Shown: positions 1 to 64,000 of the stretch, piece after piece
How the letters are laid out: every line of letters begins with the position of its first letter
Position numbering within the stretch: position 1 is the first letter of the stretch
Assembly: GCA_034417075.1 (NCBI GenBank)
Contig: DAOULU010000012.1
Location: 211,342 to 275,341, forward strand
Direction: 5' to 3'
Source: Anaerolineales bacterium
Lineage (GTDB): Bacteria > Chloroflexota > Anaerolineae > Anaerolineales > E44-bin32
Length of the DNA stretch: 64,000 bases
Program-made: the position numbers and the translations under genes
Notes under the pieces: model-generated
Database searches by the model: none
What the model was told of the DNA's origin: nothing
Seen by the model: only the letters and a program-made list of their open reading frames with translations

Positions 1-521
1 GTAAGGTGACGATGAAGTATCCCTCCTGCTACTTGATGGGACCACGGGCGCACGGCGAGATTCTATCGATGGCCTTCGCCGCCGACCATCAGCATCAGGA
101 TACTGGCGGCAAGGTGATCCATGTTGCGCCAAACACGACCAGCAAGATTACATCAAAGTCGATAAGCAAAGGCGGCGGCCGGGCTTCTTATCGCGGCTTG
201 CTGAAGGTGCACGATGGCGCTAAGAATTCGAAATCGAACGTGGTCTGTGATGCACTGCTGCTCGATGAGAATTCCCAATCGGATACCTATCCGTACATCG
301 AGATCGATGAAGAATTGGTAAACATCGGTCATGAAGCTTCGGTGAGCAAGGTGGGCGATGATCAACTCTTTTATTTGATGAGCCGTGGGTTGAGCGAAGA
401 GGAGGCGATCACCATGGTCGTCTCCGGTTTCATCGAACCGTTGGTCAAAGAACTGCCCATGGAATACGCCGTGGAGATGAATCGATTGATCCAACTCCAG
501 ATGGAAGGTTCGATCGGCTAA
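1..521 (+). CDS. sufB: Fe-S cluster assembly protein SufB, C-terminal part (gene begins upstream of window)
   Basis: Frame is open to the window edge. The tail ...[64 protein letters not shown] is the conserved SufB/SufD C-terminal signature. sufD-sufS-sufU follow. Confidence 0.9.
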
Positions 522-569
522 TCCCTTCATGCAGTGCACGAAGGATCAACGACAAGGATAACTTGCGAT

Positions 570-1934
570 ATGAGTACTCGTACGATTGTAAAACGTAAAC
601 AGCCAATTGTCAGGCGCGGGACGGCTGATTTCACCTTCTCGGAAGCGGATGTACGGAAGATTTCTGCGGATTTGAACGAACCGGATTGGCTTGCCGAGAA
701 ACGCTTGATGGCATGGAAGCGTTTCAGGGACATGCCGCTGCCGACCTTGAAAGATGAAGCTTGGCGCCGAACGGATATCCGCTCGCTTCCGGCCGATACG
801 TTTGAGCTAAAACCTGCAGACGACATGGATGTTAATCGTGCATTGTTGGAACCCCTCATCGCAGACCAACACGGTTCGCTGCTGGTTATCAAGCCGGGGC
901 ATCCGCCTCAATGGGAACACGATGCTGAGGTTGACAAACAAGGTGTGATCTTTACCGATTGGGCGACGGCGGTCAGCGAACATGCGTCGCTCCTGGAAAA
1001 ACATCTGGGTATGATCGTCGCTGCAGATGAAGGGAAGTTCTCGGCCCTGGCAGCATCATTGGCGAGAGACGGCGTGCTGCTATATGTACCCGAGAACGTT
1101 CATCTCGAACAACCTCTACACGCAGTAATCTGGCCCACGGGAGTCGAGACGGCGTTCTTCAGTCGTTTGTTGATCGTTCTCGAGCAAGGAGCTTCCGCGA
1201 CGTTCGTGCACGAAGTGGCCTCGCCGACACGGCAAGAAGGCGAAGGCATGCATGCCGGTATCGTAGAAATTTCTGTGGGAATAGGCGCAGAGTTGACGTT
1301 CGTCGAGGTGCAGAATCTGGGAAAGAATGTCTGGAATTTTTCCCACGAACGTGCAAAAATAAGGGGTGACGGACGCTTGAACTGGATCTACGCCGGCGTG
1401 GGCAGCCACCTGACGAAAAATTTCAGTGACATCGATCTTCTGGGAGAGGGTGCTGAAGCGCGTATGTCTGCTTTCTATTTTGCGAACGGCGAACAGCATC
1501 TGGATCACGACACCCAACAGAACCATCTGGCCCCCCACACGACCAGTGACTTACTCTTCAAGGGTGCGCTATTGGATCGCAGCCGTTCCGTTTGGCAGGG
1601 AATGATCTACGTCGCTCCGGGCGCGCAAATCACGGACGGCTACCAGGCGAACCGCAATCTGCTGTTGAGTGAAAATGCGCGCGCGGATTCGATTCCCGGA
1701 TTGGAAATTCTGGCGGACGATGTGCGCTGCACCCATGGGGCAACCGTCGGGCAGCTCGAAGCTGAACCGATCTTCTATCTCATGTCTCGCGGGCTCCCGC
1801 GGGACATGGCGGAGCGACTGGTCATCGATGGCTTTTTCACGCCCATTATGGAGCGCATTCCATTCGAGCGTGTTCGCCAGCGATTTAAAGGGATGATCGA
1901 CGAGAAACTAAACGGTGATTCGTTGCTTGCATGA
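570..1934 (+). CDS. sufD: Fe-S cluster assembly protein SufD
   Basis: The 466-aa ORF (534..1934) has a SufB/D-type C-terminal beta-helix signature ([34 protein letters not shown]) and lies directly after sufB. ATG at 570 is preferred over GTG at 534, but the start is uncertain. Confidence 0.85.
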   Translation: MSTRTIVKRKQPIVRRGTADFTFSEADVRKISADLNEPDWLAEKRLMAWKRFRDMPLPTLKDEAWRRTDIRSLPADTFELKPADDMDVNRALLEPLIADQHGSLLVIKPGHPPQWEHDAEVDKQGVIFTDWATAVSEHASLLEKHLGMIVAADEGKFSALAASLARDGVLLYVPENVHLEQPLHAVIWPTGVETAFFSRLLIVLEQGASATFVHEVASPTRQEGEGMHAGIVEISVGIGAELTFVEVQNLGKNVWNFSHERAKIRGDGRLNWIYAGVGSHLTKNFSDIDLLGEGAEARMSAFYFANGEQHLDHDTQQNHLAPHTTSDLLFKGALLDRSRSVWQGMIYVAPGAQITDGYQANRNLLLSENARADSIPGLEILADDVRCTHGATVGQLEAEPIFYLMSRGLPRDMAERLVIDGFFTPIMERIPFERVRQRFKGMIDEKLNGDSLLA

Positions 1935-1972
1935 ACAAGCAGCTCAGCTCAATGTAAAGGCGGGGTATTCAA

Positions 1973-2278
1973 GTGACGAAAAAAATGGTGAATCCTTTAA
2001 TAGACGGGCAAATTGCCCAGGAACAGTATCAGGTCGGAGATCGGGTCGAGGTTTTCTGCGATCACGACCGCGAGGGGCGCCGCGTGCGAGATTGGATGGA
2101 AGGCGTCGTCGTACAGGCCGAAGAGAAACGCGTTGCGGTTCAATTCGCCGAGGACGTCTACCTGACTGACGGCTGGATGGTTCCGGATCGCGTCCTGTGG
2201 TGTCCACAGGGCAGTGAGAAGATCCGTCCGGCGACGAAACGACGCTCGAGCAAGCGCCCCAAGTCGAAGAAGAAGTAA
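1973..2278 (+). CDS. small hypothetical protein with SH3/Tudor-like core and Lys/Arg-rich tail
   Basis: The 101-aa ORF exactly fills the sufD-sufS gap on the same strand. GTG start at 1973, alternative ATG at 1985. Tail is ATKRRSSKRPKSKKK. No recognised family. Confidence 0.5.
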   Translation: MTKKMVNPLIDGQIAQEQYQVGDRVEVFCDHDREGRRVRDWMEGVVVQAEEKRVAVQFAEDVYLTDGWMVPDRVLWCPQGSEKIRPATKRRSSKRPKSKKK

Positions 2279-2300
2279 GGAACTGCGGACAAGGATTTGA

Positions 2301-3548
2301 ATGGTGCAATCTCAGGTGAAGGTCTTCGACGTCGAACGAATTCGTGAACAATTCCCAATTATTTCGCGGGAAGTCTACCCCGGAACGAGATTGGTCTATC
2401 TCGATTCGGCGGCGACCTCACAAAAACCCAGGTTGGTGATCGATGCTTTGGTGGATTTTTATGAGCATCACAATTCGAACATCCATCGCGGTATTCATAA
2501 ATTGGCGGAAGAAGCTACGCAGGCTCACGAAGATGCCCGCCGGCGGATCGCGGATTTTATCGGCGCCAGTGCCGCGCGCGAGCTGGTTTTCACCCGCAAT
2601 GCGACCGAATCGATCAATTTGTTAGCCAATGCGTGGGGACGAGCGAATTTGAAACCCGGCGATCTCGTGTTGCTCACGGAAATGGAACACCATTCGAATC
2701 TCGTGCCGTGGTATTTGTTGGCCGAGGAAATCGGTTTTCGTTTGGAATTCGTGCCAGTAACGGATGATGGGAAATTGGATCTCGAAGCGTATCGAACGTT
2801 GCTGGAGGAAAGACCGCGTTTAGTCTCTTTCATTCACGTCTCCAACATGCTGGGTACGATCAATCCTGTGGCGCAGATGACGGACCTGGCGCATGATGCG
2901 GGTGCGTTGGTTTTAGTCGATGGTGCGCAATCTGTACCGCATATTGCCGTGAATGTGCGTGAATTGGATGTCGATTTTTACGCGTTCTCCGGTCACAAGA
3001 TGTGCGGCCCGACGGGAATCGGGGTCTTCTACGGGCGTGAAGCGCTTTTGGAAGCGATGCCGCCGTTCATGGGCGGCGGAGACATGATTAAACGAGTACA
3101 CCTCGATGGTTTTACGACCAACGATATTCCCTGGAAGTTCGAAGCGGGGACACCGGCGATCGCGCAGGCAATCGGATTGGGCGCCGCCGTCGATTTCCTG
3201 AACGAAGTGGGCATTGAAGATGTTCACGCGCATGAGCAAGTCCTGACGGGCTACGCTTTAGATCGCCTCAGCGAAGTCCCGGGCGTGACGATCTACGGAC
3301 CTGAATTGGAAGCGCGTGGCGGAGTCGTATCCTTTACCATGCAAGGTATCCATCCCCATGATATAGCCCAGATATTGGACCACGATGGGATCGCGGTGCG
3401 AGCCGGTCATCATTGCACCATGCCACTTCACGAGCGTCTCGATATCCCTGCTTCCGTGCGTGCTTCTTTTTATCTGTATAATACGACGGAGGAAATCGAT
3501 CGCTTGGTCGAAGGACTGCACAAAGTCATCAAGATGTTCGACATCTAG
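2301..3548 (+). CDS. sufS: cysteine desulfurase SufS (class V aminotransferase, group II)
   Basis: PLP-lysine motif SGHKMCGPTGIG, catalytic-Cys loop RAGHHCTMP, aagga RBS before the ATG, suf operon context. Confidence 0.93.
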   Translation: MVQSQVKVFDVERIREQFPIISREVYPGTRLVYLDSAATSQKPRLVIDALVDFYEHHNSNIHRGIHKLAEEATQAHEDARRRIADFIGASAARELVFTRNATESINLLANAWGRANLKPGDLVLLTEMEHHSNLVPWYLLAEEIGFRLEFVPVTDDGKLDLEAYRTLLEERPRLVSFIHVSNMLGTINPVAQMTDLAHDAGALVLVDGAQSVPHIAVNVRELDVDFYAFSGHKMCGPTGIGVFYGREALLEAMPPFMGGGDMIKRVHLDGFTTNDIPWKFEAGTPAIAQAIGLGAAVDFLNEVGIEDVHAHEQVLTGYALDRLSEVPGVTIYGPELEARGGVVSFTMQGIHPHDIAQILDHDGIAVRAGHHCTMPLHERLDIPASVRASFYLYNTTEEIDRLVEGLHKVIKMFDI

Positions 3549-3629
3549 TCAATAGATCAGAGCGCTTTGGCATCTCGTGGGTGGACGAATCACGAATTGG
3601 AAATTATGCGATATCATTAATATTAAGCC

Positions 3630-4028
3630 ATGGAAGATCTGTACCGGGAACAAATCATCGACCGATATAAAAACCCTCGCATGCGGGGATCACTCGACCC
3701 GCATGATTTTTCGTATGAGGACGACAATCCACTCTGCGGTGATCGAATTCGCATCGACCTGCGCGTAGACGAGGACGATTGCGTGACGGAGGCGGCTTTC
3801 ACCGGAACAGGCTGCGCCATCTCGATCGCCTCGGCAGACTTGCTTGTGGAATCGATCGTGGGCAAAAAGCTCGATGAAATCCGAAAGCTAAGCAAACAGG
3901 ACATACTCGATATGCTGGGGATCGAAGTGGGGCCTATTCGCTTAAAGTGCGCCTTGCTTTCTCTGAAAGTGTTGAAGGCGAGCGTTTACGGAATGGATAC
4001 CATCGAAGACGAGATCACGTTGGAGTAA
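3630..4028 (+). CDS. sufU: SufU/IscU-like Fe-S scaffold or sulfur-acceptor protein
   Basis: 132 aa with the three conserved Cys contexts (NPLCGD, GTGCAIS, RLKCALL) typical of the SufU/NifU N-terminal family. Lies directly after sufS. Confidence 0.85.
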   Translation: MEDLYREQIIDRYKNPRMRGSLDPHDFSYEDDNPLCGDRIRIDLRVDEDDCVTEAAFTGTGCAISIASADLLVESIVGKKLDEIRKLSKQDILDMLGIEVGPIRLKCALLSLKVLKASVYGMDTIEDEITLE

Positions 4029-4031
4029 CCG

Positions 4032-4388
4032 TTGACGTTCAATTACCGCGAATTTTCCGACGAAAAACTCGAATTCGTGGCCGTTGCGGAAGTCGCAGAC
4101 TTGGCAGATGGCGAGCGTCTGTTCCTGGAAATCGATAGCACCCCGATCGCGGTTTTCAACATCGCTGGGCAATACTTCGCCATAGACGACGTATGTTCAC
4201 ACGATAATGGGCCGGTTGCCGAAGGCGATCTCGTCGATCATTCGATCGAGTGTCCGCGGCATGGGGCTCGCTTCGATCTGGAAAGCGGAAAGGCACTCTC
4301 CATGCCGGCCGTGGTCGACATCGCGGCCTATCCCGTGCGCGTGGAAAGCGAGCAAATCCTGGTCGGGTTGCCCGTGGCACCATCCTGA
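4032..4388 (+). CDS. Rieske [2Fe-2S] ferredoxin-like protein
   Basis: Rieske motifs CSHDNGP (CxH) and CPRHGARF (CxxH). TTG start 6 nt after a ggag. Last gene of the suf operon. Confidence 0.85.
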   Translation: MTFNYREFSDEKLEFVAVAEVADLADGERLFLEIDSTPIAVFNIAGQYFAIDDVCSHDNGPVAEGDLVDHSIECPRHGARFDLESGKALSMPAVVDIAAYPVRVESEQILVGLPVAPS

Positions 4389-4466
4389 GCGGTAGAGAAA
4401 AGCAGTCAGACGTGTTTCCTCTCGTTCGGTCAGGCATACGTTGGATGTAAGCTGATAAATATGACG

Positions 4467-4496
4467 AAACGCCCCTGACGTCGGGGTGTTTTTGTA
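4467..4496 (+). terminator. putative intrinsic terminator after the suf operon
   Basis: Stem aaacgcccc (4467-4475) / ggggtgttt (4483-4491, one G-U pair), 7-nt loop, T-rich tail to 4496. Confidence 0.5.
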
Positions 4497-4607
4497 TTAT
4501 GATTATATATTGTGTGAGTGGCGCCGTGGCCGCGCAAGCAGCGGACGCGGCGCGGATATTGTTCCCTCGATAATACAAATACTCCATTCGGAGTTTGGAG
4601 GACTTAA

Positions 4608-7301
4608 ATGGCAAAAAAATGGGTTTTTATGTTCGACGAGGTTGATCAGGCTGAGAAGAAGGCCGGCTCCTGGGAAGGTGTACGTGGGTTGTTGGGAGGC
4701 AAAGGCGCCAACTTGGGGGATATGACTCGCATCGGCGCTCCCGTGCCTCCCGGATTTACGGTGACCACCGAAGCTTGTAATGCCTACCTGGATGCGGGAA
4801 ACAAATTTCCCGAGGGGCTGTGGGACCAAGAACTTGAAGCGATGAAGGAAGTGGAAAAAAAGACGGGTAAGAAGTTCGGGGACCCCCAGAACCCGCTTCT
4901 GGTTTCCAGCCGCTCCGGCGCCAAGTTCTCGATGCCGGGCATGATGGACACCGTACTCAACATCGGTCTCAACGACGAAACGGCCGACGGAATGATCGAG
5001 TTGACCAAAGATCCCCGCTTCGTCTACGACTCGTATCGACGGTTGGTGCAGATGTTCGGCACCGTGGTGATGGGTGTCTCGGACGAACCTTTCGAAGAGG
5101 TCATCACCGAGTACCGCAAGAAACGTGGTGTGGAAACCGACGCTGAGCTTACCGCCGAGGACTGGAAAGAGATCACCGATAAGTTCAAGAAAATCGTAAA
5201 AGAGAACACAGGCAAGGAATTCCCGACCGATCCATACGAACAGCTGCGCATGGCGACCGAAGCGGTATTTGCTTCCTGGAACGGAAAACGAGCCGTGGAC
5301 TATCGCAACGGCGCAGGCATTTCACACGATCTGGGAACGGGTGTGAACATTCAGACCATGGTCTTCGGCAACATGGGTGACGACTCGGGGACCGGAGTGG
5401 CCACAACGCGTAACATCACCGTGGGTACGAAAGATGTCGAAGGTGACTTCCTCATCAACGCCCAGGGAGAAGACGTGGTTGCGGGTATCCGCCAAACACT
5501 CGAGATCGAAGAGCTGAAGAAGCAGATGCCCAAGATTTACAAACAATTCGAAGACATCCTCCAGAATCTCGAAAATCATTACCGCGAGGTGCAGGACGTC
5601 GAATTCACCATCGAGCACGGCAAGCTGTGGATGCTGCAGACGCGCGACAGTAAACGCACCGCACAGGCCGCGGTCCGCATCGCCGTAGATCTAGCGAACG
5701 AAGGGTTGATCTCTAAGGAAGAGGCGGTAAAACGCGTTTCGCCGGATCAGGTGGATTTCTTCCTTCATCCCCAGTTCGACGCCAAGGCTAAAAAAGCAGC
5801 CGCCGAGGCCGGGAGGAAAATCGCAGAGGGCTTGAACGTCTCGCCCGGTGCAGCAGTAGGGCAGATTGCTTTCGACGCCGACACAGCCGAGAAGTGGGCC
5901 AAGGAAGACGGACTCGAAGTCATCATGGTGCGCCCCGAGACCAAGCCCGATGACGTACACGGCATGTTGGCGGCGAACGGCATCCTCACCAGCCGAGGCG
6001 GACGTACGAGTCACGCTGCGCTGGTCGCTCGCCAGTTCGGCAAGCCGGCCGTCGTCGGCTGTTCGGCGTTGGAACTCGACCTCTTTGAACGGCAGATGAC
6101 CGTCGATGGACAGGTGATTAAAGAGGGTGACTGGGTATCGATCGACGGAACACTTGGCGAGGTGTACCTCGGCCAGTTGGATACCGTCGTTCCCGATATC
6201 AATGATCCCTACCTGATTAAACTGCTCTCATGGGCGGACGATATTCGTCGACTGGGCGTATATGCCAACTCCGACTACCCGCGAGATGCACAACGCGCCC
6301 GCGATTATGGCGCGCAGGGTATCGGTCTGTGCCGCACGGAGCACATGTTCTTTGAAACAGAACGCTTGCCCTTTGTGCAGCAGATGATCTTGGCCAAGAC
6401 GGAAAAAGAACGCGAGGAGGCGTTGGCGAAATTGCTTCCGTTCCAGCGTTCCGATTTCGAAGGCTTGTTCCGAGTAATGGACGGCTTGCCGGTCATCATC
6501 CGCCTGATCGATCCGCCGCTCCACGAATTTCTTCCAAGTCACGATGAACTCCTGGTGGAAGTTACCGAATTGAGGATCAAGGGCGGCAACAAGAAAGAAC
6601 TGGCCGAGAAAGAGGAGATGCTGGAGGCCGTCGAATCCATGCGGGAAGCCAACCCGATGTTGGGACTGCGCGGCGTCCGCCTCGGTATTCACATGCCGGG
6701 TGTGACCAAGATGCAGGTACGCGCGATTTTCGAGGCGGCCTGCCTGGTGACCAAGGACGGCGTCGAAGTCCATCCCGAGGTGATGATCCCGCTTACCAGC
6801 CACGTGAACGAGCTGAAGGTCCAGCAAGCCACACTGGAAGAAGTCGCCAAGGCCGTGATGGAAGAGCAGGGCTGCGAAGTGGATTACATGTTCGGCACGA
6901 TGATCGAAATCCCTCGCGCTGCGCTGACGGCAGGACAGATTGCCGAGCACGCACAGTTCTTCTCCTTTGGCACGAATGATCTCACGCAAACGACCTTCGG
7001 CATCAGCCGCGACGATGCTGAGGCGGGATTCCTCATCGAGTATATCGAAAAAGGCATTTTACCGACCAACCCGTTCCAGACGATCGATCGCGATGGAGTG
7101 GGACGGTTGATGCGCATCGCAACCACGGAAGGCCGCGAGACTCGGCCCGAACTGGAAGTGGGTATCTGCGGCGAACACGGTGGAGATCCCGATTCGATCC
7201 GCCAGTGTCATGAGTACGGATTGAACTACGTGAGCTGCTCACCGTTCCGCGTGCCGATTGCACGACTGGCTGCAGCCCATGCGGCTTTGGAGCAGGCGTA
7301 A
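4608..7301 (+). CDS. ppdK: pyruvate, phosphate dikinase
   Basis: 897 aa. Phosphohistidine motif GGRTSHAALVARQFGKP, C-terminal PEP-utilising motif GICGEHGGDP, ggagg RBS before the ATG. Confidence 0.95.
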   Translation: MAKKWVFMFDEVDQAEKKAGSWEGVRGLLGGKGANLGDMTRIGAPVPPGFTVTTEACNAYLDAGNKFPEGLWDQELEAMKEVEKKTGKKFGDPQNPLLVSSRSGAKFSMPGMMDTVLNIGLNDETADGMIELTKDPRFVYDSYRRLVQMFGTVVMGVSDEPFEEVITEYRKKRGVETDAELTAEDWKEITDKFKKIVKENTGKEFPTDPYEQLRMATEAVFASWNGKRAVDYRNGAGISHDLGTGVNIQTMVFGNMGDDSGTGVATTRNITVGTKDVEGDFLINAQGEDVVAGIRQTLEIEELKKQMPKIYKQFEDILQNLENHYREVQDVEFTIEHGKLWMLQTRDSKRTAQAAVRIAVDLANEGLISKEEAVKRVSPDQVDFFLHPQFDAKAKKAAAEAGRKIAEGLNVSPGAAVGQIAFDADTAEKWAKEDGLEVIMVRPETKPDDVHGMLAANGILTSRGGRTSHAALVARQFGKPAVVGCSALELDLFERQMTVDGQVIKEGDWVSIDGTLGEVYLGQLDTVVPDINDPYLIKLLSWADDIRRLGVYANSDYPRDAQRARDYGAQGIGLCRTEHMFFETERLPFVQQMILAKTEKEREEALAKLLPFQRSDFEGLFRVMDGLPVIIRLIDPPLHEFLPSHDELLVEVTELRIKGGNKKELAEKEEMLEAVESMREANPMLGLRGVRLGIHMPGVTKMQVRAIFEAACLVTKDGVEVHPEVMIPLTSHVNELKVQQATLEEVAKAVMEEQGCEVDYMFGTMIEIPRAALTAGQIAEHAQFFSFGTNDLTQTTFGISRDDAEAGFLIEYIEKGILPTNPFQTIDRDGVGRLMRIATTEGRETRPELEVGICGEHGGDPDSIRQCHEYGLNYVSCSPFRVPIARLAAAHAALEQA

Positions 7302-7330
7302 AGCTATTAGGTATTTCGGATCGACAAGCG

Positions 7331-7367
7331 AAGGGTGCATCCTCTTGGGATGTACCCTTTGTATTTT
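7331..7367 (+). terminator. intrinsic terminator after ppdK
   Basis: 12-bp stem aagggtgcatcc / ggatgtaccctt (one G-U pair), 5-nt loop, followed by tgtatttt. Confidence 0.65.
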
Positions 7368-7469
7368 GCCGGGAAATCGAAAATAGTCGTAGTTTCTGGT
7401 TTCGTGTACAATGACGCGACGAGTGCATGGGGAATGTCGAAAAATAAGCCAGACCCGTAGGAGAGTTTT

Positions 7470-9782
7470 GTGAACGCCGAAATGGAACGTGCACAAAGAA
7501 GAGAAGATGTCACGTTGAGCCGTGACCTCAACTTATTCACCGTAACCATGATCGGTGTCGGTGGCATGGTGGGTGCGGGCATCTTCGTCCTCACGGGTAT
7601 CGCCGCCGGTATCGCAGGTCCGGCTTTGATACTTGTCTTCCTGCTCAACGGTCTCGTGACTTCGTTTACGGCGATGTCCTACGCGGAGCTTGGTTCTGCA
7701 TTTCCAGGTGCGGGAGGCGGCTACCAATGGATCAAAGAAGCACTCGGGGGGACGTTAGGGTTCTTGTCCGGTTGGATGAGTTGGTTTGCCCAGACCATAG
7801 CCGGCAGCTTGTATGCGCTGGCGTTCGGTCGTTTTGCAGCCGAATTGGTATTCCTCTTCAATATACCGGTTGCGGGATTGTCTGTAGAGCAATTGAGCCG
7901 GATTTTCATGACGCTCATTATCTTCTTGTTCATCGCTACCAATTACAGGGGTGCATCTGAAACAGCCGCAGTCGGTAATTTTCTCACGGTGACTAAAATC
8001 GCAATTCTAGGTTGTTTGGTAATCTTTGGTATCGCTGCCATGCTGCGGTCGGATTCCTGGTACACGCGCTTCACTGCTGATTTCTTCCCGAACGGCTTTT
8101 TCAGTGTATTCGTGGCAATGGGGTTGACCTTTATTGCCTTTGAGGGCTACGAGATTATCGCCCAATCGGGAGAGGAAGTCATCGATCCGAATCGCAACAT
8201 CCCGCGGGCAGTCTTTTATTCGATCGGTATCGCGGTCTTGATTTATGTATTGGTGGGTTTCGTAGCGATCGGTGCCGTCCAACCTCCGAACGATCAGGCG
8301 GGATATGCTTACCTTGGTCAGCAAGGTGAAATCGCTGTGATCCAAGTCGCTCAGCAAGTATTCCCATTAGGCATTGGCGGTCTGATCCTGCTGTTGAGCG
8401 GACTGGCGTCCACGACTTCAGCCTTAAACGCTACGACCTATGCTTCGTCTCGAGTCTCTTTTGCCATGGGCCGTGATCACAACCTACCGTCGTTTTTCGC
8501 CAAGATCCACCCCCAACGCCACACGCCGTATTTGGCCGTGTTGGCTACCGGCGGATTGATGGTCATCATGGCTTGGACCCTTCCCATCGAGGATGTCGCC
8601 TCTGCGGCGAGTATCATGTTCTTGCTGCTATTTTTAATGGTCAATCTCGCCGTGTTGTTCCTGCGGTTGCAGCGGCCCGAACTCGAGCGTGGTTTTATGG
8701 TGCCCTGGTTTCCGGTGCTACCGGTGCTCGCGATTCTCTCCAACGCAATTCTGGCGCTTTATGTGTTCCAATTCAGTGCCATTGCCTGGTATGCGACCCT
8801 CATCTGGGTGGTGATCGGTTTGCTTGCCTACGCATTTTATTTCTCGCGCGTCGAGGAGATGGAAAAACCCAAAGAAATCTTGCTCGAAGAAGTCTTGGTC
8901 AGCCGGGATTATTCCATCTTGGTTCCAGTGTCCACGAAGGAGGAAGCGCGGGTTCTGGGAGCCATTGGAGCGATCTTGGCTCAACAGCGACAGGGGGAAG
9001 TCCTGGCGCTTAACGTGGCCAAAGTGCCGCCGCAGCTAACACTGGGAGACGGGCGCTACCTGCTCCGCGAGGGCCGCGTACACCTGGAAGAAGTCATCGA
9101 GCAAGCCCGAAGCTACGATGTTCCCGTACACACCATTATCCGCCTCGGACGGAACGTGTCAGCGGCAATTCGTCAGACGGCGATGGAAAATGCTTCCGAC
9201 CTTATCGTTCTGGGGTGGCCTGGCTACACCCACACATCTGGCAGAGTATTCGGATCGGTGATCGATCCCATCGTGGATAATCCGCCGACGGACGTGGTCG
9301 TCGTGCGCTACCGTCAATGGCGTCCCTTGAAGAAAATTCTCGTGCCGGTTTCCGGGGGTCCGAACAGCCGGCGAGCGGTCAAATTGGCGGTGGACATGGC
9401 GTCGGCGGAGAAACCGGAGCCTGCGTTGGTCACTGCGCTGCACATCGTTCCCTTCCATGCCAAAGAGCAAGGTCACGTGCGCGGCTCCCGGGCGTTGCAA
9501 GACAGTGTCGACGGGATCGAGTTTGGGCACCTCGAAACGCGTGTCGTAAAAGGTTCCGATCTCGGGACGACGATCCTGGAGCAAGCGGAGGGCTACGACT
9601 TGATCGTCCTCGCCGCGAGCGAGGAGCCGGTGTTCAAGAATCTATTGGTCGGAACGATGACGGAACGCGTTGCCCGGCAAGCCGAAGTGACGGTGATGAT
9701 GGTAAAGCGGCGCAGCACTCCACTGCACAGCTTCGTGCGTCAGGCACTGCTGGAACCTACCGTTCCGAAACCATTGGATTGA
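7470..9782 (+). CDS. APC-family amino acid/polyamine permease fused to two C-terminal universal stress protein (UspA) domains
   Basis: About 12 hydrophobic segments in the first ~450 aa. Two Usp-like modules follow (YSILVPVSTKEEARVLG... and KKILVPVSGGPNSRRAVKLAVDMA...VTALHIVP). aggag RBS before GTG 7470. Confidence 0.85.
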   Translation: MNAEMERAQRREDVTLSRDLNLFTVTMIGVGGMVGAGIFVLTGIAAGIAGPALILVFLLNGLVTSFTAMSYAELGSAFPGAGGGYQWIKEALGGTLGFLSGWMSWFAQTIAGSLYALAFGRFAAELVFLFNIPVAGLSVEQLSRIFMTLIIFLFIATNYRGASETAAVGNFLTVTKIAILGCLVIFGIAAMLRSDSWYTRFTADFFPNGFFSVFVAMGLTFIAFEGYEIIAQSGEEVIDPNRNIPRAVFYSIGIAVLIYVLVGFVAIGAVQPPNDQAGYAYLGQQGEIAVIQVAQQVFPLGIGGLILLLSGLASTTSALNATTYASSRVSFAMGRDHNLPSFFAKIHPQRHTPYLAVLATGGLMVIMAWTLPIEDVASAASIMFLLLFLMVNLAVLFLRLQRPELERGFMVPWFPVLPVLAILSNAILALYVFQFSAIAWYATLIWVVIGLLAYAFYFSRVEEMEKPKEILLEEVLVSRDYSILVPVSTKEEARVLGAIGAILAQQRQGEVLALNVAKVPPQLTLGDGRYLLREGRVHLEEVIEQARSYDVPVHTIIRLGRNVSAAIRQTAMENASDLIVLGWPGYTHTSGRVFGSVIDPIVDNPPTDVVVVRYRQWRPLKKILVPVSGGPNSRRAVKLAVDMASAEKPEPALVTALHIVPFHAKEQGHVRGSRALQDSVDGIEFGHLETRVVKGSDLGTTILEQAEGYDLIVLAASEEPVFKNLLVGTMTERVARQAEVTVMMVKRRSTPLHSFVRQALLEPTVPKPLD

Positions 9783-9804
9783 ATCCAGAAGAAATTACGC
9801 TCAT

Positions 9805-9834
9805 AAAAAACAAGCTCCCCATATTGGGGAGCTT
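9805..9834 (-). terminator. intrinsic terminator between convergent genes (best on the minus strand)
   Basis: Perfect 9-bp stem aagctcccc / ggggagctt with 5-nt loop. On the minus strand it is followed by gtttttt. Confidence 0.65.
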
Positions 9835-9855
9835 ATAGTTATGGCTCTCAATGGT

Positions 9856-11025
9856 TTATGGTATAGGCACGGATGGCGGTTTGTCAGGACGGTACGCGTC
9901 GCCACCGCAGTTCCAATTCCAATCGGCGATGACGATGTTCTCGACGCTGCCGTTCGGTGGTACGGTTACGGTTTTCAGGGCCTTTCCACAGGATGGGTTG
10001 CTGCCGGTGTATCCGCCGGCAACGTAAGGAACGCCACCGACGCCCTTGGCGTAAGCCACGACGTGATAGTTCCCCGGAGGAACCGTCATGCTGTAATACG
10101 GGTGAGTCGGGGTGGTGTGGATCCACCACCACGTGTTATCGTCCAGATTGAAGAACATGACCACGACGGGAGACTCGCCACCCGTGTAGGAGTCCTTGAG
10201 GTACGGAGGTGCGGACGCCATGTCGACCATCCCCGATATCGTACCCGGCGTGCCGCTCGATGTGCTGGGAAGAGATGTGGTTGCCGTGGCGACGACGACG
10301 GGAACGGGTTGCTCAGCATTGGGATCTCGTTGGACATAAGGACTGATCCAAATTGGATTGTACAGATTACGATCACCTGAAGTACGCACAACGAGTACAA
10401 ATTCCACCGTCTGTCCGGTAAGCGAGCTGAGATCGACTTCGACTTCAGTATGTGCGCCGCTGGTGGCATCATGGTCGGAGATCGGTCGTGGTCCGAGGTC
10501 AGGCGGAAGGTCGTGGAAGGTGCCACTGGCGTCGAAGTAACTGAGACCGAAATCAACATCGCAAGCAATGGCGGAAGGTTTGCACGCCAGAATTGCGTGA
10601 AAGGTATCACCTTCCCAGACCTGCATGGCCGGATAATGGCCGAAAATACCAGCGAATCTGTCGTACGCCGGGATAGTAATCAGCGAGGGCGACTCGACCA
10701 GGATGTCACCTGAAACGATCGTGTTATCCAGACGTTCAACGTAACCAGCGCCCGTGTCGTTTGGGTCCCCTGGGCAGGGCAAGTATTCGCCGTTGTTCGA
10801 CCATTCGGCAGTGCACATGGCAGTGACGAAATCGAGCACGACGGTCGATGGGTCTGGCATGGTGACATCGAGCACTTGCGGCGTCGCGGTGCTCGTAGGC
10901 TCAGGGGTGTTCGTTTCAGTGGGAGGCGGAGGGATCGTGATCGTTGGTGATGGTGAGACATTCACCGGCGCATTGCAGGCGGCCAGTGTGAAAATGGTGG
11001 CGAGGATGAGCAGGAAGTGTTTCAA
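9856..11025 (-). CDS. secreted lipoprotein, hypothetical, with Thr/Pro-rich linkers and a carboxypeptidase-regulatory-like C-terminal domain
   Basis: Lipobox signal MKHFLLILATIFTLAAC. aaggag RBS 6 nt before the TTG start. C-terminal MTVPPGNYHVVAYAKG... resembles CarboxypepD_reg-type beta-sandwiches. Confidence 0.7.
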   Translation of the reverse strand: MKHFLLILATIFTLAACNAPVNVSPSPTITIPPPPTETNTPEPTSTATPQVLDVTMPDPSTVVLDFVTAMCTAEWSNNGEYLPCPGDPNDTGAGYVERLDNTIVSGDILVESPSLITIPAYDRFAGIFGHYPAMQVWEGDTFHAILACKPSAIACDVDFGLSYFDASGTFHDLPPDLGPRPISDHDATSGAHTEVEVDLSSLTGQTVEFVLVVRTSGDRNLYNPIWISPYVQRDPNAEQPVPVVVATATTSLPSTSSGTPGTISGMVDMASAPPYLKDSYTGGESPVVVMFFNLDDNTWWWIHTTPTHPYYSMTVPPGNYHVVAYAKGVGGVPYVAGGYTGSNPSCGKALKTVTVPPNGSVENIVIADWNWNCGGDAYRPDKPPSVPIP

Positions 11026-11194
11026 GGCGAACTCCTTTATGCTGCAGTGTTATCGGTCCATGGTGCGGAAATAGACCGGCGCCTACTCTATCGCGCAAGA
11101 TGGCTTGTGTCAATCCGGGCGGAAGGTACTGGTTGCGTATAGCCATAAACTTAACGATTGTTTTTTTACTTGGCATCTTCGAACAGGAGCAATT

Positions 11195-12463
11195 ATGTGG
11201 GATAATGTCGAGTTGGTTGCGACGAGAGACCGGCTGAATGTAAGGATTCTTAAGAAGATGAAGATAGTTGTTCCAGCCATTGGATCGCGAGGTGATGTTC
11301 AACCATACATCAACCTTTGTCAGGCGCTGACCGCGGCGAAGCACAATGTGGTCATTGCCACCAATCCAACGTTGTGTGATCTGGTTCTCGAGCATGGTGT
11401 GGCGTGTGTCCCTGTCGGTTCTCCAATCGACATGGGCGTCGAAGGTGCGCGGCTCCTCGAACGATCATTTAACAATATATACATTGGCATGATCCGGGTA
11501 ATGCAACTTGCTATGCGCTTGGTCGAAGAAGCATTTGACGATGTTCTAGGAGCTTGTCGCAGTGCGGACCTCGTCATCGTTTCGGATACCGGCAGTGGTA
11601 TGGCTGAGGCAGATAAGTTGGGGATACCATGGATCAGTGTAACGCTGCAGCCTGCGAGAATCCCTGCCGAACGCCAGGTCCCATTAAATGTCTTTCAACG
11701 TATACTCTGGGGATTGATCGGAAGAATAATGGTCCTGCCGATCAATCGTTTCCGGAAAAGGGTGGGAGCTCCCCTCGTTTCTGATGTCGCCAGTATGCAA
11801 TCGCAACGAATGCTTCTATTGCCTGTTAACCAGCATGTCGCACCGCCCGATCCAAATTGGCCGGATTACGTTCATCAAACAAATTTCTGGTTTGCCCAAC
11901 CACAGAAAGATTGGAGGCCACCGAGGGATTTGATTGAATTCCTTCATGCGGGAGAGACACCGATAGCGGTGAGCCTTGGTGTGATGAGTATGCACGGACA
12001 CAAAGCTCAAGTAAGTGCGAAAGTGATACTTGAAGCGATTAAGCAGGTGGGAGTACGGGCGATAATTCAGGGATGGAATGAAATTTATCAAGAGGAAATA
12101 TCACACACAGATATCTATTTCACAGGTTCCATGCCACATGATTGGTTATTCGATCAGGTTCAGGCAGTCATACACCATGGAGGCTTTGGTACAACGGCGG
12201 CTGTTCTACGAGCTGGTGTCCCCGGAATTGTAATTCCGCACGTTATTGACCAATTCTATTGGGGTCAGCGAGTAGCTCAACTTGGAACGGGTCCGAAACC
12301 CATTCGACGCAGTAAAATCAATGTTGCCAATATTAGGGAGGCGTTATCACAGGCAATGTTTAATGTTGCTATACGAGAAAATGCACGCCGGATGGGAGAA
12401 TATATAAGATCCGATCCCGATGGGGTGAAAACGGCTGTATCAATCATAGAGAGCGAAATTTGA
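11195..12463 (+). CDS. GT1-family glycosyltransferase (UDP-glycosyltransferase / MGT type)
   Basis: N-terminal GSRGDVQPY motif and C-terminal UDPGT signature HHGGFGTTAAVLRAGVPGIVIPHVIDQFYWG. ATG 11195 has an aggag RBS; alternative starts at 11105 and 11258. Confidence 0.85.
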   Translation: MWDNVELVATRDRLNVRILKKMKIVVPAIGSRGDVQPYINLCQALTAAKHNVVIATNPTLCDLVLEHGVACVPVGSPIDMGVEGARLLERSFNNIYIGMIRVMQLAMRLVEEAFDDVLGACRSADLVIVSDTGSGMAEADKLGIPWISVTLQPARIPAERQVPLNVFQRILWGLIGRIMVLPINRFRKRVGAPLVSDVASMQSQRMLLLPVNQHVAPPDPNWPDYVHQTNFWFAQPQKDWRPPRDLIEFLHAGETPIAVSLGVMSMHGHKAQVSAKVILEAIKQVGVRAIIQGWNEIYQEEISHTDIYFTGSMPHDWLFDQVQAVIHHGGFGTTAAVLRAGVPGIVIPHVIDQFYWGQRVAQLGTGPKPIRRSKINVANIREALSQAMFNVAIRENARRMGEYIRSDPDGVKTAVSIIESEI

Positions 12464-12544
12464 TCATCAGGTATATAAACCGGATGAGATTAACGGACAA
12501 ACTACTCCATCGTTTTCTAATTACGGCATATCCGATCTTGGCAC

Positions 12545-13555
12545 TTGCGGCAGTGTGGGTTTTACGTGGCAGACCGGGGTGTTTCCAACCATGTGGCCAC
12601 AGCTTTCTCGTTGGCCTCATCGATGAACATGGATTACATCCAGGATCTCGGAATTGATCTTCCGCCCGGAACCTACCCGGGACCGCTCGTCGATCCAATC
12701 CAGCACAGCATCGTTCGAGCGGATCTTGAGTCGTTGGGTTACTCCACCGTTGCTCTCACGAGCGGATGGGCAACGACGACCATTATCGATGCGGATTACT
12801 TCCTCTCTCCGGACACGCTGGAGTCAGAATCGGGGAACAAATATGGGGAACTTTGGTTGAACGATTTTGAGACACTGCTCATCGGCACCACGGTGTTGGT
12901 CGTTCCTCTCGATTACATCGAACGCGAAGGAATACGTGACAATCTGCGAGGGCTTGCCAATTTCTCTGGCTGGGAGGGCCAATGCCAGATCGTCCTTGCG
13001 GCTTTTGAACAGCTTAAATCCGTACCTTCCATACCAGGACCGAAATTTACTTTTGCCCACATCATCTCCCCGCATCGTCCCGATCTTTTCGGTCCAAATG
13101 GGGGAAGGATCGTCCAATCTGGGCCGACGACTCTGGATGATGTCGGTTCTCAACTCGAAGCAAAAGAAGAAGTCAGCTACTACTACGATCAGATGCAGTA
13201 CATCAATAAACTGACGCTGCAGACCATCGACAGCATCTTGGCGAACTCGGCGCGCAAGCCCGTTATCATCCTTCAATCGGACACCGGTCCTGCGTTCGAC
13301 ATGAATTGGGCGGAGCCTGACCCCATCAACCTGAAGACGAAGATCGCCATTCTGGCTGCGTTTAATTTCCCCGATGGATGTGAGCGATTGTTGTACCCCG
13401 AGATCTCTCCCGTGAATGAATTCCGGATTCTTTTCGACTGCTATTTTGGCGGTGATTACGAGATGCTGTCGGACAGAACATTCTACACCGACCATCACAG
13501 CAAGACGGGGTATGAGTTCATCCCGGTCGAGACGCTCTTGGAAGATAATCCGTAA
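12545..13555 (+). CDS. sulfatase-like (alkaline phosphatase superfamily) protein, apparently N-terminally truncated; possible pseudogene
   Basis: Matches only the middle and C-terminal parts of membrane sulfatase / phosphoethanolamine-type transferases (SLASSMNMDY, FTFAHIISPHRP). The nucleophile-containing N-terminal region is absent. A short TM-like ORF (12460..12657) sits in another frame. Confidence 0.5.
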   Translation: MRQCGFYVADRGVSNHVATAFSLASSMNMDYIQDLGIDLPPGTYPGPLVDPIQHSIVRADLESLGYSTVALTSGWATTTIIDADYFLSPDTLESESGNKYGELWLNDFETLLIGTTVLVVPLDYIEREGIRDNLRGLANFSGWEGQCQIVLAAFEQLKSVPSIPGPKFTFAHIISPHRPDLFGPNGGRIVQSGPTTLDDVGSQLEAKEEVSYYYDQMQYINKLTLQTIDSILANSARKPVIILQSDTGPAFDMNWAEPDPINLKTKIAILAAFNFPDGCERLLYPEISPVNEFRILFDCYFGGDYEMLSDRTFYTDHHSKTGYEFIPVETLLEDNP

Positions 13556-13604
13556 CGTGCGTGGAAGGCATCAAATTGTGCTGCATTTTCAATAATCCCT
13601 GCCC

Positions 13605-14150
13605 ATGATCACCATCCGACGAGCCGTTCCCCGGGATGCGGAAATTCTGGCCGAATTCGCCTCCAGGACCTACGCAGAGACATTCGGCGAGTTCACCGAC
13701 CCCCGCGATTTAGAAGAATTCCTATCTTCACAGTACGGTACTCGCCAGCAACGAGTAGAAATAACGAGCAGCGAAATCCGAACGTTAATCGTTGAAAACG
13801 AAGACCAGATGATCGGCTACGCACAGGTCAGGCGAGGGCCTGTGCCAGAGTGTGTCTCTGGCGAGTTTCCGCTAGAGCTCTGGCGTTTCTATATCGACAG
13901 ACCTTGGCAAGGCAAGGGGGCTGCGCAGGATTTAATGAAAGCGGCGAAAGCATCTGCGATTGAACTCGGCGGAAGGACTCTCTGGCTTGGGGTCTGGGAG
14001 GACAACAGCCGGGCGATTGCTTTTTACGCGCGGCACGGCTTTCGAATAGCGGGAACGAAAGATTTCTGGGTCGGAAAGGACCGTCAAAGGGATCAGGTGA
14101 TGATTTGCGATCTGACAAACAGCATCGAGTTCGACAGCGAAAGAACGTAG
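13605..14150 (+). CDS. GNAT-family N-acetyltransferase
   Basis: 181 aa with acetyl-CoA binding motif RPWQGKGAAQDLM and C-terminal AIAFYARHGF. Confidence 0.85.
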   Translation: MITIRRAVPRDAEILAEFASRTYAETFGEFTDPRDLEEFLSSQYGTRQQRVEITSSEIRTLIVENEDQMIGYAQVRRGPVPECVSGEFPLELWRFYIDRPWQGKGAAQDLMKAAKASAIELGGRTLWLGVWEDNSRAIAFYARHGFRIAGTKDFWVGKDRQRDQVMICDLTNSIEFDSERT

Positions 14151-14170
14151 AAAAGGAAACGGTAAACCGA

Positions 14171-15103
14171 TCAGCGGATACTTTGTGGGGAGATGATGTT
14201 CGTTAGTTTGCGGAATAAATGGCGCAGCGTAACGCTGATCCCTATCCAACCAATTTTCAAATGGGTGGTAATACTCCGCCTTTCGTTGTACACCTCGCGT
14301 AAGATGTAGTCATCCCTTTCGATCGAGTCCAGCACGCCCTCGAATCGTGCACAATACCAATAACCGACGATTTTACAACGTAGAACATCCAGACGATCCA
14401 GATATCTTTTACCTTCATTAAACTGCTGGCGAGCCAATTCTACTCGACCCTTTACCCACGCTCGAAACGCTTGAGTCGTGTAGTCGTTGGGATCAATATT
14501 GTGCGCCTGCAAATATTCCATCGGTATATTGATGAAGCCATCTGCGATATCCAAAAGCATATCACGGAGAAGGTGAGTGATATGCGCTGCGGTGGCGGCC
14601 AAATATTGTTCCCTTGTTTTGGAATATGGATGGCCGTGACCGATGAAGTATTGGATTCCATCAGTGACAGAGATTCCCAACCGTTCTGTATACCAAGCAA
14701 GTTCGTTTCGTTTGATGAGGCGCCCCTTACGGTGTGCATCGAAATCGATGATCGCCAGCATGTTGCGTATAAAAGATGCCAATCCCTCATCTCTCGTCGA
14801 ACGATGTCGAATGAGGTCGGCGATTATCGATTCTTCTTCTGATAAATCTTCGAACGTCTCGCCATTAAAAAGCCCTTCGATAACTATTTTCTGGCGTTCC
14901 ATGAAAGCGATACGTTCTTGATCGGACCGTGAATAAACATCGATCACATCATCGACCCAACGGAAATACGCGTATGCACTGAGGAAGTCGTCCACAAGCT
15001 CCCTATCTACCATCAAACGCGCTGTGACGTACGTTTGTTTGCTTCCGTTTCGAGTGATCGACCGAGCGAGTTCCGCGGTTTTCATGATCCTGCTAAATCC
15101 CAT
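14171..15103 (-). CDS. squalene/phytoene synthase family protein
   Basis: Asp-rich motifs YAYFRWVDDVID and LLRDMLLDIADG match class-1 head-to-head isoprenoid synthases. Confidence 0.8.
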   Translation of the reverse strand: MGFSRIMKTAELARSITRNGSKQTYVTARLMVDRELVDDFLSAYAYFRWVDDVIDVYSRSDQERIAFMERQKIVIEGLFNGETFEDLSEEESIIADLIRHRSTRDEGLASFIRNMLAIIDFDAHRKGRLIKRNELAWYTERLGISVTDGIQYFIGHGHPYSKTREQYLAATAAHITHLLRDMLLDIADGFINIPMEYLQAHNIDPNDYTTQAFRAWVKGRVELARQQFNEGKRYLDRLDVLRCKIVGYWYCARFEGVLDSIERDDYILREVYNERRSITTHLKIGWIGISVTLRHLFRKLTNIISPQSIR

Positions 15104-15332
15104 GATGGGCTATTATATCAACTTCGACGATTCGCAATAGTCACGTGAAATCAGGTTTTCGGACGCAAGCGGAAAGTCAAATTGGGATCTCATGTCTGCC
15201 TCAGAAGATCATTTATAATGGGTTGATTTCTGTGCGTATACTCTAGTCGTACGAGATGTCAAAGGTGCCTGGACTGAAACTGCCAGGCTGTCACTGAAGG
15301 CGATTTGCGGCGGACAAGGAGAGAGATGGCTG

Positions 15333-16232
15333 ATGCTGACGCCTCGTCAATTGAAAACGCTGTACGAGCAGGGAAGGAACATCAGTGAAATTCTGCGCGA
15401 AGAATTGGACGTTGAGCACAACACGGATGAGATTATCGAAATTTCATACGATTTACAGGCAGGAAGCTACACGGATGCGCAGAAGAACGACGACGTCGCA
15501 CAGCGTAAACGGAATTATTGTGCCGAAATAGTCAAGACAATCCAATCTCTATGTGCGCCTGGATCGCTTTTAGAAGCGGGCGTGGGGGAAGCCACGACGT
15601 ATTCCGGCGTTCTGCTCGGCCTCGAAAAGTCGATACCAAGTTACGCCTTTGACTTGAGTTGGTCCCGGGTTGCGTATGCGCGAAGATGGCTAGAAAATGC
15701 TGGGATCAGGGATGCGACCCTGTGTACAGGTAGTTTGCTTCACCTGCCGTATGCGGATAATTCGATCGACGTCGTTTATACCTCTCATTCGATCGAGCCC
15801 AACGGAGGATATGAAGAGGCCATTCTCAAGGAGCTTCATCGAGTTGCGATGCGGTACGTCATTCTCCTTGAACCTGGATACGAATTGGCCAGCGACGAAG
15901 CCAGGCGGCGGATGGATGCACACGGGTATTGTAAGAATTTAGCAGGCACATCCGAATCGCTTGGATATACCGTCATCGAGCATACTTTGTTTCCAGTTAC
16001 CTCGAATCCCTTGAACCCGACGGCCCTCACGATTATTAAGAAGGGCGAACGAGCGTCGTCCTCGAGCCACGTCCTGGCATGCCCGAAGTACAAGACGCCG
16101 TTGGAAGAGGTCGGTGGAATGATGTTCAGCCCGGAGGCCTTGGTGGTTTATCCAATCATCGGCGGCATTCCATGCCTGCGCATTGAAAATGGTGTGTTTG
16201 CCAGTAAATATCTCGAGATCATGCAATTCTGA
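15333..16232 (+). CDS. class I SAM-dependent methyltransferase with Trm112-like C-terminal zinc-ribbon-like tail
   Basis: Methyltransferase motif LLEAGVGEATT plus PYADNSIDVVYTSH. Tail CPKYKTPLEE...YPIIGGIPCL resembles Trm112p-like domains. Confidence 0.75.
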   Translation: MLTPRQLKTLYEQGRNISEILREELDVEHNTDEIIEISYDLQAGSYTDAQKNDDVAQRKRNYCAEIVKTIQSLCAPGSLLEAGVGEATTYSGVLLGLEKSIPSYAFDLSWSRVAYARRWLENAGIRDATLCTGSLLHLPYADNSIDVVYTSHSIEPNGGYEEAILKELHRVAMRYVILLEPGYELASDEARRRMDAHGYCKNLAGTSESLGYTVIEHTLFPVTSNPLNPTALTIIKKGERASSSSHVLACPKYKTPLEEVGGMMFSPEALVVYPIIGGIPCLRIENGVFASKYLEIMQF

Positions 16233-16293
16233 CCCTACAGACTTAAGGGAATATGTATTTCGTTCGATTTGGAACGACGTGACGCAAAGGAGG

Positions 16294-16824
16294 ATGAAAG
16301 TGAAACGAATGATTCTCGTTTGCATATTAGCTTGGACGTTGTTTTCAGGCTGCTCGCTGCTGCAGGGAGAAGACGTAGTCAAGCGGGAAGGGGAACCCGA
16401 TGTGTACCGCGTCGCCTCCGAAGATGAGGATATGAACGCAGCCATCGAGCAAGCCCAAGCGACTCTGGGCACGTTTATTGAGTCCTTAATTTCGCCAAGA
16501 CCCGGACAGACTCATTTTTCGATCAAGGCGAAATTTGCGACGACGGATGAACCTGCTTCCTTCGAACACATCTGGTTGTACGATGTTACCTACGATGGGG
16601 AGAAGTTTTCGGGACGAATTGGGAATCAGCCTTTGGACGTCACGTACTTGAGCGTCGATGAAAAAGTGCAAGTACCTCGGGACGACGTGACGGATTGGAT
16701 GATCATCGAGGACGGCATTTTGATCGGAGGATACACTTTACGCGTGTTAGTGGATCGTATGAGTGCGGAGGAAAAGGAGACGTTCTTGGAAAGCATCGAC
16801 TTTGAGATTCCTGAAGAAGAGTAG
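16294..16824 (+). CDS. DUF2314-family lipoprotein
   Basis: Signal and lipobox MILVCILAWTLFSGC. The core FEHIWLYDVTYDGEKFSGRIGNQP...DWMIIEDGILIGGYTLRVL matches DUF2314. aaggagg RBS; start could be 16294, 16300 (GTG) or 16309. Confidence 0.7.
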   Translation: MKVKRMILVCILAWTLFSGCSLLQGEDVVKREGEPDVYRVASEDEDMNAAIEQAQATLGTFIESLISPRPGQTHFSIKAKFATTDEPASFEHIWLYDVTYDGEKFSGRIGNQPLDVTYLSVDEKVQVPRDDVTDWMIIEDGILIGGYTLRVLVDRMSAEEKETFLESIDFEIPEEE

Positions 16825-16896
16825 ATTGCGTGTAGCCAATAATGTTCTCGATTTCTGTGCTAGAAATCAAAGGATCAGGATAATAGGGGACCTCGG

Positions 16897-17334
16897 ATGT
16901 CATCTTCATCATTACTGACGTTGCTGAAGTCAAAATTGGGTGGGAAGTTCGAAAATTATCAGATTCCACCACCAGTGTTTGTGGACATGCAGGGAGAGTT
17001 CGTTCATTTCGATGCTGAAGAAGGTTGCATAGTAACCCGTTTCCCGATTCTCGAGCGCTACTGCAATCCATACGGCACAATGCAGGGAGGCATGCTTGCA
17101 GCAGCCATCGACAACACACTTGGCCCATTAAGCATGCTTGTTGCTCGACCTAACGTCACGCGCAGACTAGAAATTACTTACAATAGATCTATTTCGCCGG
17201 AGATGGGTCACATCACGATCGAGGCGCAATTCATCGATGCAGATGAAAAGAAGTTGCATTTTACGGCGCGTGTTCGTGATCTTGAGGGGAATTTGTTGGC
17301 GCGGGCACGTGCGACCCACTGGATCGTCACATAA
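16897..17334 (+). CDS. PaaI-family hotdog-fold thioesterase
   Basis: 145 aa with NPYGTMQGGMLAAAIDNTLG, the typical PaaI/YdiI motif. Confidence 0.8.
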   Translation: MSSSSLLTLLKSKLGGKFENYQIPPPVFVDMQGEFVHFDAEEGCIVTRFPILERYCNPYGTMQGGMLAAAIDNTLGPLSMLVARPNVTRRLEITYNRSISPEMGHITIEAQFIDADEKKLHFTARVRDLEGNLLARARATHWIVT

Positions 17335-17599
17335 AACGATAAATCAAGCGACGCGAGAGATTTATGCCGCTGCACAGGCAGGTAAGAATTCAGATGCTCG
17401 GCGGTTCATCTATAGAAACACCGTTTCTGTCCTCCTGTTGATGTCGTCTTGAATTAATGCCTATCATGGCTTTTATCCTTTGGGTGTTTTTCTGGAACAC
17501 GATTCCACCGTTTCGGGGTTAAACAGGGCAGTGCGGTTCTCACATTCATTTTCGGTGCGAGAAGTCTGGGTCGATTCGCTGAGAAAGGTATAGGACCTC

Positions 17600-18085
17600 A
17601 TGGCTGAAGTGGAACACCCGTATCAAAGAGGTTTGTACTTCGATGAATTTGAAATCGGTCAGGAAATTCTTAGTGTAGGACGAACGGTCACAGAGGCAGA
17701 CGTTGTAGGATTTGCGAGCGTAACGGGGGATTGGACGAGGATACACACGGATGCAATTTTCGCCTCGCAGCACCTGCTCGGTCAACGCGTGGCGCATGGA
17801 TTACTCGGTCTCTCCATCGCCGTTTCCTTAGCCACACGCACGGGATTCATCGAGGGAACAGTGTTGGCGTTCCGTGAAATCGAAAATTGGAAATTTCGAT
17901 CGCCGATCTACTTCGGAGACACCATTTCGATGCGGGCTACAGTTACCGACACCAAACTCGTACGTCAATTGGGTGGAGGGTTGGTATTTTTTAAAGTAGA
18001 TCTACTAAACCAGGAGCGCAGCGTCGTGCAACAGGGTAAATGGGCTTTACTGGTGATGAGTAGACCAGAGGGTGAGCTTGAATGA
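17600..18085 (+). CDS. MaoC-like (R)-specific enoyl-CoA hydratase/dehydratase
   Basis: 161 aa with the hydratase-2 motif SVTGDWTRIHTDAIFA and hotdog-fold length. Confidence 0.85.
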   Translation: MAEVEHPYQRGLYFDEFEIGQEILSVGRTVTEADVVGFASVTGDWTRIHTDAIFASQHLLGQRVAHGLLGLSIAVSLATRTGFIEGTVLAFREIENWKFRSPIYFGDTISMRATVTDTKLVRQLGGGLVFFKVDLLNQERSVVQQGKWALLVMSRPEGELE

Positions 18086-18543
18086 TAAGAATCGAAGAGG
18101 CTAAGCAAGCCAGCGATGAGCTTTGGAAGGCTTTCTGCTCTCTCATTCCGCAGCTTACGAAGGCGTCCGAGGTGCCAACTCGCGAGGACCTTCAGATCAT
18201 CATCGAGGCGGAGGCAACGAAATTGTTGCTGGCGATTGACGATACGCGAGGTGCCCGGAGGATCGTCGGCGTCTTGACTCTGATCATTTACTGTATTCCC
18301 ACAAGGAAGGTGGCGCGCATCGAAGACGTTGTTGTCGAGCAAGATGCACGCAGGCAGGGTATCGCAGAGCTGCTCGTGCAGCATGCGTTAGAACTCGCCA
18401 GGAATGCGGGAGCAGATTCCGTCGATCTTACTTCCAATCCTGACCGTGTGGCGGCTATTCAATTGTATTCCAAGCTTGGCTTCGTTAAGTGGAACACCAA
18501 TTTATTCCGCTTTTCATCTGACACGACGAATTTGGAAACGTGA
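18082..18543 (+). CDS. GNAT-family N-acetyltransferase
   Basis: ATGA overlap with the preceding gene. Motif VEQDARRQGIAELLVQHALELAR. Confidence 0.8.
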   Translation: MIRIEEAKQASDELWKAFCSLIPQLTKASEVPTREDLQIIIEAEATKLLLAIDDTRGARRIVGVLTLIIYCIPTRKVARIEDVVVEQDARRQGIAELLVQHALELARNAGADSVDLTSNPDRVAAIQLYSKLGFVKWNTNLFRFSSDTTNLET

Positions 18544-18580
18544 CACACACAATGTTTTGGTTTGCACGATAGGCATTATG

Positions 18581-18606
18581 AGAAAACGAGAGCGGAAACC
18601 GCTCTC
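18581..18606 (-). terminator. putative terminator downstream of the minus-strand supercluster
   Basis: 8-bp stem gagagcgg / ccgctctc with 3-nt loop. On the minus strand it is followed by gttttct. Lies between convergent genes. Confidence 0.45.
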
Positions 18607-18655
18607 ATAATTACACATGTTGTCGCTGGAAAGTGAGACCTACTAGTTCTGAGGT

Positions 18656-19687
18656 TTAGGCGGCTGACTTTTTCGATTTCTCTTTGCCAGTATCCCCGGT
18701 GAAATTCGTGGGGACGATTCCATTCTTCTGTGCTTCGTCAAACGATATCAATGTGGGTGGCGTTTTTTCTTCCGTTTCGTCGGAAGATTTATCCTGGCTA
18801 TCTTCCTGCAGCATCTCTTCCAATTCATCGGAAATCGAATTTCGAAGTTGGGCTAGGATTTCCGATTGATCTTCGGAAATATCCAGGTCCATCATGATAT
18901 CGAGCAATTCTGCAATCGTCCGTTTCGCGCTGAACCATACCATCCCGATCGGTGTTTGGGCACGATCACGTTCAAACACGATGACCAGGAATAGATCCTT
19001 ACATAAGCTTGTGGAGAAAGTATTCCATTTCGAACCTTCGTTATACATTAGGTTAAAAACACAATCTTCCGACATATTGCGAGCCAGCTCGAAAAACGAA
19101 GCGTGTCCTGCGCCTATCAGTGCGGTGGTTATGGGGACATCGAATTCTTCAACGTATCCCGAATAAGTTATCGGTTTTCCCTCTGCGTTCGCCAGGATGA
19201 TGCAGTGTGCGGATATTTCTTGTCGAAGAGCATCCAACTTGAGGGTGATATTTTGTATTTTTTCCTTGATATCACACGCGATAGGCTCACGAGTTTCACT
19301 GCTCGTGCTGAGAACTTCTCGGGTGGCGTCGATCAAATCATCGATATCAATTGGCTTCGCCATGTAGCGGGCGACGTTGAGCTGTTTTGCTTTGGCCTTT
19401 ACGTCTTCGGAACCATATGCGGTCATGAGAATCATGCGGGTGTTGATCCCGTTGGAACGGATTTTTTCCATCAACTCGAGGCCGTCGACTTGCGGCATAC
19501 GTAGATCGGTGATCACCAGCTCATACACGATCTTCTGTATTTTATTCCAAGCAATGGAACCGTTATCGGCCGTGTCGACAACGTATCCCTCACCAAGGCC
19601 TTGAAGGGTATCAGCGATCGCGGTAGTAAACGTCAATTCGTCATCGACCACCAATACACGAGGAGGTTGTTCCTGGCGTTCACCCAT
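18656..19687 (-). CDS. response-regulator receiver domain fused to a Roadblock/LC7-like domain
   Basis: REC motifs VLVVDDE, ELVITDLRMPQVDG, MTAYG, AKP. The C-terminal half (CIILANAEGKPITYSG...LFLVIVFERD) resembles the Roadblock/LC7 (MglB-like) fold. ggagag RBS before the ATG. Confidence 0.8.
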   Translation of the reverse strand: MGERQEQPPRVLVVDDELTFTTAIADTLQGLGEGYVVDTADNGSIAWNKIQKIVYELVITDLRMPQVDGLELMEKIRSNGINTRMILMTAYGSEDVKAKAKQLNVARYMAKPIDIDDLIDATREVLSTSSETREPIACDIKEKIQNITLKLDALRQEISAHCIILANAEGKPITYSGYVEEFDVPITTALIGAGHASFFELARNMSEDCVFNLMYNEGSKWNTFSTSLCKDLFLVIVFERDRAQTPIGMVWFSAKRTIAELLDIMMDLDISEDQSEILAQLRNSISDELEEMLQEDSQDKSSDETEEKTPPTLISFDEAQKNGIVPTNFTGDTGKEKSKKSAA

Positions 19688-19846
19688 AGTATTACTCTCC
19701 AGAATCTGCCTGGTGAAAATCGCACATGAGTTCTTATCATCGTATCAAATGTTCGACCCTGTTTCGGCTTTCAGTTTCCTTACAGTCTCCTATAGGCGCG
19801 GTGACGCACTATTTTCGAATCGAACGGATGAATGATCCCTCTGGGA

Positions 19847-22800
19847 TTAAGCGTTGAGGATTTTCTGAATAGAGTTGGCAAGCGTTTTTTTATCGACAGG
19901 TTTTTGTACCCACGAAACGAGGTTGCTTTCGAGTAGCTCTCGGGTTCCTTCGTCCAACGGATAGCCGGTAATCAGTAGCATTTTAATCCCGGGTTGCTTT
20001 TCATTCAAAGTGCGGAAAAGTGTAGGTCCACTCAATCCCGGCATTATCACGTCACTCAGTACGAGGTCGACTTTTTCGCCTCCATTATCGAAATGGCGGA
20101 GGGCTTCTATCCCATCCGAGGCGGTGATTACGCGATAATTCAATGACTGCAGCACGCGGCTTAATGCATCGCGGACTTCAGATTCATCTTCGACCAGCAG
20201 AAGTGTCTCTAGATTTCCTTCCAGCGCATCGAAATCGTCGTCATCGAGAATGGTGGAAGCCTGTGTGTTCAACACGGGCAGGTAGATTGTGAAAGTCGTT
20301 CCCTTGCCCTTGCTGCTTTCAACGTCGATATATCCATCGTGCTGCTTTATGATGCCGTAGACTTGCGAAAGACCAAGCCCCGTACCCTGGCCTACGGGTT
20401 TGGTCGTAAAGAAGGGCTCGAAGATATGTGGTAGGACATCGGATGGAATGCCAAATCCGGTGTCGATAATCCGCAGACGCAACCAGGCCCCGGGTTTCAT
20501 GTCGCGATAGGGAGGTCTCTTGTTTGGATGTACAGTGAGTGTCGAAATATCAAAGGTCAACTGTCCGCCATCACTCATGGCATCTCTGGCGTTGATTGCC
20601 AGGTTGATCAGTACTTGTTGAAGTCGACCGGGGTCAGCACGAATCACGACCTGTTCTTCGCAAGGTTTATGTACGACGTGGATGTTTTCAGGAAGCATGC
20701 GATTGATGAGGGTGATGAAATCCTCGAAGAAGTCACGCAGGTTGACTTCAACGGGAGACATGACTCCTTTACGGCTGAAATCCAGAAATTGTTGTGTTAC
20801 AGAAGTGGCTCGTTGTGAAAGGCTGAGGATGGTCTTTACCCATTCCTGAGCTTCTGAACGTAGCGTGGGCTCTTCAAGCAGCATTTCACTATACAGCGTG
20901 ACTGGAACCAGGATGTTGTTGAAGTCGTGCGCGATTCCTGCAGCCATTTGACCCACCGCAGCAAGGCGTTCTTGCAGGTAGACTCGTCTTTGGGTTTCAC
21001 GTTCCTGGGTAACGTCTCGAATGACCAGAACCCATCCCTCAGATTGGACTCCGGTATCCAATGGGCGAGCGATAACTTCGTAAGATTGATTCTCTATTCC
21101 GATTTGTTGCCAAGGGTCCTGACTGGGAGCGTTGAAAATTTGCCGTATGGACACATCCCCGAGATGAGTCAGCGTATCGCCCAACTGGGCATTAGCCAAA
21201 GTCTTTAAATCATTCTTGCCCGCAGGATTGGCGAGTATAACATTTCCAGTCTGGTCGAGGAGTAACACACCCTCCGGTACGGTGTCGATTATTTGCTGAA
21301 CTTGACGCATTTGTTCTTGGATTCGTTCCAACAACCGGAGGCGTTGTGCAGTTGTACCCAATTGCTGGCCGACGGCTTCGGCTAGTGCGATCTCTTCGTC
21401 CGACCAGATACGTGGTACTTGGGCAGTGAGACTGATGCCACCGATGCGGCGATTTTCCTCCGCCACGATCTGTACGGTCAGCGAGGAACGCATGCCGTGT
21501 TCGATGAGAAGATCGGTGAAGGGTAACGGGGGATTCTCCGAATCGGTTGTGGCTTGCCAATCCTCAACAGCCAGTGTTCCAGGAATCTCCAACCCCTTGC
21601 TGGCTCGTATAGCTTCGGTGATACGATCTTTTATTTTGGAAGACATTCCCCGCGTCGCTACATATGGATGAATCCAGATACTTCCTACCTCCAGGCTTAG
21701 GGCATGAAGGGAGCGTTCTAAAGCAATTTCGAGAAGTTGGGGGAGGTCAGTCGCTGCATTTGCAGCGGCGATGATCGAGTTTAGCGCTTCAAAGTGTGTC
21801 GCACGGCGCGTTATTTCTTTTTCCGCTTTTTTACGCTTGTCGATGTCTCTGGAGATTCCCAACGTACCAGCTACGTTGCCATCTTTGTCGAGTAGAGGTA
21901 GTTTAGTCGTCGATACCCAAGCTTCACGACCGTCGGGCCAAATTTCCCGCTCTTCCTTGTCTGAAATTGTATCGCCGGTCTCGATCAATCGCTTCTCGTC
22001 CTCAAAAGCAACCTTTGCATGGTCCTCAGCAAAGAAATCGAAGTCCGTCTTTCCGATCGCCTGGTCTGGATCGGACAACTCGAATTTTTCTGCGAGTGCC
22101 GCGTTGATCTTGATGAACCGACTGTCTAGGTCTTTGAAGTAAATATAATTTGGGGAGTAGTCCATGAGAGATCGCAGGAGATGCTGTTCCCGAGATAGTG
22201 CTTCCTTTGTTTGATTTCTTTCCACGATCTCTTGCTGTAACTCTGTCGTTCTCTCTACGACTTGTTTTTCGATCGCAGCGTAGGCATTCCTGAGTGCATC
22301 TTCTTCTTTTTCCCGTTCCTGACGCAGCAGAGTCTTCTCGACGGCGCTGCTGATTTGCTCTTGTAGGATGTTGCACAATCGCCCTTCCGGGGGATCGACC
22401 TCGAACACGATTATCCCCAATTGCTTCTTTCCACGGAACAGCGTTTCGATGACAAATGAATATCGGCTTTTTCTTGAAGCGAGTTTTACATGGTTCAGAA
22501 GTTCGGTCGTGGGAAACGAATTTCGTTCCTTGAGTTTTGTACGTCCTTTTTCATCGAACGCCAAGATCATCTGCGAAACATCCATATTAACTCGCGGTTC
22601 GCCATCCGCCGGATCCCAGAACCGCTCGTATAGAGAAATGTAACAGCTTCTTATGCCTAATCGAGGCAATCCGAGATATAGGGCATTCGCCAATTCATTA
22701 AGATCGAAAGCAGTGTACAACGCATTGGTGATTTCAAGGAATTTCACGTACTGACGTTCGGTGATCGTCTTCTGATTAAGTCCGGCTTGTTGAAGTTTTT

Positions 22801-24103
22801 CGCTGATCAGCACACGGGCTTGTCCACAGATATCTTCCGCACGCACTAAGATCGACTCGTCGCTGTATTGCGTACGTGCATAGCGGCGCAGCGAGGACAC
22901 TGCGTTTTGCCAAATCCCGATTTCACCATCTCCTGCGATTGTGTCATTAATGAACTGTTCAAGGGTTTGTAGGAACTCTCCTGTCGAACCATTCCTGATC
23001 TCGGCGAGGAAAGTATTAAATAATGCTTCTACGCTTTCCTCCCCCAAATCTTCGATGGCAACATTTACGATGTTGACGAGCTCCAATACCGTCGTATTGG
23101 GTTGTGCGTTCGATTTACTCGAGAACTCCATCTCGGGATGATGCATCGTAGCTGCACGTTTTATTGCCGAGGATGAACACCCGCACGATTCGCGGATGAA
23201 GAGCGTAGTTGGAACGATCACGCGCTCGGGCACTTCCACGCCCTGCAGCATTTGAAGTGCCATGTTCACCGCTTTTCGGCACTGTTCTCGAAAAGGTTGA
23301 TGCACCGTCGTGAGAGGAGGAAGCGTGGCTTTGGTTGTAATTCGATCGTCGAAGCCCGCCACTGCGATGTCATTCGGGACGGATTGCCCATATTCTTTCA
23401 AGGTCCAAGTTACACCAAGCGCTATACTGTCGTTCGCGCCTACTACGGCTTCGAAGTGTTCATTGCGTTGATCGATGAACAAACGAATTGCATTTCCGCC
23501 TGTATATTCGTCCCATGCGCCTGGTGGTGAGATTAGATTGGGATTGATTTCAATCCCCGATTCTCGTAGGACGTCCTTATAAGCTTTAAACCTTTCTTCC
23601 GCACCAATCTGCGATTCCGGACCTCGAATGAAAGCGATGCGACGGAAACCATGATCTTGAACCAGATGAACGATGAGGTTGCGCATACCGAGGTAATCAT
23701 CGGTTGTCACGGTCGGTATTCCTGACACTTCATGACCAATGTTGATCATGGGTTTTGATTCGAACCTTCTACAGAATTCGATGAATGGTTCTTGTGAGAC
23801 GCAGTTGCTGATTGAAGCGTCCCATATTACCAGGGCGTCGATGATTGCGTCGTTCCCTATTGTGAAGATATCGCTGCCATCGGATCGATTTTCGCTCGAA
23901 TCACACAATTCAGCCCCTGCGATACAGATGAGGTTTGCGTTTTGTTCCTGAGCGGCTTTCGCGACAGCGCGCCACATCACCAAGCGATGCGGCTCAGCTA
24001 CGCATGACGTCAGGAAACCTATGGTTGGCCGTTTTCGAAATGCTTTCACCAAGTCATTCCCTAGTTTCTTAAGTTCCTTTATCTCCGCCGCTGACATCGC
24101 CAC
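19847..24103 (-). CDS. soluble hybrid sensor histidine kinase: LacI-type binding-protein-fold domain, GAF-like, PAS, GAF, PAS, HisKA, HATPase, REC
   Basis: 1418 aa with no TM or signal peptide. N-terminus resembles LacI/GalR ligand-binding cores (AVAGFDD...PPLTTVHQP...[10 protein letters not shown]). H-box [13 protein letters not shown]-box [19 protein letters not shown] / [13 protein letters not shown]. Confidence 0.9.
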
Positions 24104-24183
24104 TCCACATGAGTGGTCGTTTTGTCAGTTGTTAACGAATGACCGATGTCCCTTGGCAGGAGGACGTCTATCGTGGGGCTGCC

Positions 24184-27100
24184 TCATTCATTGTCTAGCG
24201 CATTACGAATCGCATCAGCCAAGAGATCCACGTCGTAAGGTTTGTGAATCACGGCGGCCACTCCAGCTTGCCGCAGATGATCCAGGTCCTCGGCGATGAT
24301 GTGGCCCGTAACCGCGACCGCCTTGATGGTAGACCCCAATTGACGCAATTCACGCAGTAATGCAGCTCCTCCGATCTCTGGCATAACGACGTCAGTAAAG
24401 AGCAGGTCGATATCACCGTTTGTTTTATAGACTTCCAATGCCTCCTTGCCGTTCGATGCAGATAGAACGTGGTACCCCAAGTCTTCCAGTATCTGCTGGC
24501 CGACTTCACGCATCTTTTCATTGTCCTCCACCAGTAGGATGGTTTCCCCGTTTCCCTGCGGGATGGATGAAAACACACCGTCCTGCGAAGACAGATGTTT
24601 TTCAGGTTTACACAGTGGTAGGTATACATGAAATGTCGTGCCCTTTCCCACCTCTGTATCCACATTGACTTGACCGTTATGCTGTTTCACGATTCCATAT
24701 ACTTGCGACAACCCCAGTCCGGTTCCCTTGCCGGTGTCTTTGGTCGTGAAGAAAGGTTCGAATATGTGCGGCAGCACTTCTGGTGGAATGCCGGTACCGG
24801 TGTCGGAAACGGAAATGCGGAGCCAGTTTCCCGGAACCATGCCCGCAGTCGGTGGATCTTCGTGTTCTTCGAGATGCAAACTGGACAACTTGATCCGCAG
24901 TGTCCCGCCCTTCGGCATTGCGTCGCGAGCGTTGACCACTAAATTCATAAGGACTTGCTGAATTCGAGTGGGGTCGGAATCGACGATGTACTCATCCGGA
25001 TCGATCTCCAGGGTAAGGGAGATATTTTCCGGGATCGTGCGCTTCAGAACTCGCACCGTTTCCTTTATGAACGGCCCAAGATCCACCAAACTCGTCTCGA
25101 TCGGCGATCGGCGACTGAAATCCAAGATTTGCTGCACCAGGTTGGCAGCATGCTTCGATTCTTTGAGGATCGTCTCGAGTGACTTTTTGATATCTTCGTT
25201 CACTTCATGTTTACGTAGCGGTCGTTGCGCGTAAAGCATGATCGTGGTTAACATGTTGTTGAAGTCGTGTGCAATCCCACCGGCCAACTGTCCAACCGCT
25301 GCGAGTCTTTCTTGCTGGTGGATGCGTTTTTGAGTCTCACGTTCTTTGGTCACATCTCGCAAGACCAGGACCCAACCCTTGGATTGCGTTCCTTTTTCTA
25401 ATTCCTTCGCGATGGCTTCAAAGAACCGCTCTTTGAATATAATCCGGCACCAAGGATTCTTCGGATCACGATCCAATACATCTGTAAGAGGGCGATTGCC
25501 GAGTTGTGAGAGGGTATCGCCAAATCCCATTTCAGCAAGAAGTTCGAGGTCCCGTTCTCCTGTCGGATTGGCAAGCAGGATCAATCCATCTTTATCGAGC
25601 AGGATAACTCCTTCGGGGACCGTGTCGATTATTTGCTGTACCTGGCGCATTTGTTCCTGAATCCGTTCCAACAGGCGCAGACGTTCTGTTGCAGTCCCTA
25701 ATTGTTGGCCGACGGCAATCACGAGATCGATTTCCTCTTTCGGCCACGAGCGTGGCTGCATGGCCGAGAGAATCAGCCCGCCGATGAAGATTCCATTCTC
25801 GGCCATGATGGGCGCAACGATTGAGGCGCCAACACCCTGCCGAGTCATGATCGAGGAAATCGGTGCGAGTGATTCGTTCTCGGATTCATGTGACCAATCA
25901 TCGATGGCGATCGGATTCGTGATCCGTGTTCCTTCGTGGGTCAGAATGTCGCGTGTGACGCTGTCGACAATGCCCTCCGGAATGCCGCGCGTGACGACGT
26001 TGGGTGGAATCCAGATACTTCCGATCTCCAAGTCGATGGCTCGGAGCGTATGGTCAAGGGCGGTTTCCAGTAATTGATCGAGATCCGCTTCTGTTGCAGC
26101 GGCGGATATGATCGTGTTCAACGCTTCTACCTGAACTGAACGGCGACGGATCTTCTCATCCGCTTCCCTTAGTTCCTGAAAAGCATTTGCTCCTTGGATT
26201 GCGGCGCTGATTTGGGTGGACAAAGTCTCGCACATTTCTGTATCGAGGTTATGCATCCCAAGAACCAAATACCCAAAGAGTTCGTCGCGGAAGTAGAGCG
26301 AATTGACCACGAGTTCATGTCTACGGTCGTTTAGTAGGAATCCTTCTGGAAATAGATTAACGGCCGGGAATGATTGTCTGACGTCATCGGCCGTGTCTAT
26401 TCTTCCTTCTATGTTGTAGGACAGCATTAGCCTGGCGTTTTTTCTGCTTTGATTTGGGCCATCAAAGAGGCATATAACACAACTATGAATTCCGATGCTT
26501 GGAAAATGATCCCAAATCGTTTCCATTAAGTTCGTCATGTCGTACGTGGTCAGCAATGCTTGGTTCGTATAACGTAATGGCTCAGCGATGTGCTCCTCTT
26601 GCAGTCTCAAATAGGAAGTGGATAGGGCTCCAATTTTACCCAGCAGTAAATTTGCTCGCCGCCAGAGCTCCGCCGTCCGTCTGGAGGATTCAATATCCTT
26701 GACGAGTGGCATAGTGAGCTGATTGAGAGTCGACATCGCATATTGCCACCGATATGCGTCGGTTCCATCAATCAAGCCGCGACGTAATATCTTCTCCAGC
26801 AATATTATGAATTCATCGGGATCGCTTTGATTGGTAAGCGCGTTGAAAAAGATGTCAACCAATTCCGATGTGTTTCTCGTGATCAAGTCTTCTTGTGAAT
26901 AAGACGGGTTATATGCTTCGACGACCTTTTGGACAACATAATCTCGCTGTGCGGTATGATCGTCAGACATCAGAAGCACTTTATCTTCTTGTAGAGAGCC
27001 TTCGGATTTCGGTTCCGGCTCACATGCACAACTCAGGCGCCGGACCAAAGTTGTTGGCATCAATTCACAATCCGGCACTTCTCCGCCTTCCAAAATCGTT

Positions 27101-27972
27101 ATGAGGAATTCCACAGCGCGCTTTCCGATCTCGTACATCGGTTGTCGTACCGTGGTTAGTGGTGGATTGGAAATATTGGCATCCATGACATCGTCATAAC
27201 CGATGATGGCGACGTCATCCGGAACATCAATACCACGAGTTTGAATGGCTTCCATGGCAGCCAGCGCCATGGTATCGTTTGCGCCAACCAACGCGTCGAA
27301 TTCTACCTTGCGCTCATCCAGAAGGACGCGTACCGCTTTCGTTCCCGAATCTCGGAAAAAATCTCCTTCAATGACCAGACTGGGGTCCAATGGAATGCCA
27401 TACTTCTCGAGTGTGTCGAGATAGGCCTGGTATCGCCGATGTGCTTCGGCACTTCCATCAGGACCACGAATGAAAGCGATTTTTCTCCGATTATGTTTCT
27501 GGATAAGATGGGCGATTGCATCTTGCATGCCTGTGAGGTCGTCGGCTAATATGCTGGGAACTCCTGCGACTTCTAATCCAATGCTGACAGTTGGAAGTGG
27601 AAGGTATCGACGGCAGAATGTGGTCAACTCTTCAAAGTTAACACATTGACCGATCACACCTGCTCCGATGATCAGACCATCAACTTGTTTCTCTGGAATT
27701 AATTCATAGATTTCGTTGCGTTGGTATTCGTAATTATCGAAATTCATCGTGGCATTCAAACAGCCACCGGTGTAACAAATCACACTCGCATCATGGTTGC
27801 GCGCAGCTTCGATGATTCCTCGCCATACTTCGAATTGGTATCCGCTCGTGCCGAGAATTCGATCGACCAGAAACGCAATTGTTGGGCGCGTGCTAAAATT
27901 TTGGGAATAGTGCGTGTACTTGCGATTTCCATTTGGTATAGGCATCGACACGCTTTCTACAGCAGGCTCCAC
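24184..27972 (-). CDS. soluble hybrid sensor histidine kinase paralog lacking the first PAS module
   Basis: 1262 aa with the same order of domains as its neighbours, but ~155 aa (coiled coil + PAS) are missing between the GAF-like module and the GAF domain. H-box [23 protein letters not shown] / [13 protein letters not shown]. Confidence 0.9.
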   Translation of the reverse strand: MEPAVESVSMPIPNGNRKYTHYSQNFSTRPTIAFLVDRILGTSGYQFEVWRGIIEAARNHDASVICYTGGCLNATMNFDNYEYQRNEIYELIPEKQVDGLIIGAGVIGQCVNFEELTTFCRRYLPLPTVSIGLEVAGVPSILADDLTGMQDAIAHLIQKHNRRKIAFIRGPDGSAEAHRRYQAYLDTLEKYGIPLDPSLVIEGDFFRDSGTKAVRVLLDERKVEFDALVGANDTMALAAMEAIQTRGIDVPDDVAIIGYDDVMDANISNPPLTTVRQPMYEIGKRAVEFLITILEGGEVPDCELMPTTLVRRLSCACEPEPKSEGSLQEDKVLLMSDDHTAQRDYVVQKVVEAYNPSYSQEDLITRNTSELVDIFFNALTNQSDPDEFIILLEKILRRGLIDGTDAYRWQYAMSTLNQLTMPLVKDIESSRRTAELWRRANLLLGKIGALSTSYLRLQEEHIAEPLRYTNQALLTTYDMTNLMETIWDHFPSIGIHSCVICLFDGPNQSRKNARLMLSYNIEGRIDTADDVRQSFPAVNLFPEGFLLNDRRHELVVNSLYFRDELFGYLVLGMHNLDTEMCETLSTQISAAIQGANAFQELREADEKIRRRSVQVEALNTIISAAATEADLDQLLETALDHTLRAIDLEIGSIWIPPNVVTRGIPEGIVDSVTRDILTHEGTRITNPIAIDDWSHESENESLAPISSIMTRQGVGASIVAPIMAENGIFIGGLILSAMQPRSWPKEEIDLVIAVGQQLGTATERLRLLERIQEQMRQVQQIIDTVPEGVILLDKDGLILLANPTGERDLELLAEMGFGDTLSQLGNRPLTDVLDRDPKNPWCRIIFKERFFEAIAKELEKGTQSKGWVLVLRDVTKERETQKRIHQQERLAAVGQLAGGIAHDFNNMLTTIMLYAQRPLRKHEVNEDIKKSLETILKESKHAANLVQQILDFSRRSPIETSLVDLGPFIKETVRVLKRTIPENISLTLEIDPDEYIVDSDPTRIQQVLMNLVVNARDAMPKGGTLRIKLSSLHLEEHEDPPTAGMVPGNWLRISVSDTGTGIPPEVLPHIFEPFFTTKDTGKGTGLGLSQVYGIVKQHNGQVNVDTEVGKGTTFHVYLPLCKPEKHLSSQDGVFSSIPQGNGETILLVEDNEKMREVGQQILEDLGYHVLSASNGKEALEVYKTNGDIDLLFTDVVMPEIGGAALLRELRQLGSTIKAVAVTGHIIAEDLDHLRQAGVAAVIHKPYDVDLLADAIRNALDNE

Positions 27973-28049
27973 TGGTCGTAATTGTTAGAGAAATCCTTTC
28001 GGTGATGTAGTCGCACGGAATGCGGACGGCCTATTTCTTGTTGCGATTA

Positions 28050-31000
28050 TCACTTACCGTCTAAGACCTTCCGAATTTCATCGGCCACTTCTTTCACTTC
28101 CAAAGGTTTGAATATGATCCCCGAAACGCCGTCATTTCGCAGTTCTTGAAGATCCTTGGCAAGCATATGTCCAGTTACTGCAATGGTTTTAACTGTGGAG
28201 CCCATATCACGCAGGGAGTGTAATAAAGCAACGCCGCCGACTTCCGGCATGACGACGTCGGTAAAAACGAGATCGAAATCTCCGTTCTGGCTGAAGAGAT
28301 CCAGAGCTTCACGACCATTTTTTGCAGCCACAACCTCATAGCCCAAGTCACGTAGCATTTCTTCGCTCACCTCTCGTACGTGTTGGCTGTCCTCGACGAG
28401 GAGGATGCGTTCGCCTGTGCCTTTGGGGATATCGATGTTGTCGGTGGGTAAAATTTCGAATTTTTCGGCTGACTGATGGATCGGAAGATAGACGAGGAAT
28501 TCAGTGCCTTCACCGACCGTGGAATCCACTTTAATGAAACCCTCGTGCTGTTTGACGATGCCCCAAACCTGAGACAAGCCCAATCCCGTTCCCTTGCCGG
28601 CGGCTTTCGTGGTGAAGAAAGGCTCGAAAATATGCGGCAAGATATCCTCGGGTATACCTGTTCCTGTGTCTTTAACGGACAGGCAGAACCACTTTCCTGG
28701 TGTTATGCCAGGAACTGGAACATCATCATCGCTATCTTCTTCATGAACGATCACGCTTGACACGCCGACTCGCAATACTCCACCTTCTGACATAGCGTCT
28801 CGCGCATTCACAACCAGGTTCATCAGGACCTGTTGAATGCGAGTCGGATCTGATTCGACGAGGTACTCATCTGGGTCGATCTCGATGTACAACGAGATGT
28901 TCTCGGGAATAGTTCGTTGTAGTACACGCACGGCTTCTTTCACGAACGGTCCAAGATCGATGGGATGTCGTTCGATCGGTGCGTGTCGGCTGAAATCGAG
29001 GATCTGTTGAACCAAATCTGCTGCCTTACGAGACTCGCTGAGGATCGTCTCGAGGGGTTTTTTCAGATCATTCGGCAGCTGTTGTTTGCGTAAGGGCATT
29101 TGAGCATAAAGCATGATTGTCGTAAGGAGGTTGTTGAAGTCGTGGGCTATTCCACCAGCGAGCTGGCCGACAGCTGCCAGGCGTTCCTGTTGTTGCACTT
29201 GGCGCTGTGTTTCACGTTCATGGGTCACATCTCGAATCACAACGACCCAATTTTTTGATGCACCAGGGGTATTGATGGGTTGTGCGATGATTTCAAAAAT
29301 TCGGTTGCTGGCATTGACCTCATGCCAGGGGACATCCGATTCTTCTTGAAGGATTTTAGAAATGGGATAACCACCGAGGTGGGAAATTTCAGTGCCGACG
29401 GATGTTTTCGCCAGTACATGTAAGTCTCGTGTCCCCGCGGGATTGGCTAGGATCACACGATTGTTCGAGTCAAGTAGTAGCACACCGTCTGGTACGGTGT
29501 CTGTGATTTGCTGCACTTGCTTCATTTGTTCATGGATCTGTTCCATAAGTCTAAGCCGTTCGGCTGCTATTCCTACTTGATAGCCAACCGCTTGCAAGAG
29601 AGTGGTTTCTTCTGTGGTCCACTCAAATGCATTGGGAGAAGCGATACATAGACCTCCGATGCGATTTCCTCCCTCGGTTTTTATCGGAACGGTGATCGAA
29701 GTCCGAACGTCATGTGGTTTGAGAATGGCCTCAAAGAAGCCATAACGCGGGTCTTCTTCCGCTACTTCTTGCCAATCATTGACAATGACGATTTCCGGCA
29801 GATTATTACTTTCAGGATCGTAATGGTAGTGTGGTGATTCATTCTCCGATGGTAACAATTCTCGGAAAACCGCGTGTGGATGGATCCAAATAAGACCCAT
29901 ATCCAAATCAAGTGCGTGGAGGGATAAATCCAAAGCAATTTTCAATAACTCTTGGAAATCGACTGCAGTTGAAGTCAAGCTGATAATCGTGTTGATCGCT
30001 TCTAGGTGGGCGGCGTGGCGTCGAAGTTCTTGCTCCGCTCGCTTGGATTCAGTAATGTCTCTGGAAATACCGAATGTGCCGGTGATTTTTCCCTTCTCAT
30101 CTCGTATAGGTAATTTGGTTGTCGAGACCCACGTTTCGTGTCCGTCCGGCCAGGTCTCTTTTTCTTCTTTCCCGATAATCGGTTCTCCAGTATCGAGCAA
30201 ACGCACTTCGTCTTTAAAAGCTTCCTGTGCATGTTCCTCGGTGTACAAATCAAATACGGTTAATCCCAGCATTTCGTCGGGAGATTCTTTCCCGTGTATC
30301 TTGGCACACACTGGATTGACCTTAATAAACCTACCCTCTTGGTCTTTAAAGTAGATGACATCCGTCGTTTGATCCATTAACAAGTGTAATAAGTATTGTT
30401 CCCGAGTTAATGCTTGTTGGGCCTGCTCACGGTCTACGATCTCGAATTCTAGCTCGATGGCTTTTTCGATAACCTGTTCCTCAGCTTCCGTGTAGGCTTG
30501 CTGCAGCAGTTCATGCTCTTGTTGTCGCGCTCGGAGTAGTAATGCGTAGTTGAGGGAACTGCTTATTTGTTCTTGCAGCATGTCACAGGCTCTTCCATCC
30601 GGTGGATATATTTCGAAAAGTACTACTCCGAGAGGTTCATCAGCGCTTTCGAGGGCTTTAACCACAAAAGAACTTATCTTCTTTCGGGAACCAATTTCTT
30701 TACGAGGAAGGATAGTCGCTGAAGGAGCAATCGCATCAGTTTCCAGCGCCAATCGACCGTTCTCATCGAACGCCAGTATCATCCTTAATAAACTTGGTTC
30801 CGTCTGCAAATCGTCTTCCTGCAGTGCATATGCACCTTCGTAGAGGGACAGATAGCAACTCCGAATTCCGAAACGAGGTAGATTTCGATGGAGGATCTCG
30901 AGTAAATCATCGAGTTCGTGCGCTGTCGACAAAGCTCTGGTAGTCTCACGCATATTCGCGTATTGTCGATCGTAGATCAACGATTGACGCGTTTCGATCT

Positions 31001-32315
31001 GTTGGACCGTCTCACCGATCAACACACGAGATTGATGGACGAGTTCCTCAATTCGTTCCGTTGTTGTTTTATCTTTAAATTGCAGGAGTGAAAAATGACG
31101 AAGTAAAGAAACCACTTTTTGCCATTCGTTGATTTCAGTCTCTACCGATACCGTCTCTTCGAAACATTGAGCGAGGTCCTTTAGGAAATTGCCGGAACCA
31201 TTATTTTCGATATCCGTAATGAAAGATTCGAATAGCCGCTTGCTCCAGTTTGTGATCGATCCTTCGACCGTAGAGTCAACGATTTGTGCGATCGCTTTAA
31301 TTCCATCTTCGGGATTCGTATTTGATGTATCGGACTCGACAGGATCGATAATCGTTTTTGTGATCGCACGTCCAACGGCAGATGATGTACAGCCGCATGA
31401 TTGACGGATGCATAGTTCTGTGGGGATATTGACGAGATCTGGGACAACGCCACCCTGCAATTTGGTTAGTACGATGTTAACTGCATGTCTGCACTGCTCT
31501 TTTAAATGTTGGCGGACTGTGGATAATGGTGGAGTAGCAGCTTTTGCAATTGCTTGGCCATCAAATCCAGCTATGGCTACATCACCAGGGACTTCTAGTC
31601 CCCGGTTTCTCAATGCCCACATCGCAGCGAGGGCAATCGAGTCGTTTACACTTACAATCGCGTCAAAATCTACATTTCGCTCATCGACGAATAGTCGTAC
31701 GGCATCTTCGCCTGTAGCTGCATCCCAACTACCTGGCTGCGAGAGTAGATCTAGGTCTAGTTGGATGTTGGATTCTGAAAGCGCATCTTTATATGCCTGG
31801 AATCTCGTTTCTGCTCCGATCTGTCCTTCAGGTCCCCGGATGAAAGCGATACGTCGATAGCCATGATCTACGATTAGATGACGTACCAAATTGTGCATGC
31901 CGACGTAGTTGTCGGAAAGGACCGTCGGGATGCCATCGACCTGCTGGCCGATGCTGACAATCGGTTTGGATATGAACTGGTGGCAAAATTCACGAAACGT
32001 GTTCTGTGGGACAGAAGTTCCAAGTCTTGCTCCATAGATTATGATGGCGTCGATGACATCTTCGCTCGCAGCTCGAAATAAGGAACCGATTGGATTGGTG
32101 TTCCCATGCGATTCATCGATTAAATCGACCGCGATCGTCACAACATTGGCGTTTCGCTCATGCGCAGCTTCAACAACCGCAGTCCACATGGCCAAACCGA
32201 AATGGTCTTCCATTGCGGCAGTGAGGAAGGCAATGGTAGGCAGCGAGATTGAAGATTGGTTTTTGTCGCCATTGTTAGCTGGACGGTCTTGTTTCATATT
32301 TGGTGCCACTAACAT
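28050..32315 (-). CDS. soluble hybrid sensor histidine kinase paralog: LacI-type domain, GAF-like, PAS, GAF, PAS, HisKA, HATPase, REC
   Basis: 1421 aa, co-linear with 19847..24103. H-box [23 protein letters not shown] / [13 protein letters not shown]. Confidence 0.9.
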
Positions 32316-32337
32316 TTCTCCATTCCGCTAGCTTATG

Positions 32338-32787
32338 CTATTCCTCATCCAGTGCTTGTCGAACTGCGACGGCTAAGATATCAACGTCGTATGGTTTGTG
32401 AATGATCGTTTTAACGCCGGCTTCCTTTAATTGATCCAAATCCTCAGCCAATATGTGGCCCGTCACTGCAAGCGCTTTCACCTGCGACCCAGATTGGCGT
32501 ATCTTTTGAAGCATAGCTGCGCCGCCAACTTCAGGCATCACGACGTCAGTAAATATCAGATCGATATCCTCTGACTGGTTAAAAACTTTAAGTGCTTCTA
32601 GACCGTTCGATGCACAAAGAACTTGATATCCTAAATCCTCTAAAATCTGCATTCCGACTTCACGCATCAAGTCATTGTCCTCCACAAACAAGATGGTTTC
32701 CCCTTTTCCTTGTGGGACGCCTCTAATTGTTTCTTCTTCTTGAAGATTGAAATCAGGCTTTTCCATAGAAAGTGGAGGTTCACTCAT
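32338..32787 (-). CDS. stand-alone receiver (CheY-like) domain protein, homologous to the C-terminus of the adjacent hybrid kinases
   Basis: [21 protein letters not shown] and HKPYDVDILAVAVRQALDEE closely match the REC of 24184..27972. ATG 32787 overlaps the stop of the upstream transposase-like ORF by 8 nt; the ORF track starts at TTG 32829. Confidence 0.75.
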   Translation of the reverse strand: MSEPPLSMEKPDFNLQEEETIRGVPQGKGETILFVEDNDLMREVGMQILEDLGYQVLCASNGLEALKVFNQSEDIDLIFTDVVMPEVGGAAMLQKIRQSGSQVKALAVTGHILAEDLDQLKEAGVKTIIHKPYDVDILAVAVRQALDEE

Positions 32788-34018
32788 TAAAAAATCCTTT
32801 TCCCTTGTAAACCCACCAGGCGTGAGCAATCATTGATAAAGTAAAATGACGATGCCAGCTGTTCCAGCGACGGACTCCATAGTCGTCCATCTTAAAAAAT
32901 GTGCAAGCTTCTGCTACCATTTGTTTTAAACTTCCAAGTGCATTGGTAATCGTTGCGAGATTTGTCAATGACGAGTCTTCTGTGGCGTTCGATATAAAGT
33001 ACGCAGTTTCACAGCGTTGACTTACCGATCGGCGCGCTAGCAGCCACACTTCATGGGAGGTGTCCCCATCAGGGTGTTCAACGACGCGATCTGATGCCCA
33101 ATCGAAGACACAAAGTTCATCGTCATTGGTGCCGCCAATCAAGCGTTTCCATTTTTGCTCGGGCCAAGAAGAGACGATTTTGAAAATTGTGGGTTCGACA
33201 GATCCATTTTCCCCTTTGTCCGATATTTGCGAATCGTCATCGGGATCGGTCTGCCGGTAAGTAGAATCGGTTTTTCGGCCGGGAAGAATGTAATTCATAC
33301 CTGTCGCCTGGATGACGATGCGCAAATTCGGATCGTCGCAAAAAGGTTCCGCACCAACAATCCACTGCATCGGTGTTCCAATGGCATGAACCGACTGAAG
33401 CATATCCAGGGTGAGATCGGATTTGCTTCGATATTCAATGTTCTCGGGAATTTTCGCTTCTCGTCTTCGCTTGTGATCTTCAGCCCATTCCACGGGGAGA
33501 TAGAGACGACGGTCGAGGAATGTTGAACCTTTGGCGGAGGTGTAGCCTAAGAATAAGCAGACCTGGCAATTCTGTTCTCTGTTGATTTTGTGGTTGAATT
33601 GTGGCTGCACACCGACGGTCTTTGCCCCTTTTTTCGGAAAATATGTAACTCCGATGAGACAAATGCCATCCTCGTCCCCTAATTCTGATACGATGAATTC
33701 CTGAAGACGAGAATGAACGGCTTCATCGTCCCATTGCGCACCAAAAAACAATCTTTGGGCGGCTTTGGATGATTTATTATTGTTGGAAGTTAATGGATTT
33801 CTTCCGCGAGACTTGCGCTCCGCATTTTGGAGTAGAGACTGTACATAATGCAGTGCTTGTTGTCGCGTTTCGGTCCGCGCGAAATATTCATCGAATTGAT
33901 CGTGGAAAAATTCTTCGAACTCGGACCATTCACACGATCGGTCGACCGTTGAAAGAGAATTGATACCAACTTCTGAAATACTTCCGCCTCTTCCGTTCAT
34001 CACCCAAATACTTTTCAC
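32780..34018 (-). CDS. IS701-family (DDE) transposase-like protein, possibly catalytically degenerate
   Basis: Co-linear with the IS701 consensus as I recall it: FARTETRQQALHYVQSLL..ERK, FPKKGAKTVGVQ, NCQVCLFLGY, LYLPVEWAEDHKRRREAKIP, WNSWHRHFTLSMIAHAW. No terminal inverted repeats found. Only 27-45 nt separate it from the upstream gene. Confidence 0.7.
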   Translation of the reverse strand: MKSIWVMNGRGGSISEVGINSLSTVDRSCEWSEFEEFFHDQFDEYFARTETRQQALHYVQSLLQNAERKSRGRNPLTSNNNKSSKAAQRLFFGAQWDDEAVHSRLQEFIVSELGDEDGICLIGVTYFPKKGAKTVGVQPQFNHKINREQNCQVCLFLGYTSAKGSTFLDRRLYLPVEWAEDHKRRREAKIPENIEYRSKSDLTLDMLQSVHAIGTPMQWIVGAEPFCDDPNLRIVIQATGMNYILPGRKTDSTYRQTDPDDDSQISDKGENGSVEPTIFKIVSSWPEQKWKRLIGGTNDDELCVFDWASDRVVEHPDGDTSHEVWLLARRSVSQRCETAYFISNATEDSSLTNLATITNALGSLKQMVAEACTFFKMDDYGVRRWNSWHRHFTLSMIAHAWWVYKGKGFFNE

Positions 34019-34045
34019 AAATCACGGATCAATCAACCTTCAAAA

Positions 34046-34438
34046 TCAAGATAGGAATTCAACGATTTGTTTAATGGCCTGATTCGTCATGCGTCGGTAG
34101 CTGTGGTCTGGTGGTGCAATAACCGCAAGAATCATTTCCTCGCCGCCGGCTTTTAAATATCGACAAACCAAACGCATCCGATTGGAATCAAGAATGGAAA
34201 ATTCATCAATTTCTGCGAGCGGAAATTGATCACGTACCTCTTTGCTCATTCTTTTAAGCATCGCAATCATGGCTGCGGCTTTATCAGTATCGAAATTCGC
34301 AGGTACGGTTGCGATCGGCAACCCTTCACCGCTGGCAAGAACGGCGGTCTCAAATTGACCTTGTTCGTGCAAGGTGAGCAGCAATTCGTCAAGCGTTACT
34401 GGTTGGTACGTGGCCGAATCAACTTGTTGATAATTCAT
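34046..34438 (-). CDS. Roadblock/LC7 (MglB-like) domain protein
   Basis: 130 aa, single-domain size, with FETAVLASGEGLPIATV...MRLVCRYLKAGGEEMILAVIAP, the typical Roadblock pattern. Confidence 0.8.
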   Translation of the reverse strand: MNYQQVDSATYQPVTLDELLLTLHEQGQFETAVLASGEGLPIATVPANFDTDKAAAMIAMLKRMSKEVRDQFPLAEIDEFSILDSNRMRLVCRYLKAGGEEMILAVIAPPDHSYRRMTNQAIKQIVEFLS

Positions 34439-34471
34439 TGTAACCTTCCTAAAGCCACAAATTATCGAATG

Positions 34472-34963
34472 CTAATTTTCGCCAAACAGACTCTCAATTT
34501 CCGTGGTCAATGCTTGCCCAAATTCATCATCGACAATGCGTCCCTGTTCCTTTTGTACGCGTTCGAACTCCGCAGCAAGCGGGAGCAAGTTCTTCACGGC
34601 TTGGCCTGTGAAAAGGCGTACAAGACCGATCTGGACTTTTGTGCTGAATAAGACGACGAGCAAAAAACTACCGGCAACGTTCGAAAGATAGATATTCTGA
34701 TCGTCCCCTTCGTGGAACATGAGTTTGAAGGGATTTTCCTCACCGATCTGGCGGGCAATCTCTGCCGTGGCAGCCATGTTGCTGGCGGTTAAAGCAGAAA
34801 GGATCACTGGATCAAAGGTCTTCGTAAACCCTTGTTGGCAGATCAGCTGTCCGCTGATGTCTGCCAATAAGACGCAGCAGGCTTGGGTTTTCTCCAGCAA
34901 TTGCGATAAGATCTTGATGATCTTCGTCATCAGAGCTGGGGGTATGACTACTTTATCTGACAT
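34472..34963 (-). CDS. Roadblock/LC7 (MglB-like) domain protein
   Basis: ATG 34963 is preceded by a gggagg RBS. ACCVLLADISGQLICQQG...FLLVVLFSTKVQIGLV fits the Roadblock pattern. The longer ORF to 35086 is unlikely. Confidence 0.8.
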   Translation of the reverse strand: MSDKVVIPPALMTKIIKILSQLLEKTQACCVLLADISGQLICQQGFTKTFDPVILSALTASNMAATAEIARQIGEENPFKLMFHEGDDQNIYLSNVAGSFLLVVLFSTKVQIGLVRLFTGQAVKNLLPLAAEFERVQKEQGRIVDDEFGQALTTEIESLFGEN

Positions 34964-35144
34964 TGGGTACCTCCCGAGATTGGTTGGCGTTGACTTTCGA
35001 GTTCGAAGCTCTGCAGGTTTCGTTGGAAGTCCCGCCGAATTTCCGATGGAGCGACAGAATTTGGATGTGTCCAAAGGTCGTCCCATCGTCTAGTTTGTGA
35101 CGGGTATAGTTTAAATTCCCAGGAAACATGCTCGTAACACATGG

Positions 35145-35927
35145 TTATGTTCTTCTCCGCAATCGTTCGATTGCAGCTTTCAGGCTGACTCTCATTCGCT
35201 CAATCGATCGAGCAAGATCCTCCATCTCGTCGCCAGTGTCGGCAACAATGGGGCTGTCTAAATCGCCTCGACTGATGCTCTCGGCTGCCGAGCTGAGGTA
35301 TAAAGCTGCACTCGTCAAGCCACGACTGATCGTCAGGGCGCTCAAAATGCCGATAATGATGCCAATGGCAACGACGATAATTGCGATTCTCATGATGTTG
35401 GTGATCTGACTCCCAATAACGTTGAGAAGTTGGTTCTGCTCGACTTCAACCACAGAGAGTAATTCATCCATCGCAGGTCTTACAATTTGAATGAAGAAAA
35501 TATCGGCTTCATCGATGTCAAGTAATGTGCTGGTAATGTCATTCGGATTAGATTCATAGGCCGATTGTGCATTCTCAAGATATTGGTGGTAGATCGCGAC
35601 CGCTTGTTCGATGTCCGATAAATAATCTGAATATTGAGCGCTTGAATTTTCGACTATGTTTGTCCACTGTTGGTTGTATTCTTCTCGAAGATCAGCGAGC
35701 GCTGTTTCTTCTCCGGTTGCAATATGATGACTCAATGATGTCCGTTCCATCAGCAAGAGTCTCATACCTCTTTCGACAAATTCAATGGTTTGCAGCGCTG
35801 TGATTGAATCTCGCGTTGCGTTGGTTAGCGTGTTTAATCCGAGGAAGACCCCAACCCCGATCAAGACTAGCAAGACCAGAGGGATTCCGAGACCAATTCC
35901 CAATTTTCTCCCGATGGTCAATCTCAT
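35145..35927 (-). CDS. membrane protein: two TM helices, helical extracytoplasmic domain and HAMP domain, with no output domain
   Basis: TM1 [25 protein letters not shown]2 [27 protein letters not shown]-like [50 protein letters not shown]. The ORF ends ~15 aa later. Confidence 0.8.
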
Positions 35928-36012
35928 CTTTATTTAGATCTCCTTAATCCTTGTCGTAGAACGGACTCTTACCCTTATACCCGATATGGCAGACCGCTGC
36001 GTTTCAACTGTG

Positions 36013-36801
36013 TTAAATACTTCGCAACAAATCTAGCATGATCTGTTGAAAACGCATGCGTTGATCTGAGTCCTCAATTTCCGTGCTCACCTGTTCCACC
36101 AGGTCAGCAACTTTGTTTCGCGGAAAGGATTCTCTGGTTTCATTCAAGTCGGCGATTTTTTCATCAATTATCACCGGCCCCATTGGGCCGATCACTTCAA
36201 TGAATTCGTCATTAAGTCGATCGAAAAACTCGTTGTCGATGGCAGTTATGGGCAACGACTTCGATTCTTCGACGATCTCTAGCAGTCCCGTCTTTACAAG
36301 CCCGGCAAGGACGTTTGCGGCTTTAAAGTCTTCCCATCCCAAGGATTCGGCGATGTCGTCGATTGTGCGTACTCCGTTTACCTGCGCCAAGACCTTCCAT
36401 TCGTCCGGTTCCAAGTTGATCGCCCCCGTCGTTCCTTGGGCAAGGTTGAAAACCGCCTCCATCGATGGAATGACGTCCTTAATTTCGGACCATCCCTTGA
36501 TTCGTTTTTCCCCTTCACTGAGGAGCACCTCTGTTGACGTCGAAATGGACTCCTCTGGTGGTTCAATACCGCTCACGAAATTGAAGTTCCCATGCAGCCA
36601 TGATAGTAGGAAATAGAAAGCTTCTTCTCCCATTTGTGTCCCGGTGATGACATGAACGATGTTGCCATTCCGTAAGAAAATCTCACCGGTATTGCTCCCA
36701 TCCGATAAATCAAGTTTTCCCGTTTGACGCCCTGATTTTAATAATTGAATGATATTCGGGAGTGACAATTGGTTTAGATCACCCCGTAGAGCTTCTGCCA
36801 T
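36013..36801 (-). CDS. PATAN (DUF4388) domain protein
   Basis: N-terminus LRGDLNQLSLPNIIQLLKSGRQTGKLDLSDGSNTGEIFLRNGNIVHVITGTQMGEEAFYFLLSWLHGNFNF is the DUF4388/PATAN signature. ATG 36801 overlaps the upstream stop (TGATG). Confidence 0.8.
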   Translation of the reverse strand: MAEALRGDLNQLSLPNIIQLLKSGRQTGKLDLSDGSNTGEIFLRNGNIVHVITGTQMGEEAFYFLLSWLHGNFNFVSGIEPPEESISTSTEVLLSEGEKRIKGWSEIKDVIPSMEAVFNLAQGTTGAINLEPDEWKVLAQVNGVRTIDDIAESLGWEDFKAANVLAGLVKTGLLEIVEESKSLPITAIDNEFFDRLNDEFIEVIGPMGPVIIDEKIADLNETRESFPRNKVADLVEQVSTEIEDSDQRMRFQQIMLDLLRSI

Positions 36802-37238
36802 CACACGACTCCCTCATTAATGGTTATGTACAAACGCCAGGATATTTCATCGACATCGTCTTCCTGCACGATCCGGATGACCTGTTCTTTTGGTGCAATA
36901 TTGCCTAGTTGTGTTTCGAATTCCGGTCCGGATAAGTTTACATTCAATGTCAGTCGAAGAAGGGCGATGTCCACATTTGATTTGCAGATTACGACGAGCA
37001 AAGCCTGGTTGAGGTCGCGAATCAACACCCGGATTCCTTCATACGTCAGATCAAGTTCTTGAATCCCGTTCTGTATCCTGGCAGCGATTGCTTGCGTCAC
37101 TTGACGGCTGATTCCACGCAAAACCGCGATATTCAGGTTCCCGGGAACAGCGTTCACGATCACGTTGCCGTGATTGTCACAGATGAACGATCCGAGTACA
37201 CCGTCCAGTGCGTTGATTTCAGCGAGTACTTGGTCCAT
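36801..37238 (-). CDS. Roadblock/LC7 (MglB-like) domain protein
   Basis: 145 aa with LDGVLGSFICDNHGNVIVNAV...ALLVVICKSNVDIALLRL, the Roadblock pattern. Begins 9 nt after the upstream gene. Confidence 0.8.
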   Translation of the reverse strand: MDQVLAEINALDGVLGSFICDNHGNVIVNAVPGNLNIAVLRGISRQVTQAIAARIQNGIQELDLTYEGIRVLIRDLNQALLVVICKSNVDIALLRLTLNVNLSGPEFETQLGNIAPKEQVIRIVQEDDVDEISWRLYITINEGVV

Positions 37239-37247
37239 GTTGATCTC

Positions 37248-38258
37248 TTAGTCGGCCGTGAAACCAAGGATGAATGGACCTAAGCCCAGGCGCTTGATTG
37301 TGTCGTCGTATTTATCCTTTACCGCCTTCATTTCGGTCTGGATTCTATGTTCCAGATCCGCGGCTGCCGGTTGGGAGGCCAGCTGCTCGATTGTCGTGCT
37401 CAGGCAGTCGCTGAGACCTTTACTCAAATTCTTGGCATCGCCGCTGTATTGGATTATGCCGTCCTTGTATTGGAACAAACCGGCGAAGGGATCCAGAAAT
37501 GGATATTCGTTGGCCTTCTCGATCATGACGTATTTGAATGTCTCGAGGAACTGGCCTGCGCCGATTGTAGAGTCCGACATTTTCTCGATCGTACCAATCG
37601 TCTCACCCCACACGGCAAGCAAGCGTGGGAGATCGAAACCAGCTTCGATCTCTTCGCTCTCGGCAAACGAAGCTTCAATGGCCGCGTTGTAAACGTTGAA
37701 GTCCGCTCCCAAAGCTGAAGCATTCTCGACGATGTGAGGCAGAATCGCATCTCCGGATATCGCCTCATCCTGCATCGAGAGGATGCTCTCGACGACTTCA
37801 CCGTTTTCGAGGAAGACAATCGCGACGCCATCACCGCCTGTCATCCTAACCTCGATGTAGCCGGTGTGCCCCTCATTCTTCAGTTTCGAGATGAGTTTTT
37901 CGAGGCTGGTGAAGTCTGTGTTGAGATCCTTGTAGCGTACCTCGCTTCTCACGGTACTGGCGAGCATGGTTACCTTCTTTGGTGAGAGGCCATACACGCT
38001 GATGGAACCGTCTTTTTGGTTGACTTTTGTCGTAATGCTGCCGACGGCATCGTGGCTGGTCTTTCGTTTCCCGCTCACCTCTTCGATGGCATTGATGATG
38101 TTCCCATTGTCCATGAAAAGTGCGGCTTCGTAATCCCAAAAACTGATGTGAACGTATCCGGTGAAGCTGTTGGACTTGAGATCCAGCAATAATTTACCGA
38201 AACTTGTAAAAGAGGTATTCAGATTCTCGTAGATTGGTTTTCCCTTTGGTAATAACAT
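37248..38258 (-). CDS. hypothetical protein with two divergent PATAN/DUF4388-like repeats and a helical C-terminal region
   Basis: Repeats FGKLLLDLKSNSFTGYVHISFWDYEAALFMDNGNIINAIEE and LEKLISKLKNEGHTGYIEVRMTGGDGVAIVFLENGEVVESI. ATG 38258 has an aggag RBS. Domain call is tentative. Confidence 0.6.
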   Translation of the reverse strand: MLLPKGKPIYENLNTSFTSFGKLLLDLKSNSFTGYVHISFWDYEAALFMDNGNIINAIEEVSGKRKTSHDAVGSITTKVNQKDGSISVYGLSPKKVTMLASTVRSEVRYKDLNTDFTSLEKLISKLKNEGHTGYIEVRMTGGDGVAIVFLENGEVVESILSMQDEAISGDAILPHIVENASALGADFNVYNAAIEASFAESEEIEAGFDLPRLLAVWGETIGTIEKMSDSTIGAGQFLETFKYVMIEKANEYPFLDPFAGLFQYKDGIIQYSGDAKNLSKGLSDCLSTTIEQLASQPAAADLEHRIQTEMKAVKDKYDDTIKRLGLGPFILGFTAD

Positions 38259-38351
38259 TGTGTTTCTCCTATGAGAGCTAATCTTTGTCGAAACGGTTGC
38301 CTTCATTCGACGATTGCTCGAATAGTAGCATCCGGATTTTTCCTCAACGCA

Positions 38352-39062
38352 TCAATCTTTATCCTTTCGATGCCTTCTCTTCGTGACTTGTATTGAATTG
38401 GCTGTGGCACTTACTGGGATTTTTGGATCCATGGACAAAACCGTAAGCTGTTTTTCGGACGGAAAGACGATCATTCTCCAACCCTCGCCGGACATGGTGA
38501 TTTGCTGAAGCGCTCCGGCGTTTAAAAGGATACCTAATTCTTCTGCGCGTCTCCCGGTAAAAGCAGTGAGAGCCGCCGTCGCTTTGGGATCCTTCGTTGA
38601 CTCGAAACCTATGATGTCACCGTATTTCGATGCAACGAGTGCACTTTCGATGCCATTGATGCGTGTGAAATCTTTTACCATCCGTACAGCAGCTTCATGT
38701 TCGGCTTTCTTTTTTTCCCGATCGGCATCTTCATCGTCACTGCTTTTCATCAGGGTCTGCTCGTCGATGCGTCGCAGCCCTTCCAACAGCAAATGGGACC
38801 AGTTGGTATCTACGCTGCGTTTCGGCGCGCGTATGTCTTTCGTTAATTCGAACGTCCCATCTTCCCAGGTTAGAAGTTCGAAGATCACGTCTTCTCCTTC
38901 TTGCGAACCCAGCGTCATGTGGACGATGTCCCCCTCATCGAAAAACAAGGTTCCCTCTTGATCCCGATGTTTCACAAGGAGACGTGCTTGATTCATCTCA
39001 TTGCAATTAATGCTGATCAGACTGGATAGACTGATGTCAATTAAATTCCCCTGAACTGCCAT
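38352..39062 (-). CDS. PATAN (DUF4388) domain fused to a Roadblock/LC7-like domain
   Basis: N-terminus QGNLIDISLSSLISINCNEMNQARLLVKHRDQEGTLFFDEGDIVHMTLGSQEGEDVIFELLTWEDGTFEL (PATAN). C-terminus INGIESALVASKYGDIIGFES...WRMIVFPSEKQLTVLSM (Roadblock-like). ATG 39062 avoids overlap with the GTPase gene. Confidence 0.75.
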   Translation of the reverse strand: MAVQGNLIDISLSSLISINCNEMNQARLLVKHRDQEGTLFFDEGDIVHMTLGSQEGEDVIFELLTWEDGTFELTKDIRAPKRSVDTNWSHLLLEGLRRIDEQTLMKSSDDEDADREKKKAEHEAAVRMVKDFTRINGIESALVASKYGDIIGFESTKDPKATAALTAFTGRRAEELGILLNAGALQQITMSGEGWRMIVFPSEKQLTVLSMDPKIPVSATANSIQVTKRRHRKDKD

Positions 39063-39088
39063 AAGCGATTGCCTTTGTTTCCTATGAT

Positions 39089-39661
39089 TTAAAGTTGTCG
39101 GACCACGAGATTTATGATGGCTTTCAAAGTATCGAATACGCCATGTCCCTTGATCGCGGACGAGCCCATACAAGGGACGCCATTGACATTCATCTGCGTC
39201 TTTAAATCATCGGGTTTGATCACGTCGGGAAGGTCCTGCTTGTTGAATTGAATAACGCAGGGAAATGAATCGATCGGCGTCCCTAGCTGCATCAAGTAGT
39301 TTTCGAGCGCTTTGAGATCATTGACGTTATCGGTTAGACGATCACGCTGCGAATCGGCAACGAATACGACTCCATCGGATCCTTGAAGGACGAGTTTTCG
39401 GCTTGCTTCGTAATACACCTGCCCGGGTACGGTATACAGACTGAATTTTGGTTTCAGACCATTGATACTCCCGAGTTCTAATTGCATGAAATCGAAGAAT
39501 ATCGTTCGATCTTCACGCGTTTTCAAAGAAACCAATTCCCCGCGCGATTTGGGGTTGATGTGTCCGTGGATGAATTGTAGGTTTGTCGTTTTTCCACTGC
39601 GAGCAGGGCCATAATATACAATCTTGATATGTAGCTCGCCCAGCTTCTGGTTTATGTACAT
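39089..39661 (-). CDS. mglA: MglA-family Ras-like small GTPase
   Basis: 190 aa, co-linear with Myxococcus/Thermus MglA as I recall them: KIVYYGPARSGKTTNLQ (P-loop), EDRTIFFDF (intrinsic Arg), LYTVPGQVYY (switch II with Thr in place of Asp), NKQD (G4). ggagga RBS. Confidence 0.92.
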   Translation of the reverse strand: MYINQKLGELHIKIVYYGPARSGKTTNLQFIHGHINPKSRGELVSLKTREDRTIFFDFMQLELGSINGLKPKFSLYTVPGQVYYEASRKLVLQGSDGVVFVADSQRDRLTDNVNDLKALENYLMQLGTPIDSFPCVIQFNKQDLPDVIKPDDLKTQMNVNGVPCMGSSAIKGHGVFDTLKAIINLVVRQL

Positions 39662-39757
39662 CTTGGTAGTTCCTCCATCATAAGCTTAAATATACTTTAA
39701 TTCACCGACACTTCAAACTCAACAAATAAGCATGAACCTCATTCTTTGAAAACACCG

Positions 39758-40759
39758 CTATTTCGCCTTTTTAGTTTCTTTCAACTCAGATGGAACAAGC
39801 CCGGCATTCATTGCGTCTTCAAAGTTGATTAATTCTCCTGTACCGATATCCAGCAGGATCTCGTCGTCTAGCAATTGATCGAGTTCGGCATTCATTGCTT
39901 CCGCCAGGTTGTCGGAATCGATCTCCGCATCCTTCTGATCGGCGATCAGTGGAGCCAGTTCGGCGGCCGTTTGTTTGGTGTAATGCCATACCGCACCGGG
40001 TTTGGTTTCCGAACCGAAGATTACCGCTAAAAGGAAGTCTCCATCCACATCGTGCGCATAGATGTTGTATTCCGGCCCTTCATGGAAACTGGATTTAAAA
40101 ACCGAATCGCTTTTCAGGATTCTGGCCAATTCGGATGAAGCTGCGAAATTCGCAGCTACAAGTGCACTGATGTTTGATGTATCCATTCCGCTCGTCACAC
40201 CCGCTGTTTCAACCATATATCCATTGGCACTCAACAGTAATACGCATGAGGCTCCGGAGTCGGCCTGTAATTTATTCAATTTTTCACGCAGCGGTTCGCC
40301 AAGATCTCGCATCTCGGGCTGTTCATCGCTATTCATCGAGCCGATTGCTTTTTCAACGATCTCTCGAATCTGCGTCATGCTGAAGGGTTTATCGATAAAG
40401 CCTTCGAGATTCAATTCCTCGACGGATGAACGCAACTCCTTATTTCCATACGCCGTAATAAGGACTACTTTCGTATCCGGGGAGATTTCACGAACGGCTT
40501 TTGCTAAATCCAAGCCGTTCATGGTCGGCATCATATAGTCGGTTATGATCAGTTCGTAGGAACCGCTTTTAACCTTTTCAAGGGCAGCCGCGCCGCTATT
40601 TGCCGTATCGACAGTATACTCATCGCAAAGTTTGCTCAAGTAATTTGTCAAGGCTTTCAAGATTTCATGCTCATCGTCTACGATGAGCAAATGCCTGGTA
40701 TCTGCATCTTGAGTCGTCAAGTCGATTCTCCCAATACGCTTACCTTCCTGGATTGCCAA
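39758..40759 (-). CDS. response-regulator receiver domain fused to a Roadblock/LC7-like domain
   Basis: REC motifs LLIVDDEHE, ELIITDYMMPTMNG, ITAYG, DKP. C-terminal half ASCVLLLSANGYMVETAG...DFLLAVIFGSETKPGAV is Roadblock-like. TTG start at 40759, or TTG 40720 with a gggaga RBS. Confidence 0.8.
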   Translation of the reverse strand: MAIQEGKRIGRIDLTTQDADTRHLLIVDDEHEILKALTNYLSKLCDEYTVDTANSGAAALEKVKSGSYELIITDYMMPTMNGLDLAKAVREISPDTKVVLITAYGNKELRSSVEELNLEGFIDKPFSMTQIREIVEKAIGSMNSDEQPEMRDLGEPLREKLNKLQADSGASCVLLLSANGYMVETAGVTSGMDTSNISALVAANFAASSELARILKSDSVFKSSFHEGPEYNIYAHDVDGDFLLAVIFGSETKPGAVWHYTKQTAAELAPLIADQKDAEIDSDNLAEAMNAELDQLLDDEILLDIGTGELINFEDAMNAGLVPSELKETKKAK

Positions 40760-41106
40760 TGAATCTAAGATAAGGGTACATCATAAGTGAGAAAGTAGAC
40801 CTTTCATTTGGCTTGCAAAGTCACCTCAATATCTGCCTAGGGGTATGAAAAGACACCTGATGGCATTCTGGGAAACGTGCTCGAATTCGCATTCCTATGG
40901 TTTGTGACGTGACGTGCGTGAACCACAATTATATTCCGCTTCATGATTTGTGCAAAATGGTCTGGATAACTCTGATTTATGCTCTTTCGATCTTGCCTGA
41001 TTCGGTCCTCTGGATTTTGCTGGTCGTCTATTGTGGTGTAGATTAAGCGGGTAGTTGGGTTCGCCGTTTTTCGAAAGATGCACAATTCGCTGGAGGAGGT
41101 GTTGTT

Positions 41107-42090
41107 ATGCAATATCGCAGTTTGGGCCGCACGGGATGGCAGGTGTCTGCAATAAGCTTTGGAGCATGGGCAATTGGAGGCACCTGGGGTCCCGTCGATG
41201 ATCATGATTCTTTGGCCGCATTGCATCGAGCCGTCGACTTGGGTGTGAACTTCTTCGACACCGCCGACGTTTATGGGGACGGGCGCAGCGAGACTCTGCT
41301 CGCAGAGTTGCGCAAACAACGTGACGAGACTATATACATCGCCACCAAGGCGGGGCGTCGTTTAGACCCCCACACAGCCGATGGATACAACCGCAAGAAC
41401 TTGACGAAATTTGTAGACAGAAGTCTGAAGAATCTCCGGGTTGAGACGATTGACTTGCTTCAGCTCCATTGTCCACCTACGGAAGTTTTCTACATGCCGG
41501 ACGTCTTTGGAATCCTCGACGATCTGGTCGCGACCGGAAAGCTTCATTATTACGGCGTGAGTGTGGAAAAGGTGGAGGAAGCACTGAAAGCTATCGAATA
41601 TCCGAATGTGCAGAGCATCCAGATCATTTTCAACATGTTCCGCCATCGGCCCGCGGAGCTGTTTTTCGAACAAGCGCAGAAACGACAAGTGGGGATTCTG
41701 GCTCGAGTGCCGCTCGCATCCGGTTTGCTGACCGGTAAGATGAGCGCCGACACGACTTTCAATAGCGACGATCATCGCGCCTTCAATCGCGACGGAGAGG
41801 CATTCGATCGCGGCGAAACGTTTTCCGGCGTTGATTACCAAACCGGGCTGAAAGCCGTCGAGGAATTGAAAGACATCGTCCCCGAAGGAATGAGCTTGGT
41901 CCAGATGGCATTGCGTTGGATATTGATGTTCGATGCGGTAACGTGCACCATTCCTGGGGCAAAGCGGATCTCACAGGTCGAAGAAAATATGGCTGCCGCG
42001 GACTTGCCCGAGCTCTCCGACGATGTGATGCGCAAGGTGAACGAAATCTACCAAAGAAATATTCGGCAGCTCGTCCATCAGTTGTGGTGA
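41107..42090 (+). CDS. aldo/keto reductase family oxidoreductase
   Basis: 327 aa. N-terminus MQYRSLGRTGWQVSAISFGAW..GG.WG, plus FFDTADVYGDGRSE. ggaggagg RBS. Confidence 0.9.
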   Translation: MQYRSLGRTGWQVSAISFGAWAIGGTWGPVDDHDSLAALHRAVDLGVNFFDTADVYGDGRSETLLAELRKQRDETIYIATKAGRRLDPHTADGYNRKNLTKFVDRSLKNLRVETIDLLQLHCPPTEVFYMPDVFGILDDLVATGKLHYYGVSVEKVEEALKAIEYPNVQSIQIIFNMFRHRPAELFFEQAQKRQVGILARVPLASGLLTGKMSADTTFNSDDHRAFNRDGEAFDRGETFSGVDYQTGLKAVEELKDIVPEGMSLVQMALRWILMFDAVTCTIPGAKRISQVEENMAAADLPELSDDVMRKVNEIYQRNIRQLVHQLW

Positions 42091-42111
42091 TCAAGATCAC
42101 TTGAGCCGAAG

Positions 42112-43242
42112 ATGCGAAATTCGCAGATAGCTTTGTATTCATTCATCCTTATACTTGGTCTGTCAAGCTGCAGCACGGCAGCTTCCACGGTAGCTGCCGT
42201 TCAAACAAAAGTGAGGGTTTCTGATACCCCTGTCACCGAAACGGAAAAGCCAAATTCATTCCAGCCAACGGAGACTGAGAACGTATCAACCCCTACACCG
42301 GATTGGGATAAACTATGGGCGCCCTCGAGTTTCCCTGGCGACCATGTCATGATCCTGGATGAAAACAAGCCTTATTCCGTTGAACTGCCGTTTCATATGG
42401 GTGAGTTTTACGATTATAGTTCCGTGAGTCATCGCATGCTTTTTGCGCTCGACTTTCCGGATCGCGGTGCAGGCCCGGGTGGTGTGGCTGTTAGTGATCT
42501 CACGATTTCGAATTTTGATAATGGCGAGATCGAGACATTGATCGCAGATGATATCGTGGAGGCACTTTGGTTTCCGGATGGCGAAGCTTTTGCCTACATT
42601 CGAGCTACCAATCAAACCTACGAATTGCACTGGCGATCGCTCGACGGTGTGGATCGGATCCTTGCGGAGGACGTAACATTCACGTGGAGCATTGCACCCT
42701 CCGGTCAGGCTGTTGCCTTCACTCGTGAGTCCGGCTACGGCATGGAAATTACACCAGGACTCTATATTGTGAATTTAGATACGGAGGAAGAACTGCTGCT
42801 TGCCGAAGTGGATCTTCACGGCGCGGGGAGTGTGCCCGATCAACCATTCTGGTCGCCGGACAGTAGCGAGGTCATTCTGTCGGACTGGGCTGGTCCGGAA
42901 GAGAACAGGTTGATCCTGGCGCGGGTTGATGGAACGGCTTCATTCGATCTGGTCTTGAATCCGCAGCTCGAGGATGAATGGTGGTCGACGATACGGATTC
43001 CGAATATCGTTTGGTACCCTGATGGTGATCACTTGGTTGGTGCTTCAACAATCATCTATGAAATGGATGGCCCCGATGCGCTTGTATATTATCGCATCGA
43101 TCGTGATACATACACGTTGGTAGAAGGTAAGTTGCTTGCTGAGCTCGCTGATTACGAAAATCTGATCGGTTGGGCGAAACCCGGTATCTCGGTGTGGGCT
43201 TTCGTTGTCGGCGAAGGGCTTACAGAGGTATTCGTGCCGTAG
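42112..43242 (+). CDS. lipoprotein with TolB/PD40-like beta-propeller repeats
   Basis: Lipobox LILGLSSCS. Repeated WFPDGEAFAY, IAPSGQAVAF, FWSPDSSEVI, VWYPDGDHLV motifs. Confidence 0.7.
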   Translation: MRNSQIALYSFILILGLSSCSTAASTVAAVQTKVRVSDTPVTETEKPNSFQPTETENVSTPTPDWDKLWAPSSFPGDHVMILDENKPYSVELPFHMGEFYDYSSVSHRMLFALDFPDRGAGPGGVAVSDLTISNFDNGEIETLIADDIVEALWFPDGEAFAYIRATNQTYELHWRSLDGVDRILAEDVTFTWSIAPSGQAVAFTRESGYGMEITPGLYIVNLDTEEELLLAEVDLHGAGSVPDQPFWSPDSSEVILSDWAGPEENRLILARVDGTASFDLVLNPQLEDEWWSTIRIPNIVWYPDGDHLVGASTIIYEMDGPDALVYYRIDRDTYTLVEGKLLAELADYENLIGWAKPGISVWAFVVGEGLTEVFVP

Positions 43243-43288
43243 ATCGCATACTTGGTGAACATATTATGGACTTTGGAGGGAGGATGCA

Positions 43289-43807
43289 ATGACGGAATTA
43301 ATTCCAGAAAGAATACCCGACTGTGCAGCACGACTACTTGCTCGGGCCGAGTGGTATGTGGATCCGGGCGTCGTGCGGCGGGCGAAACTCAAGCTGGCGA
43401 GCGGTTTGGCGGCATTTCTGAGCAGCGAAAGATTTTCAAAAGGCAAGATGGCAGCAATTACGCTCGGAAAGACTATTCATTTCTGTGGTGCAGATCAATT
43501 TCAGCCGCATACTGCGAACGGCTTGGCGCTGATCGCTCATGAGTTAAAACACGTCGAACAGTACGAAAGATACAAGCTGGTCAAGTTCTACGCTAAATAT
43601 CTATGGGGGTTTATCCGGCATGGCTATGGAAAGGAGATCGACCTCGAGTCGACGGCGTATGCGCTCCAGGCGGCCGTGAAAACGCATCTGCAAAACGAAT
43701 TTAACGCGAATGCGGGTCGCGATCCTTGCCTGCAGATGGGTGAACCACATACGCCGAATCTCGAATTTGTGATGACCGTGCCTGCAGTATTCGAGGATGA
43801 TTTATGA
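43289..43807 (+). CDS. DUF4157-domain (HExxH metallopeptidase-like) protein
   Basis: GLALIAHELKHVEQYER matches the DUF4157 signature. Strong ggaggg RBS. Confidence 0.7.
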   Translation: MTELIPERIPDCAARLLARAEWYVDPGVVRRAKLKLASGLAAFLSSERFSKGKMAAITLGKTIHFCGADQFQPHTANGLALIAHELKHVEQYERYKLVKFYAKYLWGFIRHGYGKEIDLESTAYALQAAVKTHLQNEFNANAGRDPCLQMGEPHTPNLEFVMTVPAVFEDDL

Positions 43808-44003
43808 GAGTGCATTGATCAACGGCTGAAGGAGGGACAGCGCCTCCGTGCTTCAATAGTGCGCTGGCATGAAGTGCGAGGTGGCCTTCGAGATAGTGGG
43901 TGTCTATCTGGTTCGATCGAGGCTGCTAAAGCACGGCCTAACCTGCGCGGTATTATGATGATAGAGACGCGTTCGTTTCATTTTGAGACGGGAGTGGTAT
44001 GCA

Positions 44004-44576
44004 ATGAAAAAAGATAATGTTGGTAAGCTGGGCGAGTCAAAAAATTACGAAGTCGCCACAATTGGAGGTGGGTGTTTCTGGTGTTTGGAGGCCGTGTTTC
44101 AAGATTTAGAAGGCGTGAAGCAGGTCGTTTCCGGCTACGCAGGTGGCGATGTCGCTGAACCGACGTACGAGCAAGTCTGTACCGGCTCCACGGGTCACGC
44201 CGAGGTCGTTCAAGTCACATACGATCCACAAAAAGTCAGCTACGAGTTCCTGTTGGACGTTTTCTTCAGCATTCACGATCCGACGACGTTGAATCGTCAG
44301 GGGGCGGACGTCGGCACACAGTACCGCTCTGTGATTTTCTATCACAATGAGAAGCAGGAAGAGGCCGCCAAACGAAAGATCCAAGAAATCGGAGACGAGG
44401 GAATCTGGGATCGAGCCATCGTTACACAATTGGAGCCGTTGGAGCAATTTTATCCGGCTGAGGAATACCATCAAAATTACTTCAAAAAGAACCCCTTTGC
44501 GGGATATTGCCGCGCCGTAATATCTCCCAAGGTCGTCAAGTTCCGGGCAAAATTTGCCGAAAAATTAAGACAATAA
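44004..44576 (+). CDS. msrA: peptide-methionine (S)-S-oxide reductase MsrA
   Basis: Active-site [12 protein letters not shown], then GYAGG...[26 protein letters not shown] 44004 is preferred over TTG 43983. Confidence 0.92.
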
Positions 44577-44627
44577 TGGGAGATTTACAATCGTGCATGA
44601 TGGTTCAAATCCGATCTTCATACCAGG

Positions 44628-45221
44628 TTGAACGAAAGGACACGAATTTTGAGCTCAATTACGGAGTGGCTTTCGGACGGCGATTTGCGATCCGATGGCG
44701 CGGCGAACGAAGTCGCCGACCTCGTGCTGCAGAATCCAGCCTTGATCTCAGATTTGTTGGCAGGATTGCGCCATGACGATAAAATCGTGCGCGGCCATGC
44801 GGCGGATGCCCTAGAAAAAGTCTCGCGTTCCTCTCCGGAGTTAATCGTCAATCGCGTCGATTCAATTGTGGACATCGCGATGCACGATGATGTCGCTATG
44901 GTTCGATGGCACCTGGCGATGATCCTCGGTTATTTGTCGATTTTTACGGCCCATGTCGAGAAAATCACAGAAACGCTGTTCCATCTGCTTGCTGATGAGA
45001 GTGCCTTTGTTCAATCGTGGTCGATCGTCAGTCTATGTATCGTAGCCCGTAAATATCCGCAGTACTGTAGTGAGATCCTGGTAAGAATCGAGCGCTTAAA
45101 ACAAAGCGAAAGCGCTGCTATCCGCACGAAGGTTCGTCAATCACTGAATCTGCTAACAGATCCTAACCGAACGTTTCCGAAAGGTTGGATAAAAAGTCCG
45201 CATTTGGACCAGCTCGAATGA
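44628..45221 (+). CDS. HEAT-repeat protein (DNA-alkylation-repair-like fold)
   Basis: Helical repeats with the RGHAADALEKV / VRWHLAMILGYL pattern. TTG start with a weak RBS. Confidence 0.6.
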   Translation: MNERTRILSSITEWLSDGDLRSDGAANEVADLVLQNPALISDLLAGLRHDDKIVRGHAADALEKVSRSSPELIVNRVDSIVDIAMHDDVAMVRWHLAMILGYLSIFTAHVEKITETLFHLLADESAFVQSWSIVSLCIVARKYPQYCSEILVRIERLKQSESAAIRTKVRQSLNLLTDPNRTFPKGWIKSPHLDQLE

Positions 45222-45291
45222 TTGGTTCAGCAGTTGCGGCACATCGAAGTCCTCAGTTTTGGGTTTTCATGGATGGAACAGGAGGAATGTC

Positions 45292-45963
45292 ATGCCTGAT
45301 GTGGAATCGCAGACTCGCATACAGAACAGCTTCTTGGATCCCATCGAGCGTCGCGTTTTACACTGGTTCGCTGAGAGGACCCCGCAGCGATTTACACCGG
45401 ACACCTTGACAATCATCGGCATCGCAGGATCACTGCTCATATTTGCGGGATACGCTCTTACAAAAGCCTCGCCGGCTTTCTTGTGGCTGGCGAGTCTTGG
45501 TTTCGTCATCAATTGGTACGGCGACAGTTTGGATGGGACGCTGGCGCGGTATCGCAAGATCGAGAGGCCGAAATTTGGCTTCTACATCGATCATATCGTC
45601 GATGCGTTCAGTCAAGTTGTTGTCTTCACCGGCCTTGGCTTATCGTCTTATGCTCGCCTGGATATCGCATGTCTTGCGCTGAGTGGCTACTTGCTGCTAT
45701 CGATCCTGGCGTACGTCTATGCTTTTGTCACCGGTGTCTTTCGCATATCGTACGCTAAGGTCGGTCCCACTGAAGTGCGGCTGATCGCCATCCTCGCTAA
45801 CACGCTGGTCTTTTTCTTCGGTAACCCGAAGTACGAGATACTGGGCATCGCAATCACGCCCTTCGATTCGTTGATTCTCGTTATTGCATTGCTGTTGTTC
45901 ACTCTCTTTTTAAGCACTTCCATCCGCTATGGTCGTGAACTCGTCGGCGTCGATTCGCACTAG
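45292..45963 (+). CDS. CDP-alcohol phosphatidyltransferase family protein
   Basis: Signature GDSLDGTLARYRKIERPKFGFYIDHIVD (D-x2-DG-x2-AR...D-x3-D) and multiple TM segments. ATG 45292 has an aggagg RBS; the track start is TTG 45259. Confidence 0.8.
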   Translation: MPDVESQTRIQNSFLDPIERRVLHWFAERTPQRFTPDTLTIIGIAGSLLIFAGYALTKASPAFLWLASLGFVINWYGDSLDGTLARYRKIERPKFGFYIDHIVDAFSQVVVFTGLGLSSYARLDIACLALSGYLLLSILAYVYAFVTGVFRISYAKVGPTEVRLIAILANTLVFFFGNPKYEILGIAITPFDSLILVIALLLFTLFLSTSIRYGRELVGVDSH

Positions 45964-45993
45964 ACCTTGATCGCATAAATCAATTGGCAATGG

Positions 45994-46035
45994 AAAAAAG
46001 GTCCTCCGCAGGTTTGGATGGACCTTTTCTTTTCG
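45994..46035 (+). terminator. intrinsic terminator between convergent genes
   Basis: Stem aaaaggtcc (45996-46004) / ggacctttt (46020-46028), followed by cttttc. The A-run upstream allows bidirectional use. Confidence 0.55.
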
Positions 46036-46075
46036 ATGGAACTGGATTGAAATCTCTGAGTGCGTCGTCTCTCGA

Positions 46076-46951
46076 TCAGTTGTCGATCAGTTGAGCTGCA
46101 ACATGGCGAATGACGTCCATCGGATTCGATCCATGATATCTTTCGACGATGTCGTTGAACGTCATCGGCGGTGAATAATTGAGTCTCGGCGCAATCGCAA
46201 GCGTGCGGGGAAGGAAAAGATGTTGAACCGCCTGACTGATTTCTGCAATGACCTGTTTATCGTGTATGCTTTTACGAAGGCGGGTAAGCGGGTTTCTGAT
46301 CGACCAGGATGACAATACACCTCGAATGATGGTAACCGATAGATTTGCTTGTGGGACGCGCCGCAGCATGACCTCGAGGCTGGGGGACCAGCGTGACAGA
46401 GATTCAGTCGCACCACTCAATACCTGCGGGTCGGGTTCGATTAAACCGCGCGGGAAGATCAGTACAGCACCACCTTCTTGCAAGTGTCGAATCACAGAAC
46501 GTACGACAGCGAGGCGTTCGAACGTGTTGCGCGAGACGAGGATGAAATGATCTCGCATTGCCTTCAGGTTGGCGAAGAGGGGCATGGCGCTGGCAACGAT
46601 CTTCAAGTCGGGACGCGGCAGGCTTGCGGCGACCAACAAGCCGTCAACCATACCGGGATGATTGGAGGCGATGAGCAAGGGACCGCTGGTCGGAACATCT
46701 TCGAGCCCTTCGACTTCAAAGTAGCGGACGAAGCGATCGAGCATTCGCCGGGATGCTTCGTGTAGCCCGGAACCCGCCACAAGTTGATCGAAGCTCTGTA
46801 CGAGCTCGGCGAGCCGCATTGCGGGTGATGCAAGCACGCCGCCAATGAGTTTCCCGGACACGGTGTCGTGGGAAAGATGCAGGAATCTCAAAGCTTCCTT
46901 GATGACTTGATCCCGCAGTTGGGTTACTTGCTCTCTAAATCCTGGTGCCAT
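46076..46951 (-). CDS. lysophospholipid (1-acyl-sn-glycerol-3-phosphate) acyltransferase family protein
   Basis: HxxxxD motif SNHPGMVDG and downstream IFPRG motif of the PlsC family. Confidence 0.8.
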   Translation of the reverse strand: MAPGFREQVTQLRDQVIKEALRFLHLSHDTVSGKLIGGVLASPAMRLAELVQSFDQLVAGSGLHEASRRMLDRFVRYFEVEGLEDVPTSGPLLIASNHPGMVDGLLVAASLPRPDLKIVASAMPLFANLKAMRDHFILVSRNTFERLAVVRSVIRHLQEGGAVLIFPRGLIEPDPQVLSGATESLSRWSPSLEVMLRRVPQANLSVTIIRGVLSSWSIRNPLTRLRKSIHDKQVIAEISQAVQHLFLPRTLAIAPRLNYSPPMTFNDIVERYHGSNPMDVIRHVAAQLIDN

Positions 46952-47196
46952 TCATCCGTCTCCTTGTGGATATATATATAATTTTATCCCGAAAATCGTT
47001 GCTTCGTCTATTGCTCGTTTTCGCTCTTGGGATCGACATCGAAAATGGTTGCTCGATCCCAACGAAATGACATGTTATTTTCAACGATTGATCGCGTATA
47101 TAATCTTACGCGGAGTTGATGCTTACCAAGCGATAGAATCTTGGCTGTTTTCTCTGCGTGATTCCTTGACGATTGCTGTGAATTGATGGAATAGCG

Positions 47197-48183
47197 ATGC
47201 CTACAAATCTTCCCCCTGACTATTTCGAGGTTGAAGCGCGTTTTCGTTCTGCGAGCACGCCGGAGGAAAAGGTGGCCTGCCTCGAAGAAATGCTTACCAA
47301 GATCCCCAAACACAAGGGAACCGATAAACTTCGCGGTGATCTGCGTAAGAAATTATCCAAATTGAAATCAACTGCCCAGGCCCGAAAAACTGTGAGCCGG
47401 CAGGAATCTGCTTTTCACATCGACAAAGAAGGTGCGGGACAAATCGCTGTGATCGGACACGCCAACGTTGGCAAGTCCATGCTCGTTTCGACACTCACCA
47501 ACGCCAAACCCGAAGTCTCTGAATATCCTTTCACAACGTGGAAGCCAACCCCCGGGATGATGCGCTACGAAAACGTGCAATTCCAACTGATCGACACTCC
47601 TCCGACCAATCGTGAATTCATCGAACCCGAATTGATCGAACTCATTCGCCGGGCTGACCTTGTTCTCATCGTGGTAGACATACGTACCGATCCATTGTCA
47701 CAATTACATTCCGTTACTGATTTACTGCAGGAAAACAGAATCATCCCGGAGCATCTTTACCAAGAGGAAGCAACCGCTCAGGTCCTTTCGGCAAAACCCG
47801 TTCTCGTTCTGGCTAATAAAAACGATGATGAAGGCACGGACGAAAACGTAGAGATCTTCAAAACATTGCTCGAACAGGATTGGCCGCTTCTGCCCGTCTC
47901 TGCGAAAACGGGACGGAATCTGGACCGTTTGAAGGAGATCATCTTCGAGCGGTTGGACATCATACGCGTATATTCGAAGGCTCCTGGAAAGGAACCCGAT
48001 TATGAATCTCCGTTCATCCTCGATCGTGGGTGTACGGTGGATGAATTTTCCGGTAAAGTGCATCAAGATTTCTATAACCGGTTCAAGAGCGCGCGTGTTT
48101 GGGGCAGTGCAGAACACGACGGCATCATGGTTGGGCGTGACTATGTCTTGCAGGATGGTGACGTCGTAGAACTCCGCATCTAG
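47197..48183 (+). CDS. DRG/Obg-like GTP-binding protein with C-terminal TGS domain
   Basis: G1 GHANVGKS, G2 YPFTT, G4 NKND. C-terminal RVYSKAPGKEPDYESPFIL...VWGSAEHDGIMVGRDYVLQDGDVVELRI is a DRG-type TGS domain. Confidence 0.8.
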   Translation: MPTNLPPDYFEVEARFRSASTPEEKVACLEEMLTKIPKHKGTDKLRGDLRKKLSKLKSTAQARKTVSRQESAFHIDKEGAGQIAVIGHANVGKSMLVSTLTNAKPEVSEYPFTTWKPTPGMMRYENVQFQLIDTPPTNREFIEPELIELIRRADLVLIVVDIRTDPLSQLHSVTDLLQENRIIPEHLYQEEATAQVLSAKPVLVLANKNDDEGTDENVEIFKTLLEQDWPLLPVSAKTGRNLDRLKEIIFERLDIIRVYSKAPGKEPDYESPFILDRGCTVDEFSGKVHQDFYNRFKSARVWGSAEHDGIMVGRDYVLQDGDVVELRI

Positions 48184-48237
48184 TATTGCGCATAGCCAAA
48201 ACAACGTGATGCTCTAGTTAAATCAAGGAAATGGGAC

Positions 48238-49020
48238 ATGAGACGTGTGCGTTTGATTCATTGGAACGACGTTGAAGCGAGAGCATGTGTGGAACGGATA
48301 CGTAAGGAAGGTTTCAAACCCGAATTCGAGATATTCTCTCGAAAAACATTGCGCAATATCCAGAAGAATGTTCCAGACGTAATCGTAATCGATTTGAGCC
48401 GGTTACCGTCCCAAGGACGCGATATCGGTTTCACGCTGCGAAAAACAAAGGCGACGAGGCACGTTCCTCTCGTATTTTGCGGGGGTTCAAAAGAGAAGGT
48501 AGAGAAAATTAGAGACCACTTACCGGATGCAGTATTCTCTTCGTGGAGCGCGGTCCGAACAGCGATCGAACAGGCCGTTGCCAATCAGCCAGAGTCGCCT
48601 GTCGTTCCCGAAAGCGTGTTCGAAGCGTATAAGGGAACTCCGCTGCCCAGGAAACTGGGGATTAAATCCAATTCGAGCATACTTCTGATTGACGCTCCAG
48701 AGGGTTTCGAACACACGCTGGAGAAGTTACCGGAAGGTGTGAGAATTCAACGGGGCGATGTATCTTCGGCGGATCTCACCCTTTGGTTTGTTCGCTCCAG
48801 AGATCGGCTCGAGCGAAGGATCGGGGAGATGCTACCTTTTTCCGTCAGCGGAGGACTTTGGATTGTCTGGCCCAAGAAATCCTCCGGTGTGAAAAGCGAC
48901 GTCACACAGAACGTTGTCCGTGATGTGGGTTTGGCAGCCGGAATGGTTGACTACAAAATTTGCTCGATCGACGCAGTCTGGTCTGGTTTGCGCTTTACGC
49001 AGAGAAAAGAAGCGGGATGA
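48238..49020 (+). CDS. hypothetical protein with receiver-like N-terminal half and DUF3052-like C-terminal half
   Basis: C-terminus LLIDAPEGFEHTLEKLPEGV...LWIVWPKKSSG resembles DUF3052. The N-terminal flavodoxin-like pattern VIVIDLSRLPSQGRD...VPLVF lacks an obvious acidic pocket. Confidence 0.55.
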   Translation: MRRVRLIHWNDVEARACVERIRKEGFKPEFEIFSRKTLRNIQKNVPDVIVIDLSRLPSQGRDIGFTLRKTKATRHVPLVFCGGSKEKVEKIRDHLPDAVFSSWSAVRTAIEQAVANQPESPVVPESVFEAYKGTPLPRKLGIKSNSSILLIDAPEGFEHTLEKLPEGVRIQRGDVSSADLTLWFVRSRDRLERRIGEMLPFSVSGGLWIVWPKKSSGVKSDVTQNVVRDVGLAAGMVDYKICSIDAVWSGLRFTQRKEAG

Positions 49021-49124
49021 AGCTATTCTGCGATGGTTTGCTGTCATGAGATCTCCAGCCTTCGAGAGATGAGGAGAGAGCGAATATAATAGTTAATGGT
49101 GTTTCAAGACAAAAGAAGGGCTTA

Positions 49125-50006
49125 ATGGGTCAGCATCAACATCAACACCCGGATACTGCCGCCGGGATGCGAACAGCGTTTATTCTCAATCTGGTGTTCA
49201 CCATCATCGAGATCGTCGGTGGGATTCTTACCAATAGCCTAGCAATCTTGTCGGATGCCATGCACGATTTAGGGGACGCTGTGTCTCTCGGGTTGGGGTG
49301 GTACTTAGAGAGCTTCTCTCAAAGAGAGAGCGACCGTCGTTATACCTATGGATACCGTCGGTTCTCACTTCTTGGCGCATTGATCAACACGATTATTCTC
49401 ATCGTTGGAGCCCTTTATATTTCAATCGAGGCGGTCCCGAGGCTGTTTGCTCCGGAAAGACCCGATGCGCAGGGCATGATCATCTTGGCCGTGGTTGGAA
49501 TCATCGTCAATGGGATCGCTGCATTTCGGCTTCGACGGGACAGCTCTTTCAATGCCAGAACGATCGGCTGGCATTTTATCGAAGATGTGCTCGGTTGGAT
49601 CGCGGTGCTTGTTGTCAGCATCATCCTCTTGTTCGCAGATCTTTATTTTCTCGATCCCTTGTTGTCGATTCTGATTTCTGTTTATGTGTTATACAACGTG
49701 ATAAGAAATTTGAGACAAACCCTCAGCCTCTTTCTTCAGGCCGTACCTGCACGATATGAAATTGAGAACATCGAAAGGCGCTTGCTTCAAATCGAGAATG
49801 TGGAGTCGATCCATCACACGCACATCTGGTCGCTGGATGGCATCAACCACGTTTTGACAACCCACGTCGTCGTCAGCAAGGACACACCAAGGGAAAGCGT
49901 GATATGTGTCAAGCAAGATATTCGCGATCTAATAAAAGAATTGAACGTCTCTCACATCACGATCGACATCGAGTACGGCGAGACGGACTGCATGATGTCG
50001 TCGTAG
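49125..50006 (+). CDS. cation diffusion facilitator (CzcD/ZitB-type) metal efflux transporter
   Basis: His-rich N-terminus, TM2 motif LSDAMHDLGDAVS, six TM segments, C-terminal cytoplasmic domain. Confidence 0.9.
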   Translation: MGQHQHQHPDTAAGMRTAFILNLVFTIIEIVGGILTNSLAILSDAMHDLGDAVSLGLGWYLESFSQRESDRRYTYGYRRFSLLGALINTIILIVGALYISIEAVPRLFAPERPDAQGMIILAVVGIIVNGIAAFRLRRDSSFNARTIGWHFIEDVLGWIAVLVVSIILLFADLYFLDPLLSILISVYVLYNVIRNLRQTLSLFLQAVPARYEIENIERRLLQIENVESIHHTHIWSLDGINHVLTTHVVVSKDTPRESVICVKQDIRDLIKELNVSHITIDIEYGETDCMMSS

Positions 50007-50108
50007 GGAGTTATCAAGTTTTAGGTGGAGATTGAATATTTGTTGTTTAGTATCATGAAGGAGAGTTGAGTTCATTGTTTCCTTCTTCTCGATCATGGAG
50101 AGTGATTG

Positions 50109-51275
50109 ATGGCTACCATTGAGTTAACGGGGATTTCCAAGAGTTACAAGCGTCGTTCTCGGAGTTTTTTCAACGGCATTTTTTCATTGAGGAACTTAGA
50201 TGATGATACGCGAGATAATCATCGATCTGCGGCTCGAAAGGATCCACGCGATGTCGATTTCGAGATAAATGATTTAAACCTGATCATCCCGGATAAAAAG
50301 ACCGTCGTCCTTTTAGGACCAAGCGGCTGCGGGAAGACGACTTTACTTCGAATTATTTCCGGGTTGACGATGCCCGATTCGGGGAGCGTGCGCTATGATG
50401 GCGTCGATGTGGAAGGAATCTCTCCCGCAGAGCGGCAGATTGGTATCGTTTTCCAGCAATACGCACTCTATCCGTCGCTCACTGCGAAACAGAACATATT
50501 GTCTTATTTCTTATTCAAGAGACAAACTCCCGAATTGACTAAAATCGCGCAGGAAAAATTCGAGCAAACCAGTCGGCTTCTGGGTGTCGAAATCGAATAT
50601 CTATTGGATCGTAAGCCCGATAACCTTTCTCATGGGGAGAAACAGAGGGTAGCCCTAGGCCGTTGTATCACGAGAGATCCAAAAGTCATTCTTCTTGATG
50701 AGCCTATTTCGAATCTCGACCAACAACTACGTTTGCGGTACCGAGTGGAATTGAAGAAGCTGCTGCGGCAGTACGGCGTGACCGCCGTTTACGTTACGCA
50801 CGATCAGCAAGAGGCAATGATGATGGCCGATTTAGTGGCAGTCATGAACATCGGCACGGTGGAGCAAGTGGCTTCCTACGACCGTATCTACCGGAATCCA
50901 GAAAACGTTTTCGTGGCCGAATTTCTAAACATGGATATGGATACACCGGCGATCAACATAATCGAAGGTGCATCGGTATCTCCGTCGATCGGAGAATACA
51001 TGGCCGGTATTCGGCCGGAAGCTTTTCTCCCGGCAGACGATACAACCTCCGAGTTCGCAGTCAAAGGCATCGTAACCGACGTTCTTGAGATGCCAGTGAA
51101 GGGGGTAAACATCGCTACGTTGCGTGTCGGAAATGACCAGATTGTTGCGCGATTTCCCCAAAACCGGTTGCTCCGAACCGATACGGAGATGTACATGGTT
51201 CCGAATGAGATCCACCTTTTCACGCGAGATACGAAAAGACGGGTCCGATCGATTCGGCCTCAACTCGATGGATAG
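50109..51275 (+). CDS. ABC transporter ATP-binding protein (MalK/UgpC-like with C-terminal regulatory domain)
   Basis: Walker A GPSGCGKTT, signature LSHGEKQRVALGR, Walker B ILLDEPISNLD, H-loop VTHD. Confidence 0.88.
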   Translation: MATIELTGISKSYKRRSRSFFNGIFSLRNLDDDTRDNHRSAARKDPRDVDFEINDLNLIIPDKKTVVLLGPSGCGKTTLLRIISGLTMPDSGSVRYDGVDVEGISPAERQIGIVFQQYALYPSLTAKQNILSYFLFKRQTPELTKIAQEKFEQTSRLLGVEIEYLLDRKPDNLSHGEKQRVALGRCITRDPKVILLDEPISNLDQQLRLRYRVELKKLLRQYGVTAVYVTHDQQEAMMMADLVAVMNIGTVEQVASYDRIYRNPENVFVAEFLNMDMDTPAINIIEGASVSPSIGEYMAGIRPEAFLPADDTTSEFAVKGIVTDVLEMPVKGVNIATLRVGNDQIVARFPQNRLLRTDTEMYMVPNEIHLFTRDTKRRVRSIRPQLDG

Positions 51276-51284
51276 GCGAAAGGC

Positions 51285-51599
51285 ATGTCAAATATTCGGC
51301 AATTTCTGTACACGATCCGACCGGCCCGGCGGGAGATGCTAACCGAAGGTTTCACGGAAGAAGAAAGCGAAATCATCGCCCGCCATTTCGAATATCTATC
51401 GGATCTGGCGGCGAAGGGTATTGTTGCATTTGCCGGCCGCACAGATACGCATGATGAACGGACTTTCGGCATCGTGGTTTTCCAAGCAACCTCCAATGAA
51501 GAGGCAGTAGAGATTATGCGGTCGGATCCCGCTGTTGCGGAAGGCGTCATGGATCCAGAATTATTTCCATTTCGCCTCGCAGTCCGCGCCTCGAATTAA
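51285..51599 (+). CDS. YciI-family protein
   Basis: 104 aa. EEESEIIARHFEYLSDLAAKGIVAFAGR...SDPAVAEGV fits the YciI-like pattern. Confidence 0.7.
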   Translation: MSNIRQFLYTIRPARREMLTEGFTEEESEIIARHFEYLSDLAAKGIVAFAGRTDTHDERTFGIVVFQATSNEEAVEIMRSDPAVAEGVMDPELFPFRLAVRASN

Positions 51600-51715
51600 G
51601 ACGCAACACCAATCTGAGATTCCACGATCATCTCGTTGTGAATTTGCAATTTCACATATACACTACCGTCAGGAGCTGCCTAACGAAACAGCACTCCATT
51701 TGATCGAGGTGCGTC

Positions 51716-52075
51716 ATGGAAGAGATTAGCTATAAAGTAATCAGCTACGTCGTTGAATTTTTTGGTGACAGTGAAACCGCAGAGGATCAGGATTTGCGTG
51801 CACAGATCATGCTTTTCGGTGATGATGTCAAAGGTGTTGCGGCGGAATTGCGTTTTTACCAACCGCAAAAGCTTTGGACAAAGAAGGATTCGCTGCGTAC
51901 TCCTTCGAGTCCCAAGCCAACTCTTGTTTGTCATTTGTCCACGGACGAAATTGTGTCTGTTCTCGATACCCTTCGTAATGAAAAACCGATATACATCGCT
52001 TGGTCGCCCAAGGAAGAACGTGTCTCGCTGCGAACGTACCTCGAACCGGTAGGGGAGGACGAAGGAAACGGGTAG
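51716..52075 (+). CDS. hypothetical protein
   Basis: 119-aa ORF on the same strand as its neighbours. No recognisable motif. Confidence 0.4.
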   Translation: MEEISYKVISYVVEFFGDSETAEDQDLRAQIMLFGDDVKGVAAELRFYQPQKLWTKKDSLRTPSSPKPTLVCHLSTDEIVSVLDTLRNEKPIYIAWSPKEERVSLRTYLEPVGEDEGNG

Positions 52076-52093
52076 CTGACGTTCCTAAAAGTT

Positions 52094-52672
52094 ATGTTGA
52101 GTAGAAAAATGATCGATAGCATCAACCCAGCATTGGTGGCGAAAATCCTCGAAAGCTACACTCTGCCGACCTTCGGTACACACGGGATTCGGCACTGGGC
52201 ACGTGTGTATGAAAACGGCATGAGATTGGGGAAGGAAAACGAGGCCAATTTAACGGTCGTGGGTTTGTTCGCAGTCTTTCACGACTCTCGTCGGGAAAAC
52301 GAAGGTGTCGATTTGGGTCACGGCAAGCGTGCTGCGGAATTCATGCGTACCTTGTGGGGATCCTGGTTCGAGATTTCGGATGATGAATTCGCATTACTTT
52401 ACACTGCATGCGCCCATCACACCGATGAACAAACGCATAAAAACATCTCCGTGCAAACGTGCTATGACGCAGATCGGCTGGATTTGGCACGAGCGGGTAT
52501 TCGTGTCGATCCGCAGCGATTGTGTACACCTGCAGCGAAGAATTCCAGGATCATCAAATGGGCAAACAAGCGCAGTTTAAACGACCATTGCCCGGATTTT
52601 GTCCACGATATATGGCTAGATTCGATAAGCAGAATTCCACCATCGAAAGATACCGGAGCGTTGGAATCCTGA
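52094..52672 (+). CDS. HD-superfamily phosphohydrolase-like protein
   Basis: His/Asp pattern HGIRHWARV...FAVFHDSRR...GHGKRAA...AHHTD...DADRLDL is consistent with an HD-type metal site. Tentative. Confidence 0.5.
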   Translation: MLSRKMIDSINPALVAKILESYTLPTFGTHGIRHWARVYENGMRLGKENEANLTVVGLFAVFHDSRRENEGVDLGHGKRAAEFMRTLWGSWFEISDDEFALLYTACAHHTDEQTHKNISVQTCYDADRLDLARAGIRVDPQRLCTPAAKNSRIIKWANKRSLNDHCPDFVHDIWLDSISRIPPSKDTGALES

Positions 52673-52688
52673 TACTCGGAGGTGTGTG

Positions 52689-53045
52689 ATGAGCTCACGA
52701 GATTCGGAGCAGGAGCGACTAAAAAGGATTCGCGACCGACAGATCCAACTTCGTGATCCCCAAAAGAAAGTCAACGATCTTCAACACTCGATCGCCGGAC
52801 GTCGTAAAAGGTCCGTTACGAGTTTCTCCTTGCGCACGATGGTGAGGGAGATGCCGAACAAGTACTTGGGCTTCGTTCTCGGCTTGACCATCGGGGTCAT
52901 CGTGTTGATCGTCGTGCCCGACTTTGTCGAGCCTCCATGGGGGGATGTCATCGGATTTGCATCGATAATATTTCTAGCGATTCTGGGTTTAATGCTCGGT
53001 CAAGCCATGGATACCCGGGATCGAATCAAGGAATGGATCGAATAG
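52689..53045 (+). CDS. small membrane protein, hypothetical
   Basis: ggagg RBS 6 nt before the ATG. Two hydrophobic segments (LGFVLGLTIGVIVLIVV, IGFASIIFLAILGLMLG). Confidence 0.45.
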   Translation: MSSRDSEQERLKRIRDRQIQLRDPQKKVNDLQHSIAGRRKRSVTSFSLRTMVREMPNKYLGFVLGLTIGVIVLIVVPDFVEPPWGDVIGFASIIFLAILGLMLGQAMDTRDRIKEWIE

Positions 53046-53148
53046 ACCGACTCGAAGTTGGTAATTTCATAACCCTGCGACATCATTATGAAGCACAGGG
53101 TTCCTGATACCGCCGAGAGAATTTGGCGCGTTCGAAGTCCATTTTAGA

Positions 53149-54516
53149 TCAGGATTCCTCACCCTTCTCCTCGACACTCATCTTTGCCTTCATCGACAAT
53201 TTCAGCGCTTGACGATACCGATTACGCACTCGATCGGCGTTTTCTTGATCACCGTTTTCCGTCAAGCGATCTGCGGTTGCCATCAATGCGGACAATACCT
53301 GCTCGTTGATTTGTCCAACGGAAGTCTGTAGAAGTTGAAGCGCTTCCTCGTCGTCTTCGATGTTGATGAGCTTCTGAGCAAAGCGGAGCTCTTCCGGGAC
53401 GGCTTCTTCGGCAATGGATTGTAATTTATCCCGAATCTCGTTGAATTTCTCAAGGGCTTTCGCGTCGTCCCTTTCTTCTGCTGCCTGGATGTTTGCTTGC
53501 AGGATTCCCAGGAAATAGTCGTCCACGACGGGCAAGGCAGCCTTTATGGCCTGATCGAGGTCTTCCGCTTGTATCAGTGATTGCAGTAAGGAAGCCGCTT
53601 GCGTAGCGCGAGCTTCCTGGACTTTGTCGATCTCCTGGCTAATTTCAAGTATGCGGTCGCGGAGTGCAGAGAGTTTCTCTTTTTGTTCTGCATCGCTCGC
53701 TTCCATGCGATCCGTTAGCAGTTGAAAAAATCCATAATCCAACGCTGGCCGCAGGAGATTGACAATGGCGAGTACGCGGTCGTCGTTTGGAGCTTGGATC
53801 AGTAAATCCAGGATGTTTTCGCGGGTCACATCCTTCCCGAGCTCGTTGATGCTTTCGATGGCTTGTTTGAATTCATTTTCTTGGGCTTGAATCCTGCGGC
53901 CAAACGTGCTTTCTTGAACGGATTTTTCGTAGCGCTGGGTAACGGCTTCTTTCGTGTCCGTATCCGTTATCGAACCAATCGCCATTGCAGCGATCTGGAA
54001 GAATGCAGAGTCCATTTCTTCGTCGTGCTCCTTTATGAACTTATCGAGATCTTCTTCACGGATTTGGATCAGCTCTTCAAAGAGGCGCATTCGAGCGCGC
54101 TGCTCTTCGATTTCTTCCTTGGAAATCCCGTCTGCTTCCAATATCCGTTCCAACATTCCCTGCATCGTGAGGGTTGTCTGGGGTTGAAAAAGGTACGCCT
54201 TTCGTTGTTCTGGCGGAAGACTATCCGTGATCTTATTGATCATCTTGCCAATCACGCGTTCTTGTTCGTCTTTGGGAATGTTGAGTTCGACGGGCATGAA
54301 CGTCAACAACAACTCCTTTTCGGGATCGTGATACACGAGCGGCGTTGCGATCTGGCCTTCGAAGCCACAGGAAGGACACCTGATGCGGTTTATACTACCG
54401 GAAAGTAATCTGGCCTTTGCGCCTGGGTCTTGGCCGACGTCGATGAGTTGTTCGATGGAGGCCGTTATCGGCGCTTTGCAGTTTGGGCATTGGATTTGAG
54501 TCATCGATTGGGTCAT
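53149..54516 (-). CDS. CpXC-domain protein with long helical C-terminal region
   Basis: N-terminus CPNCKAPI...IRCPSCGFEG (two CxxC pairs) as in CpXC domains. Confidence 0.7.
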   Translation of the reverse strand: MTQSMTQIQCPNCKAPITASIEQLIDVGQDPGAKARLLSGSINRIRCPSCGFEGQIATPLVYHDPEKELLLTFMPVELNIPKDEQERVIGKMINKITDSLPPEQRKAYLFQPQTTLTMQGMLERILEADGISKEEIEEQRARMRLFEELIQIREEDLDKFIKEHDEEMDSAFFQIAAMAIGSITDTDTKEAVTQRYEKSVQESTFGRRIQAQENEFKQAIESINELGKDVTRENILDLLIQAPNDDRVLAIVNLLRPALDYGFFQLLTDRMEASDAEQKEKLSALRDRILEISQEIDKVQEARATQAASLLQSLIQAEDLDQAIKAALPVVDDYFLGILQANIQAAEERDDAKALEKFNEIRDKLQSIAEEAVPEELRFAQKLINIEDDEEALQLLQTSVGQINEQVLSALMATADRLTENGDQENADRVRNRYRQALKLSMKAKMSVEEKGEES

Positions 54517-54538
54517 GGAAAATTATTGTCCTTTGAAA

Positions 54539-56104
54539 TTATTCTCGAGTGTGATGTCGAGGAAGTGCGAAACAGATTCTTGTACCGTGTTTATTTTCTT
54601 CGTCCACCCAGATTCGTCCCTCGTGGGCTTCGATTACCGCTTTGGCCAGGAAGAGTCCCAACCCTGCTCCCTTTGTCTTTCGCGCTGCTTCTTTCGACCG
54701 GTAGAAACGATCGAATACACGCGGTACGTCTTCTAGAGCGATCCCCGTACCTTCGTCTTGCACACAGACTACGATTTCATTTTTAAGGACTCGTCCGCTG
54801 ATTGTCACCTGGCCGCCATCGGGCGAGAATTTAACGGCGTTCGAAAGAAGATTGGTAAGGACTTGTGTCAATCGGTCTTCATCCGCATAAACCGTGGGAA
54901 AGTCGTCAGGCAATTCGACGACAAAAGTGTGCGCAGTGGATTGAGTCCCAAACCGTTTTGTCAATCTCTCGGCCAACTCCTTAATTCCCACTTCGGAAAA
55001 GTTCAAAGAGAGGGCGCCTGCCGCAAGCCGTGAGGCGTCGAGCAGGTCGTCGATCAAATCCGCCAGTCGATCGGATTCTTCTTCGATTACTGCTAAACTA
55101 TCGTGCACAATGTCTGGGTCCCATTCCGCATCTTCTCTGCGCAGGGTGCCTACATACCCCTTGATCAAGGCAACGGGTGTCCGCAATTCATGGCTGATGA
55201 TGGAGATGAAAGTGTCCTTCAATTCTTCGGCTTCCCGAAATTTGGTGATATCGCGCACGTTAGCGACGATACTCCTCAATTTCCCTTCCGGGGAGACCGT
55301 TGGCGCATAGCGGATGCCCACGCTTATCGCCTCTTTATTTTTCTTGATTAGATCCCCCTCGACATAGAGCACAGCTTGGGCCGAAAGCGGCCAACCACCG
55401 GCTTCAGCCTCTTCCAAAGACAGACCGGGCTCGCGTCGCAGCCAGCGGATGATTTCCGCGTGCGGTTTCCCGATAGTCTCTTCGGGTTCGTATCCGGTGA
55501 GACGTGCACAGGCACGATTAAAACGAACGAAGCAGAAACTCGGGTCGAGAATAAAGATGCCATCGGCCGAGGATTCGAGCACCGCATCGATGTGCTGCTT
55601 TTGCTGCGAGAGTTCCGTATATAGTCTTGCATTGTGAACTGCAATTGCGGCTTGCGAAGCAAATGCCTGCAGCAGCTTCCGATCTTCGTTAGAAAAACGA
55701 CCCGGATAGGAACGGAAGACGAAAATAACACCCACGATCTCCGAATGGGCAATCATCGGCAAACCGACGCCGGTCAACAAACCCATGCTCGTCGACGCTG
55801 TGATGCGTTGTAGCCGGCGGTTAATTTCTGGGAGTGCGAAACGTGCGGGGTCACCTTGATCGGGGATATCGGCGAGTAGGGGTTCGAGATTCTTCAGGAA
55901 TTCGGCATTAATTCCGTAAGAGGAGGCGATCCGCCAACCGCCACCTTCGTCGCGCAGCGCAATGATTCCGGCATGGCCTGCGAGAAGCTCGGCGGAAACG
56001 CGCACGATGCGTGTAAGTACACGATTGAGCTCAAGTTCCTCCGTGATGACACGGGATATCTCGAGCAGGTAATCGCGTTGGCGAACACGAAAATCAGGCA
56101 GCAT
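54539..56104 (-). CDS. sensor histidine kinase (GAF-PAS-HisKA-HATPase), cytoplasmic
   Basis: H-box FISIISHELRTPVALIKGY, N-box LSNAVKFSP, G-boxes QDEGTGI and GAGLGL. ATG directly abuts the stop of the upstream gene. Confidence 0.9.
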   Translation of the reverse strand: MLPDFRVRQRDYLLEISRVITEELELNRVLTRIVRVSAELLAGHAGIIALRDEGGGWRIASSYGINAEFLKNLEPLLADIPDQGDPARFALPEINRRLQRITASTSMGLLTGVGLPMIAHSEIVGVIFVFRSYPGRFSNEDRKLLQAFASQAAIAVHNARLYTELSQQKQHIDAVLESSADGIFILDPSFCFVRFNRACARLTGYEPEETIGKPHAEIIRWLRREPGLSLEEAEAGGWPLSAQAVLYVEGDLIKKNKEAISVGIRYAPTVSPEGKLRSIVANVRDITKFREAEELKDTFISIISHELRTPVALIKGYVGTLRREDAEWDPDIVHDSLAVIEEESDRLADLIDDLLDASRLAAGALSLNFSEVGIKELAERLTKRFGTQSTAHTFVVELPDDFPTVYADEDRLTQVLTNLLSNAVKFSPDGGQVTISGRVLKNEIVVCVQDEGTGIALEDVPRVFDRFYRSKEAARKTKGAGLGLFLAKAVIEAHEGRIWVDEENKHGTRICFALPRHHTRE

Positions 56105-57427
56105 TCAATCCAACTCTTCTCGCTCGGCTTCTTGAATGGCGTGGTCGAGGATCTCCAGGCCTTCGTCGATCAATTGCGTCGTAATGTTGAGCGCCGGTGC
56201 AATGCGCAGTGTGCTTTCACCGCATCCCATGGTTAATAAGCCTTTGTGAAACGCATGCAGCTCTACGCTTTTACGCAGGGATTGTGCCGGCTCGCGAGTT
56301 TGGAGATCCTTGACGAATTCGACGCCAATCATCAAGCCTTTGCCTCGGACTTCACCGATGCTCGGATGGTGTGCCTGCAGTTCCGCCAAGGCATCTAACG
56401 CGTATTGGCCGACTTCCGCCGCGTTTTGCATCATACCGTCTTCGATCAATTCCAGCGTTGCCAATGCGGCAGCGCATGCGATCGGATTGCCCCCGTAGGT
56501 GTTTCCATGCGCTCCACTAGGCCAATTCATGACGCTTTCCCTGGCGATGATGCCTCCGAGGGGAATACCGGATGCAATGCCTTTCGCCGTGCATACGATG
56601 TCCGGTTCGACGTTCCAATGTTCGACAGCCCACCATTTGCCCGTTCGTCCGACACCCGATTGAACTTCATCCACAATGAGCAGGATGCCGTGTTGATTAC
56701 ACAATTCACGCAACGCCGGGAAAAAACCGTCCGTTGGTAGGACGTAGCCGCCTTCGCCCTGGATCGGTTCAACGAGGATGCCGGCGCAGTTCTCCGGGGG
56801 CAGCATCTTTTGGAAGACGACATCGCGAATATACTGCACTACGGTCTCCCCGTAATCTTCGTTTGTCGAGGCAAGCAGCGGTCGGTAGGGATTTGGATAC
56901 GGGACATGCGTCACACCGTCCATGACCGGGAAGAACCCCCGGCGGTAGGTGGGTTTACTCGCGGTGAATGCCAAAGAACCCAACGTACGGCCGTGAAAAC
57001 CACCAATGAAGCCAATAAATTGCTGGCGGCCGGTGTGATAACGGGCCAATTTAATCGCCGCTTCTACGGCTTCCGTTCCGGAATTTCCCAGGAAGATTTT
57101 TGCCGGTTCCCGGAATGGAGCCGTCGAAGCAAGTCTTTCTGAGTACTCTATCCAGATTGGATGATAGAAGTCAGAAGATATATGAAGGTACCGCTCTGAT
57201 TGTTTTCGTATCGCTTCTACCACTTTCGGATGGCAGTGGCCAGTCGAGCAAACTGCAATGCCCGAGGTGAAATCGACGTAGCGATTGCCATCGACGTCCC
57301 AAACTTCAGACCCCAGGCCATGATCCATCATGAACGGGTAAACACGTGGATAGGAAGGAGAAATCACCTTTTCGTCGCGCTTGAGGTAGCGTTTCGCTTG
57401 CTTTCCCGGTACAGGAAGATTCCGCAT
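56105..57427 (-). CDS. class-III PLP-dependent aminotransferase (GABA/acetylornithine aminotransferase-like)
   Basis: Motifs GNSGTEAVE, DEVQSGVGRTGKWWA and PLP-lysine context TAKGIASG. Confidence 0.9.
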   Translation of the reverse strand: MRNLPVPGKQAKRYLKRDEKVISPSYPRVYPFMMDHGLGSEVWDVDGNRYVDFTSGIAVCSTGHCHPKVVEAIRKQSERYLHISSDFYHPIWIEYSERLASTAPFREPAKIFLGNSGTEAVEAAIKLARYHTGRQQFIGFIGGFHGRTLGSLAFTASKPTYRRGFFPVMDGVTHVPYPNPYRPLLASTNEDYGETVVQYIRDVVFQKMLPPENCAGILVEPIQGEGGYVLPTDGFFPALRELCNQHGILLIVDEVQSGVGRTGKWWAVEHWNVEPDIVCTAKGIASGIPLGGIIARESVMNWPSGAHGNTYGGNPIACAAALATLELIEDGMMQNAAEVGQYALDALAELQAHHPSIGEVRGKGLMIGVEFVKDLQTREPAQSLRKSVELHAFHKGLLTMGCGESTLRIAPALNITTQLIDEGLEILDHAIQEAEREELD

Positions 57428-57609
57428 CCTTTTTCACCTCCAAGTGAAAATATGCTTTACCGTTTAAATGGTTCAACTCGACTCTCCTCTACTAAGAGAG
57501 GGCCACTTTCGTAATTATATCATTCCGATTTTGCGTCTATTCAGTTCCGTTGTATAAAGAGTATAGAGGATCCGACCCTTCACGATTGAGCGATCGAAGG
57601 AGAGTGGTG

Positions 57610-59301
57610 ATGATGAAAGAACATCCTTGGTTTAAGTTCTATGATGAGGGGGTACCAAAACATATCGACTACCCAAAGATCAATCTCCAGCACATTCTTA
57701 CAGAATCGGCACAAGCGTATCCCCAACGGGCTTGCACCATTTTCAAAGGCGCAGAAATCACCTACGCTGAGATGGACGAACTCTCGGATCGACTCGCAGC
57801 CGGTCTGACGGATCTTGGCGTCAGGAAGGGCGCACCGGTCGGCATATTCATGGTGAACTTACCCCAATACGTACTTGCCTTCTATGCCATTCTGAAAGCG
57901 GGAGGCGTCGTCGTCGCTTTTAATCCCCTGTATAAGGCACGCGAGATCGTGCATCAGGTCAATGATTCTGGCATCGAGATCATGATTGCCGCGAGTATGT
58001 ATTACGAGAAAATCAAGGCCGTGCGAGATCAGACCACCCTGAAAACCCTCGTGGTGACCAACCTGAAAGAAGCGTTGCCCGGATTACTGCGATTCCTGTT
58101 TACGCTAACCATGGAAAAGAAGGGCGGACATCGCGTCACTCTCGATGAAGAAGATGTGTGGATGCGCGATCTGATCGATAGACACACTCCCGATGATATC
58201 CCGAAGGTGGATGTAGGTACGGATGACGTTGCCTTGTATCAATATAGCGGAGGAACCACCGGTCTTTCGAAAGCGGCCATCGCCTTGCACCGAAATCTCG
58301 TCGCAAATACGCTCCAGATTCGGGCTTTCAATCCCAATTTGAGGATGGGTGAAGAGGTCGTATTGATGGCAATCCCGATGTTTCACGTCTATGGATTGGT
58401 GGCGGGCATGACGTTTGGTATTTCATCGGGCGCTACGTTGGTGATTCAACCCGATCCGCGTGAAACGGATGAAATACTTGCTTTGATATCCAAATACAGG
58501 CCAACGATTTACCCAGGCGTACCTGCGATGTACAACGCCATCAACAATCACCCGGATGTGCAGGCAGGGAAGACGGATGTGAGTTCGATACAGGCTTGTA
58601 TTTCGGGATCGGCACCCTTAATGCGAGAGACTAAAACGCTTTTCGAGAAACAGACCGGCGGAAAACTGGTCGAGGGCTATGGCCTCTCGGAGGCGCCGAC
58701 GGCAACCCACTGTAATCCTCTTTACGGGCTGAATAAGGAGGGTTCGATTGGGTTGCCGCTGCCCGACGTCGATGCGCGTATCATTTCCCTCGACGATGAA
58801 ACGACGGTGCTTGGCCCCGGCGAAGTCGGCGAGTTGGTGATCCAAGGACCGCAGGTCATGAAGGGCTATCACAACATGCCCACAGAGACGGCGAACGCGC
58901 TGCGGGATGGTTGGTTGTATACCGGTGATATCGCTCGCATGGATGAGGATGGATATTTCTTCATCGTCGACCGCAAGAAAGAGTTGATTAAACCGAGTGG
59001 GTATCAGGTTTGGCCGCGTGAGGTCGAGGAGGTCATTTCCGAGCACCCGGGCGTTTTGGAAGTAGGCGTGGCAGGCATTCCAGACGCCTATCGAGGAGAA
59101 ACGGTCAAGGCGTGGGTGGTGCTCAAACCCGGTGAGACGACTTCGGTCGACGACATTCGAGCCTGGTGTAAGGAGAGAATGGCGGCGTACAAGGTGCCCA
59201 CGCAAGTCGAATTTCGGGACGAGCTACCGAAAACGACGGTCGGAAAAATCCTGCGCCGGGAACTGGTCCGTCAACACCGGGAGAGTGAGGAAAAAGCGTA
59301 G
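57610..59301 (+). CDS. long-chain fatty acid--CoA ligase (AMP-binding family)
   Basis: AMP motif YQYSGGTTGLSKAA, plus GYGLSEA, YTGDIARMDEDGYFFIVDRKK and C-terminal GKILRREL. ATG 57610 follows a gaaggagag RBS; the track start is TTG 57550. Confidence 0.9.
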   Translation: MMKEHPWFKFYDEGVPKHIDYPKINLQHILTESAQAYPQRACTIFKGAEITYAEMDELSDRLAAGLTDLGVRKGAPVGIFMVNLPQYVLAFYAILKAGGVVVAFNPLYKAREIVHQVNDSGIEIMIAASMYYEKIKAVRDQTTLKTLVVTNLKEALPGLLRFLFTLTMEKKGGHRVTLDEEDVWMRDLIDRHTPDDIPKVDVGTDDVALYQYSGGTTGLSKAAIALHRNLVANTLQIRAFNPNLRMGEEVVLMAIPMFHVYGLVAGMTFGISSGATLVIQPDPRETDEILALISKYRPTIYPGVPAMYNAINNHPDVQAGKTDVSSIQACISGSAPLMRETKTLFEKQTGGKLVEGYGLSEAPTATHCNPLYGLNKEGSIGLPLPDVDARIISLDDETTVLGPGEVGELVIQGPQVMKGYHNMPTETANALRDGWLYTGDIARMDEDGYFFIVDRKKELIKPSGYQVWPREVEEVISEHPGVLEVGVAGIPDAYRGETVKAWVVLKPGETTSVDDIRAWCKERMAAYKVPTQVEFRDELPKTTVGKILRRELVRQHRESEEKA

Positions 59302-59341
59302 GCAGGTTATCGTCATAGCTTTCGACACTCATCGAAAAACG

Positions 59342-59382
59342 AAAAAGGCTGTCCGTTTGGATCATCGGACAGCCTTTCGTTT
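59342..59382. terminator. bidirectional intrinsic terminator between the acyl-CoA ligase gene and ftsH
   Basis: Perfect 12-bp stem aaaggctgtccg (59344-59355) / cggacagccttt (59366-59377), A-run upstream, T-rich downstream. Confidence 0.7.
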
Positions 59383-59403
59383 AAGTAGACTGCTATTGGC
59401 TTG

Positions 59404-61278
59404 CTAATCGCCGGCAGCAGGCAGGGGTATCGGAGTTCCACTGTTCTTCGGTAGAACTGGTTCTGCGAACATTTGGGAAAATTCATCGCGATCCAGTGTT
59501 TCCACCTCGATGAGGCGCAGCGCGATGGTTTCGAGCTGATCCCGGTATTTCGTGAGAATGTCACGCGCGCGCGTGTGTGCCTCCCGGACCAATTGACGAA
59601 CCTCGTCATCGATCAATTCGGCGATGTTTTCAGAGTAGTCTCGTTGTTCGCCGATCTCACGTCCGAGGAACACCAGTTCCTCTTTCTGACCATAGACCAT
59701 CGGACCAAGAGAATCGCTCATCCCCAGGCGGGTGACCATCGAGCGGGCCAGCTTGGTAACCCGCTCGAGATCGTTGGACGCCCCGGATGTGATGTCGTTG
59801 AATACGATCTCTTCCGCGGCACGCCCACCGAGCCCGAATGCGAGATCAGCCTTCATCTTGTTTTTCGAAATCAGCGTGCGATCTTCTTCCGGAAGCGCCA
59901 AGGTGTAGCCGCCCATCATGCCTCGTGCGATGATGCTCACCTTGTGCACGGGATCCGCTTCCGGGATGACGTGGGCGATGATTGCGTGTCCCGCTTCGTG
60001 ATAGGCGACGATGCGTTTTTCTTCTTCACTGATGATACGGCTCTTTCTTTCCGGACCGGCGATGACGCGTTCGATCGACTCTTCGAACTCCGATTGTCCA
60101 ATCGTGCGCTTGTCTCGTCGAGCGGCAAGGATCGCGGCTTCGTTGACCAAATTCTCAAGGTCGGCGCCAACAAAACCGGGAGTGGATTTGGCGATAATGT
60201 TGAGATCGACATCGACTTCCAACGGCTTCCCTTTCGTGTGGACCTTCAGGATCGCCTCACGCCCTCGCATATCCGGACGATCGAGAACGACACGCCGGTC
60301 GAATCTTCCGGGACGGAGCAGGGCGGGGTCTAGAATATCAGGTCGGTTGGTAGCCGCCATGATGATTACGTTGGTGTCAGTGTCGAAACCGTCCATTTCG
60401 ACCAGCATCTGATTGAGCGTTTGTTCTCGCTCGTCATGACTACCGCCGAGACCCGCGCCGCGGTGGCGGCCGACGGCGTCGATTTCATCGACGAAGACGA
60501 TGCACGGGGAGTGCCGCTTGGCTTGATCGAAGAGGTCGCGGACTCGGCTCGCACCGACGCCGACGAACATTTCGACGAATTCAGAACCTGAGATCGAGAA
60601 GAAAGGCACGCCCGCCTCGCCGGATACCGCTTTCGCCATCATGGTCTTTCCGGTGCCTGGAGCACCGATCAGAAGAACGCCTTTCGGTATCCGTGCGCCA
60701 AGGGTGATGAACTTTTCGGGTTCCTTGAGAAATTCTACAACCTCTTGTAGCTCTTCCTTGGCTTCCTCGACTCCTGCGACGTCCTCAAATGTGATCGTCG
60801 GTTGATCACCGGTGAACATGCGCGCACGGCTCTTGCCAAACGACAGCGCCTGGTTGTTGCTACCTTGCGCTTGGCGCAGCATGAACCAGATCAATCCCAC
60901 AACAAGCAGAGCTGGTAGGATGTACGTTATCAGACTGAGGACTGTGTTCCAATCACTCGGTTCTTTGATTTCGAGTTCAAAGGGATTCTCTGCTAGAAAT
61001 TCAGGCGTGAGTCCGAAATCGATTAACTGACCCACGAGTGTTTTCGTGGGCTCCTTGCGGCTGATGGCCGTCTTTCCCGGTTGGTTGTATTCCACCTCGA
61101 GATCGTTGTCATTGACAACGATCTTGGCGACTTCACCGGCTTTAATCTTATCGACCAGTTCATTGAACGACAACCGCTCAGGTTGGTTGTTGCTATCACG
61201 CATGAAAAAAAGCAATACGACGATACTCAACAGCAGGAGTATAAAAAAAACTGAATTCCTGCTTCGGGGAGCATTCAC
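59404..61278 (-). CDS. ftsH: ATP-dependent zinc metalloprotease FtsH
   Basis: N-terminal TM segments, Walker A GAPGTGKT, Walker [12 protein letters not shown] region, zinc site HEAGHAI. Confidence 0.95.
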
Positions 61279-61435
61279 ATCAACCTCCTACAAAACGACG
61301 CGAACTTGTACTAACCCAATTCTTCCGAATTATATCATCTAACAAATCGTGCGTGGATGTGTACGTGGCACGTGGAGCGGAAATTAACGCGATCATTCCC
61401 TTTTATCGGAGCGCAGGACAAGTATGCGGTACTTA

Positions 61436-62479
61436 CTATGGAGAATTGAGCGGACAGGAAGGATAAAGCAAACATACCCATAACCAAAGCGGTATCAAGC
61501 CTCCGACGGCGACAAAGGCGAGAAGTGCGAGGATGACGGTAGCCCAATCGATGCGTGCCGGTGAGGGAGACGCTATCTCTGAAGTAAACGCATCGGGGTC
61601 ATTTTCGGCCGGAGGCGGCATTTGGTAGGATCGAGCAGGTAGCGACTGCAGTTGTTCGGCATAGGTCATTAAAACACGACCGAATTGGTCTGCAGTGCGA
61701 TAGCGTGCAGATGGTTCCTTCGAGAGTACTTTCGCCGTTATACGCTCGAGGACTTCGGGGATGTCTGGACGGAGTTGGCTTATACGCGGAGGTTTTGCAC
61801 TCTGGTGAAGCAGGGCAAGTTCGTTAGCGTCGTCCGCCTGGAAGGGGGTGCGGTTGGTTAGAATCTCGAAGAACGTGACGCCGAGTGCATACACGTCGGA
61901 AGCGAATGTTGGCGGACGACCGGCAGCCTGCTCTGGGGCGATATACAAAGGGCTACCCCAAACGACCTCGCTGTGCTCATCTGGCTGAATGGATGCGAGT
62001 GCACGGGCGATGCCGAAATCGGTTATTTTGGCTACGCCGTCGTTGCCCACCAATACGTTTTGTGGTTTGAGATCGCAATGGATGAGGCCGGCGCGGTGCG
62101 CATAGCCAACCCCGGCACAGATTTGAATCATCAAGTCGACCGCTTCCGGGATAGGCAGGGCGCCTCGTCGTCGGATGAGAGTCTTGAGATCCGTGCCAGG
62201 AACCAATTCCAATACGATGAAGTATCGATCCGAGTCAATACCGAAATCGAATATCGTGACAATGTTGGGGTGGGCCAGGTTGGCTGCTGCTCTCGCCTCA
62301 TGAAGGAAGCTTGCCTGGAAGGCGGGGTCGGAAGTGAGATCATCGCGCAATAGCTTGATGGCGACTTCCCGTTGGAGGCTCAAATCACGGGCGCGATAAA
62401 CTTCAGCCATGCCTCCACGGCCGAGTGAGCCAATGATTTCGTATCTTCGTCCCAGTGGTGCTCCAAAATTGTTGATCAT
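61436..62479 (-). CDS. Ser/Thr protein kinase (Hanks type) with C-terminal membrane anchor
   Basis: GRGGMAEVY...AIK, catalytic loop HCDLKPQNVL, DFG, APE. C-terminal TM VILALLAFVAVGGLIPLWLWV. Confidence 0.9.
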   Translation of the reverse strand: MINNFGAPLGRRYEIIGSLGRGGMAEVYRARDLSLQREVAIKLLRDDLTSDPAFQASFLHEARAAANLAHPNIVTIFDFGIDSDRYFIVLELVPGTDLKTLIRRRGALPIPEAVDLMIQICAGVGYAHRAGLIHCDLKPQNVLVGNDGVAKITDFGIARALASIQPDEHSEVVWGSPLYIAPEQAAGRPPTFASDVYALGVTFFEILTNRTPFQADDANELALLHQSAKPPRISQLRPDIPEVLERITAKVLSKEPSARYRTADQFGRVLMTYAEQLQSLPARSYQMPPPAENDPDAFTSEIASPSPARIDWATVILALLAFVAVGGLIPLWLWVCLLYPSCPLNSP

Positions 62480-62622
62480 CGTCTCTCCCGTTGGGAATTC
62501 TAATCATGCCGCCCACTTTCGGCAACCATTATGGCATACCATTAGGTTATAATCGTGCACATCTGTAGGCAGGCTGAAATTCTAATCAGCGTTTCTCAAT
62601 CAATGGCGAGGCGTTAGCTCCG

Positions 62623-63135
62623 ATGCAAAATCGTTTTTTCCTCGAATTCAAGCTTTTTCTACAGCGAAATTGGCGTTGGTTTGTATTAGGGACAGGCTTG
62701 GGCGTGCTCGTGTTTATCATTGCGTTGATCCAAGGGTACGTCTCGCGGATTTCGAACATGGGTCAAGTCTCTGTGTTGCCGGGTCTGACCGTCGTGGCCA
62801 TTCCGACCGATACGCCACCCAATCCAACATCCCAGGCTACGCAAGCATCGACTGCAACGCAGTCTCCCACTTTGCTCCCTTCAACGGACGTGGAGATCGA
62901 CGTCGGGGAATGGGTCATCGTTGCGGATACGGATGGAGACCGGCTCAGAATTCGAACGCAACCGGGTCTATCGAGTGAAGTCGAATTTCTGGCTTACGAA
63001 AACGATGTCTTTCAGGTCGAAGGTGGGCCCGAGGATCGGGACGGTTATGTCTGGTGGTTTCTCGTCAATCCGTATGACAGCTCGAAATCTGGTTGGGCGG
63101 TGGCGAACTATCTGCGCAGGATGGAGAATCCTTGA
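62623..63135 (+). CDS. membrane-anchored bacterial SH3-domain protein
   Basis: N-terminal TM WFVLGTGLGVLVFIIALI, Thr/Pro/Gln linker. SH3b-like VIVADTDGDRLRIRTQPGLSSEV...GYVWWFLV...SGWAVANYL. Confidence 0.7.
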   Translation: MQNRFFLEFKLFLQRNWRWFVLGTGLGVLVFIIALIQGYVSRISNMGQVSVLPGLTVVAIPTDTPPNPTSQATQASTATQSPTLLPSTDVEIDVGEWVIVADTDGDRLRIRTQPGLSSEVEFLAYENDVFQVEGGPEDRDGYVWWFLVNPYDSSKSGWAVANYLRRMENP

Positions 63136-63193
63136 GTGGACGCCGGCTGATGAATGGGAGCGGAAGTCCATCTTTGTTCTCTGGAGAGGTTAG

Positions 63194-63538
63194 ATGGGAT
63201 CCAGGCCGATAAACATCACCCTGCGGCGCTCCGATGATGTACTCGTCATCGAATGGGACGATGGGCAGCGGGTGGAATACCCCCTCGCTGGTTTACGGGC
63301 AGCATGCCCGTGTGCCGAATGTCGACTGGCGCGTGAAGATAGAGATGCCACAGAATCGCCCAATTACCTCGAGATGCCTATCCCGCCCGAGGCCTCGGCT
63401 GAAATCCGCAGCATCGAGAAGGTGGGTAATTACGCAGTTCGTTTGATCTGGGATGATGGGCATGCGTATGGAATCTACTCGTGGGAATACCTGAAGGCGC
63501 TGTCTCCCGGAGAGCCAGCAGAGGGTAAACGGCAATGA
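63194..63538 (+). CDS. DUF971-family protein (gamma-butyrobetaine hydroxylase-like N-terminal domain)
   Basis: LVIEWDDGQRVEYPLAGLRAACPCAEC...VGNYAVRLIWDDGHAYGIYSWEYL matches the DUF971 pattern. Confidence 0.75.
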   Translation: MGSRPINITLRRSDDVLVIEWDDGQRVEYPLAGLRAACPCAECRLAREDRDATESPNYLEMPIPPEASAEIRSIEKVGNYAVRLIWDDGHAYGIYSWEYLKALSPGEPAEGKRQ

Positions 63539-64000
63539 GTCGAAAGCTTGACGATCTTCTCCGTCTGGCAGAGCAATCGTATATCCGCTTGGAAGCGGAA
63601 TTGCTGATCAGTTCCTGTGTGCACGATGGTGATCTATCTCCCATCAACGAATTGCTCCATGAATTGGTCGCAGCCGGGCCGGCGTCTTTGTTTGTGCTAC
63701 GAGACTTGCTGCAAATCATACGTATTTTGAAAGCGAACCTGAATCAGGAAAGCCTAAACGTTCGCCAGGATTTCAAGCAAGCACTCACGGATTTTGGTGT
63801 CCGCTTGCCAGACGTTATTTTCACCAGTGATCTCGGATCCTGGTGGCGGGATCAAGATCTCGCCCACGAAGCGCAAACTGCTGCCCTGAAATTAGGGCAT
63901 AACCGGGTTGTTTTGGTCGAAGAAATTTGTATTGAGACCGGCGACAAGGTCTCTCAATTGACCAGCAGGCTTGATCTGGTGGATGAATTGGAACACGCCG
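63535..64000 (+). CDS. hypothetical protein, 5' part (runs off the window end)
   Basis: ATG at 63535 overlaps the DUF971 stop (ATGA). My manual translation (MSRKLDDLLRLAEQSYIRLEAELL...) stays open to position 64000. Not in the supplied ORF track, presumably because it has no stop. Confidence 0.5.
   Translation, partial: MSRKLDDLLRLAEQSYIRLEAELLISSCVHDGDLSPINELLHELVAAGPASLFVLRDLLQIIRILKANLNQESLNVRQDFKQALTDFGVRLPDVIFTSDLGSWWRDQDLAHEAQTAALKLGHNRVVLVEEICIETGDKVSQLTSRLDLVDELEHA

Follow-up and report, generated by a model that had tools for sequence, protein, structure and literature searches.

A conserved MglA/MglB small-GTPase module joined to LacI-sensor hybrid kinases in an Anaerolineales bacterium

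We analysed a 64,000-nucleotide stretch of a contig from an uncultured Anaerolineales bacterium (hereafter the window) and found that its 15 consecutive minus-strand genes between positions 40759 and 18656 form a composite locus made of two blocks. The nine genes of block A (40759-34046) make up a self-contained MglA/MglB small-GTPase module that is ancient and widely conserved; they encode, in order, a REC-MglB-like protein, MglA, a PATAN-Roadblock protein, a double-PATAN protein, a Roadblock-like protein, a PATAN-DUF8082 protein, a 2TM-HAMP protein, MglB and a further Roadblock protein. The six genes of block B (34000-18656) encode an IS701-like protein, a stand-alone receiver (REC), three hybrid kinases with LacI-type sensors and a second REC-MglB-like protein. 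In our judgement the two blocks probably act as one composite signalling operon, with block A as the MglA/MglB switch and the kinases of block B as an added input. The locus is a known kind of switch and not a new kind of system: phospho-control of an MglA/MglB switch is familiar from the Frz/RomR logic of Myxococcus, and here receivers and kinases lie beside MglA and MglB. All genes and sites given below by coordinates are on the minus strand.

The 190-aa GTPase (39089..39661), an Arf/Ras-type GTPase in Pfam, was assigned by PDB matches and motif alignment. The PDB search returned MglA of M. xanthus (6hjh, E 1.5e-56) and of T. thermophilus (3t12, E 8e-53); identity to the Myxococcus protein, counted from the alignment, is about 57%, and Anaerolineae homologues that are 63-67% identical carry the name gliding-motility protein MglA. 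The alignment contains LYTVPGQ (the TxxGQ motif, in which Thr replaces Asp, with the catalytic Gln), the arginine of DRT (the putative arginine finger) and NKQD. By these motifs the enzyme is a canonical group-1 MglA with its own predicted arginine finger. The 163-aa Roadblock-fold protein encoded at 34472..34963 aligns with M. xanthus MglB (PDB 6izw_B, E 6.7e-19) over residues 6-162, C-terminal tail included. It matches Pfam Robl_LC7 (1.9e-10) and the NCBIfam MglB equivalog (4e-16, under that model's cut-off), and its dN/dS is 0.03-0.05. From its homology it is a true MglB, the predicted Roadblock-fold partner of MglA. A preliminary description of this DNA had called the output of the system unknown, which goes too far with an orthodox group-1 MglA and an MglB orthologue present. 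By analogy, the pairing of a canonical MglA with a true MglB suggests cell polarity or surface motility as the likely output.

Several further Roadblock-type and PATAN-type proteins accompany this pair. RoblC, the second stand-alone Roadblock protein (130 aa, 34046..34438; Pfam Robl_LC7, 2.9e-7), has a dN/dS of 0.03-0.04, and its type is found directly after mglA in other Anaerolineae. The 145-aa Roadblock-like protein (P145, 36801..37238) has no Pfam match as a single sequence; 7 of the 18 members of its family match Pfam Robl_LC7, the family profile matches the Robl_LC7 protein 7f8m in the PDB (E 9e-5), and hhalign against RoblC gives P 1e-5. PATAN1 (236 aa, 38352..39062) combines a PATAN domain (Pfam DUF4388, 2.7e-19) with a Roadblock-like C-terminal half, for which hhalign gives P 3.7e-8 against the RoblC family and 2.3e-8 against the 145-aa family. 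The P values of these Roadblock-like calls (1e-5 to 2e-8) compare with 0.12-0.27 for negative controls. PATAN2 (262 aa, 36013..36801; Pfam DUF4388, 2.9e-22) carries a C-terminal DUF8082 (PF26309, from precomputed annotation), and its start overlaps the stop of the P145 gene in a TGATG at 36801 that had been reported before and is present in the sequence read directly.

The 336-aa protein (P336, 37248..38258) contains an internal repeat (P 8.9e-9) followed by a helical C-terminal domain. Pfam reports DUF2226 (8.6e-7) and weakly DUF4388, so that DUF4388/PATAN is matched twice strongly and once weakly over the cluster; in profile-profile comparison the two repeats match PATAN with P 1e-6 and 5e-7. 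Its family is large and uniform in length (333-340 aa), its AF2 model has a mean pLDDT of 85 with no PDB fold match or structural analogue, and a dN/dS of 0.03-0.05 places its gene among those under the strongest constraint in the module. The membrane protein (260 aa, 35145..35927; Pfam HAMP, 1.3e-9) is predicted to have two transmembrane segments, TM1 and TM2, separated by roughly 130 aa on the outside and followed by HAMP; its hydrophobic segments are at residues 3-37 and 170-206, and it has neither an output domain nor a kinase domain. The earlier count of six Roadblock-type and four PATAN-type domains is thereby borne out by Pfam, hhalign and BLASTP, and every earlier domain assignment (Roadblock, PATAN, MglA, HAMP, LacI-type, PAS, GAF, HisKA, HATPase_c and REC) was recovered by profile searches.

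The three hybrid histidine kinases of block B comprise 1421 aa (kinase 1, 28050..32315), 1262 aa (kinase 2, 24184..27972) and 1418 aa (kinase 3, 19847..24103), and Pfam finds in them Peripla_BP_1/3, PAS and/or GAF, HisKA, HATPase_c and REC domains. In kinase 1 the order is LacI-type sensor, a region of about 340 aa without assignment, PAS, GAF, PAS, HisKA, HATPase and REC, with the H-box IAHDFNN. Kinase 3 has the same architecture and is 45% identical to kinase 1 over its full length; kinase 2, a paralogue of both, has the order LacI-type sensor, GAF, PAS, HisKA, HATPase, REC. No transmembrane segment and no LacI HTH is predicted in the kinases, and PDB searches with their N-terminal parts match regulatory domains of the LacI family (E down to 8.8e-34), in agreement with their earlier description as soluble kinases with a LacI-type ligand-binding domain.

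REC-Roadblock fusions stand at both ends of the cluster, as first proposed from the sequence. Regulator A (333 aa, 39758..40759) consists of a CheY-like receiver (residues 22-139; Pfam Response_reg, 2.5e-26) and an MglB-type Roadblock domain (residues 162-274; Robl_LC7, 2.2e-7); its PDB matches are CheY-type receivers and M. xanthus MglB (1.1e-13), and BLASTP relates it to the MglB of the cluster (1.3e-23). Regulator B (343 aa, 18656..19687; Pfam Response_reg, 4e-25) is a full-length paralogue of regulator A (BLASTP, 9e-45) whose C-terminus is MglB-like (4e-15 to the cluster's MglB); its orthologues are confined to the close clade, beyond which identity falls to 42% or less. All six receiver domains have the acid pocket, Asp, Thr and Lys, and look competent for phosphorylation. 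The stand-alone receiver (149 aa, 32338..32787; Pfam Response_reg, 3.9e-22) shares 64% identity with the C-terminal 145 residues of kinase 2 and 50% with the corresponding part of kinase 1, and looks like a severed kinase tail.

The first gene of block B (32780..34000, 406 aa) matches Pfam DDE_5 (1.1e-38), and its product is about 31% (30-32%) identical to annotated IS701 transposases, which would fit an ordinary insertion sequence that arrived recently, may still be active and interrupts the operon. We consider this extremely unlikely and reject the gene as a mobile element. The catalytic D, D and E are all replaced (DDT to GVT, GDE to GAE, iEqc to LKQM), terminal inverted repeats were not found and there is no room for any, and the gene is single-copy in every sequence examined, its stop overlapping the REC start. 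It is also syntenic in five species, with a dN/dS of 0.11-0.13 at a dS of 1.3-1.6. Judged by these features, it is a fixed, domesticated and selected transposase derivative, predicted to be catalytically dead, that marks the junction of the blocks.

The nine-gene order of block A is kept in the distant Anaerolineae L092 and L093, whose accessory proteins are just 28-53% identical. PATAN1, P336, (P145), PATAN2, HAMP and MglB lie beside MglA in about 60 loci of another phylum, Calditrichota, with a kinase and a receiver before them, and kinase-plus-receiver pairs also adjoin such a module in other Anaerolineae. In two further lineages (L099 and L100) it is the first PATAN protein that carries the receiver. 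A receiver is therefore a constant of the module, and what it is fused to (PATAN or an MglB-like domain) suggests its targets. The whole 15-gene order recurs in four related species, or five when the species of the window is counted, which argues that the arrangement is not due to chance. Block B is limited to these closest species: in L092, the sister lineage and nearest outgroup, block A ends after its ninth gene and is followed by opposite-strand metabolic genes. The 22-kb supercluster of the preliminary description is correct as co-directional packing; as one unit of common descent it fails, because the next relative lacks the kinase block. We propose that the ancestor of this genus-level clade acquired block B.

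All block A genes and the measured block B genes are under purifying selection (dN/dS 0.03-0.29), the latter being DDE_5, REC and residues 1 to ~1080 of kinase 1, without its HATPase and REC domains. By dS, the window groups with L008 and L005 in block A; for DDE_5, REC and kinase 1, measured against the window, it is equidistant from all relatives, and the L005 and L010 copies of DDE_5 and REC are close to each other. This part of block B therefore diverges differently from block A, and the adjacency could be historical. An IS701 insertion and a rearrangement might have put sugar-sensing kinases beside an MglA operon in one lineage, leaving two functionally separate blocks, with kinases that signal to other targets and an incidental co-orientation. 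The state of L092, the transposase-derived gene and severed kinase tail exactly at the junction and the lack of an Hpt gene in the cluster and the scanned flanking ORFs all favour such a history; a hybrid kinase normally depends on an Hpt protein for signalling to a separate receiver. Yet block B ends in the paralogue of regulator A, for which no role apart from MglA is obvious, kinase-plus-receiver pairs recur beside the same module elsewhere, the junction is tight and without a terminator-like site, and the arrangement is both kept in the four relatives and, where measured, under purifying selection. We regard functional separation as rather unlikely.

Descriptions of cultured Anaerolineae are mostly of non-motile filaments, and conservon-like G-protein signalling, serving development, stress or gene expression in such a filament and not the polarity of a motility machine, is a second alternative, which we judge quite unlikely. 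In its favour, Streptomyces cvnABCD likewise combines a kinase, a Roadblock protein and a small GTPase (PMC4316618), and PATAN2 has a weak winged-helix (TrmB) match in Pfam (E 0.0014). Motility genes are absent nearby, as the preliminary description had stated for the window: a Pfam scan of 24 flanking ORFs and the precomputed Pfam annotation of further flanking genes showed no pilus, motility, chemotaxis or Hpt domain, and a Calditrichia chromosome examined downstream of its module showed no pilus, gliding, chemotaxis or Hpt gene, so that gene context does not support the output suggested above. However, CvnD is a group-2 GTPase whereas the locus encodes a group-1 MglA with an arginine finger (PMC4316618). 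The locus has neither a CvnC-like gene nor a CvnA-type membrane HAMP-kinase, its HAMP protein being kinase-free and its kinases soluble, and its MglB is closest to motility-type MglB. The PATAN domains tested bind pilus motor parts: a Synechocystis PATAN output domain binds PilB1 and PilC, in a study that also notes PATAN genes as neighbours of mglA/mglB (bioRxiv 10.1101/2021.06.11.447907).

What the analysis establishes for the locus is its gene content, homology, conservation and selection; in the composite operon that we favour, each protein-protein, phosphotransfer and output step is an inference. MglA would be the switch with its own arginine finger, and the 163-aa MglB its Roadblock-fold GAP. 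The kinases may sense cytoplasmic small molecules and control how far the REC-MglB-like proteins are phosphorylated, a phosphotransfer that we purely infer. Phosphorylation could then alter whether the MglB-like domain of these proteins acts on, or competes for, MglA, shifting the MglA-GTP/GDP balance or the location of MglA. The state of MglA might be passed on to a membrane machine by the HAMP protein together with the PATAN proteins, of which some are held on Roadblock platforms. By analogy with Myxococcus MglA and with PATAN proteins of cyanobacteria, the most likely machines would be type IV pili or some other apparatus of surface motility or polarity. Linkage of MglA with PATAN and fusions of Response_reg to Robl_LC7 have been reported (Wuichet and Sogaard-Andersen, 2015, PMC4316618, citing Makarova et al., 2006), and our literature search found no experimental work characterising the MglA/PATAN/Roadblock module. 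The view that this is not a characterised system holds to that extent, but the wiring is recognisable as an MglA/MglB switch.

The ORF listing and a separate, independent set of gene calls for the same contig agree with the earlier statement that every ORF from 40759 to 18656 is on the minus strand, and the coordinates reproduce the gaps of 9 nt (37239-37247), 26 nt (39063-39088) and 22 nt (32316-32337). The 27-nt gap at 34019-34045 exists if the IS701-like ORF starts at GTG 34018; gene callers place the start at ATG 34000, which leaves 45 nt to the RoblC gene. The genes of block B all point the same way, with gaps of 22-159 nt between them, and a strong terminator-like hairpin comes only after the last of them (18586..18608, with a T-run, 48 nt past the last stop codon). 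Its stem of 10 pairs, 6 of them G-C, is the longest among the sites found in 18000-37900, where the total count of terminator-like sites was not above shuffles and no comparable minus-strand site lies in the cluster's intergenic gaps. Promoter-like sites in 37900-41400 were likewise not above shuffles in number. The better of the two minus-strand sites upstream of the first gene, a consensus match only, is TTTGCA-17-TATAAT (40928..40956) in the 347-nt divergent intergenic region, which matches the consensus at 10 of 12 positions and is equal-best of the five sites in the scan.

The cluster comprises 15 consecutive genes, all on the minus strand, running from 40759 down to 18656 both in the ORF list and in independent gene calls on the identical public contig. 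This co-directional arrangement is as the preliminary description had it, and a chance run of same-strand ORFs was rejected. Nine genes (block A, 40759-34046) encode REC-MglB-like A, MglA, PATAN1, the 336-aa protein P336, the 145-aa protein P145, PATAN2, a HAMP protein, MglB and the 130-aa Roadblock protein RoblC; the remaining six (block B, 34000-18656) encode an IS701-like (DDE_5) protein, a 149-aa receiver, three hybrid kinases and REC-MglB-like B. The TGATG stop/start overlap reported at 36801 can be read in the sequence, and the reported gaps of 9, 26 and 22 nt agree with the gene coordinates. The 27-nt gap placed before the IS701-like ORF holds for a GTG start at 34018, whereas the ATG at 34000 preferred by gene callers gives 45 nt. 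Pfam searches recovered the expected domains, namely REC with Robl_LC7, an Arf/Ras-type GTPase, DUF4388 (PATAN), HAMP, two Robl_LC7 proteins, DDE_5 and a receiver, together with Peripla_BP_1/3, PAS/GAF, HisKA, HATPase_c and REC in the three proteins of 1262-1421 aa. Because the assignments that Pfam missed were recovered by separate homology tests (BLASTP, hhalign and PDB profile search), the earlier count of six Roadblock-type and four PATAN-type domains stands. The observation itself is confirmed; the interpretation first placed on it is only partly supported, as set out below.

A terminator-like hairpin, whose 10-pair stem is the longest in the region, lies 48 nt 3' of the last gene, and a consensus scan places a promoter-like site with 10/12 matches 5' of the first gene; counts of promoter-like and terminator-like sites show no excess over shuffles. 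An Rfam scan of the window returned no RNA family. The longest gap of block A (181 nt, 34964-35144) separates the HAMP gene from mglB; an internal promoter or a small gene may lie there. An alternative ATG at 35086, 5' of the mglB start, would lengthen MglB by 41 residues, and a 62-aa ORF is called in the corresponding gap of L005, the locus of a close-clade species.

The cluster GTPase matches MglA of Myxococcus xanthus (E 1.5e-56) and of Thermus thermophilus (8e-53; residues 2-190). Its G3 motif has Thr for Asp (TxxGQ), with LYTVPGQ aligned to LYTVPGQ of M. xanthus, and keeps the catalytic Gln. The residues T-R-E-D-R-T align with T-E-T-D-R-T of M. xanthus MglA, in which we take the arginine finger to be Arg53, and NKQD is also present. 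Judged by these motifs, the enzyme is an orthodox group-1 MglA. It has thousands of homologues; those 63-67% identical are named gliding-motility protein MglA and are found in Anaerolineae. The 163-aa Roadblock protein matches M. xanthus MglB (6izw_B, E 6.7e-19) over aa 6-162, including the C-terminal extension, as well as Pfam Robl_LC7 (1.9e-10). This homology identifies it as the MglB orthologue, with predicted GAP activity on MglA. Its score of 59.5 bits against the NCBIfam equivalog NF052242 is under the curated cut-off of 200 bits, which limits only the equivalog claim because the model is built on Thermus-type MglB. The canonical mglB lies six genes 3' of mglA, and the gene immediately 5' of mglA encodes the REC-fused MglB-like domain; a 'coupled' MglB is operationally defined in PMC4316618 as one encoded at most four genes from mglA.

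For the accessory proteins, family alignments made from related loci were compared by hhalign, in which unrelated controls gave P 0.12-0.27. The P145 family matches the RoblC family (P 1e-5), and the C-terminal half of PATAN1 matches both the RoblC family (P 4e-8) and the P145 family (P 2e-8). The top PDB matches of the P145 family profile are Roadblock proteins (7f8m, E 9e-5), and 7 of its 18 members touch Pfam Robl_LC7; these profile searches replaced a single-sequence AF2 model of P145, which at pLDDT 38 was unusable. P336 contains two copies of a PATAN-like unit (P 1e-6 and 5e-7 against PATAN), the internal repeat itself scoring P 9e-9. It belongs to a large family (homologues P0241-P0360) of 333-340 aa and 44-58% identity, annotated as hypothetical only. 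Its AF2 model (pLDDT 85) has two beta-rich repeats and a helical domain; a fold search of the model against the PDB found nothing at E <= 0.001, and a likeness to sliding clamps at the top TM-score of 0.13 was treated as noise. The HAMP protein has two TM segments flanking a loop of ~130 aa, with HAMP as its last domain. None of the accessory proteins of the module is covered by an NCBIfam model.

The product of the last gene is a full-length paralogue of that of the first (BLASTP 9e-45). The C-termini of REC-MglB-like A and B match the cluster MglB (BLASTP 1e-23 and 4e-15, respectively), and A also matches the solved M. xanthus MglB in a PDB search (1e-13). Orthologues of B are at least 70% identical within the close clade and at most 42% identical outside it. 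The acid pocket, the phospho-acceptor Asp, the Thr and the Lys are conserved in each of the six receiver domains, as aligned to E. coli CheY. At the related loci L099 and L100, a receiver is fused to the first of the module's PATAN proteins. Since the receiver thus stands alone in some lineages and is joined to PATAN or to an MglB-like domain in others, domain fusion points to these proteins as the probable entry point of the phospho-signal.

Kinases 1-3 have the H-box IAHDFNN and contain neither a TM segment nor a LacI HTH. In PDB searches, their first ~310 residues hit the regulatory domains of LacI-family proteins (E down to 9e-34), so that their description as soluble kinases with a LacI-type ligand-binding domain proved correct. 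No Hpt domain was found in Pfam scans of the 15 cluster proteins and 24 flanking ORFs, again as first described; in the same scans, the HATPase domain of kinase 2 gave a weak, sub-threshold HPTransfase match. The stated lack of motility genes likewise agrees with Pfam, which found no pilus or motility genes among the flanking ORFs and no CheA, CheW or MCP genes linked to the module in the window.

We then compared the cluster with related loci. The genomes nearest to the window are Anaerolineales MAGs. Four related species, with MglA 88-94% identical, have the same gene order from the first REC-MglB-like gene through kinase 1, and in two of them the far end agrees as well, with kinases 1, 2 and 3, the second REC-MglB-like gene and, in the flank, GNAT and MaoC genes as in the window. 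L092 and L093 are the next relatives; their MglA is 71-73% and their accessory proteins are 28-53% identical to those of the window, and the gene order of block A is the same; all nine genes are seen in L092 only, the L093 contig stopping within the seventh (HAMP) gene. The L092 module reads REC-MglB-like, MglA, PATAN, 336-aa, ~150-aa, PATAN-DUF8082, HAMP, Robl164 and Robl140, after which come metabolic genes on the opposite strand. Among the compared loci, block B in all its parts (DDE_5, small REC, kinase array and second REC-MglB-like gene) is restricted to the close clade. As to whether the kinase array, the REC-Roadblock genes and mglA travel together, they do so in the close clade but not in L092, which has no kinase array. 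The cluster is a composite of an ancient module and a lineage-specific kinase array, with a dead transposase at the seam.

Farther afield, about 60 Calditrichota loci encode a kinase, a receiver (or a hybrid kinase), PATAN1, the 336-aa protein, in some cases the 145-aa protein, PATAN2, HAMP, MglB and MglA, and other Anaerolineae have kinase and receiver genes followed by REC-MglB-like, MglA, RoblC and PATAN. The association with a kinase and a receiver is a constant feature of the module, and the MglA/PATAN/Roadblock/HAMP/receiver operon is kept across at least two phyla. The genes downstream of one Calditrichia module encode MFS, peptidase, ExbB/ExbD/TonB and cell-wall functions; none is a pilus, motility or Hpt gene. 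In L023, the stretch 14958-17197, ~4.4 kb downstream from a Calditrichia module, encodes an ExbB/MotA-type protein, two proteins of ExbD type and TonB. AglRQS, the gliding motor of Myxococcus, belongs to the same protein families, and the L023 genes may equally be an ordinary TonB system. After the L099 module (13368-20000), a second and a third small-GTPase-sized gene, a PilZ-domain protein and six more Roadblock genes occur on both strands, a much larger Roadblock/GTPase expansion. At L028, 10001-13400, an Anaerolineae MAG has two tandem mglA paralogues (57% and 51% identical to the window MglA), each followed by a RoblC-type gene, with a kinase gene between the two mglA.

Divergence across 18656-40759 was compared with four loci of close-clade species (L002, L005, L008 and L010) and two other related loci (L088 and L090). 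The window is nearest to L008, then to L005, then to L002 and L010, in block A by dS and in kinase 3 and the last gene by protein identity. It is equidistant from all relatives in DDE_5, REC and kinase 1 by dS and in kinase 2 by protein identity. Between L005 and L010, dS is 0.3 for DDE_5 and REC, 0.9 for HAMP and 1.3-1.7 for RoblC, P336 and PATAN2. Such mosaic divergence could result from recombination among related species or from chimeric MAG assembly.

The gene at 32780-34000 (minus strand) encodes a 406-aa DDE_5 protein with whole-length homology to IS701 transposases (Pfam 1.1e-38; ~31% identity to annotated ones by tblastn), and its earlier label as an IS701-like ORF holds in this respect. 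Transposase homology would also be expected of an active insertion sequence. The catalytic triad is lost in all five orthologues: DDT/DET is replaced by GVT, WVTGDE by WIVGAE or WIVGGE, and the Glu of iEqcF by K, N or D. No inverted repeats surround the ORF, and its stop codon overlaps the start of the next gene (REC). In the window and the compared loci, the gene is found only as syntenic single copies, in the same operon position in five species. Its dN/dS of 0.11-0.13, at dS 1.3-1.6, is similar to that of neighbouring genes and reflects purifying selection. On these grounds, an active insertion sequence is ruled out, and the ORF is a domesticated gene rather than a mobile element. Among 1.84 billion representative proteins, the nearest non-orthologues (P0362 and P0363) are 44% identical and likewise lack the catalytic Glu; P0362 has a 160-aa N-terminal extension. 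A literature search found no report of bacterial IS701 domestication, and the gene represents a rare bacterial case of a DDE transposase gene under selection after loss of catalysis. This selected, catalytically dead transposase, placed where the ancient module meets the lineage-specific kinase array, is an unexpected extra. The stand-alone 149-aa receiver (32338-32787, minus strand) shares 64% identity with kinase 2 over the final 145 residues of the latter, the linker among them. Because it comes next after the IS701-like gene and resembles the C-terminus of kinase 2, it may be the tail of a fourth kinase severed by an ancient transposase insertion.

The polarity module of M. xanthus consists of MglA, MglB, MglC and RomR/RomX and is under the control of FrzX and FrzZ, response regulators of the Frz system that gate it. 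In common with it, the cluster has a group-1 MglA that carries an intrinsic arginine finger, an MglB orthologue of the Roadblock fold, extra Roadblock paralogues (cf. MglC) and receiver-domain proteins at the level of the GTPase and its GAP; phosphorylation as a gate on the switch would be a further shared feature. Unlike in Myxococcus, the receiver is fused straight to an MglB-like domain, twice, the operon encodes four PATAN domains and a HAMP membrane protein, and the input would come from classical or hybrid histidine kinases rather than through a Frz pathway of CheA type. RomR-, RomX- and SgmX-like genes were not recognized here, the host is a member of the Anaerolineales, and the window has no motility genes. 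By analogy, the locus probably works like the Myxococcus MglA/MglB module under response-regulator control, with direct REC-MglB fusions and PATAN proteins in place of Frz- and RomR/RomX-type genes.

A second candidate, the Streptomyces conservon (CvnA kinase, CvnB Roadblock, CvnC and CvnD GTPase), also brings together a kinase, a Roadblock protein and an MglA-family GTPase. The GTPase is of group 1 here, whereas CvnD belongs to group 2 and has no arginine finger; none of the 15 cluster proteins has a Pfam match to the CvnC-type family; and the cluster has receivers and PATAN domains and no membrane HAMP-kinase with an LPxR tail, the HAMP protein ending after HAMP and the kinases being without TM segments. 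We therefore rejected a Streptomyces-type conservon because the GTPase subgroup is wrong and both CvnC and a CvnA-type kinase are missing. The cyanobacterial PatA-type (PATAN-REC) regulators PixG, PixE and LsiR bind the type IV pilus motor and take their input from chemotaxis-like Tax systems, which include no GTPase (bioRxiv 10.1101/2021.06.11.447907). As in these regulators, PATAN is likely an output or adaptor domain here, and the PATAN-REC fusion recurs in L099 and L100; in contrast, the PATAN domains of the window are fused to a Roadblock-like domain, to DUF8082 or to a second PATAN, and none to REC.

To call this wiring unrecognized is an overstatement, since MglA-PATAN neighbourhoods and Response_reg-Robl_LC7 fusions are already recorded. 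Wuichet & Sogaard-Andersen, 2015 (PMC4316618) place group 1 and 5 mglA 'occasionally' near PATAN genes, list five REC-MglB-like fusions and cite Makarova et al., 2006 for MglA/MglB-PATAN neighbourhoods. As far as the accessible text extends, the comparative-genomics surveys do not describe the fixed gene order, P336, P145-type proteins, the HAMP partner or the constant kinase/receiver pair. Our literature search found no account of the fixed operon, of the P336 family or of experiments on the operon.

Homology, gene order, conservation and selection are observed, and we infer every step of the following mechanism. MglA would be the switch and MglB its GAP. The REC-MglB-like proteins would serve as phosphorylation-controlled MglB paralogues, acting as GAP, co-GAP or competitor. 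Phosphoryl groups would come from the kinases, which in the genus of the window would respond to cytoplasmic ligands of the LacI-type domains, and the PATAN proteins and the HAMP membrane protein would couple the state of MglA to a membrane machine. By analogy with MglA of Myxococcus, which has a role in polarity and motility, and with PATAN of Synechocystis, the output could be motility or a pilus. Against the motility and phosphorelay readings stand the absence of pilus, motility and Hpt genes in the window and after the Calditrichia module, and the fact that hybrid kinases usually need an Hpt protein. In Synechocystis, PATAN by itself is enough to bind PilB1 and PilC and to reverse phototaxis, and the paper showing this also remarks that mglA and mglB neighbour PATAN genes (bioRxiv 10.1101/2021.06.11.447907).

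A more ambitious joint reading appears doubtful to us in its entirety. Block A would be a complete, portable MglA polarity switch that works unlike that of Myxococcus, with the receiver wired straight into an MglB-type domain (or into PATAN in other lineages), such that phosphorylation converts a GAP-like protein directly without Frz, RomR or RomX. The PATAN and Roadblock proteins, P336 included, would link MglA to its membrane machine as the adaptors that have long been looked for. In the genus, the switch would have been rewired to three cytoplasmic metabolite-sensing kinases, and the dead transposase would have been kept as a working signalling subunit.

MglA/MglB is the model for bacterial Ras-like spatial switches, with a mechanism known nearly entirely from Myxococcus, where the regulators (RomR/X/Y, MglC and Frz) are scattered over the genome. 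Here, one operon encodes the GTPase, the GAP, extra Roadblock platforms, four PATAN domains, a membrane HAMP protein and a receiver. It offers a defined parts list for how phosphorylation may gate an MglB-type domain and allows a test of whether PATAN domains serve generally as adaptors that connect small GTPases with the motors of pili or motility, and the genus-specific additions show how an MglA module acquires new inputs.

Elsewhere in the window, a lone 172-aa ORF at 43289-43807 (plus strand) carries a precomputed Pfam match to eCIS_core, the contractile-injection-system core family, with no injection-system genes beside it. Two further kinase genes lie outside the cluster on the minus strand, one for a soluble GAF-PAS-HisKA-HATPase kinase (54539-56104) and one for a Ser/Thr protein kinase adjoining FtsH (61436-62479).

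Follow-up and report, generated by a model that had tools for sequence, protein, structure and literature searches.

The MglA/MglB pair is the best-understood polarity GTPase switch in bacteria, MglB being a Roadblock protein that is both the GAP and the exchange factor of MglA. To our knowledge, a route by which external signals reach this switch is known only for Myxococcus (Frz, RomR, and MglC). Two peptide contacts have been described in that organism. [quoted passage not shown] Proteins in which a receiver is fused to a Roadblock domain (Response_reg-Robl_LC7) were recorded by Wuichet and Sogaard-Andersen (2014; PMC4316618), together with the fact that some members are missed by the Pfam Robl_LC7 model; the passages of that survey on which we draw make no mention of the tail or its motifs.

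Here we describe two such proteins, RR-Rbl1 and RR-Rbl2, from a family of the class Anaerolineae in which a receiver is joined straight to an MglB-like domain, a helix of the MglA-binding type appears to have been kept, and a second, family-specific peptide has been added. We judge it likely, at a probability of roughly 0.6, that each paralog is composed of a receiver, an MglB-type Roadblock domain, and a tail with two independent motifs (A and B), and that motif B is a docking peptide to the polarity module. Motif B is a new, family-specific feature in a known but uncharacterized architecture.

A minus-strand cluster with two receiver-Roadblock genes

The two genes are the first (RR-Rbl1) and last (RR-Rbl2) members of a gene cluster on the minus strand of a 64,000-nucleotide stretch of DNA (the window) from an Anaerolineales bacterium. 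The order of the cluster is RR-Rbl1, an MglA-like GTPase, a PATAN-Roadblock protein (positions 38352..39173), DUF2226/PATAN and PATAN proteins (positions 37248..38306 and 36013..36804), a TM-HAMP protein, a stand-alone Roadblock protein, a DDE transposase, a lone receiver, three hybrid histidine kinases, and RR-Rbl2. RR-Rbl1 (positions 39758..40759, minus strand; 333 amino acids) lies directly upstream of the gene for the MglA-like small GTPase (positions 39089..39661, minus strand; Pfam Arf/Ras), at a distance of 96 nucleotides. RR-Rbl2 (positions 18656..19687, minus strand; 343 amino acids) is located some 20 kb away. As an earlier annotation made from the letters of the DNA (the sequence-only reading) had stated, it closes the cluster directly downstream of the kinase array: it follows the last of the three tandem kinase genes (positions 19847..32315, minus strand), whose products are possible phospho-donors, by 159 nucleotides and converges on plus-strand genes. 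Both open reading frames are intact. The TTG start of RR-Rbl1 (40720..40759) is probably too far upstream, with the true start about 12 codons downstream, and close homologs of the protein (P0121 and others, 318-323 amino acids) start about 12 residues later.

Both RR-Rbl genes are thus coupled in the window to a gene for an MglA-family GTPase. The layout in which Rbl1 and MglA are separated by about 20 kb from Rbl2 is seen again in two related genomes (G780 and G783), in each case on one contig, and the kinase array upstream of Rbl2 orthologs is kept in four loci (L061-L064); coupling to MglA is not universal across the wider REC-Roadblock family. The distribution of the cluster is patchy, its closest relatives being found in MAGs labeled Anaerolineales (L061-L064), and the order to which the window belongs was sampled with 15 genomes, none of which had motif B or an MglA ortholog. 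In many genomes a gene for an OmpR/PhoB-type response regulator, often with a histidine kinase, is located directly upstream of the Rbl2-type gene (L033 12923-13855, L036 7950-8819, L038 8184-9005, L043 12359-13171, L046 6767-7759, and L052 5768-6589); this regulator gene is absent from the window.

The two proteins are 30% identical over 321 residues (E 9e-50), with their tail peptides in register. Pfam recognized a receiver (REC, PF00072) in both, at E 2.5e-26 in RR-Rbl1 and at E 4e-25 in RR-Rbl2, where the domain extends over residues 10-127 (positions 19307..19660, minus strand) and is modeled by AF2 with a pLDDT of about 90. Robl_LC7 was matched only in RR-Rbl1 (E 2.2e-7), and RR-Rbl2 gave no Pfam match to that model. 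M. xanthus MglB was nevertheless matched by both proteins in phmmer searches (RR-Rbl1, E 3.5e-14; RR-Rbl2, E 5.4e-6, 6izw_B), and a Foldseek search with the AF2 model of RR-Rbl2 placed M. xanthus MglB structures (6hjm/6izw) at the top, with a TM score of 0.80 and an E value of 1.7e-10. The second domain of RR-Rbl2, as delimited by phmmer and Foldseek (residues 137-265; positions 18893..19279, minus strand), is an MglB-like Roadblock domain despite the Pfam miss. RR-Rbl2 therefore has the same architecture as the fusions recorded in the passages of PMC4316618 and, like some of them, escapes Pfam Robl_LC7. These results bear out the assignment, in the sequence-only reading, of both proteins as REC plus Roadblock-like with acidic, disordered tails.

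The phospho-acceptor set of RR-Rbl2 (D15, D16, D61, T89, and K111) is intact; D15, D16, D61, and K111 show no variation in the family alignment, and the quintet DDDTK is present in 42 of 47 locus homologs with motif B. Each paralog would accordingly combine a phosphorylatable receiver, an MglB-type Roadblock domain, and a tail that is acidic and disordered. In RR-Rbl2 the acidic tail is followed by a basic C-terminal tip, KEKSKKSAA (positions 18659..18685, minus strand), which is kept as K(K/S)KKAA in the ortholog clade.

A conserved peptide in a hypervariable tail

Motif B, the tail peptide to which the sequence-only reading had drawn attention, reads LISFDEAQKNGIVPTNF in RR-Rbl2 (residues 313-329; positions 18701..18751, minus strand) and LINFEDAMNAGLVPSEL in RR-Rbl1 (residues 310-326; positions 39782..39832, minus strand); both peptides had been quoted exactly. 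Its consensus is [LP]-[MLI]-[STN]-[FLI]-[ED]-[EQ]-A-[VIM]-x-A-G-[LI]-[VIL]-[PD]-x-[ED]-[LIF], in which the positions of A319 and G323 are at least 90% conserved in a 120-sequence alignment. Among 149 homologs pooled from two protein searches, 123 carry the motif, each scoring above every shuffled control, and in two more it is cut by the C-terminus. Within the Rbl2 ortholog clade, identity amounts to 74% in motif B, as compared with 37% in the preceding linker and 51% at the C-terminus, and in the family alignment more than 100 indel columns separate motif B from motif A. Motif B is a conserved island within a hypervariable, disordered, fast-evolving tail. Its conservation in orthologs, on which the sequence-only reading had staked its case, holds, and extends to homologs of only about 22-30% identity.

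Might the resemblance between the two tails be a by-product, arising by chance or from the composition of acidic tails? The pattern does have the look of a generic capped-helix signature that is also seen in unrelated proteins. However, the motif amounts to about 38 bits of information; no shuffled control exceeded 7 bits, whereas the two tails of the window reach 37 and 44, and the motif has been retained in both paralog lineages despite an identity of only 30% between them. Also, when a weight matrix trained only on RR-Rbl1 homologs no more than 57% identical to RR-Rbl1 was run over the 32,682 six-frame ORFs of the genome, the two tails ranked first and second (31.3 and 22.3 bits), followed by an ORF at 14.1 bits. 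The shuffled controls, the leave-out test, and the tree of Roadblock domains described below rule out a chance or compositional origin, and we regard the by-product explanation as exceedingly improbable. Judged from these comparisons of sequences, motif B is a real and previously undescribed motif of the docking type.

How widely is the motif distributed? We searched 401 genomes of the class and 401 further genomes of the phylum (802 Chloroflexota) with a 22-column profile of motif B. The class scan gave matches in 37 of 401 genomes, of which 31 were verified in REC-Roadblock ORFs; five weak matches (E 0.003-0.01; G053, G132:C12, G158, G206, and G363) were left out of the verification. One exception, internal to a PBP1-like protein, was shared by three genomes of a single genus (L015, L017, and L018), and the sole additional match in the phylum scan was located inside a crotonase (L135). 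Regular-expression and profile scans of the window's own genome found motif B, among the matches examined, only in REC-Roadblock ORFs. Among the examined matches, then, and apart from the internal ones in the PBP1-like protein and the crotonase, motif B is restricted to REC-Roadblock ORFs of the class Anaerolineae, and it would represent a module added only to the REC-fused Roadblock proteins of that class.

The tail is composed of two separable motifs, of which B can be duplicated and may precede or follow A. Motif A comes first in 84 proteins and motif B in at least eight, and two copies of motif B are present in L005, L008, L010, L019, and L030. Tails with motif A only and tail-less REC-Rbl variants also exist, and whole clades are tail-less or have a HATPase-like domain. 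In the tree of Roadblock domains, both REC-Rbl lineages include members with motif B, and the stand-alone clade has none; motif B is therefore probably as old as the REC-Roadblock fusion and has been lost repeatedly, which would place its presence before the split of the two paralog lineages. No neighboring gene separates B-bearing from A-only loci, MglA, stand-alone Roadblock, and PATAN-Roadblock genes being found beside both.

We note in this context a REC-Roadblock clade of the Ardenticatenaceae and Promineifilaceae in which a C-terminal domain of about 170 amino acids, ending like GHKL/HATPase_c, replaces the B-bearing tail (L105 8038-9429, L112 9467-10918, L121 8170-9630, and L122 365-1810). 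These genes still adjoin MglA, stand-alone Roadblock, and PATAN-Roadblock genes.

Motif A and the C-terminal helix of MglB

A second island of conservation in the family alignment (ELDxLF) is located upstream of motif B in both tails of the window. This island, motif A, has the consensus D-F-G-x-x-L-x-x-E-L-D-x-L-F and reads ISDELEEMLQ in RR-Rbl2 (residues 285-294; positions 18806..18835, minus strand), where it is predicted to form an acidic amphipathic helix, and MNAELDQLLDD in RR-Rbl1 (residues 289-299; positions 39863..39895, minus strand). HMMER extends the alignment of RR-Rbl2 with MglB to the C-terminus of MglB, such that ...NSISDELEEMLQEDS pairs with ...EMSDDDIDNLFSEGS; the tail segment aligned to the MglB helix is ...NSISDELEEMLQED and its MxMglB counterpart ...MSDDDIDNLFSE. 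Motif A aligns in this way, in a segment that is of low complexity, with about residues 147-159 of MxMglB.

The same motif ends all 28 of the stand-alone MglB-like neighbors that were inspected (21 by regular expression and seven by eye), and motif B was found in none of the 28 stand-alone Roadblock proteins and in none of 128 other cluster proteins. The stand-alone MglB-like Roadblock protein of the window (positions 34472..35086, minus strand) likewise has motif A, DDEFGQALTTEIESLFGEN, at its end (positions 34475..34531) and is without motif B. Given the HMMER pairing and the fact that motif A ends every stand-alone Roadblock protein, none of which has motif B, the analogy to MglB belongs to motif A. 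In terms of sequence, then, it is motif A and not motif B that is the counterpart of the MglB C-terminal helix. Accordingly, of the view put forward in the sequence-only reading, a conserved linear motif of the docking type in a disordered tail stands, but the connection of that peptide to the MglB helix does not, and a mis-assignment that is easily made is corrected.

In the mechanism that we propose, motif A would be a homolog of the helix by which MglB of Myxococcus occupies an allosteric pocket on MglA, with the MglA-like GTPase as its candidate partner. The comparison with MglB (M. xanthus and Thermus thermophilus; 6IZW, PMC6785124) can be drawn as follows. RR-Rbl2 and MglB have the same Roadblock fold (TM 0.80), the RR-Rbl proteins are, like MglB, encoded in an MglA cluster, and in each a disordered linker leads to an acidic amphipathic helix, which in RR-Rbl is motif A. 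Unlike MglB, the RR-Rbl proteins have a fused N-terminal receiver, and their tail continues past the MglB-type helix into motif B. The separation of the two motifs would allow clean constructs deleted for A or for B, with which it could be asked which contact regulates the GTPase and which localizes or gates the regulator.

One subfamily (L006, L025, and L030; P0090 and P0119) has a tryptophan-containing variant of motif A, L-[DN]-x-F-W-[ED], which in L030 is repeated jointly with motif B as a tandem unit. The variant recalls RomR, whose binding to MglC also depends on a tryptophan (W394).

Candidate partners of motif B

AF2 monomer models of RR-Rbl2, full-length and deleted for REC with the same alignment, were compared by their confidence values. 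The full-length model has confident REC and Roadblock domains, and the linkers on either side of motif B are below a pLDDT of 50. Motif B itself, with a helix at residues 316-321, reaches 78-79 in the full-length model and 82-84 without REC, as compared with 39-48 and 54-60, respectively, for the helix that includes motif A (residues 272-294). Since removal of REC brought no fall in its values, the confidence of motif B is independent of REC, and docking of motif B on REC in cis is not supported.

The sequence pattern of motif B, interpreted by the established rules of helix capping, suggests a hydrophobic staple with an S/T/N-x-x-E capping box, a two-turn helix, a glycine Schellman cap, and a hydrophobic-hydrophobic-Pro turn. 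Motif B would on this interpretation be a pre-structured peptide that presents Phe4, Val8, Leu12, Val13, and Leu17. Such a capped helix would explain both the high local pLDDT and a weak resemblance to plakin and crotonase elements: the helix of the plakin (plectin) repeat and a crotonase helix with ...S-A-E-E-A-x-x-x-G-L-V... have the same N-cap, two-turn helix, glycine cap, and hydrophobic pair, although these elements sit inside folded domains and the matches are non-significant, making the likeness a structural analogy only. A profile search of PDB sequences with motif B gave nothing significant, the best match being a desmoplakin plakin repeat at E 0.17; the match covers 15 residues of a repeat of 38, and motif B is not a plakin repeat on this evidence. 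Because the same pattern is found internal to unrelated folds, part of the conservation of motif B may reflect helix capping and not the interface with a partner.

These models bear on the idea that motif B acts as a latch within the molecule, closing on the Roadblock domain of the same protein (or on REC), switched by phosphorylation of the receiver and gating an MglB-like activity. In favor of a latch, motif B occurs only where REC is fused, B-bearing proteins retain an intact receiver active site, and the pLDDT of about 80 for motif B in the monomer models exceeds the 39-60 of the free helix A. Yet docking on REC is not indicated by the deletion model, and the high pLDDT may merely be that of a capped helix, so that we consider the latch doubtful. 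The restriction to REC fusions would also fit a docking site for the phospho-donor, whether the hybrid kinases or another two-component partner, as would the position of Rbl2 directly after the kinase array and the conservation of kinases and the OmpR-type regulator as upstream neighbors. The types of kinase vary between loci, however, several B-bearing loci have no kinase within 10 kb, and we know of no docking peptide of this kind for receiver domains; a phospho-donor is, in our estimation, a very unlikely partner.

A further candidate, proposed in the sequence-only reading by analogy with the MglB helix, is the GTPase, on which motif B would make a second contact beside the MglB-type C-terminal helix. 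Orthologs of MglA were found in 52 of the 401 class genomes (46-66% identity in the 51 other than the window's). In raw counts, which are confounded by relatedness, 19 of the 31 verified B-bearing genomes have such an ortholog, as against 33 of the 370 others (about 9%). The genes of B-bearing proteins are commonly found near MglA, which among the fetched loci was no more than 10 kb away in 7 of 20 and in about 22 of 47, and five genomes with tail-less REC-Rbl proteins also lack MglA orthologs. On the other hand, it is motif A with which the MglA-contacting helix of MglB aligns, the stand-alone MglB-like proteins that adjoin MglA never have motif B (0 of 28), and at least 12 verified B-bearing genomes, seven of them at least 90% complete, are without an MglA ortholog at E<=1e-30. 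The best GTPase match in three of these genomes that were examined is a CvnD-like protein, 25-29% identical and encoded beside a PATAN-wHTH gene. These findings weaken the case for the GTPase: it is unlikely, as judged from the genomes, that MglA is an obligate partner of motif B, and docking on the MglA-like GTPase as a second contact also seems to us unlikely, although MglA might be one of several partners.

We return to the reading that we prefer, in which motif B would tether a REC-MglB-like regulator under phosphorylation control to some other part of the polarity module, probably not MglA itself. Our leading guess is a surface of a Roadblock or PATAN scaffold, either the protein's own dimer or another Roadblock or PATAN domain of the cluster, which contains five further Roadblock domains and four PATAN domains besides the protein's own. 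Of the 31 verified B-bearing genomes, 29 have PATAN, and the two without it are only 63% and 69% complete; among the 370 others the figure is 171. These counts are likewise raw, confounded by relatedness, and set against a class in which half of the genomes have PATAN. A precedent is RomR of M. xanthus, which resembles the RR-Rbl proteins in its receiver, its long, disordered, acidic or proline-rich linker, its short, helical docking element at the C-terminus, and its membership in the MglA polarity module. RomR itself lacks a Roadblock domain, and the parallel between its C-terminal helix and motif B would be one of functional analogy.

Docking of motif B on a Roadblock or PATAN surface might, moreover, be gated by phosphorylation. 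We put forward as a possible, and decidedly tentative, extension of the preferred reading that phosphorylation of the receiver sets whether motif B holds this MglB/RomR hybrid on the Roadblock-PATAN scaffold or frees motif A and the Roadblock face for the GTPase. If so, a two-component signal would feed straight into a Ras-like polarity switch, and filamentous Chloroflexota would have, in one protein, an equivalent of the Frz-RomR-MglC-MglB relay of Myxococcus.

Finally, we note two features of the gene neighborhoods. PATAN is present in 200 of the 401 class genomes, and a gene pair for PATAN-wHTH and a CvnD-like GTPase is widespread (L055-L057) and persists without MglA; in the genome of the window a copy lies on a different contig (G000:C6:276063-276533). 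Several related clusters contain a stand-alone MglB-like protein of 280-357 amino acids with an N-terminal TPR-like extension (L033 8015-8851 and L046 9429-10490; also L097, L110, and L117-L120), and a TPR domain would be a plausible peptide-binding partner for the tail motifs.

Follow-up and report, generated by a model that had tools for sequence, protein, structure and literature searches.

Three soluble hybrid histidine kinases with LacI-type sensor cores in an MglA-GTPase operon of an uncultured Anaerolineales bacterium

Three large histidine kinase genes lie side by side in the genome of an uncultured Anaerolineales bacterium. What do their products sense, where do the phosphoryl groups go, and did the array arise by a recent triplication? 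We analyzed these genes in a 64,000-nucleotide stretch of DNA (the window). From the open reading frames and Pfam, kinase A is encoded at 19847..24103 (1418 aa), kinase B at 24184..27972 (1262 aa) and kinase C at 28050..32315 (1421 aa), all on the minus strand, with gaps of 80 and 77 nt between adjacent genes. These lengths and spacings agree exactly with those given in an earlier interpretation made from the DNA alone (the sequence-only reading). The database calls start two codons downstream of the ORF start for A (1416 aa, from the ATG at 24097) and nine codons downstream for B (1253 aa). In 19-residue Kyte-Doolittle windows, no mean typical of a TM helix was found in A, B or C; the sole near-exception is a borderline value of 1.68 inside the GAF core of B. 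The three proteins are thus large soluble hybrid histidine kinases, as had been proposed.

The domain order is co-linear in A, B and C. Behind a LacI/GalR-type core come a helical bundle and a divergent fold resembling GAF, then (PAS)-GAF-PAS modules, HisKA, HATPase and a receiver. After the sensor, Pfam assigns GAF, PAS_8, HisKA, HATPase_c and Response_reg in all three proteins, which agrees with the modules read from the DNA; PAS_4 is restricted to A and C, and B is without the coiled-coil and PAS_4 module. The coiled-coil signaling helix of A (residues 571–640; 22184..22393, minus strand) is continuous over residues 571–639 in the model and leads into PAS_4. The transmitter and receiver of A (HisKA 1050–1112, HATPase_c 1157–1277, REC 1302–1412) occupy 19868..20956 on the minus strand. 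HisKA, HATPase_c and Response_reg score above the Pfam cut-offs in all three proteins, which are therefore HisKA-class hybrid kinases. The catalytic motifs are intact. In the translation of A one can read the H, N, G1, F and G2 boxes, and the motifs AHDFNN, NARDAM and DTGx... and the D/D/T/K receiver residues are legible in A, B and C. No DNA-binding domain, HTH_18/AraC included, was found in them by the Pfam scan. All three genes are present in five of five congeners, and dN/dS between orthologs is 0.02–0.21 in every domain (0.03–0.21 for A). These low values throughout indicate that the genes are functional.

The N-terminal domains were predicted by the sequence-only reading to be LacI-type sensors without an HTH. 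The core of A spans residues 26–307 (23183..24028), and its equivalents in B and C lie at 27028–27885 and 31395–32237, all on the minus strand. Peripla_BP_3 (97–109 bits; cut-off 26.5) and Peripla_BP_1 (51–69 bits; cut-off 22.2) match all three proteins, with E-values of 1e-27 to 4e-31 for these N-terminal matches and 2.6e-30 for Peripla_BP_3 in A. The best PDB match by phmmer is 9nt3 (E 5e-35), a LacI/GalR repressor core. The AlphaFold model of the sensor core (pLDDT 82.7) has a two-lobed alpha/beta fold, and every one of the top 50 PDB matches in Foldseek is a LacI-family core; TM of the best matches is 0.81–0.86, with E down to 1e-18. Neither HTH_LacI nor any other HTH family appears in the Pfam scan of A, B and C, and the core begins at about residue 26. 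The prediction is thus borne out, and the fold is indeed that of a type I periplasmic-binding protein.

The residues of the pocket give a divided picture. D149, R197, N246 and D274 of LacI are ligand-contact residues of the cleft, the last three binding sugar hydroxyls. The equivalents of R197, N246, D274, W220 and Q291 are retained in the sensor pocket; among 39 family members, that of R197 is kept in 39, N246 in 28 and D274 in 33. The equivalent of D149 is Gly or Ala. Other N-subdomain pocket positions vary, and they differ among A, B and C. As this half of the LacI pocket is unconserved, the ligand may not be a sugar.

The core ends in a C-x-C motif, R-x-S-C-G-C (Cys307 and Cys309 of A; 23177..23185), which is present in 39 of 39 aligned family members. 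Its equivalents lie at 27022–27030 in B and 31389–31397 in C, again on the minus strand. Two further cysteines are conserved, Cys60 in 34 and Cys487 in 31 of the 39 members. A five-helix bundle (335–464) and a divergent GAF-like alpha/beta domain (468–570) follow in A (22394..23101, minus strand), as seen by AlphaFold and Foldseek. No Pfam model, GAF included, matched residues 335–570 of A. The AlphaFold model of this region, around RSCYISLYE, has a pLDDT of 90. The best Foldseek matches of residues 468–570 are all GAF domains, though weak (E 2e-4 to 1e-2, TM about 0.5, rmsd 6–7 Å), in line with the divergent GAF-like module that had been suggested.

LacI core, R-x-S-C-G-C, helical bundle and GAF-like domain make up an Anaerolineae-type composite sensor module that A, B and C all carry, co-linear over about 96% of residues 1–600. 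Homologs are found by the hundreds, with 92–100% coverage of residues 1–600 and 32–40% identity. The middle part of the module occurs in 1466 protein clusters, its start nearly always at about residue 330–370. The module of about 600 residues is coupled to many different outputs, including HK-REC-AraC. In the congener G005, this sensor module recurs in a fourth protein (33% identical, HK-REC-AraC outputs), which is a divergent neighbor of an ABC sugar importer and GH4, GH88 and GH28 genes. A distant member, P0216, carries HK-REC-Hpt in one chain. Sugar sensing is likely the input of the wider family. No experimental study or description of the module was found in the literature searched; A, B and C belong to a large unstudied sensor family.

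Nucleotide similarity in the PAS/HisKA region had suggested that the genes were duplicated fairly recently or had undergone gene conversion. Alignment of the genes speaks against both. The paralogs are only 28–54% identical, whereas orthologs of A are 72–85% identical across the genus (5 congeners). Third-position identity between paralogs is 0.2–0.45 everywhere, and identical residues use the same codon at a frequency of 0.37–0.40, versus 0.33–0.35 expected from codon usage. A and B agree in every residue of one 26-aa stretch, and there 15 of 25 degenerate codons differ between the two genes; identical runs of nucleotides reach at most 17 nt among the paralogs. Silent sites are saturated and the search for conversion found no tract between A, B and C; the array is therefore not recent.

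The trees show a mixed ancestry. In the sensor tree, A and C pair as sisters (SH-aLRT 100) and B branches apart from them (AU p=0.0005). For the DHp-CA region, B and C are sisters (100/99). The transmitter of A clusters with other hybrid kinases (p=0.036 in the AU test for a clade of A, B and C) and is 49% identical to a hybrid kinase on contig C18, versus 44% to B or C. The term triplication in the sequence-only reading thus simplifies too much: the genes are adjacent, co-linear paralogs, but they are mosaic, with the sensor of B and the transmitter of A branching elsewhere. The three are not uniformly each other's closest relatives, which by that reading's own terms counts in part against it. 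Judged by these comparisons, the array is old, conserved and mosaic, and not a simple recent triplication.

The kinase genes stand in the order C-B-A within a 22-kb MglA-GTPase/Roadblock/PATAN operon. Its upstream part (34046..40759, minus strand; Pfam) encodes a REC-Roadblock protein, an MglA-like GTPase, three PATAN (DUF4388) proteins, a HAMP protein and two Roadblock proteins, and a transposase-like gene sits between this set and the kinases. The last gene (18656..19687, minus strand; Pfam REC) encodes a receiver joined to a C-terminal part that resembles Roadblock. The gene has a paralog in the REC-Roadblock gene at 39758–40759 (31% identity over residues 22–326, E 3e-43), and two Roadblock/MglB-like proteins of the operon are fused to receivers. 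The best terminator-like hairpin of the scan lies at 18608–18586, directly after the last gene, and a strong one is found only there. On both sides, the array is flanked by receiver genes that have no dedicated kinase. The whole operon has the same gene order in the three congeners for which the region was fetched (G002, G003 and G004). The order is held, with short gaps and on a single strand, in four species about 70–85% identical in DNA. As far as detected, kinase array and MglA operon are adjacent only in this genus. No sugar-use gene lies beside A, B or C, and the kinase array has no DNA-binding regulator. The lack of such a regulator, together with the fixed MglA/Roadblock/PATAN operon, suggests that the output is GTPase state and not transcription.

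Candidate acceptors are at hand in the same operon. A stand-alone receiver of 149–163 aa is encoded upstream of C (32338..32829, minus strand; Pfam REC), a position kept in 3 congeners. It is 70% identical to the REC of B, 55% to that of C and 34% to that of A, nests with B receivers in the tree and shares almost the same alpha-1 helix with the receiver of B. It is a copy of the latter and hence a likely acceptor in trans. The sequence-only reading had proposed that the fused receivers may serve as sinks while the kinases phosphorylate free receivers directly; for this proposal, the stand-alone receiver alone offers indirect support. B and C have nearly the same DHp helix 1, and A has a different one; B and C therefore probably share partners. 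Both REC-Roadblock receivers are only 22–31% identical to the fused receivers, and thus bear no sequence mark of partnership with the kinases.

As the sequence-only reading had stated, Pfam detects no Hpt domain in the 64-kb window. A, B and C contain none either and are not phosphorelay proteins by that measure. Across the genome (93.8% complete, 45 contigs), the Pfam search returned only a 983-aa CheA-like ORF on contig C21, and the ChpT-type model PF10090 gave kinase cross-hits only. A search for H-x-x-K-G-type motifs in all ORFs of at least 80 aa yielded nothing convincing beyond the two CheA P1 domains. The genome encodes about seven C-terminal hybrid kinases, all equally without Hpt. With no Hpt available, transfer of the phosphoryl group probably ends at the receivers.

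We favor, with moderate confidence, the reading that A, B and C are functional cytoplasmic sensor kinases in a GTPase-linked array. The architecture, folds, intact catalytic motifs, purifying selection, conserved synteny and mosaic ancestry are established by the data above. What kind of ligand binds, which routes the phosphoryl group takes and how the kinases connect to the GTPase we infer as follows. Each kinase would sense an intracellular small molecule. A sugar-like metabolite is the most likely kind, and the three kinases probably recognize different ones. The ligand would enter the cleft of the Venus-flytrap core, which is of LacI-repressor type, and the cleft would close. This movement would act through the family-specific helical bundle and the GAF-like domain on the long coiled coil, and the signal would pass by further PAS/GAF modules to the HisKA/HATPase transmitter. 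Autophosphorylation would occur at the phospho-acceptor histidine (His1059 in A, His902 in B, His1058 in C), and the phosphoryl group would stop at receivers: at the aspartate of the fused receiver (Asp1351, Asp1194 and Asp1353, respectively) and, for B and C, additionally at the free receiver encoded at 32338–32829. Kinase A is probably insulated from B and C by its different DHp and receiver. The output would be the nucleotide or localization state of the MglA-like GTPase switch. A more far-reaching proposal, which we offer tentatively and consider improbable as a whole, is that the three metabolite-sensing kinases replace a chemosensory, Frz-type input and directly set the Ras-like MglA polarity switch, phosphorylating the receiver-MglB fusions and the free receiver. 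In this filamentous Chloroflexota bacterium, the carbohydrate status inside the cell would then be coupled to cell polarity, motility or filament growth without a transcription factor or Hpt. The C-x-C motif may add a metal or redox input.

Could the signal instead leave the array by a multistep phosphorelay? The fused receivers would then hand the phosphoryl group to an Hpt protein that escaped the searches, because the 6% of the genome missing from the assembly contains it or because its sequence has diverged beyond the reach of the Pfam model, and from there to a DNA-binding response regulator encoded elsewhere. Hpt domains are short four-helix bundles and hard to detect, P0216 shows that a distant relative has one in its own chain, and many of the 79 receiver domains in the genome are orphans. 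However, the three Hpt searches converge on the CheA-like protein and kinase cross-hits, and the other hybrid kinases of the genome share the same lack, so that we consider such a relay unlikely. It is likewise doubtful that the kinases are functionally unlinked to the MglA/Roadblock/PATAN genes, having been joined to them by chance in the genus ancestor while signaling elsewhere. The transposase-like gene between the two sets hints at a past rearrangement that joined them, and outside the genus no such linkage was seen for the detected related kinases or REC-Roadblock genes in the limited flanks covered. Against a chance joining speak the order kept over 22 kb in four species, the kinase-less receiver genes that bracket the array and the only strong terminator-like hairpin standing after the last gene.

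The sensor core allows a different reading as well. It might be a dimerization or docking scaffold, as in CcpA with HPr-Ser-P, or a redox or metal sensor acting through C-x-C, with inputs coming from the further PAS and GAF domains that each kinase possesses. The unconserved N-subdomain pocket would fit such a role, as would the conserved cysteines, which are absent from LacI repressors. Yet across the family the counterparts of R197, N246 and D274 persist, the relative in G005 adjoins sugar import and glycoside hydrolase genes, and the module is joined as one unit to many outputs, as a self-contained ligand sensor would be. We regard this role of the core as quite improbable.

How do the cytoplasmic, GTPase-linked sensor kinases that we favor compare with known systems? 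The HTCS sensors of Bacteroides, among them the fructose sensor BT1754, are periplasmic between TM helices and end in an AraC DNA-binding domain. Like them, A, B and C combine a binding-protein (Venus-flytrap) fold with HisKA, HATPase and receiver in one chain, and relatives of the three carry HK-REC-AraC. Unlike them, A, B and C have no TM segment and no DNA-binding domain, and their binding domain is of the LacI-repressor lineage and is joined to a helical-bundle/GAF-like transducer. With no TM-like window and no HTH_18/AraC, they were rejected as Bacteroides-type HTCS. The two-lobed core is the same as in LacI, RbsR, CcpA and PurR (Peripla_BP_3/BP_1, TM 0.8–0.86), but the HTH and hinge helix are missing, C-x-C follows the core and the N-subdomain pocket differs. 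The absence of HTH_LacI and the kinase output exclude LacI/GalR transcriptional repressors.

EspA and EspC of Myxococcus xanthus are soluble hybrid kinases with PAS/GAF inputs and Hpt-less phosphate transfer within and between kinase-receiver proteins; FHA and PAS serve as their inputs and control of MrpC turnover as their output. Here too, several hybrid kinases may act together without an Hpt, and the NCBIfam EspA/EspC models match the transmitters of A, B and C at E 1e-55 to 1e-59. In contrast to EspA and EspC, the input is a LacI core and not FHA, and scores of about 200 bits against cut-offs of 1200–1400 rule out orthology. The VirA and EspC models of NCBIfam match the transmitter of A well below their cut-offs. 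The best NCBIfam matches of transmitter plus receiver are CckA models (E 1e-98 to 1e-107, 330–358 bits), and JGI annotates orthologs as 'CckA'. We rejected this assignment, as the equivalogs NF046020 and NF046026 score 292–358 bits against a cut-off of 1000. The sensor part is also unrelated to that of CckA, and the genome has no real ChpT-type protein, unlike the CckA-ChpT phosphorelay of Alphaproteobacteria.

MglA-family GTPases are linked to two-component proteins in the Frz system with RomR of Myxococcus, in the actinobacterial conservon with the kinase CvnA and in PATAN neighborhoods (PMC4316618). Histidine kinases there either share a locus with, or signal to, an MglA-family GTPase and its Roadblock protein (PMC4316618). 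In the conservon, CvnB is the Roadblock protein and CvnD the GTPase. The genes for A, B and C likewise share an operon with those for an MglA-like GTPase, for Roadblock proteins and for fusions of a receiver to Roadblock. CvnA, a HAMP kinase of the membrane, has no receiver and Frz uses a chemosensory CheA, whereas A, B and C are hybrid kinases without membrane segments, each with a LacI core.

The locus encodes soluble hybrid histidine kinases with a LacI-type binding core, members of a large unstudied sensor family that is fixed here inside a small-GTPase operon. The three genes lie side by side on the minus strand: kinase A (19847-24103, 1418 aa), kinase B (24184-27972, 1262 aa), and kinase C (28050-32315, 1421 aa), with gaps of 80 nt (A/B) and 77 nt (B/C). 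These are the lengths of the open reading frames; the database calls for A and B start slightly further in (1416 and 1253 aa). Pfam places Peripla_BP_3/Peripla_BP_1 at residues ~26-310 of each protein, has no model matching residues ~310-640, and continues with PAS_4 (A and C only), GAF, a short PAS, HisKA, HATPase_c, and Response_reg. Around 156 residues with a coiled coil and PAS_4 are absent from B. All three proteins have an intact H box (AHDFNN), intact N, G1, F, and G2 boxes, and the receiver residues Asp, Thr, and Lys. No 19-residue window in A, B, or C is hydrophobic enough for a typical membrane helix, and the sole borderline window is buried in the GAF core of B. The open reading frames, the Pfam order, and the hydrophobicity windows confirm the sequence-only reading of three co-linear soluble hybrid kinases.

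By lineage, the N-terminal domain is specifically a LacI/GalR repressor core. Its best solved relative is 9nt3 (E 5e-35); CelR, AscG, RbsR, LacI, CcpA, and PurR are further solved relatives. An AlphaFold model of residues 1-640 of A (pLDDT 82.7) superposes on LacI-family cores with TM 0.81-0.86, and every one of its best 50 PDB fold matches is of the LacI family. No HTH is present in A, B, or C. The fold proposed earlier, a LacI-type binding protein without its HTH, holds by both sequence and model superposition. The ligand pocket was compared by aligning E. coli LacI with 39 members of the sensor family. The equivalents of R197, N246, and D274, which, like D149, we take to contact the inducer in LacI, are retained in 39/39, 28/39, and 33/39 members, respectively. 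The pocket positions of the N-subdomain, including the D149 equivalent, vary across the family and differ among A, B, and C. An R-x-S-C-G-C motif at the C-terminal edge of the core (minus strand; 23177-23185 in A, 27022-27030 in B, 31389-31397 in C) is invariant in the family alignment (39/39), and Cys60 and Cys487 are kept in 34 and 31 of the 39 members. LacI repressors, unlike this sensor, have neither the motif nor equivalents of the two cysteines. The motif and the conserved cysteines may form a metal or redox site.

The part behind the core was modeled in A (residues 330-640, pLDDT 90) as a five-helix bundle, a five-stranded alpha/beta domain, and a helix of ~70 residues. The helical bundle gave no match of its own in the fold search, and a sequence search of residues 310-610 against the PDB returned chance-level matches only. 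The best structural matches of the 330-640 model are all GAF domains, in keeping with the divergent GAF-like module proposed earlier; at E 2e-4 to 1e-2 and TM ~0.5 they are too weak to prove it. Judged from the model, it is reasonable to regard the alpha/beta domain of A as such a module.

The first 600 residues, from the LacI core to the GAF-like domain, behave as a single module, of which hundreds of metagenomic proteins cover 92-100% at 32-40% identity. Where named, these homologs are from Anaerolineales, Anaerolineae, or Chloroflexota, and their source names are those of Anaerolineales/Anaerolineae MAGs. The outputs joined to the module are HK, HK-REC, HK-REC-AraC, GAF arrays, STAS, PP2C (SpoIIE), MCP signaling, GGDEF, HD-GYP, a sigma-54 activator, and, once, HK-REC-Hpt. 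The Pfam-less middle part gives 1466 clusters at 50% identity (786 at E<=1e-10), mostly from Chloroflexota metagenomes; it nearly always begins at protein residue ~330-370, that is, behind a binding core. The module is patchy in the phylum, with 14 of 301 genomes of an even sample carrying it. The source genome matches it in A, B, and C only. Congener G005 has a fourth module-bearing protein, a LacI core-HK-REC-AraC (gene 8235-11816 of L050, G005:C13:32000-50000), which divergently adjoins a pectin-type locus with an ABC sugar importer and GH4, GH88, and GH28 genes. A search with protein A gave no counterpart of it in the source genome among the matches listed. We found no paper on the sensor module; a repressor-derived binding core joined to a kinase for cytoplasmic sensing represents a large, unstudied branch of bacterial signaling.

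How the array arose had been read from the sequence as a tandem triplication, either fairly recent or kept alike by gene conversion. A stretch of 26 residues is indeed identical between A and B (21290-21340 versus 25620-25690), and 15 of its 25 degenerate codons are different. Third-codon identity between the paralogs is 0.2-0.45 over their whole length, and identical residues share a codon at 0.37-0.40, against 0.33-0.35 expected from codon usage. With silent sites saturated and no identical nucleotide run longer than 17 nt, both recent duplication and conversion between the paralogs are ruled out; on these sequence comparisons, the duplication is old. A, B, and C are present in all five other species of the genus (A orthologs are 72-85% identical), in the order C-B-A wherever contigs allow. 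Since ortholog dN/dS is 0.02-0.21 in every domain, all three genes have been maintained. In G001 and G005 the assembly breaks inside gene B, whose N- and C-terminal halves each lie at the end of a separate contig, a sign that this paralog array may be hard to assemble.

Triplication as such also proved too simple. Identity between the paralogs shifts along the genes: the sensor and PAS_4 are closest in A and C, while everything from the H box onward is most alike in B and C (0.6-0.8, versus 0.3-0.5 for pairs with A). In a tree of the sensor modules of A, B, C, and 30 other family members, A is sister to C (SH-aLRT 100) and B falls among proteins of other architectures; the sensor of B is 37-40% identical to many outsiders versus only 28-31% to A and C. 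A forced A+B+C sensor clade is rejected (AU p=0.0005). The DHp-CA tree pairs B with C (100/99) and places A among other hybrid kinases, including one from this genome (contig C18), to which A is 49% identical versus 44% to B or C; here the AU test of a joint A+B+C clade is marginal (p=0.036). The tree of the GAF-PAS segment lacked resolution and was left out of the ancestry reading. The segment trees and AU tests rule out a simple triplication. As far as these trees go, sensor and transmitter (HisKA plus HATPase_c) have different histories, and it was therefore old exchanges of domains, rather than three clean copyings, that assembled or reshuffled the array. At ~29000-34000, across the sensor half of C, a stand-alone receiver gene, and a DDE_5 gene, the DNA is only ~0.65-0.77 identical to that of G002 and G004, both close congeners, down from ~0.84-0.90, and identity drops again at ~35000-36000, across a HAMP gene. 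Such values are those found against G003, a more distant congener; dS is about 2 in the N-terminal half of C versus ~0.6 for A and B, and one tract boundary lies near the H box of C. This pattern suggests that the tracts were replaced through homologous recombination, with a more distant lineage as the partner.

No Hpt domain is encoded in the window. Across the genome (3.97 Mb, 93.8% complete), Pfam Hpt finds only two P1 domains, both in one CheA-like protein of 983 aa outside the window (C21:67076-70024, minus strand), which also has HATPase_c and, at its C-terminus, a receiver, and so is built like FrzE or ChpA. A ChpT-type phosphotransferase was sought with PF10090, which gave weak cross-matches inside true kinases only, and a motif scan for hidden Hpt domains in all open reading frames of at least 80 aa recovered only the two CheA P1 domains. 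The earlier claim that the kinases have no Hpt partner stands within these detection limits. About seven kinases of the genome have a C-terminal receiver, and the missing Hpt is therefore a property of the genome, not of the locus. The closest NCBIfam models to A, B, and C are CckA, VirA-like, and Myxococcus EspA/EspC, all far below cut-offs, so the name CckA that JGI gives to orthologs is not justified.

Partner specificity in two-component systems is set by the surfaces of DHp helix 1 and receiver alpha-1. The stand-alone receiver just upstream of C (32338-32829, minus strand) is 70% identical to the receiver of B, 55% to that of C, and 34% to that of A; it nests with B receivers in the tree, and its alpha-1 helix is almost as in B. 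B and C have nearly the same DHp helix 1, and A has a different one. Because of these likenesses we infer that B and C would share this receiver as a partner, with A insulated from both. It is unlikely to be the recently severed end of a fourth kinase, as three congeners have both it and the upstream transposase-like gene at the corresponding position; it may be an old truncation of one. The REC-Roadblock protein at 18656-19687 is a full-length paralog (31% identity) of that at 39758-40759, and both are distant from all fused receivers. Routing of phosphate from the kinases to free receivers is plausible, with sequence support for the B-like receiver only.

The operon runs on the minus strand from 40759 to 18656: REC-Roadblock, an MglA-like GTPase, three PATAN (DUF4388) proteins, a HAMP protein, two Roadblock proteins, a DDE_5 transposase homolog, the free receiver, C, B, A, and the second REC-Roadblock. 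This order is identical in G002, G003, and G004. The DDE_5 homolog (32780-34018, minus strand) runs at its end into the start of the receiver gene. All three congeners have it in this position (70-71% protein identity over 407/412 residues), which rules out a fresh insertion; it has the look of a gene that has been kept and possibly domesticated. A 145-aa protein without a Pfam match (36801-37238, minus strand) has an N-terminus that reads as Roadblock/LC7-type, not Hpt-like, and by sequence looks like a further protein of that type. The best terminator-like hairpin of the region (18608-18586, minus strand; 10 pairs, 6 of them G-C, with a T run) lies 48 nt past the stop of the last gene, in a scan that as a whole is not above chance. 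The operon encodes no DNA-binding regulator.

For annotation, two tempting readings, "recent triplication" and "CckA", are corrected. With three diverged copies next to one another, each maintained by selection, the locus offers a natural set for studying the evolution of ligand specificity in the sensor and of partner specificity in the transmitter. Their siting with MglA-GTPase, Roadblock, and PATAN genes suggests a path by which metabolite sensing could reach a small-GTPase switch. Outside the genus, the related kinases and REC-Roadblock genes that were detected had no such linkage within the limited flanks available. To our knowledge, there are few prokaryotic cases of kinase control over small-GTPase switches. 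MglA-family GTPases are linked to two-component proteins in the Frz/RomR and conservon systems (PMC4316618).

Follow-up and report, generated by a model that had tools for sequence, protein, structure and literature searches.

Roadblock domains are known mainly as platforms for small GTPases. The Roadblock protein MglB is a GAP whose C-terminal helix has a GEF-like allosteric role (PMC6785124), and PATAN was described in Synechocystis as the output domain through which PilB1 and PilC are bound (bioRxiv 10.1101/2021.06.11.447907). The genes for MglA and MglB repeatedly adjoin PATAN genes (PMC4316618, with reference to Makarova 2006). In actinobacteria, the CvnA-B-D arrangement combines a membrane protein, a Roadblock protein, and an MglA-family GTPase (PMC4316618). 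The MglA/MglB-PATAN neighbourhood was already known (2006, 2014); the cassette described here is uncharacterised, as are the tandem-PATAN family and the HAMP receptor that belong to it.

We propose, with slightly more confidence than doubt, that six genes for small Roadblock and PATAN proteins in a 64-kb stretch of Anaerolineales DNA (the window) form the centre of a signalling operon that is conserved and passed on by vertical inheritance, and that this operon encodes an MglA/MglB switch enlarged by PATAN adaptors and gated by two-component signalling. The operon would thus be a larger version of a switch already known from bacterial cell polarity. The operon and the remainder of its minus-strand cluster are made up as follows, in the direction of transcription:

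40759..39758, minus strand: REC plus MglB-type Roadblock fusion, first operon gene in this clade (Pfam Response_reg 2.5e-26, Robl_LC7 2.2e-7)
39661..39089, minus strand: MglA, a Group-1-type Ras-like GTPase (E 1.5e-56 to M. xanthus MglA structures, full length)
39062..38352, minus strand: PATAN plus divergent Roadblock ("Rb2") fusion (Pfam DUF4388/PatA_N 1.9e-19, Robl_LC7 0.03)
38258..37248, minus strand: tandem PATAN-like protein with helical C-terminal domain, cassette signature gene (DUF2226 7e-7 over aa 1-115)
37238..36801, minus strand: cryptic stand-alone Roadblock with C-terminal extension (alpha-beta2-alpha-beta3-alpha Roadblock topology in the AF2 model)
36801..36013, minus strand: PATAN plus wHTH-like region plus DUF8082 (DUF4388 2.9e-22; PF26309 DUF8082 on the identical protein)
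35927..35145, minus strand: membrane receptor with TM1, ~145-aa extracytoplasmic helical sensor, TM2, and HAMP (HAMP 1.3e-9, aa 209-250 of 260)
34963..34472, minus strand: MglB orthologue (Roadblock GAP) with D/E-rich C-terminal tail (Robl_LC7 1.1e-10, above the gathering score)
34438..34046, minus strand: second stand-alone Roadblock ("Rb8"), generic type (Robl_LC7 2.9e-7, 30.6 bits against a 23-bit cutoff)
34018..32780, minus strand: DDE_5 transposase-family gene at the operon end (Pfam DDE_5 1.1e-38)
32829..32338, minus strand: stand-alone receiver (REC; 64% identical over 145 aa, counting the linker, to the C-terminal part of kinase 24184-27972)
32315..19847, minus strand: three tandem paralogous hybrid histidine kinases, candidate phosphodonors (Peripla_BP, PAS, GAF, HisKA, HATPase, and REC domains; from translations and precomputed Pfam of the identical locus)
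19687..18656, minus strand: second REC plus MglB-type Roadblock fusion, last gene of the minus-strand cluster (Response_reg 4e-25, own MglB-type profile 9e-29)

All six ORFs were found on the minus strand at the coordinates given by the first-pass annotation of this DNA, and their lengths (236, 336, 145, 262, 163, and 130 aa) and starts agree with independent gene calls on public contigs carrying the identical locus. Compared with their counterparts in four related species-level genomes, they show dN/dS of 0.03-0.13 (the HAMP gene 0.17-0.29) and are genuine genes under purifying selection. Profile searches of the 22-kb minus-strand cluster returned one MglA and six Roadblock domains (three stand-alone, one PATAN-fused, two REC-fused), bearing out the annotated Roadblock count, with 18656-19687 as the second REC fusion; PATAN domains number four, spread over three proteins. 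That these genes would be translationally coupled, as their spacing had been taken to indicate, held in part: coupling is suggested by the layout of just two junctions, the 9-nt gap at 37248/37238 and the 1-nt overlap (TGATG) at 36801, and the remaining gaps measure 26, 93, 85, 181, and 33 nt.

The product of 39089-39661, the single MglA-profile match in the whole window, carries, as read from its alignment to M. xanthus MglA, the P-loop GPARSGKT, Arg52, and Thr77-x-x-Gly-Gln81 (TVPGQ). By sequence, its predicted cognate MglB is 34472-34963, whose position six genes away from MglA in this clade counts against the proposed switch. This protein matches the Thermus MglB model NF052242 over its full length, although its score of 59.5 bits, with the curated cutoff at 200, leaves it below equivalog level, and it aligns with M. 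xanthus MglB (6izw_B, E 7e-19) including the C-terminal region. The MglB and MglA distance matrices correlate at r 0.97 (partial 0.85), in a mirror-tree comparison that shared phylogeny inflates. The Roadblock family of 39758-40759 is related to that of 34472-34963 (hhalign 100%, E 4e-64), and 18656-19687 is 30% identical to 39758-40759 over the full length. Phospho-acceptor residues are intact in the REC domains; in 39758-40759 the receiver residues DD..D..T..K can be read from the sequence, as can a D/E-rich C-terminal tail. The six Roadblocks are not equivalent copies but fall into two kinds. Three are MglB-type (34472-34963, 39758-40759, 18656-19687), with D/E-rich C-terminal tails resembling the M. 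xanthus tail that binds MglA allosterically. The remaining ones, located at the C-terminus of 38352-39062 and in 36801-37238 and 34046-34438, are divergent or generic.

Among the latter, 36801-37238 matched nothing in Pfam or NCBIfam. Its AF2 model identifies it as a predicted Roadblock, which Foldseek pairs with LAMTOR2, an Asgard Roadblock, and MglB (probability 1.00, target-normalised TM 0.69-0.78). The Rb2 family profile finds an Asgard Roadblock as its first structure match, and the best PDB matches of the Rb8 family are an Asgard Roadblock and dynein LC7, with MglB and MglC not among them. Rb2 and the 36801-37238 family are the most closely related divergent Roadblocks (hhalign 93%, E 3e-7) and probably form a heterodimer. 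Several alternative Roadblock dimers, with putative opposing GAP-like and GEF-like roles, are plausible.

Orthologues of 38352-39062 carry PF03259 and PF14332 in precomputed Pfam data, bear the JGI COG name "Roadblock/LC7/MglB", and in most other lineages have an N-terminal REC. In 37248-38258, DUF4388 scores 24.4 bits, just below the 25-bit cutoff, but the N-terminal half and the middle align as an internal repeat (hhalign 99.4%, E 2e-21), and PATAN aligns with each half (~91%, E ~1e-6), so that the PATAN call survived here too. The AF2 model (pLDDT 85.6) has two repeats with near-identical secondary-structure order and a helical C-terminal domain, and gave no fold match in the PDB; the family conserves a YPFLDPF motif. 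The impression that neither PATAN-Roadblock fusion nor PATAN duplication can be tied to any studied protein was shared by our literature and structure searches, which yielded no paper and no solved structure for either. Both are nevertheless no rarities but signature genes of a widespread cassette: the tandem-PATAN gene occurs in 224 species-level genomes, its family comprises 1020 clusters at 50% identity, and of its 211 close homologues nearly all those listed are 333-340 aa long. In 36013-36801, weak matches to TrmB (1.4e-3, aa 142-182), a CasR wHTH (1.4e-4), and, with the family profile, SlyA/MarR/ArsR wHTH domains (aa 127-183, E 0.008-0.7) mark a region that could provide a transcriptional output.

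The HAMP gene lies among the Roadblock and PATAN genes, as annotated. Its product has TM segments at ~aa 8-31 and 177-199, read from the sequence, and a weak TarH match (0.013), and it ends in HAMP with no output domain. Other lineages have exchanged the sensor for dCache or possess a longer receptor of 408-449 aa with two matches to the family profile. Variation of the sensor, TarH-like here, with retention of the cytoplasmic HAMP is as expected for an input receptor.

Across Chloroflexota, Thermodesulfobacteriota, KSB1, and NC10, the cassette recurs in the order (REC-)PATAN-Rb2, tandem-PATAN, Roadblock, PATAN-DUF8082, HAMP, MglB, MglA, Roadblock; in most relatives Rb8 flanks MglA opposite the MglB side. 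At 80 loci drawn from the 224 tandem-PATAN-positive genomes, Rb2 was present at 75, HAMP at 73, the cryptic Roadblock at 71, and DUF8082 at 70. Of the 41 well-flanked loci, 30 have MglA no more than 10 kb away. Since the domain calls hold in profile or structure tests and related genomes conserve these genes together with the GTPase, neither of the outcomes named in the first-pass annotation as speaking against it was found. In-frame fusions (PATAN-Rb2-tandemPATAN in L062, REC-PATAN-...-tandemPATAN in P0287) argue that the PATAN-Rb2 and tandem-PATAN proteins work together.

In the switch that we propose, inputs would come from the HAMP receptor, with its lineage-specific sensor, and from the adjacent hybrid histidine kinases, situated between both REC-Roadblock genes. 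Phosphorylation of the REC-MglB-type fusions, or in most relatives of the REC-PATAN-Roadblock protein instead, would change the Roadblock dimer engaging MglA. Because they all bear D/E-rich C-terminal tails of the M. xanthus type, MglB and its REC-fused paralogues would be rivals for the one MglA and would set its GTP/GDP state and location. The closely spaced tandem-PATAN, Roadblock, and PATAN-wHTH trio and the PATAN-Roadblock protein may assemble at the receptor into an adaptor complex of fixed stoichiometry. It is tempting to speculate that the PATAN domains contact a polar or envelope machine, e.g., type IV pilus motor proteins, as in cyanobacterial PatA-type regulators. No genes for type IV pili or other motility systems were found in the window or as conserved neighbours of the cassette at the 80 loci, and this output is therefore proposed by analogy alone.

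An alternative, which we consider unlikely though worth keeping in view, is that two independent, often adjacent modules are involved: a self-contained HAMP, Rb2, tandem-PATAN, Roadblock, and PATAN-wHTH device, signalling from membrane to DNA or protein, and an MglB-MglA-Roadblock polarity switch merely recruited beside it in Anaerolineales. The five-gene core lacks MglA and MglB within 10 kb at 11 of the 41 well-flanked loci (Dehalococcoidia/Tepidiformaceae-type, some Anaerolineaceae, NC10) and thus may not need MglA; however, these genomes may encode MglA elsewhere, and at the other 30, across Chloroflexota, Thermodesulfobacteriota, and KSB1, MglA and MglB share the operon. Core order is constant and the position of MglA shifts between clades, yet in some lineages the PATAN-Rb2 gene is immediately preceded by a REC-Ras fusion, an additional GTPase. 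Mirror-tree values, inflated by shared phylogeny, separate an MglA-MglB block from a co-varying Rb2/tandem-PATAN/Roadblock block (partial 0.42-0.45), but DUF8082 distances track MglA (partial 0.50). The repeated weak wHTH matches are consistent with a separate device; the two Roadblocks in its core, as GTPase-platform domains, are less so.

A conservon- or Ragulator-like device appears improbable. Here the HAMP receptor would serve as a GPCR-like exchange-factor input, with stacked Roadblock dimers anchoring MglA at the membrane and linking ligand state to nucleotide exchange, and PATAN as scaffold only. The union of a membrane HAMP protein, a Roadblock, and an MglA-family GTPase in one operon parallels CvnA-B-D (PMC4316618); how many Roadblock domains there are and how they pair would fit, as would the variable sensor. 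Unlike in the conservon, though, the HAMP protein has no HATPase, CvnC/DUF742 is absent, and MglA belongs to Group 1 rather than Group 2; no HAMP domain is known to contact a Roadblock or a GTPase. The best structural matches of 36801-37238 are Ragulator subunits of LAMTOR2/LAMTOR3 type, but at 16-21% identity this likeness is at fold level only. Recent lineage-specific duplication, leaving some copies redundant or decaying and without distinct roles, is largely refuted and highly improbable. The REC-Roadblock paralogues and the three hybrid kinases of near-identical architecture do indicate active duplication in the cluster, which also holds a transposase-family gene. Against this, dN/dS is at most 0.13 for every gene (0.29 for HAMP), the Roadblock and PATAN genes each belong to a separate orthologous family that can be followed from phylum to phylum in fixed gene order, and the Roadblock families are so divergent that Pfam misses one or two.

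At the cluster end, the DDE_5 gene is syntenic in at least five species-level genomes (70-76% aa identity; dN/dS 0.12-0.13), and a search for flanking inverted repeats returned none; it is fixed at the operon end and probably domesticated or immobilised. The neighbouring stand-alone REC is likewise conserved (dN/dS ~0.08-0.10) and, from its similarity to the kinase, is apparently the leftover C-terminus of a fourth hybrid kinase.

MglA and MglB are the paradigm of bacterial small-GTPase-driven cell polarity and, to our knowledge, studies of them have been confined almost entirely to Myxococcus, Bdellovibrio, and Thermus. A recurrent neighbourhood of mglA/mglB and PATAN genes was reportedly noticed by Makarova et al. 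in 2006 and has been unexplained since. Here, we analyze a long run of minus-strand genes from an Anaerolineales bacterium, in which a first-pass annotation had singled out a battery of six genes for Roadblock and PATAN proteins, and find that it contains a cassette best filed as a previously undescribed variant of the MglA/MglB switch. Read 5' to 3' on the minus strand, the run comprises the following genes.

Genes of the minus-strand cluster and their predicted products
39758-40759, minus strand, REC+Roadblock
39089-39661, minus strand, MglA GTPase
38352-39062, minus strand, PATAN-Roadblock (battery gene 1)
37248-38258, minus strand, tandem-PATAN (battery gene 2)
36801-37238, minus strand, cryptic Roadblock (battery gene 3)
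36013-36801, minus strand, PATAN-wHTH-like-DUF8082 (battery gene 4)
35145-35927, minus strand, HAMP protein
34472-34963, minus strand, MglB orthologue (battery gene 5)
34046-34438, minus strand, generic Roadblock (battery gene 6)
32780-34018, minus strand, DDE_5 transposase-family gene
32338-32829, minus strand, stand-alone REC
19847-32315, minus strand, three hybrid histidine kinases, 1262-1421 aa
18656-19687, minus strand, second REC+Roadblock gene

The six-gene battery is present as first described: gene calls on public contigs with the identical locus agree (236, 336, 145, 262, 260, 163, and 130 aa from 38352-39062 to 34046-34438, HAMP gene included), and in comparison with four related species-level genomes, the six genes had dN/dS values of 0.03-0.13 and the HAMP gene values of 0.17-0.29. 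Judged from sequence, these genes are expressed and constrained, and not chance ORFs. The translational coupling read from their spacing was overstated. It is suggested by two tight junctions, 37248/37238 (9 nt) and 36801 (TGATG overlap), but not by the remaining ones, where the intergenic gaps measure 26-181 nt. Promoter and terminator patterns were no more numerous than in shuffles, and no type IV pilus or motility genes lie within the 64-kb window.

The GTPase encoded by 39089-39661, the sole MglA of the 64-kb window, matches M. xanthus MglA over residues 2-190, which is its whole length (E = 1.5e-56), as well as T. thermophilus MglA (8e-53). It is Ras-like with a P-loop, is highly similar to characterized MglA proteins, and carries the residues expected of Group 1 (Wuichet & Sogaard-Andersen 2014), namely the Thr replacing Asp in G3 (TxxGQ; Thr77), the catalytic Gln (Gln81), and the intrinsic Arg finger (Arg52). 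TVPGQ (77-81) and Arg52 align with T78/Q82/R53 of the M. xanthus protein, and 39089-39661 is accordingly classified, by homology, as a bona fide Group 1 MglA. Coupling to MglB, defined as a distance within four genes, is provided by the REC-MglB-type gene immediately upstream; the canonical MglB, 34472-34963, is six genes away here and adjacent to MglA in most relatives. This protein matches Robl_LC7 (1.1e-10) and, over its full length, M. xanthus MglB (7e-19), with the alignment reaching the D/E-rich C-terminal tail. Since the Thermus MglB equivalog model scores it at 59.5 bits, below the cutoff of 200 bits, it is regarded as an orthologue-level relative of MglB and not as an NCBI 'equivalog'. 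Acidic C-terminal tails are found on all three MglB-type Roadblock proteins of the cluster; that of M. xanthus MglB is an allosteric 'Ct-helix' (PMC6785124).

Proteins were counted as Roadblocks if a profile match exceeded the gathering score or if they showed an alpha-beta-beta-alpha-beta-beta-beta topology. According to hhalign, the Roadblocks of the cluster are of two kinds: an MglB type, comprising 34472-34963 and both REC fusions (mutual hhalign 100%), and a divergent type, comprising Rb2 (the C-terminal domain of 38352-39062), 36801-37238, and 34046-34438. The Pfam gathering score for Roadblock/LC7 (PF03259) is passed by 34472-34963, 34046-34438, and 39758-40759. Rb2 gave a marginal, sub-threshold match (0.03, 14.5 bits), and its Roadblock identity is supported by orthologues and profile tests: several orthologues combine PF03259 with PF14332, in one case with REC as well, their JGI COG name is Roadblock/LC7/MglB, and the profile of stand-alone Rb2 retrieves an Asgard Roadblock structure as its first match. 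The closest pair among these divergent domains is Rb2 and 36801-37238 (hhalign 93%). The latter has no match in Pfam or NCBIfam; its predicted model has Roadblock topology, with a Foldseek probability of 1.00 to LAMTOR2, an Asgard Roadblock, and MglB, so that it is a Roadblock by modelled structure, though failing Pfam. For 34046-34438, the top profile matches are Asgard and dynein LC7 proteins, not MglB/MglC, and it is best annotated as a generic Roadblock. An identity with MglC is unsupported, as the protein bears no specific likeness to MglC or MglB, and a comparison with PDB sequences revealed no MglC-specific likeness for either 34046-34438 or 36801-37238. The distal gene 18656-19687 is a second fusion of REC and an MglB-type Roadblock, in which Pfam sees only REC; it is 30% identical to 39758-40759 over the full length and shares with it the C-terminal motif LI[NS]F[ED][ED]A..G[LI]VP.

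PATAN (PF14332, DUF4388/PatA_N; gathering score 25) is clearly recognized in 38352-39062 (1.9e-19, 70.3 bits) and in 36013-36801 (2.9e-22, 79.4 bits). In the latter protein, it is followed by a wHTH-like segment with repeated weak matches to TrmB, CasR, and SlyA/MarR/ArsR, and then by DUF8082. The tandem-PATAN protein 37248-38258 scores 24.4 bits against PF14332, 0.6 below the 25-bit cutoff, and many of its orthologues have a precomputed PF14332 match. Its first 115 residues pass the uncharacterized archaeal Pfam family DUF2226 (29.4 bits, cutoff 22), yet this match covers only profile positions 1-119 of 252 and leaves the rest of the profile unmatched. The N-terminal and middle parts are mutual duplicates (profile-profile, 99.4%, E = 2e-21), each related to PATAN (hhalign, ~91%, E ~1e-6), and the repeats are best called PATAN-like. 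An AlphaFold2 model (pLDDT 85.6) places them at ~7-102 and ~106-191 with near-identical order of secondary structure, and the helical domain behind them holds an invariant YPFLDPF motif. This C-terminal domain showed no homology above 20% to the DUF8082 region of 36013-36801 in hhalign. Foldseek comparison of the tandem-PATAN model with the PDB returned only meaningless sliding-clamp-like matches (TM ~0.13, E > 1e-3), and the protein has no solved-structure relative; searches of PDB sequences with 38352-39062 and 37248-38258 gave nothing significant, and the PDB yielded no experimental PATAN structure. The domain architectures originally proposed for the six genes thus proved right by profile and structure tests.

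The HAMP protein 35145-35927 has two TM segments enclosing a presumably extracytoplasmic sensor region of ~145 aa. It stops 10 residues past HAMP and has no HATPase match.

In the first-pass annotation, the PATAN architectures could not be tied to any studied protein. This holds, but they are part of a conserved cassette that is widespread and whose general theme was noted before. A search of the protein collection gave 211 close homologues of tandem-PATAN, among the matches listed nearly all of 333-340 aa; the protein is encoded in 224 species-representative genomes and forms a family of 1020 clusters at 50% identity. This large family is essentially outside Pfam coverage: among ten representatives, chosen for unusual length or added domains, five had no Pfam match, one had DUF2226 below cutoff (21.0 bits), three had DUF4388, one of them weakly, and none had a supra-threshold match covering the tandem-PATAN region. 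Annotation of the best 80 loci with iterated family profiles yielded the consensus order [REC-]PATAN-Rb2 > tandem-PATAN > cryptic Roadblock > PATAN-DUF8082 > HAMP receptor > MglB > MglA > Roadblock, with Rb2 at 75, HAMP at 73, the cryptic Roadblock at 71, and DUF8082 at 70 of the 80 loci. Carriers are chiefly Anaerolineales and other Chloroflexota, and also Thermodesulfobacteriota/Syntrophobacterales, KSB1, and NC10. All-versus-all clustering of the 80 loci disclosed no conserved effector beside the cassette; what clustered were the genes of the cassette itself, antisense artefacts, and neighbours confined to particular lineages. An anti-phage defence system was considered and dismissed, as PADLOC gives only generic REC and wHTH matches.

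The clade of the window, comprising at least 5 species, departs from the consensus order in three ways: the first gene has lost its REC, MglA is shifted upstream behind the REC-MglB-type gene, and the DDE_5 gene and a REC gene follow the last Roadblock. Other variants have an upstream REC-Ras fusion and a HAMP protein with a dCache sensor, or stand-alone Rb2 with a receptor of 408-449 aa that matches the HAMP-receptor family profile twice and in which Pfam finds one HAMP domain only. The REC-Ras fusion (PF00071, 4e-40, a canonical Ras-family GTPase) directly precedes PATAN-Rb2 in a groundwater Chloroflexota clade (L063:8397-9332; also loci L061, L067, L076, and L082), where a downstream MglB-MglA pair is present besides it and the dCache-sensor HAMP protein is followed by a solute-binding-protein gene. 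One Anaerolineales genome (L001/L020, ~13300-20000) exceeds the battery of the window: beside the cassette, it has three MglA genes and nine Roadblock-type domains as well as a gene with a PilZ domain. In the MglA-less (Dehalococcoidia-type) variant, the gene for the longer HAMP receptor is preceded, at a distance of a few hundred bases, by an HTH_17/MerR-like gene of 221-226 aa (L066:7101-7781, L090:7123-7788).

The cassette parts are conserved as a unit, and MglA and MglB form a cognate pair. Across 33 complete loci, their distance matrices correlate with r 0.97 (partial 0.85), a co-variation consistent with a putative GAP role of 34472-34963 in stimulating the GTPase. Rb2, tandem-PATAN, and the cryptic Roadblock form a second co-varying block (partial 0.42-0.45), and DUF8082 bridges to MglA (partial 0.50); such correlations within the cassette are suggestive only. 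The first two core genes are joined by in-frame fusions, PATAN-Rb2-tandemPATAN in an NC10 genome (L062, an ORF spanning anchor 10001-10981) and REC-PATAN-...-tandemPATAN in a family representative of 591 aa (P0287). In the mechanism that we consider most likely, the inputs would come from the HAMP receptor and from the hybrid kinases next to it, and REC phosphorylation would pick the MglB-type Roadblock dimer engaging the single MglA. The tightly spaced tandem-PATAN/Roadblock/PATAN-wHTH trio would form an adaptor complex with PATAN-Rb2, in which Rb2 and 36801-37238 probably heterodimerize, and the output contact would be made by the PATAN domains. In Synechocystis, PATAN serves as a protein-protein output domain, with PilB1 and PilC as its binding partners (bioRxiv 10.1101/2021.06.11.447907).

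The main alternative is that the five-gene core, comprising the HAMP receptor, PATAN-Rb2, tandem-PATAN, the cryptic Roadblock, and PATAN-wHTH/DUF8082, works on its own and that the MglA module is simply its neighbour. Among the 41 loci flanked by 5 kb or more on either side, MglA lies within 10 kb in 30 and is absent from this range in 11; the latter loci and the wHTH-like segment in 36013-36801 speak for autonomy. Taken further, the core would be an independent signalling machine of prokaryotes, widespread and so far unrecognized, namely a functionally Ragulator-like, membrane-anchored scaffold of Roadblock heterodimer and PATAN that reads a transmembrane receptor without a kinase, docks interchangeable small GTPases where these are present (MglA, REC-Ras), and uses PATAN pseudo-dimers as a universal output surface, a proposition that we consider unlikely.

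Viewed as a variant of the MglA/MglB switch, the cassette shares with the polarity switch of M. xanthus and T. thermophilus a Group-1-type MglA (intrinsic Arg, TxxGQ, catalytic Gln) and an MglB with a D/E-rich C-terminal tail. Extra Roadblock paralogues and receiver proteins feeding in are common to the Myxococcus switch, where MglC, RomR, and FrzX/FrzZ represent this theme (see also PMC9481161 and PMC10329633). Unlike in the Myxococcus/Thermus switch, receivers are fused directly to MglB-type Roadblocks, and the operon includes a HAMP receptor and a total of four PATAN domains as integral members. Pfam and NCBIfam, which may lack RomX/RomY models, gave no RomR-, RomX-, or RomY-type match in the operon. 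Because no MglC or RomR/X/Y was recognized, the operon does not amount to the complete polarity module of Myxococcus. PATAN genes are occasional neighbours of Group 1 and Group 5 mglA genes (PMC4316618, citing Makarova et al. 2006), and a subset of Group 1 MglA is coupled to two MglB-family genes (PMC4316618). We found nothing in the literature on MglA in Chloroflexota, this cassette, DUF2226, or DUF8082.

With the cyanobacterial PATAN-REC proteins PatA, PixG, PixE, and TaxP, 38352-39062 and 36013-36801 have PATAN (PF14332) in common, and relatives of the window proteins also join PATAN to a receiver. However, the relatives read REC-PATAN-Roadblock, the reverse of the PATAN-then-REC order of PatA-type regulators, which are defined by N-terminal PATAN and C-terminal REC; the window PATAN proteins have no REC, PATAN is partnered with Roadblock, a second PATAN, or wHTH/DUF8082, and the locus is without Che-type genes. 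Since domain order and fusion partners differ, these are not PatA-type regulators. The PATAN proteins of M. xanthus are linked to SgmX by STRING co-occurrence and do not stem from MglA proximity labelling.

The actinobacterial conservon (CvnA-CvnB-CvnC-CvnD/Mfp), described in PMC4316618 and bioRxiv 10.1101/2025.07.03.663114, likewise combines a HAMP membrane sensor, a Roadblock, and an MglA-family GTPase in one operon. Here, in contrast, PATAN proteins are present, the sensor is without a kinase-like ATPase domain, the GTPase belongs to Group 1, not Group 2, and no operon protein matches DUF742 (CvnC); because of the sensor, the lack of DUF742, and the GTPase group, the operon is not a conservon. 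Several distinct Roadblocks, a small GTPase, and a membrane anchor are also features of eukaryotic Ragulator (LAMTOR1-5) with Rag GTPases. LAMTOR2 and LAMTOR3 are the best structural matches of the cryptic Roadblock, a likeness at fold level only; unlike Rag GTPases, MglA carries no C-terminal Roadblock domain itself, and any stacking of the bacterial proteins is hypothetical.

The cassette thus offers bacterial multi-Roadblock arrangements recalling Ragulator in the abundant, poorly understood Anaerolineae. Compact and highly conserved in several phyla, it brings together the GTPase, its predicted GAP, three more Roadblock families, all PATAN proteins, and a receptor, often as direct fusions. 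Because the parts are co-encoded and often fused, a role of PATAN for MglA and the sharing of one GTPase by Roadblock dimers become directly testable with a set of 8-9 small soluble proteins.

The two REC-Roadblock genes bracket three tandem paralogous hybrid histidine kinases (19847-32315; 1418, 1262, and 1421 aa) with an N-terminal LacI/Peripla_BP-type sugar-binding-like domain, PAS, GAF, HisKA, HATPase, and REC. Between them and the last Roadblock, the DDE_5 (IS701-like) gene 32780-34018 occupies the same place in at least 5 species-level Anaerolineales genomes, with 70-76% aa identity and dN/dS of 0.12-0.13 among relatives. Terminal inverted repeats were not found at 32780-34018, which together with this synteny and dN/dS rules out an active IS element, and the gene has the appearance of a transposase that was domesticated or immobilised and that selection has retained. 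The stand-alone REC 32338-32829, which the DDE_5 gene overlaps by 1 nt in relatives, shares 64% identity with the C-terminus of the 24184-27972 kinase across 145 aa, a stretch that takes in the pre-REC linker, and is under purifying selection (dN/dS ~0.08-0.10). Probably, a fourth kinase paralogue was truncated when DDE_5 arrived, and this REC is what remains of its tail. On the other side, just beyond an operon-flanking aldo-keto reductase gene and a 376-aa unannotated gene, 43289-43807 (plus strand, 172 aa) carries a PF13699 (eCIS_core) annotation in the identical contig of the public data, and its synteny is kept in relatives.
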